This document shows positions 1 through 64,000 of a stretch of DNA of 64,000 nt, one piece after another. The DNA lies in the NCBI GenBank assembly GCA_963733035.1, contig CAVTBU010000007.1, forward strand, positions 288,001 to 352,000. Reading direction: 5' to 3'. The position numbers were made by a program, and so were the translations under genes. Origin of the DNA: Pirellulales bacterium. Lineage in GTDB: Bacteria > Planctomycetota > Planctomycetia > Pirellulales > PALSA-1355. Every line of letters begins with the position of its first letter. Within the stretch, counting starts at the first letter, position 1. The notes beneath the pieces were generated by a model, which ran no database searches, was not told the DNA's origin, and was given only the letters and a program-made list of their open reading frames with translations.

Positions 1-1
1 G

Positions 2-2737
2 CGCGACGACAAGACGATCGTTTTTCGCACCAGGCCGAGTGCTTGCTTTTCAACCAACTTCCACGTGTTGGCGGAAGTCAATCCGGCTGAGGATGCCGCG
101 GAATTCGAGGTGGACTTTCAACTGCAAGCCGGCCGCAGCGTGAACGGTACGGTGCTCGATCCCGAGGGGCGGCCACTGGCCGGGGCTTTGTTTGCCGGGG
201 GCGGAGCGCTGATGAGTTGGCGATTGCCGCCTCTCAAGTCGGCGCGTTTTACGGTCGAGAACGTCGAGCTAAACCAGCCGCGGCGGCTGAGCTTTTTGCA
301 CACCGAACGCCGCCTGGCGGGCAGCGTGCTGCTCTCGGGCAATGAAACCGGGCCGCTGGAAGTCAAACTCCAGCCGTGGGGGACCGTAACTGGCCGCGTG
401 TTGCAAGCTACGGGCGAACCGGCCGACGATGTCGACTTGCTCGGGCTGCTCTTTGGCGACAACGCAGCAGTCGCCAATTTCGGCCTGCTCCCCGACCCGA
501 ATCGAACCCGTACTGATGCCAAGGGTCGCTTTGAGATCGAAGGCCTGGCACCGAACACGCCCTACGCGCTTTCCGCGTCCCAGGGACGCAGAATCCTCGG
601 CGCGGTCATTGAGCAGTTCCAACTCGCCCCCGGCGAAACCAAGGATCTGGGTGATCTGACGATCCACTCGCCAGGTGCGAAAGCCAAACCAGAGCCCGGC
701 GACAAAAAGCAGGCCAGCAACCCTAGTGCCAAGACGCCAGCCGAACAGACCCTCGAGTTCACCGGCAAGGTGCTCGATCCGGCCGGGAAGCCGAAGGTCG
801 ATGCTCAAGTTGCGCTACTTTACTACGACGGTAAGCGCTCCCTGCTTTCGCCGCCGGCGACGACCGGCGACGATGGTGGATTCATGGTGCGTGTGCCGCG
901 CGATCAACTCGCTCCGGATGACGCGAAGTGGGCAACCCTGATCGCGACGGCCGAAGGTCAGGGCTGTGGCTTTGATCGAGCCGCGCCGTTCGAGACAAGC
1001 GGGGCGCTTCTCAAGCTGCTTGAGTCGCATTATCGACACGACGAGTTTGTTGCACGGTCGAAAGACCGCATCTTGCGGCTGGTGGCCGATGACGTGCCGA
1101 TTTCCGGCCGCGTGATCAACCTGGAAGGGCAGGGATTGGTCGGTGCTCGGGTTCGCGTGCGCACCATCTATTCCAACGCAACCGATGGCCTCGACCCGTG
1201 GCTAACGGCCGCCGTGAGTGGCCAGTACATTTTGGGCCAGCTTTGGAAACACCTGCCGGAGTCGATCAGCGGACGGGTTTCGGGTGAGGCGATCGGGCAC
1301 CTGCTGCCCGAAGTGGTCACGGACGCCCAGGGTCGCTTCAAGCTCAGCGGGGTAGGACGCGAGCGGATCATCGAACTGCTCATCTCCGCGGACGGCTTGG
1401 AAACGCGAACTCTCTACGTTCGGACTCGAAACGGCGAAGCCGTGCAACTGCCCCACGATGTTACGGACCCTGATGCGGGCAGCGAAACGGTCTATGGGCC
1501 GACGTTCGAATATGCCCTGGCACCGTCGTTGCCGCTGGTGGGCGTCGTGCGCGATGTCGATAGCGGCAAGCCGCTCGCTGGCGTGAAAGTCGTTCCGGAA
1601 AGAATCGCGGGCGAGCGCCTGCACAGCACGATCTCGTACGACTACTTACAAGACACGACCGACAACGAGGGGCGCTACCGCCTGGTGGGACTGCCGATCG
1701 GCGAAAACAGAATTGCCGCACTTCCCGCGGATGATCAACCCTACCTGCCGGCGGCCATCGAGCTGGAAGCCGACTCGATCAAACAGGAGAACACGCTTGA
1801 CTTTGCGCTCAAACGTGGGGTCTGGATTCGCGGGCGCGCCAGCGATGCTCAAACCGGCGAGCCCATCAAGGGAAATGTGCAATATCTGGCATATCGCGAT
1901 AACCCTAATTTACGAGCCGCCCCCGGTTTGCTCGGGCCGATGGTCTACCGCTGGACCGACGACAATGGCCGCTACCAGGTCGTCGGCTTGCCGGGCCACG
2001 GACTCGTCACGCTGTTGGCGTCAGATGCCGACGACAAGTACCCACGCGGCGCGGGTCGTGAGTCGATCACCATCGAAGAGGGATCGGATTTTGTGCGCAC
2101 GCAACCGTTCCTCGTCTCGCCGGTCAATGCGCATTACCTGGCGGAGCTCAATATCGATGCGGCGGCGAATACCATCGAGCGCGATATTCAACTGCACGTC
2201 GGCAGCGAGCTGCATGGCACCGTCCTCGATCCCGAGGGCAAGCCACTGACAGGCGGACGATGCGCGGGTTTGACCAATATCGCCTATTGGAATGAACTCG
2301 ACGACGAGCATTTTTCCATTCACCACCTGGAACACGACCAGAAGCGACGCATTTACTTTTATCACGAGGCACGAGACCTGGCCGGCAGTATCGAAGTCAG
2401 CGGCAACGCAGCCGGCCCCATCGTTGTGAAGCTGCAGCCGGCGGGCGTGCTTAAAGGTCGCGTGCTATTCGACAACGGTGATCCGGCAGAACATGTCGAG
2501 CTGCACGGCAGTCGTGGAAAGAACCAAGACTTGCCGCGAGGAATCCTTGGCCGTAGAGCTCCACTCACTGATCGCGACGGGAAATTCACGATCTCCGGCC
2601 TGGCGCCAGGCCTGTTCTACAGTCTGCACGTTATTCGCGGCAGCCGCCTTCTTGGCACCCCCATCGAAGACGTCACTGTGGGCCCCGGCGAAACCAAAGA
2701 CCTTGGCGATTTGACGATTCCCGTGCCGGAAAAATAG
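2..2737 (+). CDS. Large protein with repeated carboxypeptidase-regulatory-like (beta-sandwich) modules, 5' end outside window
   Basis: Frame is open from base 2. Recurrent GxVLDPxGxP...GRF motifs. The module GTVLDPEG(R/K)PL...PGETKDLGDLTI occurs twice (~146-663 and ~2216-2719). Typical of planctomycete M56/ECF-fused proteins; N-terminus not visible. Confidence 0.75.
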   Translation, partial: RDDKTIVFRTRPSACFSTNFHVLAEVNPAEDAAEFEVDFQLQAGRSVNGTVLDPEGRPLAGALFAGGGALMSWRLPPLKSARFTVENVELNQPRRLSFLHTERRLAGSVLLSGNETGPLEVKLQPWGTVTGRVLQATGEPADDVDLLGLLFGDNAAVANFGLLPDPNRTRTDAKGRFEIEGLAPNTPYALSASQGRRILGAVIEQFQLAPGETKDLGDLTIHSPGAKAKPEPGDKKQASNPSAKTPAEQTLEFTGKVLDPAGKPKVDAQVALLYYDGKRSLLSPPATTGDDGGFMVRVPRDQLAPDDAKWATLIATAEGQGCGFDRAAPFETSGALLKLLESHYRHDEFVARSKDRILRLVADDVPISGRVINLEGQGLVGARVRVRTIYSNATDGLDPWLTAAVSGQYILGQLWKHLPESISGRVSGEAIGHLLPEVVTDAQGRFKLSGVGRERIIELLISADGLETRTLYVRTRNGEAVQLPHDVTDPDAGSETVYGPTFEYALAPSLPLVGVVRDVDSGKPLAGVKVVPERIAGERLHSTISYDYLQDTTDNEGRYRLVGLPIGENRIAALPADDQPYLPAAIELEADSIKQENTLDFALKRGVWIRGRASDAQTGEPIKGNVQYLAYRDNPNLRAAPGLLGPMVYRWTDDNGRYQVVGLPGHGLVTLLASDADDKYPRGAGRESITIEEGSDFVRTQPFLVSPVNAHYLAELNIDAAANTIERDIQLHVGSELHGTVLDPEGKPLTGGRCAGLTNIAYWNELDDEHFSIHHLEHDQKRRIYFYHEARDLAGSIEVSGNAAGPIVVKLQPAGVLKGRVLFDNGDPAEHVELHGSRGKNQDLPRGILGRRAPLTDRDGKFTISGLAPGLFYSLHVIRGSRLLGTPIEDVTVGPGETKDLGDLTIPVPEK

Positions 2738-2747
2738 GAATCCTTCC

Positions 2748-4121
2748 ATGCCAGCCGCAATGGACCTCTGGAAACCCTACGAACCGTCGCCGTCGCTGCC
2801 CTGGAATCGGCGCCGCGCCGTGCATTTGCATCGACGGGCGGCGTTCGGAGCAACGTGGGGAGAACTGGAGCGGGACCTGGCAGCCGCGCCGCAAGAGGCC
2901 GTCTCGCGACTGTTGTCGGGTGAAGCGCGAATCGACGGCGTTCCCTCCGACTTCGAGGCGACCACAACAATGCTCACCGATGCCGCGGCCGGCTCGCAGC
3001 TCGATCGGCGTTTGAAGGCGGCATGGGTCTATCGGATGTTGTTCACGCCCGATCCACTCGGCGAGCGGCTCACGCTCTTGTGGCACGACCACTTCGCCAC
3101 CAGCAACCTCAAGGTCGAGAATCTGAAGTACATGCGCGAGCAGAACGATGTTTTGCGCGAGCACGCGCGCGATCGATTCGCCCCACTACTCACCGCCGCA
3201 GTGCATAGCTCGGCCACATTGGTGTGGCTCGATGCTGACAGGAACGTGGCCGATCATCCCAATGAAAATCTTGGCCGCGAACTGATGGAGCTATTCACTC
3301 TCGGCATCGGCAATTACGGCGAACAGGACGTGCGGGAAGCGGCCCGGGCGCTGACCGGATGGCGAGTGGCCTCCGACGGTTTCCGCTACAGCTCCGAACG
3401 CCACGACCACGGCGCAAAGACCATTCTCGGCCAGACGAGGGATTTCGACGGTGACTCGCTGCTGGAACTCTTGCTCGCCCAACCGGCCACCGCTCGCCGC
3501 CTCGCGTGGCGAATCTGCCGCCTGCTGTTGGCTGAAACACTCGTCGACGACGCGGTGGTCGATTCGCTTGCCGAACAACTGCGGGCCTCGGAATTGAACA
3601 TCGGCAAGGCCGTGGAAACAGTGCTTCGGTCTCGGCGTTTCTTTGCTGACGAAAACATCGCCGCCACGATTGCCGGTCCGCCGCAGTACGTCATCGCCGC
3701 GGTGCGGACGCTGGAGTGCCTGGCGCCGCCTCCCAGCACGCTGCTGCTGGCCGATTGGATGGCGCGGATGGGGCAGGACCTGTACTATCCGCCCAACGTC
3801 GGCGGCTGGCCGGCCGGCAAGGCCTGGCTCACCTCCGGCGCGATCGTCACTCGGGCGAACTTTGCCGCTGCGCTCGTCGACGGACGGCTGACGCAATCGG
3901 GCGCCGGCCCCGATTTTCGGCGGTTGGTCGAGCGGCATCGCGGCCAGATCAATCTGAATGAAAGCATTGCCTGGTTGGCCGAGTTGCTCTTTGGCGGTTT
4001 ACCGCCGGAAACCGTCGCGGATATTGAAACCGCCGCTGGCACGCGGGGCGGCGACGATGCGGCGCAACTCTCGTCGGCCGTGCTGATTTTGCTAACCCGA
4101 CCAGAGGCACACTTGGCCTAG
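2748..4121 (+). CDS. DUF1800 family protein
   Basis: LxERLTLLWHDHFATS, NENLGRELMELFTLG and PPNVGGWP motifs; directly upstream of a DUF1501 gene. Confidence 0.9.
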   Translation: MPAAMDLWKPYEPSPSLPWNRRRAVHLHRRAAFGATWGELERDLAAAPQEAVSRLLSGEARIDGVPSDFEATTTMLTDAAAGSQLDRRLKAAWVYRMLFTPDPLGERLTLLWHDHFATSNLKVENLKYMREQNDVLREHARDRFAPLLTAAVHSSATLVWLDADRNVADHPNENLGRELMELFTLGIGNYGEQDVREAARALTGWRVASDGFRYSSERHDHGAKTILGQTRDFDGDSLLELLLAQPATARRLAWRICRLLLAETLVDDAVVDSLAEQLRASELNIGKAVETVLRSRRFFADENIAATIAGPPQYVIAAVRTLECLAPPPSTLLLADWMARMGQDLYYPPNVGGWPAGKAWLTSGAIVTRANFAAALVDGRLTQSGAGPDFRRLVERHRGQINLNESIAWLAELLFGGLPPETVADIETAAGTRGGDDAAQLSSAVLILLTRPEAHLA

Positions 4122-4180
4122 CCCATTTGAATTGTCAAACAGGATAAACGACTAACCGCAAGCCACCGGAGACCCACGTC

Positions 4181-5374
4181 ATGCTTACGCGTCGACAAAT
4201 GCTGGAGCGGTCGCTGCTGCTTTCGCTCTCCCCGGTGGTGCCGGCGTTTCTAGCCCGCGCCGCGCAAGCCGCCCAAGCCGAGCGCGATCGGCGAATCCTG
4301 GTCGTGATTCAACTCGAAGGGGGCAACGACGGCCTCAATACCGTGGTGCCGTATCGCGATGAGAACTACGCCAGGCTGCGGCCCAAGCTCAAAGTCGAAA
4401 CCGATCGCTTGATCAAGCTCGGCGACGAGGTGGCCTTGCATCCGTCACTCGAGCCGCTGGGAAAACTGTTCGACGACGGACGCTTGAGCGTCGTGCAAGG
4501 GGTCGGCTATCCGAATCCGAATCGCTCGCACTTCCGCAGCATGGCCATCTGGCATGCTGCCCGACTGGAGGAAGCCGAGCATGGGCAATACGGCTGGCTG
4601 GGTCGTGCGCTCGATTTGCGGGCCGCGGCCGAAAATAGTCCGCAGGCGGTTTATGCCAGTCCGGCGTCGGTGCCGGTGGCGCTGTGGGGGCGCCGTGCTG
4701 TGACGGCCGTCGTTCGTTCGAAGGACGAATTGCGACTCGACGCGCCCGCGGAGTTGCTACAGGCGGCTTCCAGGGTCGCCCCAAGCAGTTCTGACTTGGT
4801 CCAATCGATTGCCGGGACGTGTCACGACGCGTTTGCCACCTGCCAGCGGTTGGAGCCAGTCTTGGCTGCCGAGCAGAATGCCGGCGCCTCTTCGAGCCGG
4901 CTATCGGAGGACCTGACGACCATCTCCGCGTTGATCAAAGGGGATGCTCCAGCCCGAGTCTATTACGCTGTGCAGACCGGCTACGACACGCACGCTTCGC
5001 AGCAATACGACCATGCGCGCCTGCTCCGCACGCTGGGCCGCGCGGTGGACCAGTTCCTGTCGGATCTGAAGGCCAGCGGCTTGGACGATCGCGTACTGGT
5101 GCTGGCCTTCAGCGAGTTCGGCCGCCGGGCCGCCGAAAATGCCTCGGCCGGCACCGACCACGGCGCCGCGGCTCCAGTGTTTCTGGCGGGGCCCAAATTG
5201 GCCGCTGGGCTGCTCGGCCCGGCACCGAACCTGGGAGATCTGGAGGACGGCGACGTACGGATGGCGTTCGACTTTCGCCGCCTCTATGCCACGCTGCTCG
5301 ACGAGTGGTTGCAAATTCCCTCGCGCGAGGTTCTTCCGGACGCGTTCGAGCCACTGCCGATTTTGCGGGGTTAG
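4181..5374 (+). CDS. DUF1501 family protein with Tat signal
   Basis: MLTRRQML twin-arginine start; QLEGGNDGLNT, NRSHFRS, GYDTH, FSEFGRR and GTDHG motifs. Confidence 0.9.
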   Translation: MLTRRQMLERSLLLSLSPVVPAFLARAAQAAQAERDRRILVVIQLEGGNDGLNTVVPYRDENYARLRPKLKVETDRLIKLGDEVALHPSLEPLGKLFDDGRLSVVQGVGYPNPNRSHFRSMAIWHAARLEEAEHGQYGWLGRALDLRAAAENSPQAVYASPASVPVALWGRRAVTAVVRSKDELRLDAPAELLQAASRVAPSSSDLVQSIAGTCHDAFATCQRLEPVLAAEQNAGASSSRLSEDLTTISALIKGDAPARVYYAVQTGYDTHASQQYDHARLLRTLGRAVDQFLSDLKASGLDDRVLVLAFSEFGRRAAENASAGTDHGAAAPVFLAGPKLAAGLLGPAPNLGDLEDGDVRMAFDFRRLYATLLDEWLQIPSREVLPDAFEPLPILRG

Positions 5375-5478
5375 CCGGCTACCGGCGGCGTTTTGGTGTT
5401 CGCCGCGGCAAGCTAGAATTTGAGAGCGTTCGACCGTGAATCCTCTCATTGTCACCTAGCCTGCCAAAGCCCTGAGCC

Positions 5479-6549
5479 ATGCGAACGATTCTGGTTACCG
5501 GCGGCGCCGGATTCATCGGCAGTTGCCTGGTGCGACAACTGGCGGGGCACCGGATCGCGCGGATTGTCAACCTTGATAAGTTGACCTACGCAGGCCATCT
5601 CGAATCGCTTGCCGCGGTGCGCGATGATCCGCGGTGCGTGTTCGTTCGGGGTGACATCGCCGACGTTGCTCTGATCGGCGCGCTGCTCGCCGAACACCAA
5701 CCCGAGGCAATTGTGAACCTGGCTGCCGAGACGCACGTCGACCGCTCGATTGACACGCCGACGCCGTTTGTCGAAACCAATGTCGTCGGAACCGCGCGAC
5801 TTTTGGAGACGACGCTCCGCTACTGGCAATCGCTGGCCCCGGGCGAGCGCGAGACCTTTCGTTTTCTGCACGTTTCGACGGATGAAGTCTTCGGCTCGCT
5901 TGGAGCGACGGGCCGCTTCAGCGAATCATCGCCGGCGGCGCCAAATTCCCCCTACGCCGCATCTAAGGCTGCTGGCGACCACTTCGTGCGAGCCTACCAT
6001 CACACCTACGGGCTGCCGACGCTGCTCATTCATTGCTCGAACAATTATGGGCCGTACCAGTTTCCGGAAAAGCTCGTGCCGCTGGCAATTCTGGCGGCAG
6101 TCGAGGGCCGGCCAATTCCCCTTTATGGAGACGGTCAGCAGCTGCGAGACTGGCTGCACGTGGAGGATCACTGCCAGGGACTGCTCGCGGCGCTTGAGTA
6201 CGGCCAACCAGGCGACACCTATTGTTTCGGAAGTGAAATAGAACGGACAAACCTATCCGTGGTCGAATCGCTTTGCCGCATTGTCGACGAATTATGCCCT
6301 CCAGCTGCCCCATCCGCTGAGCGAATTCAATTTGTGGCCGATCGCCTGGGCCACGATTGCCGCTATGCGATCGATACAACCAAGGCACGTCGGGAGTTGA
6401 AGTGGCAACCGCGCCGCGACTTCGAGAGCGGCTTACGTCAAACGGTCGAGTGGTACTTGCAACACCAGGCTTGGGTGCAGCAAGTGAGCCGCGGCGTATA
6501 CGGCGGTGAGCGACTGGGGCTTGGTCGTCGCGCCGCCGTCAACGATTAG
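5479..6549 (+). CDS. rfbB: dTDP-glucose 4,6-dehydratase
   Basis: ILVTGGAGFIGS, DKLTYAG, AAETHVDRSI, HVSTDEV, YAASK, NNYGPYQFPEKL. Confidence 0.95.
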   Translation: MRTILVTGGAGFIGSCLVRQLAGHRIARIVNLDKLTYAGHLESLAAVRDDPRCVFVRGDIADVALIGALLAEHQPEAIVNLAAETHVDRSIDTPTPFVETNVVGTARLLETTLRYWQSLAPGERETFRFLHVSTDEVFGSLGATGRFSESSPAAPNSPYAASKAAGDHFVRAYHHTYGLPTLLIHCSNNYGPYQFPEKLVPLAILAAVEGRPIPLYGDGQQLRDWLHVEDHCQGLLAALEYGQPGDTYCFGSEIERTNLSVVESLCRIVDELCPPAAPSAERIQFVADRLGHDCRYAIDTTKARRELKWQPRRDFESGLRQTVEWYLQHQAWVQQVSRGVYGGERLGLGRRAAVND

Positions 6550-6568
6550 TCGAGACAATCGCACTGGG

Positions 6569-7453
6569 ATGACGACCGACTATTTCAACAAGGGCATCCT
6601 GTTGGCCGGCGGCAATGGAAGCCGGCTCTACCCGCTCACGCGCGCGGTCAACAAACATCTGCTGCCGGTGTACGACAAGCCAATGATCTACTATCCGCTG
6701 TCGACCCTCATGCTGGCCGGCGTGCGCGAGATCCTGCTGATTACCACCCCGCGAGATGTTGCCGCATTCGAAGCACAACTCGGCGACGGCAGTCAGCTCG
6801 GCCTCTCGCTGCGATACGCCGTGCAGCCGCGACCCGAGGGAATTGCGCAGGCGCTCGTGATTGGCCGTTCGTTCGTCGGCAGCGACCACGTGGTACTGAT
6901 CTTGGGCGATAACCTTTTCCTCGACCCGGGCTTTCAGGACATACTGGCCCGAGCGGCTTCGCGGCCCACAGGTGCAACCGTGTTTGCCTACCCGGTTGAG
7001 GATGCTCAGCGCTATGGAGTCATCGAGCTGGACGAGCGGCAGCAGCCGGTTTCGGTGGTCGAGAAGCCCGCACAGCCCAAGTCGAACCTCGCCCTAACGG
7101 GCCTTTATTTCTACGACGGCCAGGCGGCCGACATCGCCGCTTCGCTCGAGCCCTCGGCCCGAGGCGAACTTGAGATCACCGACGTCAATCGCCGTTATCT
7201 TGAGCAGCGCCAACTGCACGTCGAACCGTTCACGACCGAATTCGGCTGGTTCGACGCGGGTACGCACGAGTCGCTCGCCGAATCGGCTGCCTATGTGCAA
7301 GCCCTCGAAACCCGTCAGGGGGTGAAGATCGGCTGCATCGAAGAGATCGCCTGGCAAAAGGGCTACATCACTGCCGACGGGCTTGCCCAACTGGCCGGCC
7401 AAATGCCGAACGATTACGGGGCCTATCTCCGGCGATTGCTCGACGAGCCCTGA
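6569..7453 (+). CDS. rfbA: Glucose-1-phosphate thymidylyltransferase
   Basis: GILLAGGNGSRLYPLT, KHLLPVYDKPMIYYPL, ARGELEITD, WFDAGTHESL; ATG at 6569 chosen as start. Confidence 0.95.
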   Translation: MTTDYFNKGILLAGGNGSRLYPLTRAVNKHLLPVYDKPMIYYPLSTLMLAGVREILLITTPRDVAAFEAQLGDGSQLGLSLRYAVQPRPEGIAQALVIGRSFVGSDHVVLILGDNLFLDPGFQDILARAASRPTGATVFAYPVEDAQRYGVIELDERQQPVSVVEKPAQPKSNLALTGLYFYDGQAADIAASLEPSARGELEITDVNRRYLEQRQLHVEPFTTEFGWFDAGTHESLAESAAYVQALETRQGVKIGCIEEIAWQKGYITADGLAQLAGQMPNDYGAYLRRLLDEP

Positions 7454-7481
7454 TCCCTTCGGCCGACGGCATTCCACGCGC

Positions 7482-7520
7482 AAAAAAATGGCCCCGCGCG
7501 ACTCGCGACGCGCGGGGCCA
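7482..7520 (-). terminator. Intrinsic terminator of the minus-strand redoxin gene (possibly bidirectional)
   Basis: Perfect 12-bp stem tggccccgcgcg (7489-7500) / cgcgcggggcca (7509-7520). The A7 run at 7482-7488 gives a U-tract on the minus strand. Lies between convergent genes. Confidence 0.85.
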
Positions 7521-7562
7521 AAGCGCAGATGGGCAATCCGCGTTTGACGTCTCTTCAAAAAA

Positions 7563-9872
7563 TCACTTCTGGGCCACGGTCGTGCCAGAGGTCATCTGCC
7601 GGGCCACTTCTTCCAGGAGCTGCACCGCCTCGGGTGGGAAGGCCCCCGCCTCGGCGCTCCAAAAGTTGATGGTTGCACGTTTCCCATCGATCACCACCGG
7701 CACGTGCATGCTCGAACGGATGTCTTTGTGCGACATGCCGGCCATGATCGAACCGTGCGTGTCCGACATGTCCTGATTCACAACCGTCTTGTCACCTTCG
7801 GCATATTCGGCCAACGATTGGCCCTTGGTCCGCACGACGGTCGAACGACTCGTGAGCGACGTGCGGACGCCGGGCCGCTCGTTGATCGACTGCAGACGCA
7901 GCCGACCGTTCTCGATCGCCGTGACACAAACGCGATCGAGCTGGGGAACGAGTTCCATTAACTGCCAGGTGAATCGATCAAACGACTTGTCCGACGTGAG
8001 CGCCACTTGCGCCTGGGCCTTGAACTCATCGTCCAACTTCACCGTATCAACACCGGCCAGGAACTCCTTCAGCCGCGTGGAAGACGCCGTGGCCGGCTTT
8101 GTCAAATCCTGGTCGGCCAACGCCATCTCGAACCAGCCGAACATCATTTCGTCCCAGGTTTGCTCGCCCCAGCCGACTTCCGCCGATGGGTCGGGGTTCG
8201 CCAGATTGTCCTCGGAGTTGTCGAAGTGGGCTACGCAGTGCATCCGCGTCCCCTTGGGCAAATACTTCGGCTCGGCCAATTCATACGTCGTCTGCCAACC
8301 GAAATCGTACATCGGAATCCAAAGCACGGTTTCCAACTTGCCATCCGGATAGATCAAGTCGTACCGGAAATCCTTGCCGCGCAGGTGCATGTGAGGCGAC
8401 ACGGAGAGCAACAGCGAGTTGTTCCGAAAGACGTAGTCGGCCTCGACCGGATAGTCAGCGGCTTGAGGCGGGATTTTGAAGGTGAAGTTGGCGGCATTCT
8501 GCACGGCCACTTCCTTCTTCACCGTCTTCGGGTCGGCAAATACAAAGCCCGCAAAGCTGCGATCAAGCTGCTTCGTGCCGTTCGCCGTGTAGTGCATCTC
8601 GAACAGAAACTTCGTCCCCTTTTGCACGAAGCGGGCGTAACCTTCGGGCAGCGGGACCTGGCGTAGTCCGGGAGCATAGGCTCCCAGCCAGTTCGAACGC
8701 AGCCGCCCGGCCCGGCCCGTGGGCGTTACGCCCGGCGGCACCAGGTAGACGATGATGTGGTGCACGACCGCCGGATTCCCCGGAACGCATTCGATCGCTT
8801 GCACCCACTTGTCTTCGGTCCAACCGGGGTCGACGACAAAGCGTTGGTACTCAATCGTTCCACTGGCCGGCACTTCGTATGGTTTGTCCGCCATGTACAG
8901 TACTTCGTCCGGAGTCGGAATCTGCCAGCCTTCCGGAAAACTGGGGGCCGGCGGCAGTTCCTTCGGGTCGCCCTCGGGTGCTCCGTTGTCCACCCACGTG
9001 AAGATCAACTCCTTTTCCTTGTCGCTCAGGCGTGCGTCGTTGGCGAAATGCCCCACGTCCGGATCGGCATGCCAGGGAGGCATGCGCCGCTCGGCAACCA
9101 CTTCGCGAATCATTTCGGCCCAGCCCACGCATTGCTCGTAGGTCGTCATCGGGAATGGACCAATCTGACCCTCGCGGTGACACGCCACGCAGTTGGCATT
9201 GAAGATCGCGGCGATGTCTTTAGTAAAGGTAACCTTGCTGTCGGCCACGGGCTTTTTGACACGGCCAATGTGACAACCTTGTGCCAGCGTCACCGGCTGG
9301 GTAACTGGCTTGCCGGCGAGCAATTCTTCGATGGCGACCGCCAAATCCCGACGCTTCGGTTCTTCGCGCTGATAGGCGATGCCGTTGCCTTGAAATCCGA
9401 ATTGATCATCCACGCGGCCCCAATAGCGAATCACGCGGTCTTGATCGAGCACGAACATTTCCGGCGTGCGGATCGCGCCGAATTGGTCGGCGATCACGTT
9501 GTTCACGTCTTTCAGCACGGGGCACGCGATGCCATGAAGCCGCGCATAGTGCGCGATTTCGGCGATCGAGTCCTGCTGATTCGAATCGACCACCACCAGC
9601 GCCACGCTCTTGTCGGCGAACTCGTCCTCGAGGGCTGCCAATCGCGGGCCGTAAAGTTTGGCCAGCGGGCACTCCGTGCCCATAAACGCCACGACGACCA
9701 GCTTCTTGTCGGCAAAGTCTGACAACTGATGCTGTTTGCCATCGACGTCCTTTGCCGAGAAGGCGTCAATTTTCTTGCCGATCGGCGAGCTGTCTTCGGC
9801 TCGAACGTCCGCAAACTGTAGGGAAACCACGCCGACCGCGAGACATGTCAGCGAGAGAAGCCGCTTGCCCAT
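7563..9872 (-). CDS. Exported redoxin + cytochrome c + Cu type II ascorbate-dependent monooxygenase-like protein with C-terminal GAF-like domain
   Basis: Start MGKRLL after GGGAGG SD, then signal peptide; redoxin (GTECPLA, RTPEMF); CVACH heme motif; VVHH, HMHLRG and DEMM Cu-ligand-like motifs; GAF-like tail (IRSSMHVPVVIDG...AFPPEAVQLLEEVARQM). Confidence 0.8.
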   Translation of the reverse strand: MGKRLLSLTCLAVGVVSLQFADVRAEDSSPIGKKIDAFSAKDVDGKQHQLSDFADKKLVVVAFMGTECPLAKLYGPRLAALEDEFADKSVALVVVDSNQQDSIAEIAHYARLHGIACPVLKDVNNVIADQFGAIRTPEMFVLDQDRVIRYWGRVDDQFGFQGNGIAYQREEPKRRDLAVAIEELLAGKPVTQPVTLAQGCHIGRVKKPVADSKVTFTKDIAAIFNANCVACHREGQIGPFPMTTYEQCVGWAEMIREVVAERRMPPWHADPDVGHFANDARLSDKEKELIFTWVDNGAPEGDPKELPPAPSFPEGWQIPTPDEVLYMADKPYEVPASGTIEYQRFVVDPGWTEDKWVQAIECVPGNPAVVHHIIVYLVPPGVTPTGRAGRLRSNWLGAYAPGLRQVPLPEGYARFVQKGTKFLFEMHYTANGTKQLDRSFAGFVFADPKTVKKEVAVQNAANFTFKIPPQAADYPVEADYVFRNNSLLLSVSPHMHLRGKDFRYDLIYPDGKLETVLWIPMYDFGWQTTYELAEPKYLPKGTRMHCVAHFDNSEDNLANPDPSAEVGWGEQTWDEMMFGWFEMALADQDLTKPATASSTRLKEFLAGVDTVKLDDEFKAQAQVALTSDKSFDRFTWQLMELVPQLDRVCVTAIENGRLRLQSINERPGVRTSLTSRSTVVRTKGQSLAEYAEGDKTVVNQDMSDTHGSIMAGMSHKDIRSSMHVPVVIDGKRATINFWSAEAGAFPPEAVQLLEEVARQMTSGTTVAQK

Positions 9873-10308
9873 CTGTCGATCCTCCCTTGCCCTGCGAGGC
9901 AATGTCGCGCCCCTTGGTTGCAGTCCTGGCAAGTGACCGGTGGGGCGCCTGACCGGCGCGAGTGATCCGGCGTGATGCAATTTGTATACCAGCGTTGTAA
10001 ATCGGCAACTACCAAGCACTAGCGGTGTGCGATATGCGAGCGGTGCGCGCCCGCTCAGGTGTGCGTGCGTGCGCCTGAGCACATGTGCGAACTTCGCCAG
10101 GGCTCTGGCCGACAGCGCGCTCGCGCGGTGTTGGCGGAATAGATAGACGAAGACGCCCACGGTCGGAGGTGCTTTGCCGATACGGCCGGCGGCTCACACA
10201 GGTCCTGCCGGATTTCGCACGCCACAAAGGAGCTGGGGAGTACGGCCAGTGTCGGCGTTGCCGATGTGGACAACATGTATATGTATCGTCGTGCCATCGA
10301 CAGCCAAT

Positions 10309-10338
10309 TTGACAGGCCCAGCCAAAGGGAATTATCGT
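10309..10338 (+). promoter_or_regulatory. Putative sigma70 promoter of the PSCyt gene
   Basis: TTGACA (10309-10314), 18-nt spacer, TATCGT (10333-10338), 35 nt before the ATG at 10374. Confidence 0.5.
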
Positions 10339-10373
10339 AAGGGCTGTAGGTACCCGCCTTTAGCCGCAATCGC

Positions 10374-13253
10374 ATGAGGACTACCGGTTTGCGATTTCCT
10401 GCCTGGCTGCTGCTGATCGTCTTTTTGGCGTGCCCGTCGTTGGTTCGCGCCCAGGAAGTTCCCGCTGGCGATCCTGCTGCTGAAGAAACGGACAATAGCG
10501 ATCTATTCGACCGACACGTGGCTCCGCTTTTGGTGCGGCATTGTGTCAGTTGCCACAACCCTAGCGAAGCCTCCGGTGGACTGGATTTGACGTCCCGCGA
10601 CAAGGTGCTGGCCGGCGGCGATAGTGGAGCGGCGGCCATTACGCCGGGAGACCTGGACGCGAGTTATCTGCTCGAGAGGATTCGAGCCGGCGAAATGCCA
10701 CCCGAAGGAAAAGCAGCGCCAGTGCCGGCCGATGCGGTGGCTCGCCTGGAAGCTTGGATTAAAGCCGACGCCACATGGCCCGACACGCGCCAGCTCAGCG
10801 CGTTCGAATTCACGACCGATGCGCGGGCTGGCCGTGATTGGTGGTCGCTCGAGGTACCCCGGCAACCGGCAATTCCCAGCGTGAAGCAAGACGGCTGGGT
10901 GCGAACGCCTGTCGACTCGTTCGTCCTCGCGCGGCTGGAAGCAGCGCAACTGGAGCCGGCCCCCGAAGCGGATCGGGCCACGTTCATTCGCCGCGCCATG
11001 CTCGACCTGCATGGGTTGCCGCCAACACCTGAGGAGATTGCGGCCTTCGTGGCCGACACCTCGCCGGACGCGTACGAGCAACTCGTCGATCGGCTGTTGG
11101 CGTCTCCCCGATACGGTGAGCGTTGGGCTCGACATTGGCTCGACATCGTGCGCTTTGGCGAGAGCGACGGCTACGAGAAGAACTTGCCGCGGCCAAACGC
11201 CTGGCCTTATCGCGACTGGGTAATCGCAGCATTTAACGACGACCTGGCTTATCCCGAATTCATTTTCCGCCAGTTGGCTGGCGACCAGGTTGAAGACGAC
11301 GCCGCAACCGGTTACCTCGTCGGGGGAACGCATGACGAGGTGGCCAGCCCCGACCCGGAATTGACGCTCAATCAACGAGCCAATGATCTCAACGACATGC
11401 TGTCGACGACGACCACGGCTTTCCTGGGTCTGACGGCCGGGTGCGCAAAATGTCACGATCACAAGTTCGACCCGATCGCGCAGCGCGACTATTACTCCCT
11501 GCAGGCGATCTTCGCCGGCGTGCAACACGGCACGCGCGAGCTGCGCACCGAAGATTCTGAACAGCGCCGGCAAAGGGCGGCCAAGCTTCGTGAACAACTC
11601 GATCGTCTGGAGCAAGAAGCGAACGACCTGACGGCGCGATACCAGCCGCTGGCCCATGTGGACGGAGCAAAAGAAGGCACGCTGCGCGCGGCCGTGAATG
11701 TGCGGCTAAACGTCGATCGCTTCGAGCCGGTCTCCGCGCGGTTCGTGCGTTTTACCGTGCTTGAGACAAGCAACGTCGAACCGTGCATTGACGAGTTCGA
11801 GATCTTCACCGGTGAAGACAACCCGCGGAATGTGGCCTTGGCCAGCCTGGGCGCAAAGGCCACGGCGTCCAGCGTATACGCCGGGGGCACCAGCAAAATC
11901 CATCGCCTGGAGCACCTCAACGACGCGCAGTACGGTAATTCCCACAGCTGGATTTCCGCCGAGACTGGCGGCGGCTGGGTGCAGATCGAGCTACCCCAGC
12001 CAGCACTCATTGAACGAGTCGAGTGGGCACGCGACCGCGAAGGGAAGTTCGCCGACCGTTTGGCAACGAAATACCGCATCGACGTCAGCGACTCGGGCGA
12101 CGACTGGCGGCCGGTCGCGACCGCCGATGATCGGCAACCATACGATCCCCAGGCCAAGCGGCAACCGCCGCTACGATCGAGCGGCCTGCCGCCGGAAATC
12201 GGCGAGCGGGTTGAACAACTCGAACAACAGGCGGCTGTGTTGCGCAAGCAGCTTGAAGCCCTCTCGCCCACGATGGCGTATCTCGGCACATTCAAGCAGC
12301 CGGAAGTCACCAGGATTTACTATCGCGGCGACCCCATGCAACAGCGCGACGAGGTTCCGCCGGCCGCGATTGCGGCTGTCGGCGACCCGCTCGTCTTGCC
12401 GCCTGACACGCCGGAAGCCAAGCGGCGGATCGCGCTGGCCAAATGGATCGGCAGCCGGTCGAACCCGTTGACCGCGCGGGTCATGGTGAACCGCATCTGG
12501 CATTACCACTTCGGCCAGGGGTTGGTGAAAACGCCAAGCGATTTCGGCTTTAACGGTGGACGGCCGTCGCATCCCGAGTTGCTCGACTACCTGGCCACCG
12601 AATTCATGGAGCGAGGCTGGCATCCAAAGCAAATTCACCGATTGATCATGCTCTCGAACACGTATCGACAAGCGAGTCAATTCAACGCCGACGCGGCGGC
12701 TCAGGACGCCGATTGCCGTCTGCTGTGGCGTTTTCCCCCGCGGCGGCTCGAAGCCGAGCCGATTCGCGACAGTATTCTTAGTACCAGCGGAGTCCTCAAC
12801 CTGACAATGGGAGGTCCCGGCTACAGCCCCTTCGCGCCGAACGACAACTACGTGCGGGTTTACGCGCCAAAAGAGGAATTCGGATCCGCTGATTGGCGGC
12901 GGATGGTCTTTCAAGAGAAGCCGCGCTCACGCCAGGACGGCACGTTCGGAGAATTCGATTGCCCCGACGCCACGCAGGTCGTCGGTCGTCGGAATGTCTC
13001 GACAACGGCGCTGCAAGCACTCAACCTGCTGAATGCCTCTTTCATGATGCAACAGGCCGAACTCTTCTCCCAGCGGCTGGAGCGCGAAGCCAAGACACCT
13101 GCCGACCAGGTCCGCCGAGCCTTCTGGCTGGCCTTTGGCCGCGAGCCCGATAACGATGAACTCAAGGCTGCTGAATCTCTAGTCCACGATCAGGGACTGA
13201 TGATCTTCTGCCGCGCGCTCTACAACAGCAACGAGTTTTTGTACGTGAACTAG
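10374..13253 (+). CDS. Planctomycete cytochrome c / DUF1549 / DUF1553 (PSD1) protein with inserted discoidin-like domain
   Basis: Signal peptide; CVSCH; SPRYGERWARHWLDIVR; CAKCHDHKFDPI; NPLTARVMVNRIWHYHFG; PSHPELLDYLA; F5/8C-like segment NVALASLGAKATASS...WVQIEL. Confidence 0.92.
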   Translation: MRTTGLRFPAWLLLIVFLACPSLVRAQEVPAGDPAAEETDNSDLFDRHVAPLLVRHCVSCHNPSEASGGLDLTSRDKVLAGGDSGAAAITPGDLDASYLLERIRAGEMPPEGKAAPVPADAVARLEAWIKADATWPDTRQLSAFEFTTDARAGRDWWSLEVPRQPAIPSVKQDGWVRTPVDSFVLARLEAAQLEPAPEADRATFIRRAMLDLHGLPPTPEEIAAFVADTSPDAYEQLVDRLLASPRYGERWARHWLDIVRFGESDGYEKNLPRPNAWPYRDWVIAAFNDDLAYPEFIFRQLAGDQVEDDAATGYLVGGTHDEVASPDPELTLNQRANDLNDMLSTTTTAFLGLTAGCAKCHDHKFDPIAQRDYYSLQAIFAGVQHGTRELRTEDSEQRRQRAAKLREQLDRLEQEANDLTARYQPLAHVDGAKEGTLRAAVNVRLNVDRFEPVSARFVRFTVLETSNVEPCIDEFEIFTGEDNPRNVALASLGAKATASSVYAGGTSKIHRLEHLNDAQYGNSHSWISAETGGGWVQIELPQPALIERVEWARDREGKFADRLATKYRIDVSDSGDDWRPVATADDRQPYDPQAKRQPPLRSSGLPPEIGERVEQLEQQAAVLRKQLEALSPTMAYLGTFKQPEVTRIYYRGDPMQQRDEVPPAAIAAVGDPLVLPPDTPEAKRRIALAKWIGSRSNPLTARVMVNRIWHYHFGQGLVKTPSDFGFNGGRPSHPELLDYLATEFMERGWHPKQIHRLIMLSNTYRQASQFNADAAAQDADCRLLWRFPPRRLEAEPIRDSILSTSGVLNLTMGGPGYSPFAPNDNYVRVYAPKEEFGSADWRRMVFQEKPRSRQDGTFGEFDCPDATQVVGRRNVSTTALQALNLLNASFMMQQAELFSQRLEREAKTPADQVRRAFWLAFGREPDNDELKAAESLVHDQGLMIFCRALYNSNEFLYVN

Positions 13254-13285
13254 CTTCGCCGTCGTCCATCAGTGGAAAGTCAAAT

Positions 13286-14783
13286 ATGCCCTCTCGCGAT
13301 GTTCACGATCCTGTGCTTTCCCACGCTGGTCGGCGACTCTTGGATCGACGAGGGTTTTTGACGCATGCGGCAGGTGGGTTGAGCGGGATTGCGCTGGCGA
13401 GCTTGCTCTCGCGTGAAGGGTTGCTGCTGGGCAACGAACTGGGACCGATCCGCCCGAGCATCGTTCCCGACGCGCCCCTGGCAGCGCGGCAGCCGCATTT
13501 TCCGGCCAAAGCCAAGCGCGTGCTCATGATCTTCTGTTCGGGCGCGTGCAGCCATCTGGATACGTGGGACTACAAGCCCGAACTCATCAAGCGGCACGAC
13601 ACGCCGATGCCGGGGCTCGACAACCTGGTCACGTTCCAGGGGAAGAACGGCAATCTGATCAAGAGTCCTTGGGAGTTCAAGCCGCGCGGTGAGAGCGGCA
13701 AGTACGTTTCCGATCTGCTGCCGAACCTGGCCGAGCTGGCCGACGACATGTGCTTCATCCACTCGATGACGTCGAAGACCAATACGCACGGACCGGGCGA
13801 GAATTTCATGAGCACCGGCTTCACGCTTGAAGGCTATCCGAGCGCCGGAGCCTGGGTGACCTATGCCCTGGGGAGCGAGTGCGACAACTTGCCAGCGTTC
13901 GTGGCGATTCCTGATCCGCGCGGGATTCCGCAAGTGGGGCCGAACAACTGGTCGAGCGGCTTTTTGCCAGCCGTGTTCCAGGGAACGTCGTTCAACACGC
14001 AACAGCCCATCTCGAACCTGTCCACACCCAGCCAGGTTAGCCCCCGGGCCCAAACCGCCACGCGCGACTTTTTGAAGCTACTTAACGACAAGCACCTGGA
14101 ACGAAATCCCGGTGACACGGAGCTTACGCGCGGATCGCCAGCTACGAACTGGCCGCCAAACTGCAGCTCAGCGCCCGGAAGTTTCGGACCTCTCGCGCGA
14201 GACAGCGGCCACGCACGAAGCCTATGGCACTGAAGATGCCAACAAGATCAAGGCCGGCTTCGCCCGCAATTGCCTGCTCGCCCGGCGCCTGCTCGAGCGG
14301 GGCGTCCGTTTCGTCCAGTTGTTCAACGGCGCCTACGCGATGGGTGAGGGAGTCGGCAACTGGGATGGCCACAAGGCGATCAAGGATCAGTATTCGGTGC
14401 ATGCCCCGATCCTCGATCAGCCCGCCGCGGCGTTGCTCAAGGACCTGAAGGCCCGCGGCATGCTCGACGATACGCTGGTTGTGTGGTGTACCGAGTTCGG
14501 CCGGATGCCAACCTTCCAAGCAGGTGCGAAGGGCCGCGATCACAATCCCAAGGGGTTTACCGTGTGGTTGGCCGGGGCCGGCGTCAAGCGGGCCACCAGC
14601 TATGGCGCCACGGACGAATTCGGTTACCAGGCCGTGGAAAACTCGAGCAGCGTCTATGAACTGCACGCTACGATCCTGCATCTGCTCGGGCTCGATCACC
14701 ACCGCCTCAGCTACTTCCACAACGGCGCCGAACAACGCCTGACGTTCGTGCACGGCCGGGTGATTGAGGACGTGTTGGCTTAG
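13286..14783 (+). CDS. DUF1501 family protein, split by two 1-nt deletions
   Basis: Tat-like [41 protein letters not shown]. Restoring single bases at ~14127 and ~14176 gives the continuous [25 protein letters not shown]. Confidence 0.88.
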
Positions 14784-14849
14784 CCCCCACCGGTCGTCCG
14801 TTCGGGCAAACGAGCCTGGGTCACGCCGCACGTCGCTGGTGTTTGCGGC

Positions 14850-15399
14850 CAGTCGCACGACCTGATGGCCTTCGTCGCCCAGTTGCCGACGCCCCGTCAA
14901 ATCCTGCCTGAAGACCGCCAGCAGGCCAGGCAGATCGAGCACGGTGAAGAGCTATTCAACCGTGTTGGTTGTGCCGTTTGCCATCGCCGAACGCTCGCCC
15001 ACGTTGTCGGACTGTACAGCGACCTGCTGGTCCACGACATGGGCGAGCAGTTGGCCGACCCGTCGCCGGCGCCGGCCGGTTCGACCGCGGTACGGCCGCG
15101 GCGAACGGCGGGCGGGGCCTACGGCGTCAGCCTAGCGCAAGTCAGGACTGCCAGCGCACCGCTGTCTCTTGACGAGCGAAAACGCGAATGGAAGACACTG
15201 CCGCTGTGGGGAGTGCGCGATTCCGGGCCCTATTTTCACGATGGCCCGCGCCGAGACGATTGACGAAGCGATTTCCTACCATGGCGGCGAAGCGGCCGGA
15301 TCAGTGCAACTCTTTCAGGCATTGCCGGCGCAAGAACAATCCACCGTGCTGGACTTTCTGAAAACACTTGCCGCGCCAAACCCCGCGAACCTTCGCTAG
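14850..15399 (+). pseudogene. C-terminal fragment of a di-heme oxidoreductase (DHOR-like) protein
   Basis: GEELFNRVGCAVCH, YSDLLVHDMG, WKTLPLWGVRDSGPYFHDG; after removing an extra C at 15245-15247 it reads RAETIDEAISYHGGEA. No signal peptide or N-terminal half. Confidence 0.65.
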
Positions 15400-15433
15400 C
15401 CAGCGGCGGAGTTCTCAGTTCGTTCGCCGTCGT

Positions 15434-16531
15434 CTACTGCGTATATCCCTTTGCCGGCGAGTTGCTGCCGTCGGGGGACATGTACGGATTGGCTTGCGAG
15501 TAGGCCGAGGCCGGGTTGCTGTAGCGATCGGCGACGGCCGTGGGGGTTCTCGTTTCGGGAATGTAGTCGGTCGTGCCGCCTGGTCGGTAATAGGGATCCT
15601 TTCGCTGCGCGACGACATTTGGCTCGGCCGGCATTTCGTATTGTGGCACGCCTGGCGGCGAGTAACCCGTGTCGCCCGGAGCATAGTCCGTGCTGCCGGG
15701 CTGATAGCCGCCGGCCGGTGGCGCATCGGCCATGGCGTCAGCCGGCGCTGCCGATGGCGGAGCGGGGGCACCGTACGGATCGGCCGATTGCTGCGCGCCA
15801 TAATGGTCGGCGGCCGCTTGCTCGGTTTGAGCGGGCGACGCATAGGGATTCGCTGTCGCCGCGGCCTGCGGAACCGCGCCATAAGGGTTGCCTGGCGGCG
15901 CGGCCGCCGCGGTGGCGCCGTAATGATCAGGGGGCATCGCGTCATAGCCGGGCGCGGCCCCGCCGGCATACGGGTTAGCCCCGGCTGGGGCACCATAGGG
16001 ATTTGCGGCGGCGGTTGCACCGTAAGGATTGGCCGCTACGGTTCCGCCGTAGGGGTTCGCCGCCGTTTGCGATGCCGCTTGATACGCGTCGGGGGCCCCT
16101 GTCGTTGGATAACCGGTGGCTGGCGCGGCCGCGGGTGGTTGTCCGTAGGCGTCGGAATAAGCCCCTTGTTGCGGCGCCCCGACCATCGCGGCCGGATCCG
16201 CACCAGCGGCTGGCGGGTTGTTGTAGCCCGCTGTTGCACCCGGGTAGGGGGTTCCGTCGAGCGAACCGGTGGCCGCGGGTGCCGCAAAGGCCAACGCGCC
16301 CGCTTGTGTGGCGGCGCCCGCGGGTGCTCCGGCCGTCGAGGCGTAGGTGCTCGACGCATAGTCGACCGTGGGGCTGGCTGTGGCCGAGGGCAATTGCGGA
16401 TCGGCCGTCTTGGCCAATGCGGCGCTTGACTTCTTGCGGTTCCAACTCCAGCCCGAACTGCCGCTGCGACAGCCGGCAAGAGCCAACACCGTAACAAGTA
16501 CGATCGCGGTTTGGGCGGGCATCGCTCGCAT
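15434..16531 (-). CDS. Lipoprotein with Ala/Pro/Gly/Tyr-rich low-complexity region and NPY repeats
   Basis: Lipobox VLALAG-C; seven NPY motifs; YQPGSTDY/YRPGGTTDY duplicated near the C-terminus. Confidence 0.8.
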   Translation of the reverse strand: MRAMPAQTAIVLVTVLALAGCRSGSSGWSWNRKKSSAALAKTADPQLPSATASPTVDYASSTYASTAGAPAGAATQAGALAFAAPAATGSLDGTPYPGATAGYNNPPAAGADPAAMVGAPQQGAYSDAYGQPPAAAPATGYPTTGAPDAYQAASQTAANPYGGTVAANPYGATAAANPYGAPAGANPYAGGAAPGYDAMPPDHYGATAAAAPPGNPYGAVPQAAATANPYASPAQTEQAAADHYGAQQSADPYGAPAPPSAAPADAMADAPPAGGYQPGSTDYAPGDTGYSPPGVPQYEMPAEPNVVAQRKDPYYRPGGTTDYIPETRTPTAVADRYSNPASAYSQANPYMSPDGSNSPAKGYTQ

Positions 16532-16584
16532 GACGCACTGGTCCCTTTTCGGTGAACGCGAGAAGGGATCGCACCGAGGCTCGC

Positions 16585-16631
16585 GCGACTTCCCTGTCGC
16601 ATGGCCCTAGGCGGTCCTCTTCCCTGAGGAC
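16585..16631 (-). promoter_or_regulatory. Two CsrA/RsmA-type GGA hairpins in the 5' leader
   Basis: mRNA-sense GUCCUC-AGGGAA-GAGGAC (16631-16614) and GCGAC-AGGGAA-GUCGC (16600-16585); both match (A/U)CANGGANG(U/A). Confidence 0.65.
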
Positions 16632-16821
16632 GTGTGATTTGATTGGTGAAGTGTCGAAAGCGACCGCCAGAAACTTCCGTCCACCGCACATCTGGTTGGG
16701 GCAAGCTGCCTCGACCTTTGTCGATATTCGAAATCTAACGGCCCGCGTCGCGACCCGGATTCAAAAAGTTCACCGGGTCGCAGGTTTCCTGGTTGAGCTT
16801 TCGGCCCCACGCAGGGCGGGG

Positions 16822-16849
16822 ATTATAGGAAACGCCTCTAGCCGGTCAA
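16822..16849 (-). promoter_or_regulatory. Putative sigma70 promoter of the lipoprotein gene / long leader
   Basis: Minus strand TTGACC-N16-TATAAT, ~290 nt upstream of the ATG at 16531. Confidence 0.65.
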
Positions 16850-16949
16850 CGCCAAAAGCTCGGCCCGCGCGGTGCCATCGGACGAGAGTACGCGCGCGAG
16901 CCCAAATCTTGTGGCGCCAATTGGCTGGCTGCCAGCATCGCCAGCAGGC

Positions 16950-17558
16950 TTATTTCGTGGCTGCGTCGTAGAGTTTGCCAACGGCGTCCCAATCGATCAC
17001 GTTGAAAAACGCGGCGACGTAGTCGGGACGGCGGTTCTGGTAGTGCAAGTAGTACGCGTGCTCCCAGACGTCAATTCCCAGGATCGGCACGGCGCCGGCC
17101 ATGAGCGGATTGTCTTGGTTCGGCGTGCTTTCGACGACGAGTTTCTTATCCTTGACCGTCAGCCAGGCCCAACCGCTGCCAAAGCGGCCGGCCGCGGCGG
17201 CGCTAAAGTCGGCCTTGAACTTGTCGAAGCCTCCCAGTTCCTTCTCGATCGCTTCAGCCAACTTGCCGCTCGGCTTACCGCCCTTGCCAGGACCCATCGT
17301 GGTCCAGAACAACGAGTGGTTGTAATGCCCGCCGCCGTTGTTGCGCACCGCCGTACGGATCTTCTCGGGCACCTGGTCGATTTTGCGGCAGAGTTCGTCG
17401 ACCGGCAGCTTGTCCCATTCGGTCCCTTCGATGGCCTTGTTCACGTTGTTGACGTAGGCCTGATGGTGTTTGTCGTGATGGATTTCCATCGTGCGCGCAT
17501 CAATGTGGGGCTCGAGAGCATTGTTCGGGTAGGGCAGCGCCGGAAGTTCGTAAGGCAT
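16950..17558 (-). CDS. sodA: Superoxide dismutase, probably Mn type
   Basis: [40 protein letters not shown]; the GGG-H and Q residues favour Mn; AGGAG SD. Confidence 0.95.
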
Positions 17559-17668
17559 CGTCTATCTCCTCCTGTTGCGGTGTGGTCGCCGTTTATCGCG
17601 TGCAAAATCAGTGCCGCGCCTGGCCGAAACTTGAAACATCGGTGCATTTGTCCGCGGCAAGACCGCGC

Positions 17669-17697
17669 AGCATACCCGATTCACCGCAAACTGACAA
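17669..17697 (-). promoter_or_regulatory. Putative sigma70 promoter of sodA
   Basis: Minus strand TTGTCA-N17-TATGCT. Confidence 0.55.
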
Positions 17698-17791
17698 TCG
17701 TTGAGCACATGCCGACACCATCGGCGGTCGGTTGTTGCCGTCAGCGATCCCGAAACGTCGCGTGGCGAGCATGCCGAATGCGCGGCAACTT

Positions 17792-19949
<2,158 letters not shown>

Positions 19950-20418
19950 CTGATTGCTCCGTTCTCTGCGAAGAACTTCCGCTACGGCATGGAGCCGAAG
20001 AGGTCGCGAATGGCTGCTCGGATAAGAATGTAATGCAGCCCCGCTGCATCCAGTCACCGGCGATCGACCTCGCCGATCACCCGGACTCTTCCGGTGACGA
20101 GGTTGCGGCAAACATTCAAGAGCATCGTTAGTAAACTTAGGTCGGATTTTCGGTTGCGTCAAAACCCCGTCTCCGCGCAGTCGACTGGGAAGATTTTGTC
20201 GGTTGTGCGGCCGTTCCGACGATCGGCTAGAGCGCGCGCATCGCCGCTTGTCCTTCGGCCACTCGATTGCACGGCTTCGGGTGGAGACGCCCGGCCGCGG
20301 TTGCCGAATTCGATAGAGTCGAAACTTTCCCCGCCGACCTTGCCCTCAAGCCTTCCCACCCGCTGGCACGCTTCGCACGCGTAGATGTGCCTAAGAGTGA
20401 GCCGCGATTTGACGCTCT

Positions 20419-21522
20419 ATGTCCTTGCGCCCTGAACGACGAAGACGCCTGCTCACCGACGACGCCGAGATTGCCGGCGATTCGCCACCAATCCGATTGG
20501 CGGGGGGTGGTTCGAGCGATGTGGGAGAAACGGCGCAGGCCTATTCCAAGGCCGCCCACGAAGCACGTAAACGGCAAGTGCACACGCTGTTTCCGTTCTC
20601 GCGGTTGGCGATTGTGCTGTATATCGGCGCGTGCCTGATTGCCGTCGGGGGATGCTTGGGATTGCACGTCACGGCAGCTTCGCTGGCACCGCTACTGGGG
20701 GCAGAAGCCGTTGTTGCGTTGCGCCTCGAAGCGCCCGCTTCGTTGGGACGCTGGTTGGCGTCGACCCTGCTCGGCCTGACGGCCGCCACCGCCGTGTTCA
20801 TATACACGCTCCGGCGACATCGGTTGGACGATTATCACGGTCGCTACCGAGTGTGGATACTCGCGGCCGCGGTCTGCCTAACGCTCAGTCTGGCCGAAAG
20901 CACGAGGTTGCTGGAACTGGGTCGAGCCGTAGCGCGTTTGGCAACTGAGTGGGGACACCTGCGGTTTGAAATCGTCTGGCCGGCGGCCATTGGCCTGCTG
21001 GGAACGGCCCTGGGAATTCGACTAGCCCTGGAAATGCGTCGTTGCACGGCGGCGCTCATGATGTTGGGCATCGCGACGCTCGGATTTGCGACCGCGGCCG
21101 CGGTTTACTGGCAATGGCCGGTGGCGGTCGAACCTTCGGTGGCGCCGCTCTCAAGCCGCGGCAGCTGGCTCATCGGCTACGTATTCGTATTGGCGACCTT
21201 CGTTGTTTACGGACGCCAGATTCAATTGGACGTTGCCGGCGCGACGCTGTCTTCGGCCAAGAACAAACGCGAGAAGCCGGTCGCGGTGCCCAAGGAGATG
21301 GCCGTCAAGGAGACAGCACCGCGCAAACCGGCCTTGAAGCTGCGCACCGACCTCGATCCGGTGGATGTCACGCCGCTGGAAAAAGAGCCGATCAAGCCAA
21401 CCGAAACGAAACCAGGTCCCGCCATCAACGCAATCAGCGACTCCTCGTCTGGTCCGCCAAAACAGCGCCTCTCGCGGGCCGAACGCCGTCGCATGGCTCG
21501 CGAAACGCGCAAGGCCTCCTAG
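20419..21522 (+). CDS. Multi-pass membrane hypothetical protein
   Basis: About six hydrophobic segments; RRHRLDDYHGRYRVW motif; basic C-terminus LSRAERRRM. Confidence 0.75.
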   Translation: MSLRPERRRRLLTDDAEIAGDSPPIRLAGGGSSDVGETAQAYSKAAHEARKRQVHTLFPFSRLAIVLYIGACLIAVGGCLGLHVTAASLAPLLGAEAVVALRLEAPASLGRWLASTLLGLTAATAVFIYTLRRHRLDDYHGRYRVWILAAAVCLTLSLAESTRLLELGRAVARLATEWGHLRFEIVWPAAIGLLGTALGIRLALEMRRCTAALMMLGIATLGFATAAAVYWQWPVAVEPSVAPLSSRGSWLIGYVFVLATFVVYGRQIQLDVAGATLSSAKNKREKPVAVPKEMAVKETAPRKPALKLRTDLDPVDVTPLEKEPIKPTETKPGPAINAISDSSSGPPKQRLSRAERRRMARETRKAS

Positions 21523-21546
21523 GCCTCTCGTCGGGCGGCAGGCGGC

Positions 21547-22959
21547 TTAGCCCTTGATGAGTAAACGCGAAATGGCTCCCCGCGGAAGATCGCCAACAAT
21601 CAGCGTCTGTGACGTTCCAACTGACTTAAGAATATTCTCGGCAGCCAAATACCCGCTCCGTACCGCGCTCTCCATCGTCGCGGGCCAGCCGGTCGAGGTC
21701 CAGTCTCCCGCAACGAGTATGTCTGGCACGCCGGTTGTTTGTGCCGGCCTTACGCGGTCGAGACCAGGGCAAGTCGAAAAGACGGCGGCCCGATCCGTCA
21801 CAACGCGGGCATGCAGTCGTTTTGCCGCCGCCGCGGCAGGCCAAATGGCTCCCAATTCCCGGCAGACTTCGTCGATAATCTCCTCGCGGTCCCGGCCGGC
21901 CAGATCGCGCGATGCGCTGACGACAACTTGGTAATAGTGTCCACCAGCGCCGTCCGAATTGTTCGCCGAGCGATGAAACACCCATTGACTCAGCCGCCCC
22001 ACGAGCACGGCATGTTCGTGCGGCATGATGGGGCGATCGAACCAGAGGTGCACACCCGTGATCGGAGATGGCTCGATCGCATCGACGGCGGCGAGCCACG
22101 GCCAACGCTGGGCCAGGCTTGCGTCCACCAAGTCGCGCAGCCGAAACCACGGCACGGCCAGCACAACGTAGTCGGGCTGCATTTTCTCGCCACTAGCCAT
22201 TGCGATTTCTGGCCGGTCGTCGTAGCTCACGCGTCTGACCGCCCTGTTCAGATGCAGCTCGATCCCGTGCTCGGTCAGCCAGCGCTCGAGCGATGCGCCA
22301 TAGAGTTCGCCCAGCGGCACCCGCGGCACCTCGACGACGTAGGCCTCTCGTGACGCAAGGAACCCGTCGACAATCACTTTCCGCGCCGCGGCCAACGAGG
22401 CGCGGTCGAGCTCTTCGCCGAGCGCACTGACCAGGATCACGTTCCAATACAATTCGATCGCCCGTGGCGTCTGACCTTGCCGCTTGAGCCACGCGCCGAT
22501 TGTCGGCGAACCTTCGACGTCGTCGGCCCGCATTCGCATCAAATTCCACGTCGCTCTGCCGATTGCAAGTCGGTCGCGCACCGAGAGAAACTTCAGCCCC
22601 CAAAACGCCGGTGCCAAGTGGAATGGGGCCGGAAGCCAGCTCGCGTAAAATGGATAATCGTGCCCGTCGGGACCGATAAAGTGCAGTTGGCGATCGTGGC
22701 GAAATAGATCCGCGATTCCGACGCGGCGGCAAAAGTCAGCCAGGTTTGTGCAGCACCGCATACTGACGTGCTGACACTGATCAACGACTTCGTTCGTGTT
22801 GGAATCGCGAAACGAGCCGGCCCGACCGCCGAGCGCGCGTCGGGCTTCAAAAATCTGAACGCGGCAATTGCCGTCGGCCAGCGCCACGGCCGCTGCCATT
22901 CCGGCCAGCCCGCCGCCCACGATCGCGACGCTCGGTCGGCTTTCGCCGCCGGACATCAT
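21547..22959 (-). CDS. hpnE: Hydroxysqualene dehydroxylase
   Basis: IVGGGLAGM FAD motif, LGGRAGSF, DQCQHV, AGDWTSTGWPATMESAVRSG; downstream of hpnC and hpnD. Confidence 0.92.
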   Translation of the reverse strand: MMSGGESRPSVAIVGGGLAGMAAAVALADGNCRVQIFEARRALGGRAGSFRDSNTNEVVDQCQHVSMRCCTNLADFCRRVGIADLFRHDRQLHFIGPDGHDYPFYASWLPAPFHLAPAFWGLKFLSVRDRLAIGRATWNLMRMRADDVEGSPTIGAWLKRQGQTPRAIELYWNVILVSALGEELDRASLAAARKVIVDGFLASREAYVVEVPRVPLGELYGASLERWLTEHGIELHLNRAVRRVSYDDRPEIAMASGEKMQPDYVVLAVPWFRLRDLVDASLAQRWPWLAAVDAIEPSPITGVHLWFDRPIMPHEHAVLVGRLSQWVFHRSANNSDGAGGHYYQVVVSASRDLAGRDREEIIDEVCRELGAIWPAAAAAKRLHARVVTDRAAVFSTCPGLDRVRPAQTTGVPDILVAGDWTSTGWPATMESAVRSGYLAAENILKSVGTSQTLIVGDLPRGAISRLLIKG

Positions 22960-23843
22960 GGCACCGCGGCGCCGACCGTACTTTCAACCGCCGTGGTGCC
23001 GCCGGCATACCACTGCGAGGCAATTCGCATCTTTTGCCAGGGACTGAGCTGCACGCGGCGCGACAGTACGTCGCCGTCGAGCCGTTTTATTTCGGCCAGC
23101 AGTGCGCGATAGACGGCCGTCATGCTGCCGAGTATCCGCTGGCCATCGGTCGAGAGGTGCGAAACCAGTTCACTGCCGGCTTCGTACAAGCGTTCGGCCC
23201 GGGCGATCTGAAATTGCATGAGCTGACGAAATCGGTCGTTGCGCACCCCGGCGCGCAATTCGTCGGGTGTATAGTCGAATCGCTGGAAGTCCTCACCAGG
23301 TAGGTAAACCCGACCTTGTTCGGCGTCCTCTTTCAAATCGCGAAGGATGTTCGTGAGTTGGAACGCCAGACCGCAACTTCGCGCGGGCACTTCGGCGGCC
23401 TCGCTCGTACAGCCCCAAATCGGCAAACAGGCCAGGCCAACGGCCGAGGCCACGCGGTGACAATACTCGGCCAGGTCGTCGAACGTTTCATAGCCGACCG
23501 GCTCGAGATCCATTTCCACGCCGTCGATCACGTCCTCCAAATGCCGCAGCGAAATACCGCAATTTCGCACGGTATCGGTCAGCGCCGGCAGCAAGGGATC
23601 GTCGTGGTGGCCGTCCTGCGATCGCAACAACGAACGGCGCCACTGGGCAAGCGCCACCCGCCGGATTTCTATCGGCTCGGAGCTGTCCCCCAAGTCATCC
23701 GTACGGCGCAAATAGGCATAGAGGGCGCACATTGCCATCTGTTGCCGCTTCGGAAGCAGCAGAAACGAATAGTAAAAGCTCGACGCCGAAGCGCGGGCAA
23801 TCTCCTGGCAATGTGCGTAGCTGGCTTCCAGTCCATCGTTCAT
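22956..23843 (-). CDS. hpnD: Presqualene diphosphate synthase
   Basis: SFYYSF, RRTDDLGD, YCHRVASAVG, FQLTNILRDLKED, GRVYLP; overlaps hpnC and hpnE. Confidence 0.9.
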   Translation of the reverse strand: MNDGLEASYAHCQEIARASASSFYYSFLLLPKRQQMAMCALYAYLRRTDDLGDSSEPIEIRRVALAQWRRSLLRSQDGHHDDPLLPALTDTVRNCGISLRHLEDVIDGVEMDLEPVGYETFDDLAEYCHRVASAVGLACLPIWGCTSEAAEVPARSCGLAFQLTNILRDLKEDAEQGRVYLPGEDFQRFDYTPDELRAGVRNDRFRQLMQFQIARAERLYEAGSELVSHLSTDGQRILGSMTAVYRALLAEIKRLDGDVLSRRVQLSPWQKMRIASQWYAGGTTAVESTVGAAVP

Positions 23844-24790
23844 GGGCGAGTTTCCCTGCCGCTCTTACGTCCTGTAAAACTTCGCGTGCGCCACCAGCAT
23901 CCGGCCAGTAGCCGCAGTTGAGCTCCCTTTGACAACGTGGGACGCTCCCGCCAAACGTTGTAATTGATTCTTCGAATTGCTCGAACCATCGCCAGGCCGC
24001 CGGCCGCAAACAGCGCGACGTCGAGCCGTAAATCGCGCGGCATCAACTCCACGAGCGGCATGCCTTGCCGCAAGTAGCGTTCGGCCCGGGCGACTTCCTC
24101 GGCCAATGCCGCGCGAAACGGGGCATTGCACGCGCCGCGGGCAAACATCGCCTCGTCGTATCCGGCTCGCGCCAGTGTTTCGGCCGGCAGATAAACCCGG
24201 TCGTTCCGCCAATCGCGGGCCACGTCCTGGCAAAAGTTCACCAATTGCAGGCCCGTGCAAATCGCGTCGGAAAGTTCTCCTCGCCGCTGGTCATGGCAGC
24301 GACCGAGGTACAAAACCAGTCGGCCCACGGGATTGGCCGAGCGCCGGCAATAATCCAGCACGTCGGCCGGCGTGGCATAGCGCGTCGTTTGCTGATCCTG
24401 ACGAAAGGCGGAGAGAAGTTGCAAAAACGGCTCGCGTGGAATATCGAACTCTCGAATTGTCGGTGCCAGCGCGACAAACACCGGATGCTCGGCTTCGCCG
24501 GCGTAGCAACGCTCGAGCTCCTGCTGCCACCAACCCAACAGTTCCAAGCTGCGTTCGGGATCGCCCGTTTCGTCAGCCAGATCATCAGCCCACCGGCAAT
24601 AAGCATAGACGGCAAAAAAATGCGGAAGCAGCCGGCGAGGCAGCAGCCGGCTGGCCACGGTAAAATTCTCGTAGTGACGGCGAGCCAGTTGACGACAGTA
24701 GGTTGCGGCTTCTTCCGCCGAAAACCGTCGCGAGGCGCAAGATTCAGGCCCGAGTCGGCCGAGCTCGGCGACTACCGAGAACTGCCCCAT
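23840..24790 (-). CDS. hpnC: Hydroxysqualene synthase
   Basis: HYENFTVAS, YCRWADDLADE, YCRRSANPVGRL, LQLVNFCQDV; ATG 24790 follows GGAGG. Confidence 0.92.
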   Translation of the reverse strand: MGQFSVVAELGRLGPESCASRRFSAEEAATYCRQLARRHYENFTVASRLLPRRLLPHFFAVYAYCRWADDLADETGDPERSLELLGWWQQELERCYAGEAEHPVFVALAPTIREFDIPREPFLQLLSAFRQDQQTTRYATPADVLDYCRRSANPVGRLVLYLGRCHDQRRGELSDAICTGLQLVNFCQDVARDWRNDRVYLPAETLARAGYDEAMFARGACNAPFRAALAEEVARAERYLRQGMPLVELMPRDLRLDVALFAAGGLAMVRAIRRINYNVWRERPTLSKGAQLRLLAGCWWRTRSFTGRKSGRETRP

Positions 24791-25002
24791 CAAACAAGCC
24801 TCCATCCGTGATGTAACAGAAATGTTTGCGGTTAAGGCAACAGGGATCCGTCCAGCGTGTCTATTCTCATTTGCAGGCAGGTGCATTATGATGAATCGCT
24901 TACACCTTGCAAAGCCAGACCCGTTGCCGTGATAGCACTTCCGGCAGCCCACGCCCAAGCGACCAAACTTCTTCCCAGGCCCCGACTACGGGCAATTGGC
25001 CC

Positions 25003-25944
25003 ATGAAGATCATCCTCGCCAGCCCACGCGGATTCTGTGCCGGCGTCAATATGGCCATCGAAACTTTGGAGTTGGCCATCAAGATCTTCGGTACGCCCGT
25101 CTACGTTTATCACGAGATCGTCCACAACAAGTATGTGGTCGAACGGTTTCGGGCCAAGGGGGCCGTGTTTGTCGAGGACCTCTCGGAGGTCCCGCTGGGG
25201 GAGACGCTGCTTTACTCGGCACACGGCGTTTCGCCGGAGGTCCGACGGGTTGCAGCCGAGCGCAGATTGAAGACGGTCGACGCCACCTGTCCGCTCGTGA
25301 TCAAAGTTCACTTGGAGGCCGTTCGCTACGCGAAGGAAGGCTATACGATTATCCTCATCGGGCATGAAGGACACGACGAAGTGATCGGCACGATGGGCGA
25401 GGCCCCCGAAGCGATCATCCTGGTCGAGTCGCCGCAGGACGTCGATCGCTTGGAGTTGAAGACGGAGAAGCTCGCATATCTGACGCAAACGACGCTCTCG
25501 GTCGATGATGCCAGTCGGATCATCTGCCGCCTCGAAGAGCGTTTTCCGCATATCGTCGGTCCGCCAAAAGCCGATATTTGCTACGCCACGCAAAACCGCC
25601 AGGAAGCCGTTCGCTTGCTGGCTCGCGAAGCCGACGCCGTGCTGGTGCTCGGAAGTCAGAACAGCTCAAACAGTCAGCGACTTGCCGAATTGGCCACCGA
25701 AACGTCGACGCGCACCTTTCTTATCGATGGCCCACGCGATATCGACCTGGCTTGGTTTCGGCCGGAGGACACCGTGCTGGTAACCGCGGGCGCCAGCGCG
25801 CCAGAAACGGTCGTTGAACAGTGCGTCGAGCTTTTGCAGGCAACGTTTGGCGCCGAGGTCGAGTCGCGATCGATCCGCGAGGAGGAAGTTTACTTCCCGC
25901 TGCCGAAGGAATTCCGGCAGATCGCCGGTGCGGCCAAGGGGTGA
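25003..25944 (+). CDS. ispH: 4-hydroxy-3-methylbut-2-enyl diphosphate reductase
   Basis: PRGFCAGV, HEIVHN, SAHG, DATCPLV, TQTTLS, ICYATQNRQ, NSSNS, TAGASAP. Confidence 0.97.
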   Translation: MKIILASPRGFCAGVNMAIETLELAIKIFGTPVYVYHEIVHNKYVVERFRAKGAVFVEDLSEVPLGETLLYSAHGVSPEVRRVAAERRLKTVDATCPLVIKVHLEAVRYAKEGYTIILIGHEGHDEVIGTMGEAPEAIILVESPQDVDRLELKTEKLAYLTQTTLSVDDASRIICRLEERFPHIVGPPKADICYATQNRQEAVRLLAREADAVLVLGSQNSSNSQRLAELATETSTRTFLIDGPRDIDLAWFRPEDTVLVTAGASAPETVVEQCVELLQATFGAEVESRSIREEEVYFPLPKEFRQIAGAAKG

Positions 25945-26030
25945 AGGAAGCGGACGTCGGACTTCCTTACGCGGCTTTCCAATCGGGGTCCGCTCGCCTG
26001 CCGTGGACCTCAACTCCTTGGGAGCCCGCG

Positions 26031-26471
26031 CTACGTCGAGTGCAGGTAGCTCTTGAGGTAGTGGTTCTCCATCGTCAACCGATCGTGCTGAGTCTTGACC
26101 ACGTCGCCGATGGATATGAGTCCGACCAGGTCACCCATCTCGACGACCGGCAGGTGCCGAATTCGGCGGTTGGTCATGAGGCCCATCGTGTCTTCGATCG
26201 AGTCTTGTGGCGAGCCGACGACGACATTGCGGGTCATGGCGTCGGACACGCGCAACTGATCGAGCGCAGCTTTGTGGCCGGCACAGGCGCGAAGAATGTC
26301 GCGCTCCGTAATGATGCCGACCATCTCTTGCGACATGCTCTTCGAGTCGAACACAACCAGCGAACCACAATTATGGCTCACCAATTTTTGCACCACGTCT
26401 TCGAGCGAGTCGCTCGCGTCGATGGTATGCACGACGGTCCCTTTGGATCGCAGAATCTCTCGGAGGTTCAT
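26031..26471 (-). CDS. Tandem CBS domain protein
   Basis: GIITERDIL, IRHLPVV, GLISIGDVVK. Confidence 0.92.
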   Translation of the reverse strand: MNLREILRSKGTVVHTIDASDSLEDVVQKLVSHNCGSLVVFDSKSMSQEMVGIITERDILRACAGHKAALDQLRVSDAMTRNVVVGSPQDSIEDTMGLMTNRRIRHLPVVEMGDLVGLISIGDVVKTQHDRLTMENHYLKSYLHST

Positions 26472-26788
26472 GATTCGCCTCCCGCCCGGTCGAATGACGT
26501 TTGCGCGGATGTGAAAGGGTGCGCGTCTTCACTGCCAGAACTGCACTCAAAAGCATACTCCGCGGCGGGTCGGCTTGTCAAAAAAATGCGCATCTTTCGA
26601 TTTGGCAATCCTTGACGCCCCAGTGGCTTACCCGCGTCCGCCGGAGACCCCGGCGTGCCAGGGGCGGTAGTTGTGTTCGGCCCCGGGGTTGGGTATTTTT
26701 CAGGTATTCGGCCCGCCGCTTCCTCCCCGCCTGAACGGCCGGCCGGTGCCGATGACCGGCTTCCGTTCCCATCGAGTGAGGAGTTTTC

Positions 26789-27904
26789 ATGAGCACACTG
26801 GACCAGGCCACCAGCCAAGAATTGGAAGCCGCCGTCAAGCGGGCCCGCGACCAACTAGACGCCCAGGCGTACGAAATCGTGCAATGGCACTTCCACCCGT
26901 CGACCGGTTGCCCGTTTTGGTTGGAGAAGGCCAAGTCGCTGAAGTTTGATCCGCTGAAGGACGTGAAGTGCTTTGACGACCTGAAGAAGTTCGACCCGTT
27001 TGAGGACGAATGGCTTCGCGGCGGTCCGGTGCGCCGCTGGGTGCCCAAGGCCTATGCCGACAAGCCGATCTATGTCTTCGAGACGGGCGGCACCACCGGC
27101 GTGCCCAAGAGCCGCATCGCCATCGAAGACTTCCGGGTGGACTACTCGCTGTTCTCCAACACGCTCCCTGACGAATACTTTCCGCACGGGGCGAACTGGT
27201 TGATGTTGGGGCCGTCGGGTCCGCGGCGGCTGCGGTTGGCCGTGGAGCATCTGGCGCAACATCGTGGCGGCATCTGCTTCTGTATTGACTTGGATCCTCG
27301 CTGGGTGATCAAGCTTATCAAAAAGGGCTGGATGGAGCACCTTGAGGAGTACAAGAAACACTGCATCGATCAGGCGATCACGATCCTCGGCGCCGGCCAC
27401 GATATTCGCTGCATGTTCACCACGCCGAAGCTACTCGAATCGCTGGCGCTTGAGCTCGAAAAACGCGGCAGTTCGATTCGCGACGCCGGCATTACCGGCA
27501 TCTTCTCCGGCGGCACCGAGTTCACTCCGCAGTGGACGCGTTTCGCCACCGAAGAGTTCCTGGACGGCGTGTATATGACGCCGACCTACGGCAACACGTT
27601 GATGGGGCTGGCTTGCAGCAAGCCCGTTACGGCCGAGGAGAACTACAAAATCTCCTATTTTGCCCCGCAACCTCGGGCTGTGCTCGAGATCGTCGATTTC
27701 GAAGACCAGAACAAAGTGGTCGACTACGGCCAGACGGGTCGCGTCAAGCTCACGACTTTGACCAAGGAGTTCTTCGTGCCCGGCTTCCTCGAGCGCGACG
27801 AAGGCGAACGAGAACCTCCTTACATTAAATACCCCTGGGACGGCGTGAGCGGCGTCCGTCCGTTCCACGAAACGGCCGAGGCCACCACCGTCGGCGTGTA
27901 TTAG
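26789..27904 (+). CDS. GriC/EhpF-like AMP-forming (ANL-related) protein, adenylating half of an arylcarboxylate reductase
   Basis: WHFHPSTGCPFWL N-terminal motif, FETGGTTGVPK P-loop, IDLDPRWVIK, YGNTL, GRVKLTTLTKEFFVPGFLERD; 371 aa, lacking the ANL C-terminal lid. Confidence 0.75.
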   Translation: MSTLDQATSQELEAAVKRARDQLDAQAYEIVQWHFHPSTGCPFWLEKAKSLKFDPLKDVKCFDDLKKFDPFEDEWLRGGPVRRWVPKAYADKPIYVFETGGTTGVPKSRIAIEDFRVDYSLFSNTLPDEYFPHGANWLMLGPSGPRRLRLAVEHLAQHRGGICFCIDLDPRWVIKLIKKGWMEHLEEYKKHCIDQAITILGAGHDIRCMFTTPKLLESLALELEKRGSSIRDAGITGIFSGGTEFTPQWTRFATEEFLDGVYMTPTYGNTLMGLACSKPVTAEENYKISYFAPQPRAVLEIVDFEDQNKVVDYGQTGRVKLTTLTKEFFVPGFLERDEGEREPPYIKYPWDGVSGVRPFHETAEATTVGVY

Positions 27905-28085
27905 TCAATCACCAAACACAAACTCGTTTAGCCCGAATCCAACGGCGACGGCGTCGAAGCAAACCGACCGCCGTTCGGATATAGCCGCTACTACAACATA
28001 AAAAATCGTTCGGCTGCAAAATGTGCTCACGCCGACGTGAACACGGCAACCGGTCCCGCATTTCGACCCTCGAGGACTTCCTCAC

Positions 28086-29525
28086 GTGCTGAACATTCCG
28101 ATCCTGCGTTGGGGCAAACCCTACGACTCGCTCGAAAGCGACGAAGTCAAACACTTCATCACCGGCGAACCGATTGCCAAAGTCAGCCAGGCAAATGCGG
28201 GACTGCTGCAGCGCGATATGCGCAAGGCGCCCCATGCTCGCGAAGTGCTGCGCGACATCGCGATCGACGACCTGATCGAGCGCGTCAAAAAAGCCGGCGA
28301 GTTGTATCTGAACGCCACGCTTCCGCTCGGCGACGGCACGCAATCGCCTGATGAGTTTGCCCACATGCAGTCCGCTTCGACCGGCCTGCCCGAGCATATG
28401 TGCAAGGCGAACATGCAGAAGAACTTCTTCGTGCTCTCGCACATGGATCAGATGCTCGATGCCCTGACTCGGGGGCTCGACCTGAACATCCTCTCGAACG
28501 GCTATGGCATGGAAAGCCGCGGCGTGGTGGTGAGCTACCAGGCCCAGGCGCCGGCTGTGGGATTGGTGCTGCCTTCCAACTCACCCGGCGTGCACACGCT
28601 CTGGTTGCCGGTCATTCCGATGCAGATCGGCCTGGTCCTCAAGCCCGGCCCGCAAGAGCCCTGGACTCCCTATCGCATGACCGCGGCGTTCACCGAGGCG
28701 GGCATCCCGCCGGAAGCGATCTCGATTTATCCCGGCGGTCCAGACGTGGGAGCGGCCGTGCTGGCCAATTGCGATCGCAGCATGATCTTCGGCGGGACAC
28801 CCACGGTCGAACGCTACAAGGGCAACCCCAAAGTGCAGGCCCACGGTCCCGGCTTCAGCAAGATTCTGCTCGGCGACGACCTGGTCGACGATTGGGAGAA
28901 GTACATCGACCTGATGGCCGACAGTATTTATCTCAACAGCGGTCGTGGTTGCATCAACTGTTCGGGCATCTGGGCTTCGCGCCACACGAAGGAGATCGCC
29001 CAGGCACTGGCCGAGCGGCTCGGGCCGATTCCGGTGTTGCCGCCCGAGGACCCCAAAGCCGGTCTGGCCGCATTCACCATTCCCGGTGCCGCGCCAGCCA
29101 TCTGGTGCCAAATCGAACAGGGTCTCAAGGAGGAGGGCGCGACCGACATGACCAGTCAGTACGGCCCACGGCTGGAAGAAAAAGAACGCTGTGCCTACCT
29201 CCGGCCGACGATCATTCATTGCAAGTCGCCGTCAGTCGCGCTGGCCAAGGCGGAATACATGTATCCGTTTGCCACGGTCGTCGAGTGTCCACAAGACAAG
29301 ATGCTCGAATCGATCGGCCCCACGCTCGTCTGCACGGCCATCACCGAAGACGCGAAATTCCAGCGGCAATTGACCGACGCCACGCATATCGACCGCTTGA
29401 ACATTGGCCCCATTCCGACGATCAAGCTCGATTGGCTGCAGCCCCACGAAGGGAACATCGTGGAGTTCCTGTTCCGCGCTCGGGCCTACCAGTTGCCGCA
29501 GGAACGACTTGCCGCCGCACGGTAA
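28086..29525 (+). CDS. GriD/EhpG-like aldehyde-dehydrogenase-superfamily reductase
   Basis: LPSNSPGVHTLWL, LKPG..EPWTP, HGPGFSK, NSGRGCINCS (catalytic Cys), EYMYPF; paired with the GriC-like gene. Confidence 0.75.
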   Translation: MLNIPILRWGKPYDSLESDEVKHFITGEPIAKVSQANAGLLQRDMRKAPHAREVLRDIAIDDLIERVKKAGELYLNATLPLGDGTQSPDEFAHMQSASTGLPEHMCKANMQKNFFVLSHMDQMLDALTRGLDLNILSNGYGMESRGVVVSYQAQAPAVGLVLPSNSPGVHTLWLPVIPMQIGLVLKPGPQEPWTPYRMTAAFTEAGIPPEAISIYPGGPDVGAAVLANCDRSMIFGGTPTVERYKGNPKVQAHGPGFSKILLGDDLVDDWEKYIDLMADSIYLNSGRGCINCSGIWASRHTKEIAQALAERLGPIPVLPPEDPKAGLAAFTIPGAAPAIWCQIEQGLKEEGATDMTSQYGPRLEEKERCAYLRPTIIHCKSPSVALAKAEYMYPFATVVECPQDKMLESIGPTLVCTAITEDAKFQRQLTDATHIDRLNIGPIPTIKLDWLQPHEGNIVEFLFRARAYQLPQERLAAAR

Positions 29526-29553
29526 GATATAGGTGACATACAACAAACCAAAT

Positions 29554-29624
29554 GCTAGCCCCAAGCGCATGCGAGGAGACGCCACCTTGGACGTTCTCAG
29601 GCCTCGCTTGCACCGTGGGCGAGC
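29554..29624. repeat. Degenerate REP-like palindrome
   Basis: gctagccccaagcgcatgcgagg (29554-29576) pairs with cctcgcttgcaccgtgggcgagc (29602-29624) at 17/23 positions; intergenic. Confidence 0.5.
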
Positions 29625-29714
29625 GCGAGCCACCGACTTTCCGCTCCCAATTGGGATTGTCGTTGGAACCCAACGCCAAAACCTCCCGCCCCGCGAACCC
29701 ACAGCGAAGCGTGC

Positions 29715-30866
29715 ATGATTCCTTTCGACTACCAGCCGCGCACGCGCATCGTCTTCGGACCCGATAAGATCGATTCGCTGGGGTCGCTGGCGGGCGAATT
29801 GGGGGCTCGGCGAGCGCTGGTCGTCAGCGATCCCGGCATTGTGAAAGTCGGGCACACGGCCCGCGGGCTGGAGTCGCTCGCCAAGGCCGGAATCGAGGCT
29901 CAGCTTTTCGACGGGGTCGAAGAAAACCCAACGACCGAGAACGTCGATGCCGGCGCGGCGTTGGCTCGCCGCTACCAGCCGGAATTGATTGTCGGACTCG
30001 GTGGCGGCAGTTCGATGGATTGCGCCAAGGGCATCAATTTCATCTACACGGGCGGTGGGCGGATGCACGACTATTGGGGCGTCGGCAAAGCCACGCGTCC
30101 CATGCTGCCGATGATCGCCGTACCCACGACCGCCGGCACCGGCAGCGAAACGCAGTCGTTCGCGCTGATCTCCGACGCCAAAACACACGTCAAGATGGCC
30201 TGCGGCGACAAAAAAGCCTCGTTCCGAATCGCGCTGCTTGACCCGGCGCTCACCGTTTCGCAGCCCCTGAGCGTAACGGCCCTGACCGGCATCGACGCAA
30301 TCGCGCATGCGCTGGAAACGTACGTGACCAAAGTTCGCAATCCCGTGTCGCTCGCGTTCAGCCGCGAAGCCTGGCTGCTGTTGGGCGAAAACTTTTCCCG
30401 AGTATTGGCCGAACCGGACAACCTGGAGGCCCGCGGCGGCATGCAGCTTGGCGCGTGCTTTGCCGGTCTGGCGATCGAGAATTCCATGCTGGGGGCGACC
30501 CATGCGCTGGCCAATCCGCTTACCTCGCGATACGGCATCGTGCACGGCCGTGCGGTCGGCCTGATGCTGCCGCACGTGATTCGCTTCAATGGCGTCCAGT
30601 TTGGCACTTGGTATCGCGACCTGCTCGAGGGTACCGGCGGCGCGAACGGATTCCCGCAGCCGGAAAGCGGTTTTGCGGGACTGGCCGACTATGTCGCCCG
30701 GTTGGCGCAGGAGGCGGGTTTGCCCGAGCGGCTTTCGCAGTGTGGCGTTGAACATGCCAAACTCGGTGAGATGGCCGCCGAAGCCGCCAAACAGTGGACC
30801 GGCACCTTCAACCCGCGTAGGGTAGGGGAGGCGGAGCTGCTTGCCTTGTACGAAGCGGCCTTTTGA
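29715..30866 (+). CDS. Iron-containing alcohol dehydrogenase
   Basis: GLGGGSSMDCAK, PTTAGTGSE, DAIAHALETY, THALANPL, HGRAVG. Confidence 0.93.
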   Translation: MIPFDYQPRTRIVFGPDKIDSLGSLAGELGARRALVVSDPGIVKVGHTARGLESLAKAGIEAQLFDGVEENPTTENVDAGAALARRYQPELIVGLGGGSSMDCAKGINFIYTGGGRMHDYWGVGKATRPMLPMIAVPTTAGTGSETQSFALISDAKTHVKMACGDKKASFRIALLDPALTVSQPLSVTALTGIDAIAHALETYVTKVRNPVSLAFSREAWLLLGENFSRVLAEPDNLEARGGMQLGACFAGLAIENSMLGATHALANPLTSRYGIVHGRAVGLMLPHVIRFNGVQFGTWYRDLLEGTGGANGFPQPESGFAGLADYVARLAQEAGLPERLSQCGVEHAKLGEMAAEAAKQWTGTFNPRRVGEAELLALYEAAF

Positions 30867-30876
30867 GTTGGGGCCC

Positions 30877-32073
30877 ATGATGAAAACGCAATCCGAAAGC
30901 CAGCGAACGCGAAGTTCCCAGGAAACGCTTTTCCTGGGGATGTGGTGCTGTCTCGTGCTGGGGTGCTGTGCCGTCGTGCCTCGATCGTTGGCGGCCGAGA
31001 ATGCGACGCCCCTTGAAGCGACGGCTCCCAAGGACGCCTGGCCCGTGTTTCGCGGAGACCCGCTGGCGACCGGTGTGGCTTCCAGCATGCTGCCCGACAA
31101 GCTCGAAGTGCTGTGGAAATTTCATAGCAAGGACCACGGCTTCGAGGCGACCGTGGCGATTGACGACGGACTGGTATTCGCCGGCAGTCTCGACGGAGAA
31201 CTCTATGTGCTTTCGCTGGCCGACGGCAAAGAGAAGTGGCGCTACCACACGGAACTCGGTTTCACCGCGCCGGCCGCGGTACATGACGGCCGCGTGTTTG
31301 CCGGCGATAGCGACGGCCGATTTTATTGCTTCGAGGCCGCCACGGGTAAACCGCTCTGGGGCTTTGAAGCCACGGCCGAAATCAACTCGGGAGCGAATTT
31401 CTACAAAGACAAGGTGCTGTTCGGTTCGCAGGATGCCACGCTCTACTGTCTGAACGCGGCGACGGGCGAGAAGGTTTGGACCTATACGATCGGCGATCAG
31501 ATCCGCTGCCAGCCAACGGTGGTCGAGGGCCGCGCGTTTCTGGCCGGCTGCGACGCCAAACTGCACATTGTCGACCTGGACAAAGGTGAGGCACTGGCGA
31601 CGGTCGAGATTGACGGTCCCACCGGTTCGACACCGGCCGCTAGCGCCGACCGCGTTTATTTCGGCACCGAGGGTGCCAGCTTTTTTGCCATCGATTGGCG
31701 CCAGGCCAAGATCGATTGGGTGATGCGGACCGGCAAAAACATGCCGTTGCGCTCGTCAGCGGCCCTCGATGCGGGGGCGGTGATCTTCGGCGGACGTGAT
31801 AAAATGGTTTATGCGCTAAATCCGCAGGATGGCCACGAGCTGTGGACGTTCCGCACGCGTTCGCGGGTTGATTCATCGCCGGTGATCGTTGGCAACCGCG
31901 TGTTCGTGGGAGCCTCCGACGGCCGCTTGTACGCCCTCGATCGCAAGAGCGGCAAGCAAGTGTGGGACTACGAAGCCGGCGGAGATTTCCTGGCCTCGCC
32001 TGCCGTGGCCGAGGGCCGACTGGTGATCGGCAACACCGACGGCACGCTTTATTGCTTTGGTGCGAAAAAGTAG
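30877..32073 (+). CDS. Exported PQQ-like (BamB-type) beta-propeller protein
   Basis: Signal-like N-terminus, WPVFRGD, and about eight DGxLYxLxxxxGKxxW blades; start could be 30940. Confidence 0.88.
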   Translation: MMKTQSESQRTRSSQETLFLGMWCCLVLGCCAVVPRSLAAENATPLEATAPKDAWPVFRGDPLATGVASSMLPDKLEVLWKFHSKDHGFEATVAIDDGLVFAGSLDGELYVLSLADGKEKWRYHTELGFTAPAAVHDGRVFAGDSDGRFYCFEAATGKPLWGFEATAEINSGANFYKDKVLFGSQDATLYCLNAATGEKVWTYTIGDQIRCQPTVVEGRAFLAGCDAKLHIVDLDKGEALATVEIDGPTGSTPAASADRVYFGTEGASFFAIDWRQAKIDWVMRTGKNMPLRSSAALDAGAVIFGGRDKMVYALNPQDGHELWTFRTRSRVDSSPVIVGNRVFVGASDGRLYALDRKSGKQVWDYEAGGDFLASPAVAEGRLVIGNTDGTLYCFGAKK

Positions 32074-32127
32074 CCGTAACCGAGGCGCTTCCGCTTGCGG
32101 GTTCGGTCCGATCAAACGAGGTACAAG

Positions 32128-33450
32128 ATGGCAACGGAAACGAAAACTGAAGTTGGTAGTTATTTCATTTCAAACTACCCGCCGTTTTCACAGTGGTCGT
32201 CCGAGGCGCTCGACGATGTGCGAGCCGCGTTGAACGCGCCGCCGCTGGTGCCGCCGGGCCAGTCGCAGCCGGCCCCGTTGGGCCTTTATTTGCACATCCC
32301 GTTTTGCCGCAAGCGCTGCAAGTTCTGCTATTTCCGCGTGTACACCGACAAGCGGGCCGACGACGTCGAGACCTATGTATCGGCCCTGTCGCGCGAAATC
32401 GAACTGGTGAGCAAGCTCCCCGTCATGGGCGGGCGGCCTTTCCGCTTCGTCTACTTTGGTGGCGGAACCCCTTCGTTCTTGAGCGGCAAGCAGCTTACCA
32501 GCCTCGTCGATCGACTGCGGGCGAACATCAACTGGGACGAAGCCGAGGAAGTCACTTTCGAATGCGAGCCGGGCACGCTCTCGCAGCCCAAGGTGGCCAC
32601 GCTCCGCGAACTCGGCGTTACGCGGCTCAGCCTGGGCGTCGAGAACTTCGGCGATGCGGTGCTCGAGGAAAACGGCCGGGCGCATCTTTCCGGCGAAGTG
32701 TACAAGGCGTGGGATTGGATTCGCGCCGCCGGGTTTCCGAACGTTAACATCGACCTGATTTCCGGCATGGTCGGCGAAACCTGGGATAACTGGAAGGATT
32801 GCGTGACCAAGACCATCGCGCTCGATCCCGATAGCGTGACGATCTACCAGATGGAGTTGCCCTTCAACACGGTCTACTCCAAGGACATCCTGGGAAATCA
32901 AATCGAAACGCCCGTCGCCGACTGGCCAACCAAACGGGCCTGGGTCGACTACGCGTTCAACGAATTGGCCTCCGCGGGCTACAGCACGTCAAGCGCCTAC
33001 ACCATGGTCAAGGACAAGAACAAGGTGAACTTCAGCTACCGCGACAATCTGTGGCACGGCAGCGACCTGTTGGCCACCGGCGTGGCCAGCTTTGGGCATG
33101 CCTCGGGCGTGCACTATCAGAACGAACCCGACTGGGCCGGATATATCGGCCGTCTCGAGCAGGGTGAACTGCCGCTGTATCGCGGCCTGAAGCCGACGCC
33201 TCATCAGCAGCTGGTGCGCGAGATGATTTTGCAGTTGAAGACGGGCCGGCTTGACGTAGCGTACTTCCGCGAGAAGTTTGGCGTCGACATCACCGATCAC
33301 TGGCGAGCCGAATTCCAACAACACGCCGACGACGAGTTGCTTACTTTCGACGAAAGCGAAGTCAAACTCACCCGCAAGGGTCTGCTGCGAGCCGACGCGC
33401 TGTTGCCATCCTTCTTCGAGCCAGAGCACCGCGGAGTGAGGTACACCTAG
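32128..33450 (+). CDS. HemN-like radical SAM protein
   Basis: SNYPP, LYLHIPFCRKRCKFCYF, YFGGGTPS, RLSLGVE, NIDLISG. Confidence 0.88.
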   Translation: MATETKTEVGSYFISNYPPFSQWSSEALDDVRAALNAPPLVPPGQSQPAPLGLYLHIPFCRKRCKFCYFRVYTDKRADDVETYVSALSREIELVSKLPVMGGRPFRFVYFGGGTPSFLSGKQLTSLVDRLRANINWDEAEEVTFECEPGTLSQPKVATLRELGVTRLSLGVENFGDAVLEENGRAHLSGEVYKAWDWIRAAGFPNVNIDLISGMVGETWDNWKDCVTKTIALDPDSVTIYQMELPFNTVYSKDILGNQIETPVADWPTKRAWVDYAFNELASAGYSTSSAYTMVKDKNKVNFSYRDNLWHGSDLLATGVASFGHASGVHYQNEPDWAGYIGRLEQGELPLYRGLKPTPHQQLVREMILQLKTGRLDVAYFREKFGVDITDHWRAEFQQHADDELLTFDESEVKLTRKGLLRADALLPSFFEPEHRGVRYT

Positions 33451-33608
33451 GAAGGTAGAAGTCAGCAGGATGAAGGAGGAGTAAGAGGTGCGCATGTCGG
33501 TCTTGGATCCTTCGGTTCGACTTCGGCCGTCGCTTGGTGCGATGATTTTGATTCAACTTTGAGAACTCCGGTTTTTCTCATCCCTCGTCCTTCTGGCTTC
33601 ATCCTTCC
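33450..33608. repeat. 32-bp imperfect inverted repeat with ~7-nt periodicity spanning the intergenic gap
   Basis: 33450-33481 versus the reverse complement of 33577-33608: 25/32 Watson-Crick pairs plus 2 G-U pairs. Confidence 0.7.
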
Positions 33609-33611
33609 GCC

Positions 33612-34058
33612 ATGCTCGTTTTCCTGATGGGCAAATACGAGGCGCGCTTTCCAACGGATCGGGTGTACGCCAGGAATCACATGTGGGCACAACCGGTCGA
33701 GGAGGGGTATCGGTTCGGGTTCACCGCCTATGCCGTGCGGTTGCTCCAGGACGTGTATTTTTTGGACTGGGAAGTGGGTGCCGGTGCGCCTTTGCGCGAA
33801 AAGCAGGAAATCGGCTCGATCGAGAGTTCCAAGGCCGAAAGTGCACTGTTTGCTCCAATTCCGGGCCAACTCACCCGGTTTAATGATGCCTTGCTGGCCG
33901 ATCCCTCGGCGATTAACGTCGACAATTACGGCAGGGGTTGGCTGTTCGAAATCGCCGGCGAAGGTCCCGATTTGTTGTCCCCGCAAGACTACCTGCTACA
34001 CTTGGAAGCAGCCTGGAAGGTCGCCGAGCGCACGATCAAAGGGCAAATGAACGAGTAA
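33612..34058 (+). CDS. Glycine cleavage H-like lipoyl-carrier protein (orphan)
   Basis: YARNHMWA, IGSIESSKAESALFAPIPG with the carrier Lys, INVDNYGRGWL; no gcvP/gcvT in window. Confidence 0.88.
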   Translation: MLVFLMGKYEARFPTDRVYARNHMWAQPVEEGYRFGFTAYAVRLLQDVYFLDWEVGAGAPLREKQEIGSIESSKAESALFAPIPGQLTRFNDALLADPSAINVDNYGRGWLFEIAGEGPDLLSPQDYLLHLEAAWKVAERTIKGQMNE

Positions 34059-34143
34059 TCGAAACGGCGAGTGCCAACGTCAAACGGCAACGCTGTCGCC
34101 CCGGGCGAACAAATGAACACGCCCTCTGTCCTCACCGCAATAA

Positions 34144-35262
34144 ATGGCCAAGCTCACCGTTGTCATCTCGCAGGGCCAAAGTGCCCACCCCGATAAGCGC
34201 GGGTTGGAGGAAGGACTCGTCGGGGCGCTGCTGTTCGAGAGCGGTGTCGAGGTGACGGTCATTCCTCACCTGTACGATCTGGCTCCGGGCAGCACCGGCA
34301 TGCTCTGCCTGGAGGGGATCCCAGGCGACTTGGTCATCGTGAGCTGGCTCTTCCCGCGGGCGGCCCACTGGACGCTCGACCGTGGCGGCATCAAGGGGCA
34401 TTTCGGCCAGACCCTCTTGGCCAGCGAAGCCGACGACGACGAGGAGTTTGAGGAAGATGAAACGGCCCAGGCCGACGGCGACGACAAACCGCGCGTCGGC
34501 GGCCGCGATCTGCCGAACCGCAGAATCTACCACATCCAGCTGACGCCCCAGTCGCGCGTCGAACCGATCGTCGCCGAAATCAAACGCATCCAGTCCGAGT
34601 CGCAGGTGAAAACCATCGACCTGATGGGCTGGATCGGCGGCGATCCAAAGCCCGAACAGCTTGCCCGGTTCATCGAGCCAACGAACGGGAACGTTGACAA
34701 GCAGCAGTCGAATTCCAGTCTGCCCATCACATCCAACGGCAATGGCACTGGGCCGACACCGTCAGCCAACACGACGGGGTCCTCTCCTGGCGAACCGGTG
34801 CGGATTATCGAAACGCCCGGTCGACGTTGGTATCCAGTGATCGACTACAGCCGCTGCACGAACTGCATGGAGTGCATCGACTTTTGCCTGTTCGGCGTCT
34901 ACGGCGTCGACGGAGCGGAAACGATCCTCGTCGAGCAGCCCGACAATTGTCGCAAGGGTTGCCCGGCGTGCAGCCGCGTGTGTCCCGAGAATGCGATCAT
35001 CTTCCCGCAGCACAAGACGCCCGGAATCGCCGGCAGCGACGTGGCCAGTGCCGGCGGCTTGAAGATCGATCTGTCGCAACTGTTCGGCGCGCCGAGCGCC
35101 ATCGAAATTGCCGCCCAGGAGCGGGATGTGGAGCTTGTCGCCACCGGTCGCGACGCGGTCGGCCTCACCGTCGGCATTCCCAAGCGCCAAGCCGACAAAC
35201 CGACCGGTCCGAAAGACGACCTCGACAAGCTGATGGATCAGTTGGACGACTTGGATTTGTAG
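34144..35262 (+). CDS. 2x[4Fe-4S] ferredoxin-domain protein with unknown N-terminal domain
   Basis: CTNCMECIDFC and CRKGCPACSRVCP motifs. Confidence 0.85.
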   Translation: MAKLTVVISQGQSAHPDKRGLEEGLVGALLFESGVEVTVIPHLYDLAPGSTGMLCLEGIPGDLVIVSWLFPRAAHWTLDRGGIKGHFGQTLLASEADDDEEFEEDETAQADGDDKPRVGGRDLPNRRIYHIQLTPQSRVEPIVAEIKRIQSESQVKTIDLMGWIGGDPKPEQLARFIEPTNGNVDKQQSNSSLPITSNGNGTGPTPSANTTGSSPGEPVRIIETPGRRWYPVIDYSRCTNCMECIDFCLFGVYGVDGAETILVEQPDNCRKGCPACSRVCPENAIIFPQHKTPGIAGSDVASAGGLKIDLSQLFGAPSAIEIAAQERDVELVATGRDAVGLTVGIPKRQADKPTGPKDDLDKLMDQLDDLDL

Positions 35263-35371
35263 AGGCGAGCGAGAATTGCCCGCGGACGACGATTCTACTT
35301 CGCGCTTGACGGGCGAGCGGTGGCGTTCTCGTACGCTTTCTAGTCGCGGATCCCGCCGGTTTTCCAGGCCC

Positions 35372-35400
35372 TTTATCACCGGGCGGCAGGCTGTTACCAT
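35372..35400 (+). promoter_or_regulatory. Putative promoter of the pfk-HAD-gnd-SDR block
   Basis: TTTATC-N17-TACCAT with extended -10 TG at 35392-35393. Confidence 0.4.
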
Positions 35401-35439
35401 TTGAGTTTCTTGCTCGCCTGAAAGTGCCCGGTGTCTGGT

Positions 35440-36729
35440 ATGTCCAAAGCCCGAAACATGGTCGTTGCCCAGAGCGGCGGCCCTAGCCCCGTCATCAATA
35501 ACAGCTTGCGGGGGATCATCGAAACCGCCCGCGAGCTGGCCGAAATCGGCACCGTTTACGGCGCTTGCCACGGCATCGAGGGAGTGCTGAAGGAGGAACT
35601 GCTCGATCTGTCGGCCCAACCGGCGGAAGAAGTGTCACTGTTGCGTTACACGCCCGCGGCCGGCTCGATTGGCACCTGCCGTTACAAGTTGCGGCCCAAG
35701 CAGACCGAGGACTTTGACCGTGTGATCGACGTGCTCAAAGCCCACGACGTCGGCTATTTCCTCTACATCGGCGGCAACGACTCGATGGATACCGCCAACA
35801 AGGTGGCCCGGCTCGCCCACGAGCGCGGACTCGACCTCGTCGGCATCGGCGTGCCCAAGACGATCGACAACGACGTGGGCGACAACGAGTACAAGCTAAT
35901 CGACCACACGCCGGGCTACGGTTCGGTGGCCAAATACTGGATGCACATGGTGCAGGCCGCCAACGAGGAGAACGAAGGCTCCTCGCCGGCCGATCCGGTT
36001 CTCGTGCTGCAGGCCATGGGTCGCAAGATCGGTTACATTCCGGCGGCCGCCCGGCTGGCCGATCCGAACCGCGAAATGCCGCTGCAAATCTATCTGGCCG
36101 AAAGCCCCTGTTCGCTCGAGCAGATGGCCGACCAGGTGAACGACCAGCTGCGCAAGCGCGGCCGCTGCATCGTGGTGGTGAGCGAAGGGTTCGACGTCGG
36201 CTCGATCGGCGAAGTCCGCGATTCGTTTGGCCACGTGATGTTCAGCTCGAGCCAGATGACCGTGGCGCAGGCCGTGGTGAACCATCTGAACAAGGTCGGC
36301 CTGGCCGCCAAGGGTGCCGCCCGCTGCAACGTGCCGGGAACCGATCAGCGGCACGCCATCGCACTGGCCTCGACGGTCGACCTGGAAGAGGCCTATCGCA
36401 GCGGGCAGCTGGCCGCCTTGCTGGCCGCTCGCGGCGCGAGCGGCAATATGTCGACGATCCTGCGAAACCCCGGCCCGATTTACAGCGTGCGCTACGACAA
36501 GGTGCCGCTGGAAGAAGTGGCCAACAGCGAGCGAACTTTTCCGGCCAAATGGATCACCGCCAGCGGCAATGACGTCACCGATGAGTTTGTCCGCTACGCC
36601 AAACCACTAGTCGGCGAAGAAATGCTCACGATGCCACTGGTCGACGGACGTTACCGCATGACGCGGTTTCAGAAGATTCATGCGAAACAAAAGCTGGGGC
36701 CATATGTGCCCGAGGCCGATCGCAAGTAG
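35440..36729 (+). CDS. pfp: PfkA-family, probably PPi-dependent phosphofructokinase
   Basis: QSGGPSPVIN, IGGNDSMDTA (Asp specifying PPi), PKTIDND, MGR, VVSEG. Confidence 0.85.
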   Translation: MSKARNMVVAQSGGPSPVINNSLRGIIETARELAEIGTVYGACHGIEGVLKEELLDLSAQPAEEVSLLRYTPAAGSIGTCRYKLRPKQTEDFDRVIDVLKAHDVGYFLYIGGNDSMDTANKVARLAHERGLDLVGIGVPKTIDNDVGDNEYKLIDHTPGYGSVAKYWMHMVQAANEENEGSSPADPVLVLQAMGRKIGYIPAAARLADPNREMPLQIYLAESPCSLEQMADQVNDQLRKRGRCIVVVSEGFDVGSIGEVRDSFGHVMFSSSQMTVAQAVVNHLNKVGLAAKGAARCNVPGTDQRHAIALASTVDLEEAYRSGQLAALLAARGASGNMSTILRNPGPIYSVRYDKVPLEEVANSERTFPAKWITASGNDVTDEFVRYAKPLVGEEMLTMPLVDGRYRMTRFQKIHAKQKLGPYVPEADRK

Positions 36730-36786
36730 TGAGTCCGCAACTCCATTGATCCCACGACGAATTATCTGAGACGGACAGCCTGGTTT

Positions 36787-37647
36787 ATGTACGAGATCAC
36801 TCCCCAGCACGATTTTCTGGTCGGCATCGATTCGGACGGCTGCGCGTTCGACACGATGGAAGTGAAGCACAAGGAGTGCTTCATTCCGAACATCATCAAC
36901 CACTACGGCCTGGCTGGCGTGAGCAAGTATGCTCGTGAGGCGGCCGAGTTCGTGAATCTATACAGCAAGAGCCGTGGTATTAACCGCTTCCCGGCCCTGA
37001 TCGAGGCCCTCCAGTGGCTCAAGGAGCGGCCCGAGGTGATTGCCCGCAAGGTGGAGATCAAGATTCCCCAGGGCGTCGTCGAGTGGATGAAGCGCGAAAC
37101 GAAGTTGGGTAACCCGGCGCTGGAAGCCGAGGTTGCCAACACGAACGACCCCGATCTGGCGCAGGCTCTCCGTTGGTCGAAGGCCGTGAATGCCACGGTG
37201 ACGGACATTGTGCGCGAGGTGCCGCCGTTTCCGTACGTGCGCGAGAGCCTGGAAAAGCTCGCGCCGCAAGCTGACTTGCTGGTCGTGTCGGCCACGCCGA
37301 ACGAAGCCCTCGAGCGCGAATGGGAAGAGCACGACCTGGCCAGGTACGTGCAGGCGATTTGCGGTCAGGAGGTCGGTTCGAAGAAAGAAACGCTAGCCAA
37401 CGCCAAGCATTACAAACCCGGCCACACGCTGATGATCGGCGATGCGCCCGGCGATTACAAAGCCGCGGTGGCCAACGACGCCCTGTTCTACCCGATCAAT
37501 CCCGGCCACGAGGAAGCGAGCTGGAAGCGATTGCATGAGGAAGGCATCGATCGGTTCATCGCCGGCACGTTTGCCGGCGAGTACCAAGACAAGCTACTGG
37601 CGGAGTTTGACGCGTATCTGCCCGAACTTCCGCCCTGGAAGAAATAG
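36787..37647 (+). CDS. HAD-family hydrolase
   Basis: GIDSDGCAFDT (motif I), VVSAT, K, MIGDAPGD. Confidence 0.85.
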   Translation: MYEITPQHDFLVGIDSDGCAFDTMEVKHKECFIPNIINHYGLAGVSKYAREAAEFVNLYSKSRGINRFPALIEALQWLKERPEVIARKVEIKIPQGVVEWMKRETKLGNPALEAEVANTNDPDLAQALRWSKAVNATVTDIVREVPPFPYVRESLEKLAPQADLLVVSATPNEALEREWEEHDLARYVQAICGQEVGSKKETLANAKHYKPGHTLMIGDAPGDYKAAVANDALFYPINPGHEEASWKRLHEEGIDRFIAGTFAGEYQDKLLAEFDAYLPELPPWKK

Positions 37648-37743
37648 TTTCCACCGGTAGGTCGGGCATTTGCCTGACAGACGCCACAATACCACTGCAT
37701 GTCAGGCCGAGGCCTGAGTTACACGAGGGAAAATACACGACCC

Positions 37744-39182
37744 ATGGCACAAACCTGTGACATTGGACTGATTGGCCTCGCCGTGATGGGCGAGAACCTG
37801 GCGCTCAACATGGAGAGCCGCGGCTACCACGTCGCGGTCTTCAACCGCACCACCAAGGTCGTCGACGGCTTCATGGCCGGCCGAGCCCAGGGCAAGAACT
37901 TCGTCGGCTGTCACTCGGTCGAAGAGCTGGTCCAGAATCTCAAGTCGCCGCGCAAGGTGATGATCATGGTCAAAGCCGGGCGCCGGTCGACGCCGTGATC
38001 GGTCAGCTCCTACCGCTGTTGAACAAGGGCGACGTGATCATCGACGGTGGCAACAGCTACTACGTCGATACCGAACGCCGCACCAAGGAAGTCGAGGATC
38101 AGGGGCTGCTGTATATCGGCACGGGCGTCTCAGGGGGCGAGGAGGGTGCACTGCTCGGCCCCAGCATGATGCCCGGCGGATCGCCCTCGGCGTGGCCGCT
38201 TGTCAAGCCAATTTTCCAGGCCATCGCGGCCAAGGTGGGGCCGAACGGCGACATTCCCTGTGCCGAATGGGTTGGACCGCGCGGAGCAGGACATTATGTC
38301 AAGATGGTGCACAACGGCATCGAGTACGGCGACATGCAGCTGATCTGCGAAGCCTACTTCGTGCTCAAGCATGCCCTGCGCCTCTCGAACGAGGAACTGT
38401 ACAACGTATTCGACGAGTGGAATCGCGGCGACCTGGACAGCTACCTGATCGAAATCACGCGAGACATCTTCAGCGTTCGCGACCCGGACACCAACAACTA
38501 CCTGGTCGACTACGTGCTCGACAGGGCCGGGGCCAAGGGGACCGGCAAATGGATGAGCCAGTTGGCACTCGACCTCGGCGTGCCCAGCACCTTGGTGACC
38601 GAAGCGGTGTATGCCCGCAGCTTGTCGGCCATGAAGGATGCCCGCGTCCGCGCGAGCAAAGTGCTCAAGGGCCCCACCGCGAAATTCGACGGAGACAAGC
38701 AACCGTTCATCGACGCCACGCGTCAGGCGCTATACGCCTCGAAGATCTGCAGTTATGCCCAGGGCTTTGTGCAGATGGAGGCGGCCGCCAGGGAGCACGA
38801 TTGGCCGCTCAACTTTGGCGACATCGCACTGTTGTGGCGGGGCGGCTGCATCATTCGAGCTCGTTTCCTCGATCGGATCAAGGAAGCGTTCGATGCCGAT
38901 CCGAAGCTGGAAAACCTGCTGCTGGCCCCGTACTTTACCGCGGCGGTGGAAACCGCCCAGCCGGCGTGGCGCCACGTCGTCTGCACGGCCATGCAACTGG
39001 GCATTCCGGTGCCGGCCTTCGCCTCGGCGTTGGCCTACTTCGACGGCTATCGCCAGGAGCGGCTGCCGGCCAACTTGCTTCAGGCCCAGCGCGATTATTT
39101 CGGTGCCCACACCTATGAGCGCACCGACAAACCCGGCTCCTTCCACAGCGACTGGCTGCGGTTGCGCCGCGAACCGAAATAA
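37744..39182 (+). CDS. gnd: NADP-dependent 6-phosphogluconate dehydrogenase, one G missing at 37978-37980
   Basis: [31 protein letters not shown] restored by +[35 protein letters not shown]. Confidence 0.95.
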
Positions 39183-39186
39183 GATC

Positions 39187-39969
39187 ATGCCCGCTTCCTA
39201 TCTCGACGAACTTTTCGGACTCTCTGGCCAGGTGGCTGTGGTGATCGGCGGCACCGGCGTACTGGGGGGCAGTTTGGCCGAGGGTATCGCTCGGGCGGGC
39301 GCCCAGGTGGTCGTTGCCGGCGGGCATGCGGTCCGTGGCCAGGCGCGAGTCGACGCGATTGCAGGGCAGGGGGGGGCGGCTGCGTTTCTGCCGGTAAACG
39401 TTAGCGATCGCAAATCGATCGAAGACCTGCTCGCCGCAACGGTCGCGAAGTTTGGCCGCGTCGACATGCTGGTCAACTGCGCCGGCGTCAATTCGGCCAG
39501 CGACTACTTCGACGTGAACGATGAAGATTGGCAGCGCGTGATCGACATCAATCTCCGCGGCACGCATTGGGGCTGCCAGATCTTTCGCGCGCACATGGCC
39601 GCCCATGGCGGCGGCTCGATTCTCAACATTGGCAGCGTCACGTCGGACAAACCGCTCTCGCGCGTATTTGCCTACAGCGCCTCGAAGGCCGCCGTGGTCA
39701 ACCTGACGCAAAACGTGGCCCGGGAGCTCGCCCCTAAGCAAGTCCGCGTGAACGCCATCTGCCCCGGTTTTTTTCCCGCGGAACAAAACCGGGCCATCCT
39801 CGACGAAACGCGCACCGCCAATATCATGGCTCAAACGCCAATGGCCCGATTTGGCGATCCAGAGGAACTCGTGGGCGCAACGCTGTTGTTGCTCTCAAAG
39901 AGGGCGGGCAGCTACATCACAGGTGCGGCGTATTACGTCGACGGCGGATTCACGGCCATGCGGTTCTAG
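39187..39969 (+). CDS. SDR oxidoreductase (D-mannonate/2-keto-3-deoxygluconate dehydrogenase-like)
   Basis: GGTGVLGG, NCAG, YSASK, VNAICPGFFPAEQN, VDGGF. Confidence 0.85.
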   Translation: MPASYLDELFGLSGQVAVVIGGTGVLGGSLAEGIARAGAQVVVAGGHAVRGQARVDAIAGQGGAAAFLPVNVSDRKSIEDLLAATVAKFGRVDMLVNCAGVNSASDYFDVNDEDWQRVIDINLRGTHWGCQIFRAHMAAHGGGSILNIGSVTSDKPLSRVFAYSASKAAVVNLTQNVARELAPKQVRVNAICPGFFPAEQNRAILDETRTANIMAQTPMARFGDPEELVGATLLLLSKRAGSYITGAAYYVDGGFTAMRF

Positions 39970-39982
39970 CAGTCGGCCAAAA

Positions 39983-40528
39983 TTACACCGGCGTGACGAT
40001 CTCGAGCAGCTCCACGGCCGGTTCGCCGTCGAAGTGAATGATGGCCGTGCGGCCGTAGGTAATCTGACCGGGCTGCAGGCCGAACAGCTTTCGCAGGTCT
40101 TCGCCAGGCGTGACCTTGTAGAGCCGCGTCAGGTGCACTTCGCGGAGCACATTGTGCTCGATCAGAATCCGACCAAGCGGGGTTTGTCGGCTTTCGATCT
40201 CGGCCCGCACCGAAGGATTCACACAGGCAAAGTCCAGCCGCATGATGCCGAACTGCACGATCTGGCCGTCTCCCTGCCGGGCCAGCAGAATTTTTCGGGA
40301 GTAGTGATCACCGTCGAGCCGCGATTCGAGTACGCGAACGTCGACTTTATCATTGTGAAACCGCTCGACGGTCACCGTCATGTGACTATCGTGCGCCAGC
40401 AACATGCGGTAATCGCGCTTGAGGTCGTGGGAATCGACCTCCTCGAATTGTCCCAGTTCTTCCGGCCGATCGTAAAACAGCGCGATCAGGGTATCCAGGT
40501 CGGGAGTCACGGCGTGCGAATCGCTCAC
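39983..40528 (-). CDS. Chorismate-lyase (UbiC/UTRA-fold)-like protein
   Basis: 181 aa; LLAHDSHMTVTVE, YSRKILL, TPLGRIL and GRTA...LLEIV parallel UbiC SMT..L, R.I.L, PLG..L and R...E motifs. Confidence 0.6.
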   Translation of the reverse strand: MSDSHAVTPDLDTLIALFYDRPEELGQFEEVDSHDLKRDYRMLLAHDSHMTVTVERFHNDKVDVRVLESRLDGDHYSRKILLARQGDGQIVQFGIMRLDFACVNPSVRAEIESRQTPLGRILIEHNVLREVHLTRLYKVTPGEDLRKLFGLQPGQITYGRTAIIHFDGEPAVELLEIVTPV

Positions 40529-40663
40529 GATTTTGCGGCCTCTAATCGAAACGTGGGCGGGCAGTAAAGGAGGGATTGCTTACACTGGCTCCAAACGCGT
40601 CGGGCCAATATAGTTCGGCTGCCATTAATTCTATTTCGTGGTCAACACGGACAGAAATCACCC

Positions 40664-42508
40664 TTACGAGGGTGTAACGATCGGCAGCTGTGCAGCGATG
40701 CCGGTCACTTCCACGTTGGTTGCCTCGCCAGGGCGGTCGAGTACCGTGTCCACCAAGTAGTATAACAACCGCCGCAGTTCGTCGGGTTCGATTTCGTCGG
40801 CCAGAGCCTCGGCCCGCTCGTGGTACTTGTCCACCAGTCGATGCGCTTTTTCGAACACGCCGGCTTTGCGGTACAGGTCGCGCACTCGCGCAAGCATTTC
40901 TGGCGTCGCCGCACTGCCAACCAGCGATTCGAGTTCCCCGCGCTCCCGCTCGTCGAGCGATTCGAGAGCCAAGGCCCAGAGCACCGTTGGCCGTCCACCC
41001 AGGATGTCGCCACCGGCGGCAAGCTTGTTGTGCGTGTCGTGTTCCCAATCGTCCAGATCGTTGAGAATCTGAAATGCCACGCCCAGCTGCTTGGCGAATT
41101 GTGCCAGCGGCTCGGCATACCGCGCGGCGTCGCCGGCCAGGCGAGCGCCGGCATACAAGGCCGCTCCGAAAGCCGGGGCTGTCTTCAGAGCGTAGATTTT
41201 CAGGGCGTCCAGCGGCGTCAGCCGCTTGTCGTGGGCGTCGCGCCAGAGTAGCTCGGCGCCTTGCCCTTCGCAGAGGCGAATGTGCGCGTCGGCCAGGTGA
41301 TTGAGGATGTCGGACACAGCGTCAGCACCGAGCGTTCCTACCTCGCGGCTCACCAGCCGATAGCCAAGGCCAATCAGGTAGTCCCCTACGTTGATCGCAG
41401 TGGGTATTCCGCAGCGGCGGTGCAGTGTCTCGTCGCCGTAGCGGAAACCGTCGTCGTCCTCGATGTCGTCGTGCACCAGGGAAGCCTTGTGAAACGTCTC
41501 GATCGATAGCGCGGTCCGCTTGATCGCGTCGGAAAATCCGGCCACATGAGCCGCACCATCGCCCAACGTGCCGTTGCCGCCCGTCAGGGCATCGTACACC
41601 GCCAGCGTCGTAAACGGCCGCGAGTGCTTGCCACCCTTGGTCAGGAAATCGTAAGCCAAGGCTTCGGTGCCAGCCAGCGGGTCAAGCCCGGCAATGCCCT
41701 TACCGTTCAATTCGGCGAGAGTCTTGTTGCTTCGCGTGCGCACCCCAAGCCGTCCCAGTTCGGCCGGTTCGAACATCTTCTCGGCGGCCCGCATCAAGTG
41801 CACGTAGCTGCGGGTTTGGACCTGGGGCTGGCGATGCTCGGTGCGGATCATCGCCGAAACCCAATCTTCGTCAACCGATGTATTGCGGCAATCGCTCGAC
41901 AATAGCGGCACGGCCATGCAGGGAATTCCGGCCAGCAGAATCTTGTCGATCGCCTTTTCGAGCACGTTTAAACAAGCGACGCCGACGATGGCGTCAACAT
42001 AACCCGATACGATAATCTTCAGCACGATGGGCGATCCCTCGGCGACGAGCACCTTGTAGCCCATCGCCTCGGCCGCGGAGCGGAAGTCGGCAATGCTGCA
42101 CGCTCCACATTTCTTGCACTCCAGGCCGAAGTCGTCGTAATCGGCCGGGCAGCCTTCGGCGTGTTTCAAACAATGCGGCAGCAAGAACAAGCGGCGGCTT
42201 GGCGGCACGGCCGCGACCTGGTCTTCCCAAAATGCCGTGACCAGCGCGACCATCGTCCAGCCGACGTAACCCTCGGGCAATCCCATCTCGTCGAGCAGCG
42301 CCCGGCCCACGGCCTCCATCTCGTCCTTCGACAGCGGGCGCGACTTGTCGAGCCGGGCCGCCACTTGGTTGGCGCGGTCGCGAATCTGTTCACGCAATTC
42401 CAGCGTCTCGGGCACGAGCTTGAGATGGCTGGTATTGCGACGACGCGACTTGCGGGGCGGAGAATCGGACTGAGCTACGGCGGTTTGCCGCTGGGGTGCA
42501 ATCGCCAA
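40664..42508 (-). CDS. DUF116-like Cys-rich domain fused to trans-isoprenyl diphosphate synthase
   Basis: LPHCLK, CKKCGAC, GVAC, DCRNT; then GGKHSRP, LVHDDIED, GQ, KTA, FQILNDLDD. Confidence 0.85.
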   Translation of the reverse strand: MAIAPQRQTAVAQSDSPPRKSRRRNTSHLKLVPETLELREQIRDRANQVAARLDKSRPLSKDEMEAVGRALLDEMGLPEGYVGWTMVALVTAFWEDQVAAVPPSRRLFLLPHCLKHAEGCPADYDDFGLECKKCGACSIADFRSAAEAMGYKVLVAEGSPIVLKIIVSGYVDAIVGVACLNVLEKAIDKILLAGIPCMAVPLLSSDCRNTSVDEDWVSAMIRTEHRQPQVQTRSYVHLMRAAEKMFEPAELGRLGVRTRSNKTLAELNGKGIAGLDPLAGTEALAYDFLTKGGKHSRPFTTLAVYDALTGGNGTLGDGAAHVAGFSDAIKRTALSIETFHKASLVHDDIEDDDGFRYGDETLHRRCGIPTAINVGDYLIGLGYRLVSREVGTLGADAVSDILNHLADAHIRLCEGQGAELLWRDAHDKRLTPLDALKIYALKTAPAFGAALYAGARLAGDAARYAEPLAQFAKQLGVAFQILNDLDDWEHDTHNKLAAGGDILGGRPTVLWALALESLDERERGELESLVGSAATPEMLARVRDLYRKAGVFEKAHRLVDKYHERAEALADEIEPDELRRLLYYLVDTVLDRPGEATNVEVTGIAAQLPIVTPS

Positions 42509-42520
42509 GATGCTTCTCGC

Positions 42521-44392
42521 TTACGGTTTGCCGGTGTGCGCGATCTTGCGAGGCACGCTGGTGGGGAGGTACTTGCGTGTCGCCTGGCCGAGCACCGAGG
42601 TAGTCATGATCAGGGGATATAGCTGCTCATAATACCACAGCTTCGCGAAGTAGAAACCAATTGGCGAGCTTTCCGCGTGCCGATTGGCCTCCACGGCGTC
42701 AATCAGCCATTTTAGCCCTTTTAGAGCCCCGTCTTCGTGGGCCTGCGCACTTCCGCAAGTCAGCAGGGCTTCGACGGCCAGGGCCGTTTCCTCAATGCTG
42801 GCCGCACCGGCCGAGGGCTCGCATGCCCCGAAGCTGCCGTCGGCCCGCTGCAGCGAGACCAGCCAATCGAGGGCGCGCCGCGGCGGAGGGCTGTCCAAGC
42901 GATTCAGATCGCGCAGTGCCAATAGCACCTTGGCGGTGCCGTAGATTGGGTTGTCTTCCTGCTGGCGACTCTGATTGCCGAACCAGAGCGGAATCCAGGA
43001 GCCGTCGCGCTGCTGGGAACCAACCACGTACCGCAGGCCGGCCTCCATCGCCCGCGCAATGCGGCCGTCGAGCTCTTCCCGGGCAAGATCGGAAAGGTTT
43101 GCATCGGTTACGAGCTCCGCGCGCCAAGCGTGCAATGCTCGCAGCGCATGCGCCGTTAAATCGCAGCCGCTTTTATCGAACGGCAGGGTTCCCCAGCCGC
43201 GGGCGAACGTCGGCCATCCGCCGTCGGAATTCTGCAGATCGAGTAACCACCGCACGCCAGCGGCCGCGGCCGGCACGATTCGCTCGCACTGATGCGGATC
43301 GGCCTTTGCCCAGGCGGCAAGCGCCAATAGCGCTCCCGGCGTATCGTCGGCATCGGGCACGCCGCCGGACAGATCCGTCCAGGCCCAGCCACCGGGCGCA
43401 GCGCCCGTATAGGGATGCACGCCGCGATGTTGGCAGGACAGAACCCAGTCGAGACAGTTCAATTCGCGCAGATCCTCACCGCCGGCAGCCAGTGCGTTGA
43501 CCGCCAATGTGGTGTTCCAGGTTGCCAGGTTGGTGTCGATCGGCCAACTGCCGTCGGGCCGCACCGAAGCGAGCAGGAACTCGACGCCTTTGCGGACGAT
43601 CGGATGATTGGCTCGGCCGGTGGCGGCCAGGCTCATCACGACAAAGCTGGTCAGCGGCGCGGCTTCCAGAAAACCGCCGCTTTCCGGCTGCATCGTCTCG
43701 ACGACCGCCAGGCTCTTCTCGAACGTCAGCTTGCGAATCAGGCGAGCGATCGGATTGGCGGGCTTCTTATGGCAAAACTTTGCCTGGCCGATGGCTACCA
43801 AGGCCGGAATCGCATAGCTGACGACCGGCAGCCGCAAGAACTTCCAGGCCTGCTGTGGAAAACAAGCCAGTTCAAACGGCAGGGCGGGCACCTGGCTCCA
43901 CTCAATGATGCCGGCCAAAGCGCAGTTGGTAAGAATGGGCACCGCAAAGGTCTTGTCCTTGCCGTAGCGCCGCTTGAGTCCCCTCACACCCCCGTGCGAC
44001 GCGATATAGGCGTCGGCCCGTTCGAGCAGTCCGGGGTGATTGGCTGGTGTGCAGGTCAGTGCAAAGGCGGCTCGCACGAGCATGGTGGTGGCAATGTTCG
44101 AAGCGCTCTTGTCGGTATCGCCCCAGCCGCCGTCGGGGTTCTGATGTTTGGCCAGCCAGCGGACGCTGCCGACAATCAATTCGCTGAGCGCGCATTCACG
44201 CTGTTCGTCGACGATGCGTCCAGAGAACGTCGGAGCATGTCGTTCGACGATGGCCAAAGCGCTGATCGCCGTGGCGGTGGAAAGAGCGGAACTGGATAAT
44301 TGTCCGATCCAGTGTCCGTCGGCGGTGGTTTCCGCCAACAAATCGCAGCGCGCCGTTTCATAGGCGGCCAGGAGTCGATCAGGATCGACCAT
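42521..44392 (-). CDS. Divergent squalene-hopene-cyclase-like (type II terpene) cyclase
   Basis: QW repeats (QNPDGGWG, QNSDGGWP, QQRDGSW, QRADGSF), PDADDT protonation motif, IYGT; start MVDPDRL at 44392. Confidence 0.85.
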   Translation of the reverse strand: MVDPDRLLAAYETARCDLLAETTADGHWIGQLSSSALSTATAISALAIVERHAPTFSGRIVDEQRECALSELIVGSVRWLAKHQNPDGGWGDTDKSASNIATTMLVRAAFALTCTPANHPGLLERADAYIASHGGVRGLKRRYGKDKTFAVPILTNCALAGIIEWSQVPALPFELACFPQQAWKFLRLPVVSYAIPALVAIGQAKFCHKKPANPIARLIRKLTFEKSLAVVETMQPESGGFLEAAPLTSFVVMSLAATGRANHPIVRKGVEFLLASVRPDGSWPIDTNLATWNTTLAVNALAAGGEDLRELNCLDWVLSCQHRGVHPYTGAAPGGWAWTDLSGGVPDADDTPGALLALAAWAKADPHQCERIVPAAAAGVRWLLDLQNSDGGWPTFARGWGTLPFDKSGCDLTAHALRALHAWRAELVTDANLSDLAREELDGRIARAMEAGLRYVVGSQQRDGSWIPLWFGNQSRQQEDNPIYGTAKVLLALRDLNRLDSPPPRRALDWLVSLQRADGSFGACEPSAGAASIEETALAVEALLTCGSAQAHEDGALKGLKWLIDAVEANRHAESSPIGFYFAKLWYYEQLYPLIMTTSVLGQATRKYLPTSVPRKIAHTGKP

Positions 44393-44668
44393 CAGGTATG
44401 CAGCCCTCAGTGGACATGGAAGCTCGCACAAGCAGGTCCTCCGCCAGCGATGCGATCGTGCTACGACGATCGATGTGCAACGCCTAGACCCGCGGCGAGC
44501 CGTAAGGATCAAAGTCTAAATACCGCCGGCCGGTCTGTCGATAGTTTTGCGCGGGCCAGCCCCCCAGAGGCAGCGTCCTGGGCAACTCCGAAAGGCACGT
44601 CTCACACCCGGCGGCACATCGCAAGTCGTTACTCGTTAGCGGATTTGCTGTCGAAGGGGCCGGCCGGT

Positions 44669-44677
44669 TGTTATAAT
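44669..44677 (+). promoter_or_regulatory. Extended -10 promoter of the radical SAM gene
   Basis: Perfect TGnTATAAT, 67 nt before ATG 44744. Confidence 0.55.
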
Positions 44678-44743
44678 CGGAAACAATCGTCGCCCGCGGA
44701 AAATACCGTATCCACGCCCGCCCTCCCGCTAGCCGAGTGGCCC

Positions 44744-46009
44744 ATGTATTTGAAGTTGGCCAAACGCGCCTTGTTGGAAACCGACAAGCGCCTGCTCTGG
44801 AAGCTCGCCTATAACATGGGCTTCAAGGGCATGCGCGCGATTCAAAAGCATAAGGCGCGGCTCAAGCGGGGCGAGTTCTTTCCGCCGTTTCTCTATATCT
44901 CGATCATCAATAGTTGCAACCTGCGTTGTCAGGGTTGCTGGGTCGACGTGGCTGCCAAACAGCAAACGATCGATCTGGCAGCCATGAAACGCATGATCGG
45001 CGAGGCCAAGCAAGTCGGCAACAGTTTCTTTGGGATTTTGGGCGGAGAGCCGTTCATGCATCCCGAGCTAATGGAAATCCTGGCCGCGCATCCAGATTGT
45101 TACTTTCAAGTATTCACCAACGGCCAGTTCATCAGCGATGACGTGGCCCGCCAACTCCGCCGCCTGGGCAACGTGACGCCGCTGGTCAGCATCGAGGGAT
45201 CCGAAATCATCAGCGACCAGCGGCGCGGCCGCCCGCACGTCTACAGCCGCTCGATGGAAGGCTTGCACAACTGCCTCAAGCACAAGGTGCTGACCGGCGT
45301 CTGCACGAGCCTTTGCCAAACGAATATCGACGATCTGCTCACCGAGCGATGGGTCGACCGGTTGATCGAGATGGGGGTGATGTACATGTGGTACCACACC
45401 TATCGCCCCGTCGGGCCGGATGCGAAACCCGAGCTAGCGCTCACGCCCGAGCAGCAGCGGCGGGTCCGGCAATTCGTCGTCGATACCCGGGCGACCAAGC
45501 CCATTTGCGTGGTCGATGCCTATTACGATGCCGATGGCCAGGCGCTCTGTCCGGCGGCAACTGGTTTCACGCACCACATCAGTCCCTGGGGCGACATTGA
45601 ACCCTGCCCGATCGTGCAGTTCGCCACCGAGTCGATCCACGATGCGCGGCCGCTACGTGAGACGTTCAATAACTCGGAATTTCTCCGCGACTTCCGACAC
45701 GCCGCCGCCAGCGCCACGCGGGGTTGCATCGTCTTGGAACGCCCCGATCTGCTTGAGGCGCTAGTCAACAAACACGGCGCCCGCGATACCACGGCCCGCA
45801 AAGCGGCCTTGGCTGAACTGGCCGCCATGCAACCGCGCGGCAGTCAGTTCGATCCCCAGCATGAGATTCCCGAACGGAGCTTCGTCTACCGCTTCGTGAA
45901 GAAGCACTTCTTCAACGACTTCGGGGCGTATGCCAACCCCGTCATGCCGGCCGGATTGGAAGTCACGACGAGACCGGAGCCGGAAGTCGTGCCGTTGCGA
46001 ACCAACTAG
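44744..46009 (+). CDS. Radical SAM protein with Twitch/SPASM-like C-terminus
   Basis: CNLRCQGCW, GGEP, FTNG, CPAA...HISPWGDIEPCP...GC. Confidence 0.88.
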   Translation: MYLKLAKRALLETDKRLLWKLAYNMGFKGMRAIQKHKARLKRGEFFPPFLYISIINSCNLRCQGCWVDVAAKQQTIDLAAMKRMIGEAKQVGNSFFGILGGEPFMHPELMEILAAHPDCYFQVFTNGQFISDDVARQLRRLGNVTPLVSIEGSEIISDQRRGRPHVYSRSMEGLHNCLKHKVLTGVCTSLCQTNIDDLLTERWVDRLIEMGVMYMWYHTYRPVGPDAKPELALTPEQQRRVRQFVVDTRATKPICVVDAYYDADGQALCPAATGFTHHISPWGDIEPCPIVQFATESIHDARPLRETFNNSEFLRDFRHAAASATRGCIVLERPDLLEALVNKHGARDTTARKAALAELAAMQPRGSQFDPQHEIPERSFVYRFVKKHFFNDFGAYANPVMPAGLEVTTRPEPEVVPLRTN

Positions 46010-46020
46010 TTTGGCCTGCG

Positions 46021-47496
46021 CTACGGTTGGGCGTCGCTCGCGCGCGTGTCGTCTTCCGCCGGTCGGATGGATTCGAAGTAACGTCGAATTGTCTGGCGGT
46101 GGCCGAGCGGGATGGGCTCGGTTTCGAGGACTGCCTCGGAGGCCTTGCGAAACTTCTCGTAGCTCTCGCGGTACGAGCGGCGTGCTTGTTCGCGCCCTTC
46201 GGGCGAGGTCGTGGTTTCGACTTCCACGTCCCCTTCGTCCGACTGTTGTCCCTGGAGCCGCATTTCCTGCTTGCCGCCCAGATTCGGCGTGGCGTCGCCC
46301 GGTTCGTTGTCGCTGGAGGCCAGCCCCCAACTCTTGCCGCCGCGCTTGTTGCTCTTGCCGTCGGACTTGCATTGCGACTCGCAGTCCCCCTTGCATTCGC
46401 TTAGGCACTGGCACTGCTTGTGCAACAAATCCTGGAGTTTCTTGCGCTTGCTCTGTTTGCTGGCCTCGCCGCTAAGCTTTTTGGCGCCCTCCTTGAAGCG
46501 GCTGCCGTCGCCACCCAAGCCGGCAGAGATGTCGCCCGTGGCCTTGCTCAGGCTATGGTTGCCGGAATCTTGCATTTGCCTGGCGATCTGCTCGAGTTTT
46601 TCTTTCATTGCCTTCTCGGTCTGGCGATCGAGCTCGGGAGCTTCGGCCTTGGCCAGTTCCTCGGAAGCTTTCTCATATTGCCCGCCGGCCAGCGCCTTGC
46701 CCGCCGCGGCCAACGGTTCGGCCAGGCTCAGGGCTTCGCCCACGGCGGCTAGCTGCGCGTCGGCAACTTCCACGTTGTATTGGGCCTGCTGCTGTTGCAG
46801 GCTGGCTTCCATTTCCGAGAGCTTGGCCAGCGCCTCGCGCAAGTCAACCTCGGGCTTCTTTAGTTCCTCGATCGATTCCTTGAGCTCTGCTACTAACTCT
46901 TCAATCTCGGGATCCTGGTTCTCCTTGGCGAACTCCTCGAGCGACTGAAGTTCCTCGGTCAAACGATCGGCCTGAGCCAACACGCCGGGAAGCGGCTTGG
47001 CAGGCGTGGCACCAACTTCCACAGGACGCGTTGTTACGTACAGCACCACCGCCGCCACGATCAGGGCTGCCACGCCATAGGGCAATGCCCGCGGCACCCG
47101 AATTGGAACGACTTCGCGAGCATCAACCTGCCGGAGATGTGAAAGGGCATCGTCGACCGCCAATTGACGCACGCCGCCTGCGTCGCGTTTGGACAGAAAC
47201 TCCAAGGCCGACGTGGTGCGATCTTTCAGGCGATAGTGGCTGTCGATGGCCCGCGCTGCCGCGCGCCAGTCTCGTTGCGTGACGAAGGCAAAGAGCGCGC
47301 CCGCTACTGGTCCCGCCGATGCGACGGCGGCCGCGCGAAACGGGGTAAGTTCCCAATCGCCGAGCCAGCGCCCCAAGGCAAACCCCAGCGCGGCCACTCC
47401 ACTCCCCACCAGCCCCCAGGCTGCCAATTGCAGCGTGCGCACCTGTTGTTGACGACGCCGCACCGGATCGAGCCGGTCTTGCAAATCCTTTACCAT
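46021..47496 (-). CDS. Membrane-anchored coiled-coil protein of the MoxR locus
   Basis: Two to three N-terminal TM segments, long E/Q/L/K helical region, CQCLSECKGDCESQC cluster, IPLGHRQTIRRYFE tail. Confidence 0.8.
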   Translation of the reverse strand: MVKDLQDRLDPVRRRQQQVRTLQLAAWGLVGSGVAALGFALGRWLGDWELTPFRAAAVASAGPVAGALFAFVTQRDWRAAARAIDSHYRLKDRTTSALEFLSKRDAGGVRQLAVDDALSHLRQVDAREVVPIRVPRALPYGVAALIVAAVVLYVTTRPVEVGATPAKPLPGVLAQADRLTEELQSLEEFAKENQDPEIEELVAELKESIEELKKPEVDLREALAKLSEMEASLQQQQAQYNVEVADAQLAAVGEALSLAEPLAAAGKALAGGQYEKASEELAKAEAPELDRQTEKAMKEKLEQIARQMQDSGNHSLSKATGDISAGLGGDGSRFKEGAKKLSGEASKQSKRKKLQDLLHKQCQCLSECKGDCESQCKSDGKSNKRGGKSWGLASSDNEPGDATPNLGGKQEMRLQGQQSDEGDVEVETTTSPEGREQARRSYRESYEKFRKASEAVLETEPIPLGHRQTIRRYFESIRPAEDDTRASDAQP

Positions 47497-47686
47497 CGGA
47501 CGTGTCCTCGTCTGGCGAGACTCGGGAACGGAAATGCGCCGCTTATTAAGCTACCACCTTGGTGGGGTATCTTGCAACAGAGCCGGCGTAGTTTTTAACC
47601 CCGGTTGATTCAACTTAGTATCGCGGAACATCAACTTCGTACGTGCTGAGGCCGTGGCGATCCACCATTCGCACCCGGCGACGTCG

Positions 47687-50372
47687 TCACTCTGGGCGCA
47701 TCCCGCCAGAGCTAGCCATACCGGGAGTTCGGTGCCCGAACAGGTTGCTCAAATCGATGCGTCGCAGGCCCACGTCCAGCACGAAAAGCACCACGGCTGT
47801 CCAGATTAGCCATTTCCACAACGGCGATGGTCGGCGGGCGGCGCGGTCGCTGGGTGCGAACACCTTGTCCGCCGCCAGCCCATAGACGCCACCAGAAGCC
47901 TCGGCGATACGCTTCAGTAATTCTTCATTGGTGGGGCGCAGCCGCAATTCATCGCTATAGCCGACAGCCAGGCCTGCGCGATTGTCGCGAGACCTGCTGG
48001 CCGTTTTTCGATTGCGTCAGTTCCACGTGGTAGGCGCCGGGGCGGGGCGTGTTGAACTCGGCCGTGTAGCGTCCCGGGGCGGTCTGCACGAGCGGCAGCT
48101 TATGACTGCCGAGCTGCGGATCAATGACGGTCATCTCGGTTTCGACGTCGTTCAAGTAACGACCCGTCGGATCGGCCGCGTCAAGCGTGAGCGTGGCCTT
48201 GCCGGCGCGCTGTTCGATCTCGACGACCGTGCCCTTGGCGTCACCTTTGCGCATCATGTGACGAACAACCTGGGCCCAGAACTTGGAGTAACCGGGCCAG
48301 GGAAGCCACTCGGCTGCCCAGCGGCTCTTGACGTCCGACGTGAAGGCGCCGGTCATGCCCAAACCGTATCGCCACCAAACCAACAGCGGATCGCCTTTCT
48401 CGGTGGCCAAAATCACTTCGCTAGTGGCCTTGGGCCGCGTGGCGACATATCCCAATAGAAACGGCGCGGCCTCCAGATCGATGCCGGCGAAGGCCTGCGT
48501 GGTCCGAACAACTTGCGGCACAAACGGCTGTTCGTTGATGGCGCTCTTGCTGGCGGTGACGGTTTCCTTGGCAAAGATCTGCGGCACCGCGGCCGGATCA
48601 TCGGTGAGGTAGTATCGACCGTTGCCAGTCCTGGCGATTTCCTCGAGCAAGGCCGTATCCGAGTCGCTACCCACCGCCACCGTCGAAACCGTCATCCGCG
48701 CGCTGTTCATCGTGGCGGCCAGGCCGGCAAAATCACCCGGCGCCGAAACACCGTCGGTCAGAATGATCACGTGTTTCAATTTGGCGGGCGTCGACAGGAG
48801 CAGCTCGTAGGCCAATTCCATGCCTGGATACATAGTGGTACCGCCGCCGGCTTCGATCCGCGATATGTCGTCGCTGATGCGTCCCTTGTTGCTGGCCGAT
48901 TGCATTTCGCTAATCGTGAACGTGTCGCCGTCGAAGGCCAATACGGCAATCTGATCGCTCCGCCCCAAAAGTTCCACGGCGCTGCGGGCGGCGCTTTTCG
49001 CCATTTCGATCTTGTCGCCACCCATCGAGCCCGACTTGTCGATCAACAGCACCATCGCCAGGCTGGGCTTCTCCTTCTCCTTTTCAAAGTCGCTGCGCAC
49101 CGGCAAGATGTCTTCGAGCGTCGATTTGTAGTAGCCGCCCAGGCCGAAGGATTGCTCGCCGCCGAGCATCAGGAATCCGCCCCCCAAATCCTGCACGTAG
49201 CTGCGGGCGACTTCCATCTGGCGGCCGGTCAGGTCCGTGGCCGGAACGTTTGAAAGCACGAGCAGCTCGTAGTTTTGCAGGTCGGACAAACTGTCGGGCA
49301 TGCCGGCCGGCGGCCGCACGTCAACCTGAATGTCTTCTCCTTCCAATGCCACGGCAAATTCACGGATGAGCCTCGGATCGCTTTCGATCACCAGCACGCG
49401 AGGTTTCCCCGAAGTGAACACCAGGCCGCTGTCGGCGTTATTATCGAGCAGCGTATCTTGCTTCAGTCCCTGAATGCTGGCGGTGAAGTTGGCCAGCCGT
49501 TCGCTGGTCACGGTTTGCTGGAAGCGAAACCGATTCTCGCCCTTCTTGATCGGCTTGCGTTCGCTGACAACGCGGTGGGCTCCGCGGTACACCTCAATGA
49601 GTCCTTCGTCGTCGTGATTCGCATCGACCACCACTTCCACGTAGAACGGCTCGCCTTGACGCACCTGGGCCGGCAGCTTGACCGACGAAACCTGCGCCTC
49701 GGGCTCATTACGCGTGGCCAGCGAAACCGTCGAGACTGGCACCCCGGTTGCTAGCGCCGCCTTGAGCGCGTCGCCGTCGGTTTCGTTGCCATCGGTGATG
49801 AGCACGACACTGGGAACGTAACCCGGCGAAAGCGAGGCCACCGACGCTTCCAGCGCGGCTTCAATATTCGTGCCAGCGTCCGACATGTCGGCAATTTTTG
49901 GCGGAACACCCGGCTGCTGCGCGGCGTCCTGGTCCGGTACTCGTTCGGCCGGTGAGATGCCGTCCTTCGTCGGCTCGACTTCTTCGGTAGCGACCGGCCT
50001 TGTGCGTTCCGATTCCAATTTGCCGGGCTGTTTGTCGAACGGAAGGAACGCCACGCGGTTGCCGCCGACTTGCTCAATCGCTTCGTCGAGGAACTTGTCG
50101 GCGGCCGCGGTCGACTCCGCGCCAACGCTCAAGCTGCGGTCAATGGCGAAGATCACGAATTGTTCGCTGGTTGGCCGCAATAGCGTGAGACCCGCCAAGG
50201 CCAGCACCAGCAGCGTGAGAATGGTGGTCCGCACGGCCAGCGATACACCTCGCTGCCAGCGGGGCAAGTCGACCAGGCTGCGGTAGAAGTAATAGACGAG
50301 CACCGGCACGAGCGCCAGGCAAACCAGCCGAGCGGGATGCGTCAACTCCAGGGCGAAGCTGCCGGTGTCCAT
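47687..50372 (-). CDS. VWA + glutamine-amidotransferase-like + VWA membrane protein, extra base at ~47975
   Basis: MIDAS motifs DRSLS and DKSGS; LLVLSNVPA...GGGFLMLGG; removing one base gives QSRGLAVGYSDELRLRPTN through to a C-terminal TM; TGATG coupling at 50372. Confidence 0.85.
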
Positions 50373-52231
50373 CAGGTGATCCAACGACGTTGGTAAAGAA
50401 ACCATTCGATGCCCGCCCACAGCCAGGCGAGCGCCACCAGATAAAACCAGATCGGCCGCGTGAACCAGCCGCCGGCCAGCGACACGGGCGAACGCGTTTT
50501 GGCGAGTACCTCGGGCACACGAATATCGCTTTCGCCACGATTGGCCAAATTGCAAGCGAGTTCGAGTAGCGGGGCGCTCTCATTCGTTTCGGGCGTTTCC
50601 TCGCTCAACTTTTCGACGCGCCAGATGCCACACTCCTCGAGCGGACCAAACGTTGTTCTTGTCAGCCCAGAGGGGAGCAGGCGCGATTCGCCCGAGGGTG
50701 TCTTGAGCACCAGCGCCGTCGATTGGTCGGTCGGCAAATCAACTTCGGCGACGGCCCCGCTGGCCAGCGACTCGCGCAGCTCGCCGGCCTGGCCGGCAAA
50801 CCAACCAAGGGCATTGGTGATCATGATCGGAAAGGCGGTTCGCAGGGCCAGATCGCCGCGGTCGAGATTCACGGTCAGCAGCAGCAGCTTGTGGCCGCCG
50901 TGCCGGTGTGAGAAATAAACCGGGTCGTCCGCAACGGTCGAGGCCAATACCGTGGCACCCGCGGGGAGCGACACTTTATGCGCCTCGGGCATGAGCACGT
51001 TATCGAGCCGGACGTGCCGCATCAGTGGCGAGTCCTGGTCTTGCCTGGTGACGATCGGGTTTTCGAGCACCTCACCCAGTTGCCACAGATCGGTACTTTC
51101 GAGCGGATCGATCACTAGCGCGTCGACCGGCGGCATTTCGGCGGGCACACGGCGGTGAAAAACATAAAGCGTTTCGGGGTCGTATGTCTCAGGCAGCGCG
51201 GCGGATACCTGTAAGTCGACCAGCGGATTGGCCTTGAGTGCCATTCGCAGAAACGTGTTGCCATCCGTAATCAGCACCACGCGCTGCAAGTGCCGCTTGG
51301 GAAGCACCGCCTCGGCCCGATTGTCGAGCGGCAGCGGGTCGTCGTGGTCGATGCGTGCCACGAGCTTGCCGCCGTCGATCGATGTCTTTTCGAACGTGCG
51401 GCTCCACTCTTCTCCCGGAGCGAGCACAAGTGGCACCACGTCGACCGGTGAGTCGTTCAAGTCGATCTCCAAGCGGCATTTCTTTTCCTTGTCCGATGCG
51501 TTCGCGACGCGCGTCAGGATCTCATAGCCAACCGGATCGGCCAGGCTGCGACGAACCTGAAAATTCGTCAGCCCCACGTTGCCGGCGCGCGTGCCAACGA
51601 CATGCAGCTCGACGCTCGCGTCCTTTGCCCACGACTCGCTCTCGGGAAAGCAGCCGTCGGTGAAGACGACCACGCGGCCTTGCGGCGCGTCGGCCAACAG
51701 CCGTCGCCCAAGTTCGACGGCGGCCGCAACTTGCGTGGGACCGTCCCCCGGCCGGATTTCGTTCAATGCGTCGCGCAGCGTTCGTTCGTGGCCCGTGAAG
51801 CCGCACAGCACGCGAGGCTGCGCGCCGCCGGCGACGATTGCCATTTCATCTCGATTTCGCAGCGTGGAGATCAGCTGCGCCGCCGCGTCGCGCGCGGCAT
51901 CCAACCGAGATGGTTTTACGTCCGTGGCCTTCATGCTGGCCGAGTTGTCGACCACCAGGATCAAGCGCCGCGCCTGGGCAAACTCCGATTTGAAATACGG
52001 CTCGGCCAAGGCCAACACCAACAGCGCCAGCATGGCAAGCTGCGCCAGCAGCGACAACAGATGCCGCAAGTGCTGCCACAGCGAGCGGGGGCTCTTCTCG
52101 TCGAAGATCTGTTGCCAGAAGATCGTCGTCGACACTGGCACGCGGCGGAGCGTAACCTTGAGGATGTAAAAAACGATGATCGGAATAGCCAGCGCGGCCG
52201 CCAACAGTGAGAGGGGAGCGAGAAAACTCAT
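50372..52231 (-). CDS. BatA-type N-terminal double-TM + VWA protein
   Basis: MSFLAP...IPIIVFYIL, DNSASM, FTDG, ESDI, C-terminal TM with EW..YQRR. Confidence 0.88.
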   Translation of the reverse strand: MSFLAPLSLLAAALAIPIIVFYILKVTLRRVPVSTTIFWQQIFDEKSPRSLWQHLRHLLSLLAQLAMLALLVLALAEPYFKSEFAQARRLILVVDNSASMKATDVKPSRLDAARDAAAQLISTLRNRDEMAIVAGGAQPRVLCGFTGHERTLRDALNEIRPGDGPTQVAAAVELGRRLLADAPQGRVVVFTDGCFPESESWAKDASVELHVVGTRAGNVGLTNFQVRRSLADPVGYEILTRVANASDKEKKCRLEIDLNDSPVDVVPLVLAPGEEWSRTFEKTSIDGGKLVARIDHDDPLPLDNRAEAVLPKRHLQRVVLITDGNTFLRMALKANPLVDLQVSAALPETYDPETLYVFHRRVPAEMPPVDALVIDPLESTDLWQLGEVLENPIVTRQDQDSPLMRHVRLDNVLMPEAHKVSLPAGATVLASTVADDPVYFSHRHGGHKLLLLTVNLDRGDLALRTAFPIMITNALGWFAGQAGELRESLASGAVAEVDLPTDQSTALVLKTPSGESRLLPSGLTRTTFGPLEECGIWRVEKLSEETPETNESAPLLELACNLANRGESDIRVPEVLAKTRSPVSLAGGWFTRPIWFYLVALAWLWAGIEWFLYQRRWIT

Positions 52232-53106
52232 GCGATGGCCCCCGCCTGCCGCATCATTCGCAGCACCAGATCATCGAATGCGACCTGCGAATCGGTTTGC
52301 GTGCACCCGATTGCGTAGTTGCGACAGTATTTCCGAACGGCTTGCTGATGCGCTTCAAACAGCTTGCGATAGGTGCGCAAATTCCGTTCGGTGACGGTCA
52401 CCTTGCGGCTGGAGCCGTTTTCGCAATCGATCAGTTCCACGTCTCCCAGAAACTCCGGCTTCGCTTCCCGAGGATGATGGAGCTGGATCACGTGCGGCTC
52501 GTAGCGGCGATGCCGGAGCAGATCCAGACCGGCCTCGAAACCCGAGGGGGCAAAAAAATCGCTGATCACCACGCACAGGCCGGTCCGCTGTTTGCGCCGG
52601 ACGAATTCCTGCACGCTGGCCGTCAAATCGGTGTCACCGCCGCCCAGCGGCAGGTTTTCGAGAAATTCGAGCAGCGTGAGAATTCGCGCCTTGCCACGGC
52701 TGAGCGGAAAATTGGCCCAGATTCGTTCGTTGAAACCCACGACCGAAATGCGATCCATTTCGGCCAGGGCGATATAGGCCAGCGCGGCGGCCAGTTGCCG
52801 CGCCAAATTAAACTTTTCCGCGCCGGCAAAGCCCATGCTGGCCGAGCAATCGACGAGAAAGTAGACGTGCAGGTCTTCTTCTTCCTGGAACCGCTTGAGT
52901 AGCAGCTCGCCGTGCCGGGCGTAGACGTTCCAATCGAGATAACGCAGGTCGTCGCCGGCAGTGTACTCGCGATGGTCGGCGAACTCGATGCCCGCGCCAA
53001 ACTGAAACGTCCGCCGCTGCGCGAGCAGCGAGCCGCGAAAGATCCGCCGCGAGACGAGCGACAGGTACTCGAGCTTCTGCAGGAAGTCGGAACCAAACAG
53101 CGGCAT
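52228..53106 (-). CDS. DUF58 protein
   Basis: GIEFADHREYTAGDDLRYLDWN, DCSASM, ISDFF. Confidence 0.92.
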   Translation of the reverse strand: MPLFGSDFLQKLEYLSLVSRRIFRGSLLAQRRTFQFGAGIEFADHREYTAGDDLRYLDWNVYARHGELLLKRFQEEEDLHVYFLVDCSASMGFAGAEKFNLARQLAAALAYIALAEMDRISVVGFNERIWANFPLSRGKARILTLLEFLENLPLGGGDTDLTASVQEFVRRKQRTGLCVVISDFFAPSGFEAGLDLLRHRRYEPHVIQLHHPREAKPEFLGDVELIDCENGSSRKVTVTERNLRTYRKLFEAHQQAVRKYCRNYAIGCTQTDSQVAFDDLVLRMMRQAGAIA

Positions 53107-53124
53107 GCGATGCCCCTAGGTTTG

Positions 53125-54140
53125 TCAGGCGGCCATGACCGATTCGGAAACCGATTCCAGAATCCGCTCCACGATCTGGTCGGCCGAAATGCCTTCGGCT
53201 TGCCCCTCGAAATTCAAAATCAAGCGGTGCCGCAGCACCGACGGGGCCATGGCTTTCAGATCGTCTTTCGACACCTGGTAGCGGTGGTCGAGAATCGCGC
53301 GAATCTTGCCCCCCAGAATCAGCGCCGAGCGCCGCGCGGACTGGCACCGTAGCGCACGTAGCGTCGCGTCGTGTCGGTGGCCAAGGCGTGCTCCGGATGC
53401 GTCGCCAGCACCAGCGACAAGCCATAGCGGCGGACCTCGTTGGCGACCGGCACCTGACGCGCCAATTGCGACATCGCCAGAATCCGATCGCCGGCCAGCA
53501 CCGCCGCGGCCTTCGGTTGCACCGCTTCGGTCGTGCGATCCATGATCGCTTCCAAATCGCTAATATCCGGAAACTTCACAATCAACTTGCAGAAGAAGCG
53601 GTCGAGCTGCGCTTCGGGAAGCGGATAGGTGCCTTCCATTTCCAAGGGATTCTGCGTGGCCATCACAAAGAACGGTTCTTCCAACCGATGCGTTTGGCCG
53701 GCCACCGTAACGCTGTGCTCCTGCATGGCCTCGAGCAGTGCCGACTGAGTCTTGGGCGTGGCCCGATTGATTTCGTCGGCCAGCAGGATGTTGCCGAAGA
53801 TCGGTCCCGGTTGAAACTCAAATTGTTTGCGACCTTCCGGTGTTTCCAGTACCACGTTGGTGCCGATCAGATCGGCCGGCATCAAGTCGGGAGTGAATTG
53901 AATGCGCTGAAACTTCAAATGCAGCGCTTCGGCGAGCGTCCGCACCAGTAGGGTCTTGCCAAGCCCCGGCACGCCTTCCAGCAACACGTGTCCACCGGCC
54001 ACCAGTGCCAGCAACGTGTCTTCGACAATCTGATCGTTGCCAACGATCACTTTGCCCACTTCGCGGCGCAAAAGATCGAAGTCGGCCCGAAACGCATCAA
54101 ACTGTTGGCGCAACTGATCTGTCACGGGGGAGTCGTGCAT
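53125..54140 (-). CDS. moxR: MoxR-family AAA+ ATPase, one base missing at ~53327
   Basis: [41 protein letters not shown]; +A restores [16 protein letters not shown]...[11 protein letters not shown]. Confidence 0.92.
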
Positions 54141-54363
54141 CGTGGAAGTTCCGACGGGGTGAGAGGGCAAATGCGAGCTGTCAACGAGGTTCCGGCACGA
54201 CAGCCCAGATGCTAGTTAATGTAGCCATAATCGTGCCGGAATCAAAACAATTCGCTCTGTTAATTCCAGCATTGCTACCATCTGATAATTTTAGTTGAAC
54301 TTCGCACTGTCCAACGGCACAATCAAACGCGTACCCCATCTCGCACGGACAGGAGGCGTTGCC

Positions 54364-57300
54364 ATGTGGCCTGCAACTCTGCGGCGCTACGCGTGTTTGG
54401 TGTTTCTGGTGGTCTTCGGCGGTCTGGCCGGGCCGCATTTTGTCTCGGCAATCCGGGCGCAGGACACGCCCCACGAGTTCGAGGCCGAGCTTGCGCGCGA
54501 GCGACAGATTGTCGATCGCTTCGTCACGGTGCTCGAGCGCAATCCGCGCCGTGGCACGGCGCTCGATCGCATCTACGGCCACCACGTCGAAAACGGCACG
54601 CTCGACGAACTGGTGCAGCAGTTTAACGATCGATCGACCAAGAATCCCAAGGATGGTGTCGCCTGGATGATTTTGGGACTGATCGAATCGCAACGGGGCC
54701 ACGACGCCGCGGCGGTCGCGGCCTTCCAGCAGGCCAGCGATTTGCGGACGGACGACGCCATGGCGGCTTACTACCTGGGTCAGTCCCTGATTCTCGTCGG
54801 ACAGCCCGACCAGGCCGTGGCGGCGTTCGAAAAAGCAATCGAGCGGAAGCCGGCTCCGGTCGATTTGTTGCCCATCTTTCAAGCCTTGGGTCGCGTGCAT
54901 CAACAGGCGCAGCGGGTTGACGAGGCGCTCGCCGTTTGGACACGGCTGGAAAAAATGTTCCCCGGCGATCCGCGCGTGCAGGAGGACATTGCCACAACCC
55001 TCGTCGAGGAAGGGCAATATGCCGAAGCCCTGGTGCGATACGAAGCCCTCGCCAAACACTCGGCCGATGACTACCGCAAGACGATGTATCGGATACAGGC
55101 CGCCGACCTGAAGATCAAAACGAATCGCTCGGCCGACGGCATTGCCGATTTGGAAGATCTGCTCAAGACGCTCAATCCGCAGAACTGGCTGTTCCGAGAA
55201 GTTCGACACCACATCGAGGAAGTCTTTCTCCGCAGCAGCGACGACGACGGCCTGGCCAAGTATTACGAGAAGTGGCTGGACAGCAACCCCGAGGACGTCG
55301 ACGCCATGGCCCGCGTCGCGCGCGTGCTCGCGCGGCAAGGACGCGTGCCCGAAGCCCAGCAATGGCTCGACAGGGCGTTGCGCCTGGCTCCTTCACGCAA
55401 GGAGCTGCGGTTGGCATTCATCGATCAACTGGTCGACCAGCAGCGATTCGAGGCCGCCATCGCCCAGTATGTCGAGTTGGACAAAGCGGATCCCAACAAC
55501 CCCGACTATTTGCGCAACTGGGGCAAGCTCATCCTGCGAGACACGTCGCGACCCAAGGCCGAGCGACAGGCCAATGCCGAGAAAGTGTGGCGCCGCATGA
55601 CCGAGGCGCGGGCCACCGATCCATTGATCGCCGCGCAAGTCGCCGATCTGTTTCGCTATGCCGAGATGTCCGAGCAGGCGCTTGAACTCTATCAAAAGGC
55701 TGTCGAGCTCGCGCCGGCCGCGCCGCAATACCGCGAGTACCTGGGGGAGTACTATCACATTCTCAAACGGCCCGACGAAGCGCAAGCGACGTGGCGCGAA
55801 CTGGCCGCGGGCCCGCTGCACACCGCCGCCAACGTGGCCCGATTGGCCGAGGTGCTGGCGCAGTTTGGTTATCTTGAGCAGGCGCTGCCTGAGATTGCCG
55901 AGGCGTGCCGGCTCGATCCCAAGGATTTTTCGCTGCAGCTCAAGGCCGCTGAAATGCAGGTCCGCGGCGAAAAGCTGACCGAAGCGCTGGCGTCGCTCGA
56001 GCGAGCCGAAGAACTGGCACAAAACGACGAAGAGCACGAAGCCGTGCTGGCCCAGCAAATCAAGGTTTACGTGCTTGACGAAAGCCTCGACGATCGCATC
56101 GAAACCCTGCAAACGCAGACCGCCGGCGACCAGGCAACCGCGCGGCAGTGGTATCTGCTGGCCCGCTACCAGGAAGAACGCCGCGACTATCCCGAGGCGA
56201 CCCGCGCGATCCGCAAAGCAAACGAGTTATCGGCCAACAATATTCCCTACCTGGCCAGCGCGGCGCGCATCGCCGAGTCTTCCGGCGAACTCGAACTGGC
56301 GGCCGACGAGCACCGCAAACTGGCTTCGATCGACCGCCGCGGCCGCACCGAGCATCTCCAGCACGTGGCGGAGTTGGAAACGCAGCTAGGGCGGATCGAC
56401 GAAGCACTCGCGGCGGGTCGCGATCTGATTGCCGCCGCCCCCGGCAACGTCGACACGCACCAGTTTTTCGCCGACTTGTGCTTCCGGCTAGGGAAACCGG
56501 AGGAAGCCCTGACCACGCTCCGACGCGCCGTGCGGGCCAATCCCAACGACGAGAACATCCTGTTGGCGTTGGCCTCGGCGTTGGCGCGGGAGTTCCGTTC
56601 GGACGAAGCGATCGAACTGTATTGGCAGGCCTTTGAAAAGGCGTCGGAGCTTGACGACAAGCTGACCGTGATCGGCAAGTTGACCGAACTCTACCTGCAA
56701 ACCAATCACTTCGATCGCCTGCTCGAACGCCTGGAGCGCAATCGCCAGGAAGCCGACGAGCGCCGCGAAATGACGATCTGCTTGGCCCAGGCACATCAGT
56801 CGGCGGGCGACTTTGGCATGGCCCGGCAGGAACTCGAACGCCTGCTCAGCGAGAATTCGCGCGATACGCAACTTCTGCAGCAACTTTCGAAACTGGCCGA
56901 AGCCGAGTCCGACTTGACCAGCGCAATTACCTACCAGGAACAAGTGGCCAAGGCGGCTCCCGGTCCCGAGGCCGAGTACCGCCTGGCAACGCTTCTTTCA
57001 CGTGCTGCGCGCTCGCAGGAAGCGGCCGAAATTATCGTCCGCCTGACCGCCAGGGAAGAGGACTACCAGAAATACCTGCGCAATGTCGACTCGCTGCTTA
57101 CCGCGCGGGAGTTCCAGACGGCGCTCAACGTCATCGAACCCAAGCTCCGCGAGAACCCCAAGGACTGGGAGCTACTCTACCGAGAAGGCGTGGCGCTGTT
57201 TGACGAAAGGCCGGAGGAAGCCAAAGCCCGCTTCCGCGCACTGCTCGCGCTGGACATCGAAGACGACGAACCCGGTGCCGCGACGAAAGCTCGCGAACAA

Positions 57301-60300
57301 GCCCGCAAACGGCGGTCCGCCACCTCCTCGTCGTCCAATCTCTCGGAACTGCCGTTCGTCCGCGTCGATCGGGTCTACGAGGTACAGCGCGCGGTCGGAA
57401 TCAATATGAATTACTACTCGTCCAGCCAGCGGTCGACGTTTTGGGAACCGAGCCGCTTTAGCGAGGCTCGCATCGGTGCCCTGGGTTGGTTGTATCGGCT
57501 TGCTCAAAGCGACGGAGAGACCGAGAAGCTGGTCGATGAGTTTCGAACCGCCGCCGAACCCGAGGACGCCTCCACGCGGGCGATCTGGGATTGGGTCTAC
57601 TTGGAGGCCGTCCGGGGTGCGAACCAGGATACTTTGCTGCCGGCCGCCCGGCGGCTGGCCAAGGCCGGCGATTTGGCGGGACACTATTTGCATTTGAGGC
57701 AGCTTGCGAATCGCAATTCACAGGCGCTACAAGCGGCTCGACGGGGCGGCGACGTAAAAGACTCGCTGCCGCCACTGGCACCCGAGGAGCTCGAACTGGC
57801 CGAACAATCGTTTGAAGCCGTGGAGCGGGGTTTCAGCGCTGCCGATTCGGCGAACATGAACTTTATCCGGATCTACCTCGGGCAGTCGATGATTGCGGAA
57901 CTGAAGCGAGCGGGCCGCGATGACGATGCCCAGCAGCTCTACCGAAAGACGCTCGATCGTGCAAAGTCGGCGATGGACCTGGCAGGCGCGGTGCAATTGG
58001 CCGCCACGCAATCCGATATGCCGAGCCTGTTGGAGGCGTTCGACCGCTTTGCCAAGCGCGACTTGCAGGAACAGGCGACAAAACCATCGGCCTCGACAAG
58101 CGTCCATCAGGCCGTTGCCCAAAGTTTGGGGGCCGCCATGATGCACAAGGATGTCGAGCAAGATAGCGCCACAAAGCTGCTCGACCGCTACCTTGACTAC
58201 CAGGTGGCCAGGGCGAATGAGTCCCGCAAGAAACGGCGCAGCCCAACGCTCAACCGGCGCAACGCACAAAACAATCAAATCTCGGTTCCCACCGCGTCCG
58301 GCAGTTACCGCAGAGTCCATATCACGTATCCCACGGCCAATTCTTATTTTGACAATGGCGACATTGTCTTTTGGCTCACCGCTTATGAGTGGTTCAAAGA
58401 GCACGACGTTGTGAGCGACCTGATCGGGTATCTGGAAGGTCGTGTCAACACAGCGGAGCCCGGCGCAAAGATCTACTCAATTCTGGCGCTGGCCTACGTC
58501 CATTCCTGGAACGAAGATTCGCCAGGGGCCACCAAAGCGCTGCTCGCAGCCGTCGCGCTCGAACCGCAAGATGCCGAGCTGCGGCTCGATCTGGCCCAAC
58601 TCTGCCTGCAGTCGCAGCAGTACGAAGCGGCCCTCATCCATCTCGACGCCATCGTGCCGCTCAACCAGGAAGCGCTCCGCGAGCGCGAACTGTTGGCCCT
58701 CGACATCGCCGTGCGATTGGCGGATCTCGAGCGGGCGCGCGATGCCGCCGGTCGGTTGTTCGGCCTGCGGCTCGATGCCCAAACGCAAATCGAACTGGCG
58801 GGCAAGATGCGCCGCCTGGGCATGAATGCCGAAGCCGAGGCGATTGTGGCCCGCGCACAGCGCCACGCCGGCAGTTCGCTGGCCACGCTGGCGGCGCTGA
58901 TGGGTCAGTATCTTTCCGAGGGCCGATTGGAATTGGCCTCGGAAGTTGCCCATCAAATCCTCCGCCGCTCGCGCACCTTGTCGAGCGCACAGGCCGCGAT
59001 GGGATACAACACGGCCGATTCGAATTACCGCACCGCGGCCCTTCAATGCCTGGCGCAGAACGGCAAGCTGAAGGAAATCATCGAGCGGCTCGAACAGCAA
59101 CTGGAGCGCGCACCCGTTCGACCGAGTTGGCCGAAACGCTGACCGAGTACTACACCGCGGGCGGCGACGCGGAGAAGTCGCTGGCGTTGCAGGGCAAGAT
59201 CGTCGAATTGCAGCCGGCCGACGCCGATCTCCGCTTCCGCTACGCCCAGGTGCTCTCCGGCAAGGGGAAACGCGACGAGGCTTGCGATCAGTACAAGCTG
59301 GCGCTGAAAAGAAAACCCGCGCTCTTGGAAAACCGCGGCTACGAAGTGGTCAACACGTTTCGCCAGGCCAAGCGGGAATTGGAGTTGGCAAAGTTCATCG
59401 CCGAATTGGATCTGAAGGGCCTGCGCAACCCCTACAGCCTGATGGATCTGGTGCGCAACATGCTTCGAGATCGCGCAGCGCGAAACGGGGCTGGCACTGA
59501 TGCGGCGGGCTTGGGACGCGTTTCCCACGCAGCGGTCGTACCTGCTGAACTCATTTTACGACGACGCCCTTTGGAAGTTGCCCGAGGTATTCGAATACGG
59601 GCGGCAATCGTTGATGCCGTCACCCGAGTCCATTCGACAAACGCCCTGGAGCGGCCTCGATACGATCATGAGCTATTCGCAGGACGGCAAGGCGAACACG
59701 GCGCTGGAAAGAGTTTTCAACGCCGCGGGGACCGGCCAGAAAATGGAGAAACTGCGCGCCGACATTGCCGCCCATGCCGAACAAAACCCCGATTGGCAGG
59801 CCGGCAAGGTGCTGACGGCGCTCATCGATCTGCGCCTCAATCGTCCGGTCGACATTCGCGCAGCCGTCAAGCCGCTGCTCGAAACGTCCACCGGCGACTA
59901 TCGCATGATGCAGGCGCGCTGGATTGTGGGGCAGGAGTTGGAAGCGCGTCCGGAGCTGCGCGACTTGGCGATTGAAGTCTATCAGGGAGCCTTTGAAAAC
60001 CAACAGAACTCAAATCAACAATTTCAGTACAGCCCCGGCCCGAAACTGGTGAAGTTGTACCTGTCCGCCGGCCAGCGTGAAGCGGCCCGCCAACTCCTCG
60101 TCAAAGCCGCTCGCGAGAGCACCTATGACAACTACGATCCTAGCTACGCCTCTTATCTGCGCGTGCAGACGCTGCAAACGATTGGCAGCCAATTGCAGGA
60201 ATCCGAGTTTCCGGTCGACGCGCTGCGGGTGTATCGAGACCTGGTGATCGGCGACGTGGACGAGGCCGCCCTCAGTCGTTACGGCCGCAATATCTCCGAA

Positions 60301-63300
60301 GTCCGCCGCGACGCTCAGGCCAAGATCGATGCCATCATCGGCAAGCTGACTGGAGACGCCGGAGCGGCAGCCGTTATTGAACTGTTGGCGCCGCGCGAAG
60401 ACGCCGCGGCCGACGACGCGGCGATCGACTTGATGCTTACCACGACCGCGACGCTCGACGACGGGCTGCCGAAAGTCGACAGCCTCGTTGTGCGGTTTTT
60501 GGAGTCGGCCGATTTGGGAAACGACGCCCTGGCATCGCTGCGCGCACAACTCGACAAGCTGGCCGCCAAACGGCCGCAGGACTTCAGCGTCTCCGTGGCT
60601 CAAGGGCTACTAACCGTCGGTTCGGCCGACCTGGCGCAAACGCAGTCCGCGCTCGACCGCGTCACGGCCCTGGTGGATGAATTACCGCTAGAGGATTTGG
60701 GTCCCGACCAGCGGGCAAACGCGCGACAGCGGATCGACGCCCAACGCCAGGTTTCCCTCTGGCTGTTGGCCCGGGCCTGCCTGGCAAAGAGCGATTATCG
60801 AGCGGTGGGCATGCGACTGGCGAACCGCGCGGTCGATGCCGCCCTGCGGCAAACCGATCCGGCCCTGGCTTCTGCAATGCTATACGAGCGCGGCCTAATC
60901 GCGCTCGACGCCGGCGATCGAGATAGCGCCGAGCAAGATTGGAGCCGGTTGGTGGAGTCGGCCATCGTCAACCCTCGCCAGCAATTCACGAAACGCACGA
61001 GCAAAACTCCCGCGCCCCCCTCGGCTGGCCAGCAAGCCAACGGTGGCTCACCCTCTAACAATCCGGCCGACAAAGCGTTGCCGGTCACGCTTTCGCAATT
61101 CAAGCTCGGCGCGGCCATGGCGCATCTGGCCGCTGAACATGACATGCCGGCTCTCTCGCTACGAACCGCGCGTGAAATTGTGGCCGGCGGGCTGCCTGTA
61201 CCGGATCTCAAGCCGACAACGACCACGTCGCGCAACGGTTTCGTGACAATCCCTGTCGCCTCGACGACCGGCCGCAGCGGCGTCGATCAGAAAATCTACG
61301 ACGAACTGGCCACGCGGATGTGGAGTCTGTCTGCGACTTGGGAAAAGAAACAGCTGCCGGCCGAGGAGGTCTGCGATCTGCTCGAGCAACTCGTCTTTCC
61401 CGCGAATCGGCCTGAGGAAGTTTTGCTATTTGAGCAAACGCTGGGCGACGATTGGTCGACGCCTCGCAGCGTGGGCTGCCTGCTGGCCATTTGGGCCGGG
61501 CGGGCCGGCCGCACCGAAACGGTCGAAAAGCAAGTTGCCGCGCGGCACGCGACACCAACCGACGAACTTGGCGGTCACGTGTTATTGGCTCAGATGTATC
61601 TGACCGGCCGTGATTTTCCCGGCGTGCGGCAACAGCTGGCAGCCATCGAGAAATTGCTCGATTCGGGAAGACTGAACGCCTGGGCGGAAACGGCCGCGCA
61701 CGCACTCGGACCGGCGTTTGACGAGGCTGAACTAGCGAAGGACGCCGCGCCACTGTTGGCGAAGGCCGTGGCGCAGGTGAAGTCGTTGGCAAGTGGCTAC
61801 AACAACCCCGCCATTAACTCGCCGCTTTCCAAGTTGATCCGCTACTACATCCGCAGCGGAGACATCGCTGCCGCTAAAACAGTTGTTGATGCCTACCTCG
61901 TCCGCCGCCAGGCGGAATATGCCCGCTACGGCGGTGATTCGCCGCTCGCGATGCAGCGGATGGATTTCAGTTGGGTGGCCAACGAGCTCTGCTTTGGCAA
62001 CGATTTGCAGACGACGCTCGACGCGCTGGGAAAGGTGGTCGACTCGGCATCTCTGACGCGGTCGACGCAAGTATCGTTGACCCGTGCCGTGCGTTATCTC
62101 GCCCGGCAGGTCGAGGCGTGTCCGGCAGCCGAGCGCTACGAGAAACTGCGCGACTGGACGATGCCGGCTAAGGATCGCCGGGTCGTGCGCAGCATCGTAA
62201 TCGTCGACGGGGGGCAACCCGTGCCAGACGTATTCCTCTCGGCGGATGACCTGCCGTTTGATCCGCGGCCGTCGTTTGCGCCTGTCTCGAACCTGACGCT
62301 GCTGGTCGACGCGGCACGCGAGGCCGGCAAGCTCGATGAGCTCTGGCAAGCGACCGAGCCACTGGTGAAAGACAAGGTGCCCGGCGCCGATGCTTTGGGC
62401 ATCTTGCTGGCCGTTGCTCGCGACGACGCCGAGATCGTCAACAAGCGAGTTCGGAGTTGGATCGCCAATTACGTTCGCGAACTGGCACTCGGTCGATCGC
62501 GCGCCACCACCGATTGGACCCCAATCCTGGTTGCCTATTCCGCGTTGCGGAATCCACGGACCGCCGAATCCGGTCAGCGACTGTTGGATCTGGCCGAGCA
62601 ACTCCTGAAGAACGATCGCACCACGATGCGCTCATGGCTGTCGTACGGCGTGGCCCAAAATGAGATGCGCGCCGCAGGACAGGACGACCTCTTTGAGGCA
62701 ACCCAACTGAAACATTGGGTGATCGCCGACAGCGCGCGCAATTCCAATGCTCTGCGTCCTCCGGCGGTTTGGGTGGCGGCCGAAGGACACGTCAAGCGCC
62801 TGAGCGGCAGCGAACTCGACGAAATCTTCTTCCGCTATCCGCTTTCCGGAAAGTTCGAGCTCACCGCCGACGTCCGCATGGGCGATGGGGCCCTGTGCAA
62901 CCTGACCTACGGCGGGGTCGGCTACATGCCGTCGCTCGACGAACGCGTGATGGTGCAGTCGTTGGCGGGCAACGACAGGTTCTATCGCGGACTGCGGATG
63001 CCCAGCTCCGATGCGCTCCGCGAGAACAACCCGCAGTGGTATCGCTTCAGTCTCCAGGTTGCCGATGGCAAGGCGCGCTTCGCGCTGAACGGCTGGCCCA
63101 TTTTCGAGGACCGCGACTGCTCCGGCACCAGTCCCTGGTTCGGCTTGTTCGGCATGGGCGGTCGCCAGGTTGTGGTGCGAAACCTGGCATTGCGGGGGAC
63201 GCCGACGATTCCCCGTGCCGTGCGGCTCGTTGATGGCAATCGCCTGGAAGGTTGGGCAGCCGATTTCGGCAGCAGCATGCAGCCCAGCCCCACGCTCCGT

Positions 63301-64000
63301 GCCGCCGCCGCCGCCGAGCCGACCGCTCCGGGCACCAGCCCGGCGCCCCCGGCAACGGAGGTCTACGACTGGACGGCCGAGCAGGGTGTTTTGCGCGGGC
63401 GGCTGAACAGCGCTCAATTGTCTGGCGCGAAAGCCTGGCTGCACTACCATCGGCCGCTGTTGAGCGGTGAAACGCTGCGCTATCAGTTCCTCTATCAGCC
63501 GGGCGAATTGCACGTGCACCCGACGGTCGGACGCATCGCCTATTTGCTCGAGCCGGCCGGCTTGCGATTGCAGTGGCTCGAATCTTCCATCCGCCCAGTG
63601 GGGCTGGTCGTGCTCGACAACGACTCGATCGTTGAAGATCCCGCTTGCCGCCGCGCGGCCGTAGGAGAGTTGCTTAAGGAGAATGATTGGAATGATGTTG
63701 AGCTGGCGCTCGTGGGCGACCAATTGACGATCCGACTGAACGGCGAGTCCGTCTGTGAGCGGAAGCTTGACACGCCGCAAGACTCGTACTTCGGCTTCTT
63801 CCACCGTCCCGGTCAGACGGCCGCCGAGATTCGCAATGTCGAGCTGACTGGGGCGTGGCCCGAGACGCTTGCCCCGACGGATCTGGCGGACTTGTTCGCG
63901 CCGGCCGACGAGACATTGCCGGCCGAGGCACGGCAGGTCTCCAGCCGCTTGATTGGCGAAACCTTGATCGCCGACAACGTTGGCTCGTTGTGGCAGAGCC
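54364..64000 (+). CDS. Giant (>3200 aa) exported TPR protein with DUF1583/DUF1581-like domain; two indels; runs off the window
   Basis: AGGAGG SD and signal peptide; many TPR-like helical pairs; frame changes at ~59115 and ~59475, then one open frame to 64000 including HYHRPLL..LRYQFLY..HVHPTVGRIAYLL and WNDVEL..FGFFH..RNVELTGAWP. Confidence 0.8.

Follow-up and report, generated by a model that had tools for sequence, protein, structure and literature searches.

The stretch of DNA analysed here (64,000 nucleotides from a Pirellulales bacterium, hereafter the window) holds most of a conserved and itself uncharacterised gene set, organised in two conserved modules, A and B, which are interleaved into one cluster in this lineage and split here by an inversion. 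The identities of the genes (at the level of family or fold), their conservation, co-localisation and co-occurrence were established directly; what we infer are the substrates, the sequence of reactions, the enzyme that couples the two parts and the final compound. On the tentative reading preferred here, the cluster may make a cyclic polyprenoid that does not derive from squalene and is attached to an aryl unit formed from chorismate and then reduced. An initial annotation of the same DNA had proposed an undescribed system in which a chorismate-derived hydroxybenzoate is reduced, joined to a prenyl chain and cyclised, an interpretation that is supported in part; its view that no characterised pathway has such a gene set agrees with a literature search, in which none was found.

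Gene content and arrangement of the region

The gene classes of the window were checked with Pfam and NCBIfam (Table 1). All the classes named in the initial annotation were found in or near the places assigned to them, though its listing had passed over four genes between the two runs (PPi-PFK, HAD, 6PGD and SDR). In relatives, these four are found on the opposite strand, past the gene for the 181-aa protein; they are housekeeping genes, brought in by the inversion, and stand outside the system. Both runs are contiguous in relatives, and one inversion of ~10.6 kb accounts for the different order in the window; the proposed co-localisation of the two sub-clusters thus holds. The order AMP-ALDH-FeADH-propeller-HemN-GcvH-Fdx, a gap, then rSAM (opposite strand)-cyclase-IDS-orf181 was observed in G024, G013, G014, G022, G006, G009, G016, G040 and the Bremerella loci L113 and L127. 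In the flanks fetched around the cyclase, genes of module A were present in 12 of the 30 order-level genomes and orf181 in 27 of them. The junctions seen in the window are genuine: a contig from run X1 (617 nt, 2 differing letters) spans 35112-35728, and one from run X3 (1427 nt, 106 differing letters) spans 45593-47018.

Table 1. Features of the region, with coordinates in the window, strand and the supporting family or fold assignment.
Feature	Coordinates	Strand	Assignment
hpnE	21547-22959	-	HpnE 465.9 bits (cut-off 283)
hpnD	22956-23843	-	HpnD 269.5 bits, slightly under cut-off 278.6
hpnC	23840-24958	-	HpnC 330.7 bits (cut-off 250)
ispH	24907-25944	+	IspH 425.1 bits (cut-off 420)
AMP371, stand-alone EhpF/GriC-type adenylating enzyme, module A	26789..27904	+	AMP-binding
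ALDH479, aldehyde-dehydrogenase-family partner of AMP371, module A	28086..29525	+	Pfam Aldedh 8.3e-22
Fe-ADH, module A	29715..30866	+	Pfam Fe-ADH 2.6e-49, ADH_Fe_C 8.9e-36
beta-propeller, PQQ_2/BamB-like, exported, module A	30841..32073	+	Pfam PQQ_2 1e-52
HemN-like (class C type) rSAM, module A	32095..33450	+	Pfam Radical_SAM, HemN_C
GcvH-like lipoyl-carrier paralogue, module B	33612..34058	+	Pfam GCV_H 4.7e-17
Fdx372, module B	34144..35262	+	Pfam Fer4 families at 231-285
PPi-PFK	35431-36729	+	Pfam/NCBIfam
HAD	36787-37647	+	Pfam/NCBIfam
6PGD, frameshifted (two frames)	37699-39182	+	Pfam/NCBIfam
SDR	~39229-39969	+	Pfam/NCBIfam
orf181, 181 aa, module A by phylogenetic profile	39983..40528	-	chorismate-lyase/DUF98/UTRA fold, predicted
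DUF116::polyprenyl_synt fusion, module B	40664..42508	-	Pfam DUF116 2.1e-38, polyprenyl_synt 1e-40
cyc663, class II (DxDD) 'SHC-like' cyclase, module B	42521..44392 (ORF to 44512)	-	SQHop_cyclase_N + _C
Radical_SAM enzyme, divergent from cyclase, module B	44741..46009 (ORF from 44300)	+	Pfam Radical_SAM 6.4e-15

The initial annotation had also counted hpnCDE and ispH among the members of the cluster, and the whole 24 kb could be viewed as one squalene-based cluster, in which HpnCDE would supply squalene and cyc663 would convert it into an unusual triterpenoid. The distance between these genes and the AMP371 end of the cluster is indeed 2-5 kb here and in G007, but no other genome examined has them beside the cluster, and no hpnCDE was found around the cyclase in the remaining 29 order-level genomes or in 80 named loci. 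The cyclase is instead accompanied by the DUF116::polyprenyl synthase fusion in 48 of 81 loci, and contig C8 of this genome carries a canonical SHC (670.3 bits, cut-off 431.1) together with HpnH and an HpnG-like gene. Against this background a squalene-based cluster appears highly improbable, and hpnCDE and ispH are neighbours only, serving the canonical hopanoid route. The pairing of a class II cyclase with an rSAM enzyme does recall the hopanoid pathway, with its SHC and lipid-modifying HpnH; the differences are that cyc663 reaches only 112.5 bits on the NCBIfam hopene cyclase model (cut-off 431.1) and the rSAM enzyme 35.3 on HpnH (cut-off 225), that the chain here would come from the polyprenyl synthase rather than from HpnCDE, and that the real SHC and HpnH are those of contig C8.

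The cyclase and its conserved neighbours

Core module B recurs in Planctomycetota, Verrucomicrobiota, Acidobacteriota and Hydrogenedentales, and comprises the GcvH-like carrier, the ferredoxin-domain protein, the rSAM enzyme, the DUF116::polyprenyl synthase, a toroid protein (RabGGTase-beta-like) and the cyclase. The grouping is beyond chance, because the same families recur by the cyclase in other genomes and phyla. In this genome, the toroid protein and a CobW GTPase of the module are encoded elsewhere.

The upstream in-frame TGA of relatives precedes M41 of cyc663, which places its true start there, at 44392. Its DxDD motif reads DADDT, with the Asp residues invariant in 10/10, and 564 relatives were found in genome_contigs. 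By architecture, motif, score, neighbouring synthase and taxa, the protein appears to fit the 'SHC-like' or 'unknown function' clade of class II cyclases (PMC7306690; Mol Biol Evol 2025, PMC12414744), the members of which are likewise two-domain SQHop_cyclase proteins of ~620 aa that retain DxDD, score far under the hopene-cyclase cut-off, adjoin a polyprenyl synthase and are listed from Planctomycetes, Verrucomicrobia and Acidobacteriota. The system is not wholly undescribed, as had been supposed, since the pairing of cyclase and polyprenyl synthase was noted for this clade by Santana-Molina et al. 2020 (PMC7306690). The supplement text that deals with the clade contains neither 'radical SAM' nor 'DUF116' and mentions a nearby polyprenyl synthase alone, whereas the neighbourhood is defined here as a multi-gene core with an aryl module.

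Among the other members of the module, the DUF116 domain has seven Cys invariant in 44/44 sequences. In the fused polyprenyl synthase, the first motif is invariant as FHKASL(V/I/L)HDDI(E/Q)D, and the second is NDLxD in the Planctomycetia types versus DDxxD in the Verrucomicrobia/Acidobacteria types. Fdx372, found by the cyclase in 34 of 81 loci, consists of an unassigned N-terminal domain and a 2x[4Fe-4S] ferredoxin domain with eight Cys in two CxxCxxC...CP motifs, kept in 34/35. The GcvH-like gene is by the cyclase in 32 of 81 loci; its product scores 67.5 bits against a cut-off of 115.85, the canonical gcvH (148.3 bits) being on contig C6, and its lipoyl-type Lys74 is invariant in 28/28 homologues. 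The module B rSAM enzyme, which has one further Cys cluster, most likely starts at M148 (44741), since conservation begins at residue 154 in 25 homologues, and C206/C210/C213, C339, C417, C436 and C476 are invariant in 25/25; it is 59-64% identical to the Acidobacteria and Verrucomicrobia copies and has generic SPASM-type NCBIfam matches alone, far under cut-off.

Module B would make a regular head-to-tail polyprenyl chain and cyclise it by protonation, bypassing squalene, with the Fe-S and rSAM proteins tailoring the polyprenoid or supplying electrons. The sister clade of the 'SHC-like' cyclases consists of epoxy-polyprenyl meroterpenoid cyclases, Lon15 (longestin) and AtoE (PMC12414744), which also close a regular head-to-tail polyprenyl chain with a non-terpenoid part and have a dedicated polyprenyl synthase in the cluster. 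Their substrates are epoxidised, whereas cyc663 keeps the DxDD of alkene-protonating enzymes, and no epoxidase or monooxygenase was seen among its conserved neighbours. Longestin, like the lipid proposed here, is glycosylated; we know of no counterpart of the Fe-S, GcvH-like and rSAM proteins in the Lon15/AtoE systems. In the cyanobacterial MstE merosterolic-acid pathway, too, a conjugate of a shikimate-derived aryl acid with a prenyl chain is closed by a class II cyclase (PMC12414744). That cyclase differs in being a single-domain protein of 300-400 aa with a DxD motif. The MstE pathway uses a UbiA-type prenyltransferase, and none was found here among the annotated conserved neighbour families, which counts against the meroterpenoid reading. 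So does the toroid protein, the homologues of which have no conserved Cys/His for a Zn site, and the GcvH-like carrier, the CobW GTPase and a Cys-desulfurase-like protein do not fit a simple meroterpenoid scheme.

Module A and orf181

AMP371 matches EhpF (3hgu/3l2k) over its full length in a phmmer search of the PDB (E 2.7e-44, residues 9-360 versus 8-357 of 369), and the 'GriC-like' call of the initial annotation holds at the family level, the likeness to GriC being drawn from this EhpF match. In Pfam the protein has a weak match to the AMP-binding N-domain only, its C-terminal domain being absent, and it carries the P-loop-like motif GGTTGVPKS. The two-protein aryl-carboxylate reductases GriC/GriD and EhpF/EhpG likewise have an adenylase of ~370 aa without the ANL C-terminal domain by an ALDH-family protein. 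EhpF/EhpG act on phenazine-1,6-dicarboxylate. GriC/GriD reduce 3,4-AHBA to the aldehyde through acyl-AMP (PMC10179220). These systems belong to actinomycete and enterobacterial antibiotic clusters (grixazone, from 3-amino-4-hydroxybenzoate, and D-alanylgriseoluteic acid, respectively), whereas the pair here occurs with an Fe-ADH, a HemN-like rSAM enzyme and a chorismate-lyase-fold protein.

ALDH479 has generic ALDH matches only in the PDB (best 4.8e-16), and of 20 loci retrieved with adenylase homologues, 11 have an ALDH gene next to the adenylase. The Fe-ADH, under all NCBIfam equivalog cut-offs, comes after the ALDH in module-A loci, across which the position of the propeller (N-terminal hydrophobic stretch 27-52, then SLAAE) is also conserved. 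The HemN-like enzyme, with the Cys motif CRKRCKFC, is under the NCBIfam cut-offs for HemN (181.7 versus 324.95) and ChuW/HutW (185.4 versus 400), and matches HemN 1olt (2.4e-34) and the methyltransferase NocN (9.2e-29) in the PDB. A GT4 glycosyltransferase, a 4HBT thioesterase and an ABC/FtsX exporter of module A lie ~130 kb off in this genome.

The protein encoded by orf181 is predicted to have the chorismate-lyase/DUF98 fold, its AF2 model (pLDDT 92.6) matching 2nwi (AF1396, DUF98; E 1.1e-8, TM 0.69/0.78) and UbiC 1fw9/1jd3 (TM 0.52-0.62) in Foldseek. The earlier fold call is thus upheld by structure prediction and fold search; NCBIfam gives it no support, and in Pfam the chorismate-lyase and DUF98 models were missed, DUF4388 alone appearing at E<=1 (0.16). 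The gene belongs with module A by its phylogenetic profile: it is present in 36 of 251 phylum genomes, and each of these 36 is one of the 50 that have the adenylase.

The adenylase, ALDH and Fe-ADH might alternatively act, like LuxE/LuxC, on a fatty acid or else on a carboxyl of the terpenoid, with orf181 as a UTRA-type ligand-binding protein or chaperone serving the HemN-like enzyme or the cyclase. The missed Pfam models and the match of the fold to non-catalytic UTRA effector domains, nearly as good as to UbiC, agree with this and count against the preferred reading. The tight pairing of orf181 with the HemN-like gene (6 loci) and, in the minimal loci G001-G003 and G035, with the cyclase also agrees with the alternative; the substrate range of the EhpF family is moreover known from two cases only. 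Such a role seems distinctly unlikely, given that these sole characterised relatives of the adenylase type use aryl acids, that the 4HBT-family thioesterase and a PaaK-like ligase present in module-A loci are typical of aromatic-acid metabolism, and that orf181 keeps R78 and PLGR invariant and E176 near-invariant, as UbiC keeps an invariant Arg and a C-terminal Glu. On the preferred aryl reading, module A would convert a chorismate-derived aryl acid through the adenylate and the aldehyde to a benzyl alcohol, with radical alkylation of the ring.

Association of the two modules

Co-occurrence was examined in 251 phylum genomes (adenylase at >=52% identity, cyclase at E<=1e-60). The adenylase was found in 50 and the cyclase in 64, both together in 38, the adenylase alone in 12 and the cyclase alone in 26, which bears out the proposed co-occurrence of the sub-clusters; the cyclase is present in 38/50 adenylase genomes versus 26/201 others, the odds ratio of 21 overstating the link because related genomes are not independent. 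When five of the 12 cyclase-negative adenylase genomes were searched with a cyclase profile, weak matches (64-114 bits) were obtained in three and none in the other two, one of which is a single contig, 94% complete.

The aryl module need not be coupled to the cyclase, because module A also occurs without the SHC-like cyclase, as a complete operon (G176, G212, G197, G052, G272). This, together with the many Verrucomicrobia and Planctomycetales loci that have module B but lack module A and the separation of adenylase, orf181 and cyclase by megabases in family f19 (11 genomes, several complete), favours functionally independent neighbours, adjacent by inherited synteny or shared regulation: module B would make a cyclic polyprenoid alone, and module A, with the GT4, thioesterase and ABC/FtsX proteins, would make or process an aromatic alcohol or glycoside of its own, destined for the envelope. 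The same separation in f19 and the genomes with one partner only count against the preferred reading. Independence is nevertheless considered somewhat unlikely. The stand-alone order of module A is AMP-ALDH-FeADH-propeller-HemN-orf181 (G176, G212), and module B in this lineage therefore lies exactly between the HemN-like gene and orf181. The modules are also adjacent in differing arrangements in distant lineages: in G144 the module B genes share one strand and are followed by divergent AMP-ALDH, G114 and G240 have further arrangements, in the Vicinamibacterales locus L121 module B is followed by FeADH-propeller-HemN-orf181, and in the Verrucomicrobia locus L091 AMP adjoins toroid-IDS-rSAM. Parts are shared as well, the GT4 family adjoining cyclase-IDS in L093/L098/L107 and module A in 7 of 13 module-A loci, and a toroid gene lying between the thioesterase and ABC/FtsX genes of module A in G000.

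The aryl-polyprenoid reading is preferred because of this nesting, adjacency and sharing of parts, the co-occurrence of adenylase, cyclase and orf181, the family evidence (EhpF match, chorismate-lyase/DUF98 fold, DxDD, 4HBT thioesterase, PaaK-like ligase) and the closure of polyprenyl meroterpenoids by the sister clade of cyclases (PMC12414744). The two parts would be joined, most likely into a glycosylated aryl-polyprenoid (meroterpenoid) lipid, which would be exported to the envelope.

Gene content and its arrangement in related genomes

Every gene class named in the initial annotation was recovered in the window by ORF listing combined with Pfam and NCBIfam searches, but the PPi-PFK, HAD, 6PGD and SDR genes lying between the two runs had been omitted from it. 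The plus-strand run consists, in this order, of genes for AMP371 (371 aa, a weak AMP-binding match) and an ALDH of 479 aa (ALDH479; both Pfam), an Fe-ADH, a PQQ_2/BamB-like propeller whose N-terminus reads as signal-peptide-like, a HemN-like radical SAM (rSAM) protein, a GcvH-like protein and Fdx372, which contains a 2x[4Fe-4S] domain. The minus-strand run encodes the 181-aa protein orf181, a fusion of DUF116 with a polyprenyl synthase (DUF116::IDS) and the cyclase cyc663; the refined starts of the cyclase and of the divergent rSAM gene are 44392 (M41) and ~44741 (M148), respectively. AMP371, ALDH479, Fe-ADH, propeller, HemN-like protein and orf181 are hereafter referred to as module A, the aryl module, and the GcvH-like carrier, Fdx372, rSAM enzyme, DUF116::IDS and cyc663 as module B, the cyclase core, to which belong a toroid protein and a CobW-type GTPase encoded elsewhere in the genome of the window (G000).

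A search for the cyclase in 41 related genomes gave a match at E<1e-100 in 31, G000 included; the flanks of 30 cyclase-carrying genomes were fetched and the window proteins mapped onto them by tblastn. The two runs, taken together as one system in the initial annotation, do co-localise elsewhere, being contiguous in the relatives G024, G013, G014, G022, G006, G009, G016 and G040. In those eight genomes the order is AMP-ALDH-FeADH-propeller-HemN-GcvH-Fdx, an interval of 0.1-5 kb, rSAM on the opposite strand, cyclase, IDS and orf181, and SDR-6PGD-HAD-PFK come next on the opposite strand in relatives with a contig long enough. The gene order of the relatives therefore indicates that the window differs from them by a single inversion of ~10.6 kb, from PFK to the rSAM gene. 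Both inversion junctions are supported by contigs of public sequencing runs. One contig, of 617 nt and with 2 differing letters, covers 35112-35728 and comes from run X1, possibly the sample of origin and for that reason no independent support; the other, of 1427 nt and with 106 differing letters, covers 45593-47018 and comes from run X3. The genes occupying the interval between Fdx372 and rSAM in the relatives were rejected as members of the system, being variable and having homologues elsewhere in G000.

Module-A genes lie inside the fetched flank in 12 of the 30 genomes and orf181 in 27. A reduced form is found in G023 (locus L047, 2806-12737) and G007, where the cyclase and orf181 come directly after the genes from AMP to HemN; tblastn detected none of the GcvH-like, Fdx, rSAM and DUF116::IDS genes in these two flanks, and the chain for their cyclase may be supplied from elsewhere. 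Only orf181 and the cyclase were detected by tblastn on the flanks of G001-G003 and G035, and only orf181-IDS-cyclase, within the flank fetched, in six genomes.

Coordinates of the features in the window and at two further loci of the same genome
Feature	Location	Position	Strand	Remark
hpnE, hpnD, hpnC, ispH	window	21547-25944		NCBIfam
Seven-gene run, AMP-binding to 2x[4Fe-4S] protein	window	26789-35262	+	
PPi-PFK, HAD, 6PGD (two frames), SDR	window	35431-39969		housekeeping
Run of 181-aa ORF, DUF116+polyprenyl_synt fusion, two-domain SQHop_cyclase protein	window	39983-44512	-	
Radical SAM ORF	window			divergent, next after minus-strand run
BatA/VWA/DUF58/MoxR-type operon	window	46021-54170	-	abuts rSAM gene
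Membrane/coiled-coil ORF	window	46021-47496	-	
VWA	window	47955-50555	-	
BatA-VWA	window	50372-52231	-	
DUF58	window	52228-53106	-	
MoxR	window	53319-54170	-	
L131, second locus of same system	contig C7, ~130 kb upstream of window	5336-14505	-	
FtsX permease	L131	6508-9972	-	1154 aa
ABC ATPase	L131	9908-10765	-	
Toroid protein	L131	10581-11585	-	
4HBT thioesterase	L131	11549-12055	-	
GT4	L131	13210-14505	-	
L133, canonical hopanoid genes	contig C8	5471-9612		
HpnG-like phosphorylase	L133	5471-6484		115.2 bits, under cut-off
HpnH	L133	6533-7552		428.7 bits
SHC	L133	7591-9612		670.3 bits

The aryl module and the cyclase core

The first enzyme of module A had been called 'GriC-like', and AMP371 does carry the features of an EhpF/GriC-type adenylase. 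It gives a full-length match to EhpF (E 2.7e-44, residues 9-360 against 8-357 of 369, PDB search), has no AMP-binding_C match in Pfam, i.e. it is without the ANL C-terminal domain, and is partnered by ALDH479, which starts 181 bp downstream, the pair being kept in 11 of 20 loci around adenylase homologues. EhpF and EhpG reportedly convert phenazine-1,6-dicarboxylate to a formyl compound (the work of Bera et al. in 2010), and the homologue search with AMP371 yielded 8000 scored relatives annotated only as 'PaaK-like adenylate-forming protein' or 'hypothetical'. The GriC/GriD pair is described as converting 3-amino-4-hydroxybenzoate to its aldehyde through the acyl-AMP (PMC10179220).

The chorismate-lyase fold attributed to orf181 is borne out by a predicted model (pLDDT 92.6, 18-sequence alignment) and its Foldseek matches, which include the AF1396/DUF98 structure 2nwi (TM 0.69/0.78, E 1.1e-8), UTRA domains and the E. 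coli chorismate lyase UbiC (TM 0.52-0.62; 1fw9, TM 0.57/0.62). No chorismate-lyase family match was obtained for it in Pfam or NCBIfam at the thresholds used, and 2nwi (E 0.007) was the sole match of its profile in the PDB. UbiC has a catalytic Arg and Glu, for which R78 and E176 of orf181 are possible counterparts; in the alignment of 18 sequences R78 is invariant, as is PLGR117-120, and E176 is near-invariant. The HemN-like protein scores under the NCBIfam cut-offs of named class C radical SAM enzymes (HemN 181.7 against 324.95, ChuW/HutW 185.4 against 400, HemW 157.8 against 205.4) and retains the general architecture of Radical_SAM and HemN_C domains with CxxxCxxC.

A survey of the flanks of adenylase homologues, covering 20 loci in 18 further genomes, revealed a stand-alone module-A operon of the order AMP-ALDH-FeADH-propeller-HemN-orf181, often accompanied by genes for a GT4 glycosyltransferase, a 4HBT thioesterase, an ABC ATPase, an FtsX permease (~1134 aa) and a PaaK-like ligase. 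No SHC-like cyclase was found in five genomes with stand-alone module A, three having matches of 64-114 bits only and two none.

The composition of module B was examined with a profile built from ten cyclases, which gave 564 relatives in one-genome-per-species contigs, 80 loci with flanks being retained. Among these and the window (81 cyclase loci, many on short contigs), tblastn and de novo ORF clustering detected DUF116::IDS in 48, Fdx372 in 34, the GcvH-like protein in 32, rSAM and an alpha/alpha-toroid protein of ~300 aa in 27 each, orf181 in 17, a CobW-type GTPase in 16, the propeller in 11, a class-V aminotransferase (Cys-desulfurase-like) in nine, the HemN-like protein in eight and Fe-ADH in seven. 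The operon order (desulfurase)-GcvH-like-CobW-Fdx-rSAM-DUF116::IDS-toroid-cyclase was seen in Vicinamibacterales, Hydrogenedentales and Verrucomicrobiales, as well as in a single MAG labelled Pirellula; the CobW homologue of G000 lies on contig C5.

The GcvH-like protein scores 67.5-67.7 bits against a cut-off of 115.85 for the glycine-cleavage H protein, its lipoyl-type Lys is invariant in 28 of 28 homologues and G000 has a separate canonical gcvH on contig C6; on these grounds it is, by its sequence, a carrier-like paralogue distinct from GcvH. Besides CxxxCxxC, the rSAM enzyme has four further invariant Cys; it shows 59-64% identity across phyla, and as a query in the ESM Atlas it retrieved nothing beyond generic radical SAM clusters. 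DUF116 has seven invariant Cys in the homologue alignment. Its predicted model is fair (pLDDT 84.1) and gave no Foldseek match at E<=0.001 (best 0.019, TM ~0.3) and only generic Rossmann/flavodoxin-like rows with VIA-align (best Z 7.0, rmsd 3.4, 96 aligned); among the literature matches listed, mostly on DUF1162/VPS13, nothing bears on its function. The synthase part contains both Asp-rich motifs of trans-isoprenyl diphosphate synthases, the first being DDI(E/Q)D in 38 of the 38 distinct sequences listed and the second NDLxD (Asn for the first Asp) in Planctomycetia types and DDxxD in Verrucomicrobia/Acidobacteria types. Early chain capping is usually decided by the residues at -5 and -4 of the first motif; these are small in the alignment (Ala, Ser), which suggests that the chain is not capped early. 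The toroid protein is closest to RabGGTase beta (E 3.5e-9). A role as a Zn-dependent thiol prenyltransferase is weakened despite this kinship, since no conserved Cys or His was found among 24 sequences.

Cyc663 has the N and C domains of SQHop_cyclase (Pfam) and keeps DxDD as DADDT, with D348, D350 and D351 (alignment A1) invariant in ten of ten cyclases. It scores 112.5 bits against the TIGR01507 cut-off of 431.1, short of canonical squalene-hopene cyclase (SHC) identity, and the canonical SHC of G000 reaches 670.3 bits with the same model. Selenocysteine or pseudogenes were rejected as explanations of apparent internal stops in cyclase homologues, as these are TGA codons 5' of the true Met start. 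Two phylogenetic studies describe a large clade of 'SHC-like' cyclases with intact catalytic residues and with substrate and product not known (PMC7306690, PMC12414744). According to Santana-Molina et al. 2020 (PMC7306690), the catalytic residues are kept and a polyprenyl synthase is usually nearby, a trait matched by DUF116::IDS, which adjoins the cyclase in the 48 loci noted. Judged from features and taxa alone, cyc663 fits this clade, whose published sister clade is described as closing rings on aryl-bearing polyprenyl chains (PMC12414744).

Linkage of the modules and the proposed pathway

In this lineage module B lies inside module A, flanked precisely by its HemN-like gene and its orf181, and other junction types of the two modules occur in G144, G114 and G240, in Vicinamibacterales (L121) and in Verrucomicrobia (L091). 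A GT4 family adjoins both modules, and in G000 the module-B toroid gene lies inside the module-A export locus. Genes for the formation and reduction of an aromatic acid are physically interspersed with the cyclase core in some of the Planctomycetota and one Vicinamibacterales genome. The expected co-occurrence was also observed among 251 genomes drawn evenly from the phylum, in which the adenylase, counted at an identity of at least 52%, is present in 50 and the cyclase in 64 (both in 38, adenylase only in 12, cyclase only in 26), and orf181 in 36, all 36 with the adenylase and 26 with the cyclase; these counts ignore kinship, related genomes not being independent. Against the link, genomes of one family in the sample (f19) carry these genes megabases apart, and each module is found without the other. 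A single pathway joining modules A and B is held as a tentative reading, only slightly short of an even chance.

From the family and fold identities, conservation and linkage observed, we infer all the substrates and the product of such a pathway. Orf181 would form an aryl acid from chorismate, which AMP371, ALDH479 and Fe-ADH would reduce through the aldehyde to a benzyl alcohol, and the HemN-like enzyme would alkylate the ring. DUF116::IDS would produce a regular polyprenyl diphosphate, to which the aryl part would be joined, possibly by the toroid protein, and the DxDD cyclase would close rings starting at the distal chain end. Tailoring of the product or supply of reducing power may fall to the rSAM, Fdx and GcvH-like proteins, GT4 would add a sugar, and ABC/FtsX with the exported propeller would carry the product outward. 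The scheme gives no particular step to the carrier, the GTPase or the desulfurase.

We rate the cluster as of the terpenoid or meroterpenoid type, with an unusual Fe-S and carrier-protein component. A more specific proposal, considered unlikely, is that the cyclase and DUF116::IDS make cyclised regular polyprenoids of the tricyclopolyprenol type, which in this lineage would bear a benzyl head group from chorismate together with a sugar. A product that is a cyclised regular polyprenoid would bear on where the tricyclic terpanes (cheilanthanes) of the rock record come from; if the full proposal is true, these widespread soil and water bacteria would be one biological source of them, and the part made up of GcvH-like, Fe-S and radical SAM proteins would represent a new kind of oxygen-independent lipid-tailoring machinery. 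Tricyclic terpanes are presented in PMC9247107 as 'orphan biomarkers' of a source not known, with a hypothetical bacterial tricyclohexaprenol precursor. No paper describing the core operon or its link to the aryl module was found in a search that left subscription journals and bioRxiv supplements outside, and 'GcvH' and 'polyprenyl' are absent from a 2026 review of lipid radical SAM enzymes. The locus and its relatives provide a defined gene set for the 'SHC-like' cyclases and a first chemical hint on their substrate, which can guide the choice of substrates, co-expressed genes and label in studies of cyclase function.

Neighbouring genes outside the system

The hpnCDE and ispH genes, counted as members in the initial annotation, were excluded, as their position beside the cluster is confined to the window and G007 and a canonical SHC/HpnH/HpnG-like locus is present on contig C8. 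In NCBIfam, HpnE (465.9 bits, cut-off 283.05), HpnC (330.7, cut-off 250.45) and IspH (425.1) exceed their cut-offs, and HpnD (269.5) is slightly below its own (278.6). On the other side, orf491 and the genes past it form the BatA/VWA/DUF58/MoxR operon, which is unrelated to the cyclase cluster.

The interval between ispH and AMP371 (26031-26854, minus strand) holds a CBS-pair protein (26031-26471) and a 128-aa ORF of low complexity; among the relatives compared, only G007 has them in this place. The 6PGD gene (37699-39182) is in two frames (37699-37998 and 37995-39182), the counterparts of both pieces sharing one frame in G013, and the split reflects a true frameshift or else an indel of the assembly. 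A DUF1501 gene (13286-14783) is also split, its two overlapping ORFs corresponding to profile positions 1-185 and 190-390, and the two apparent frameshifts in the window hint at indel errors of the assembly.
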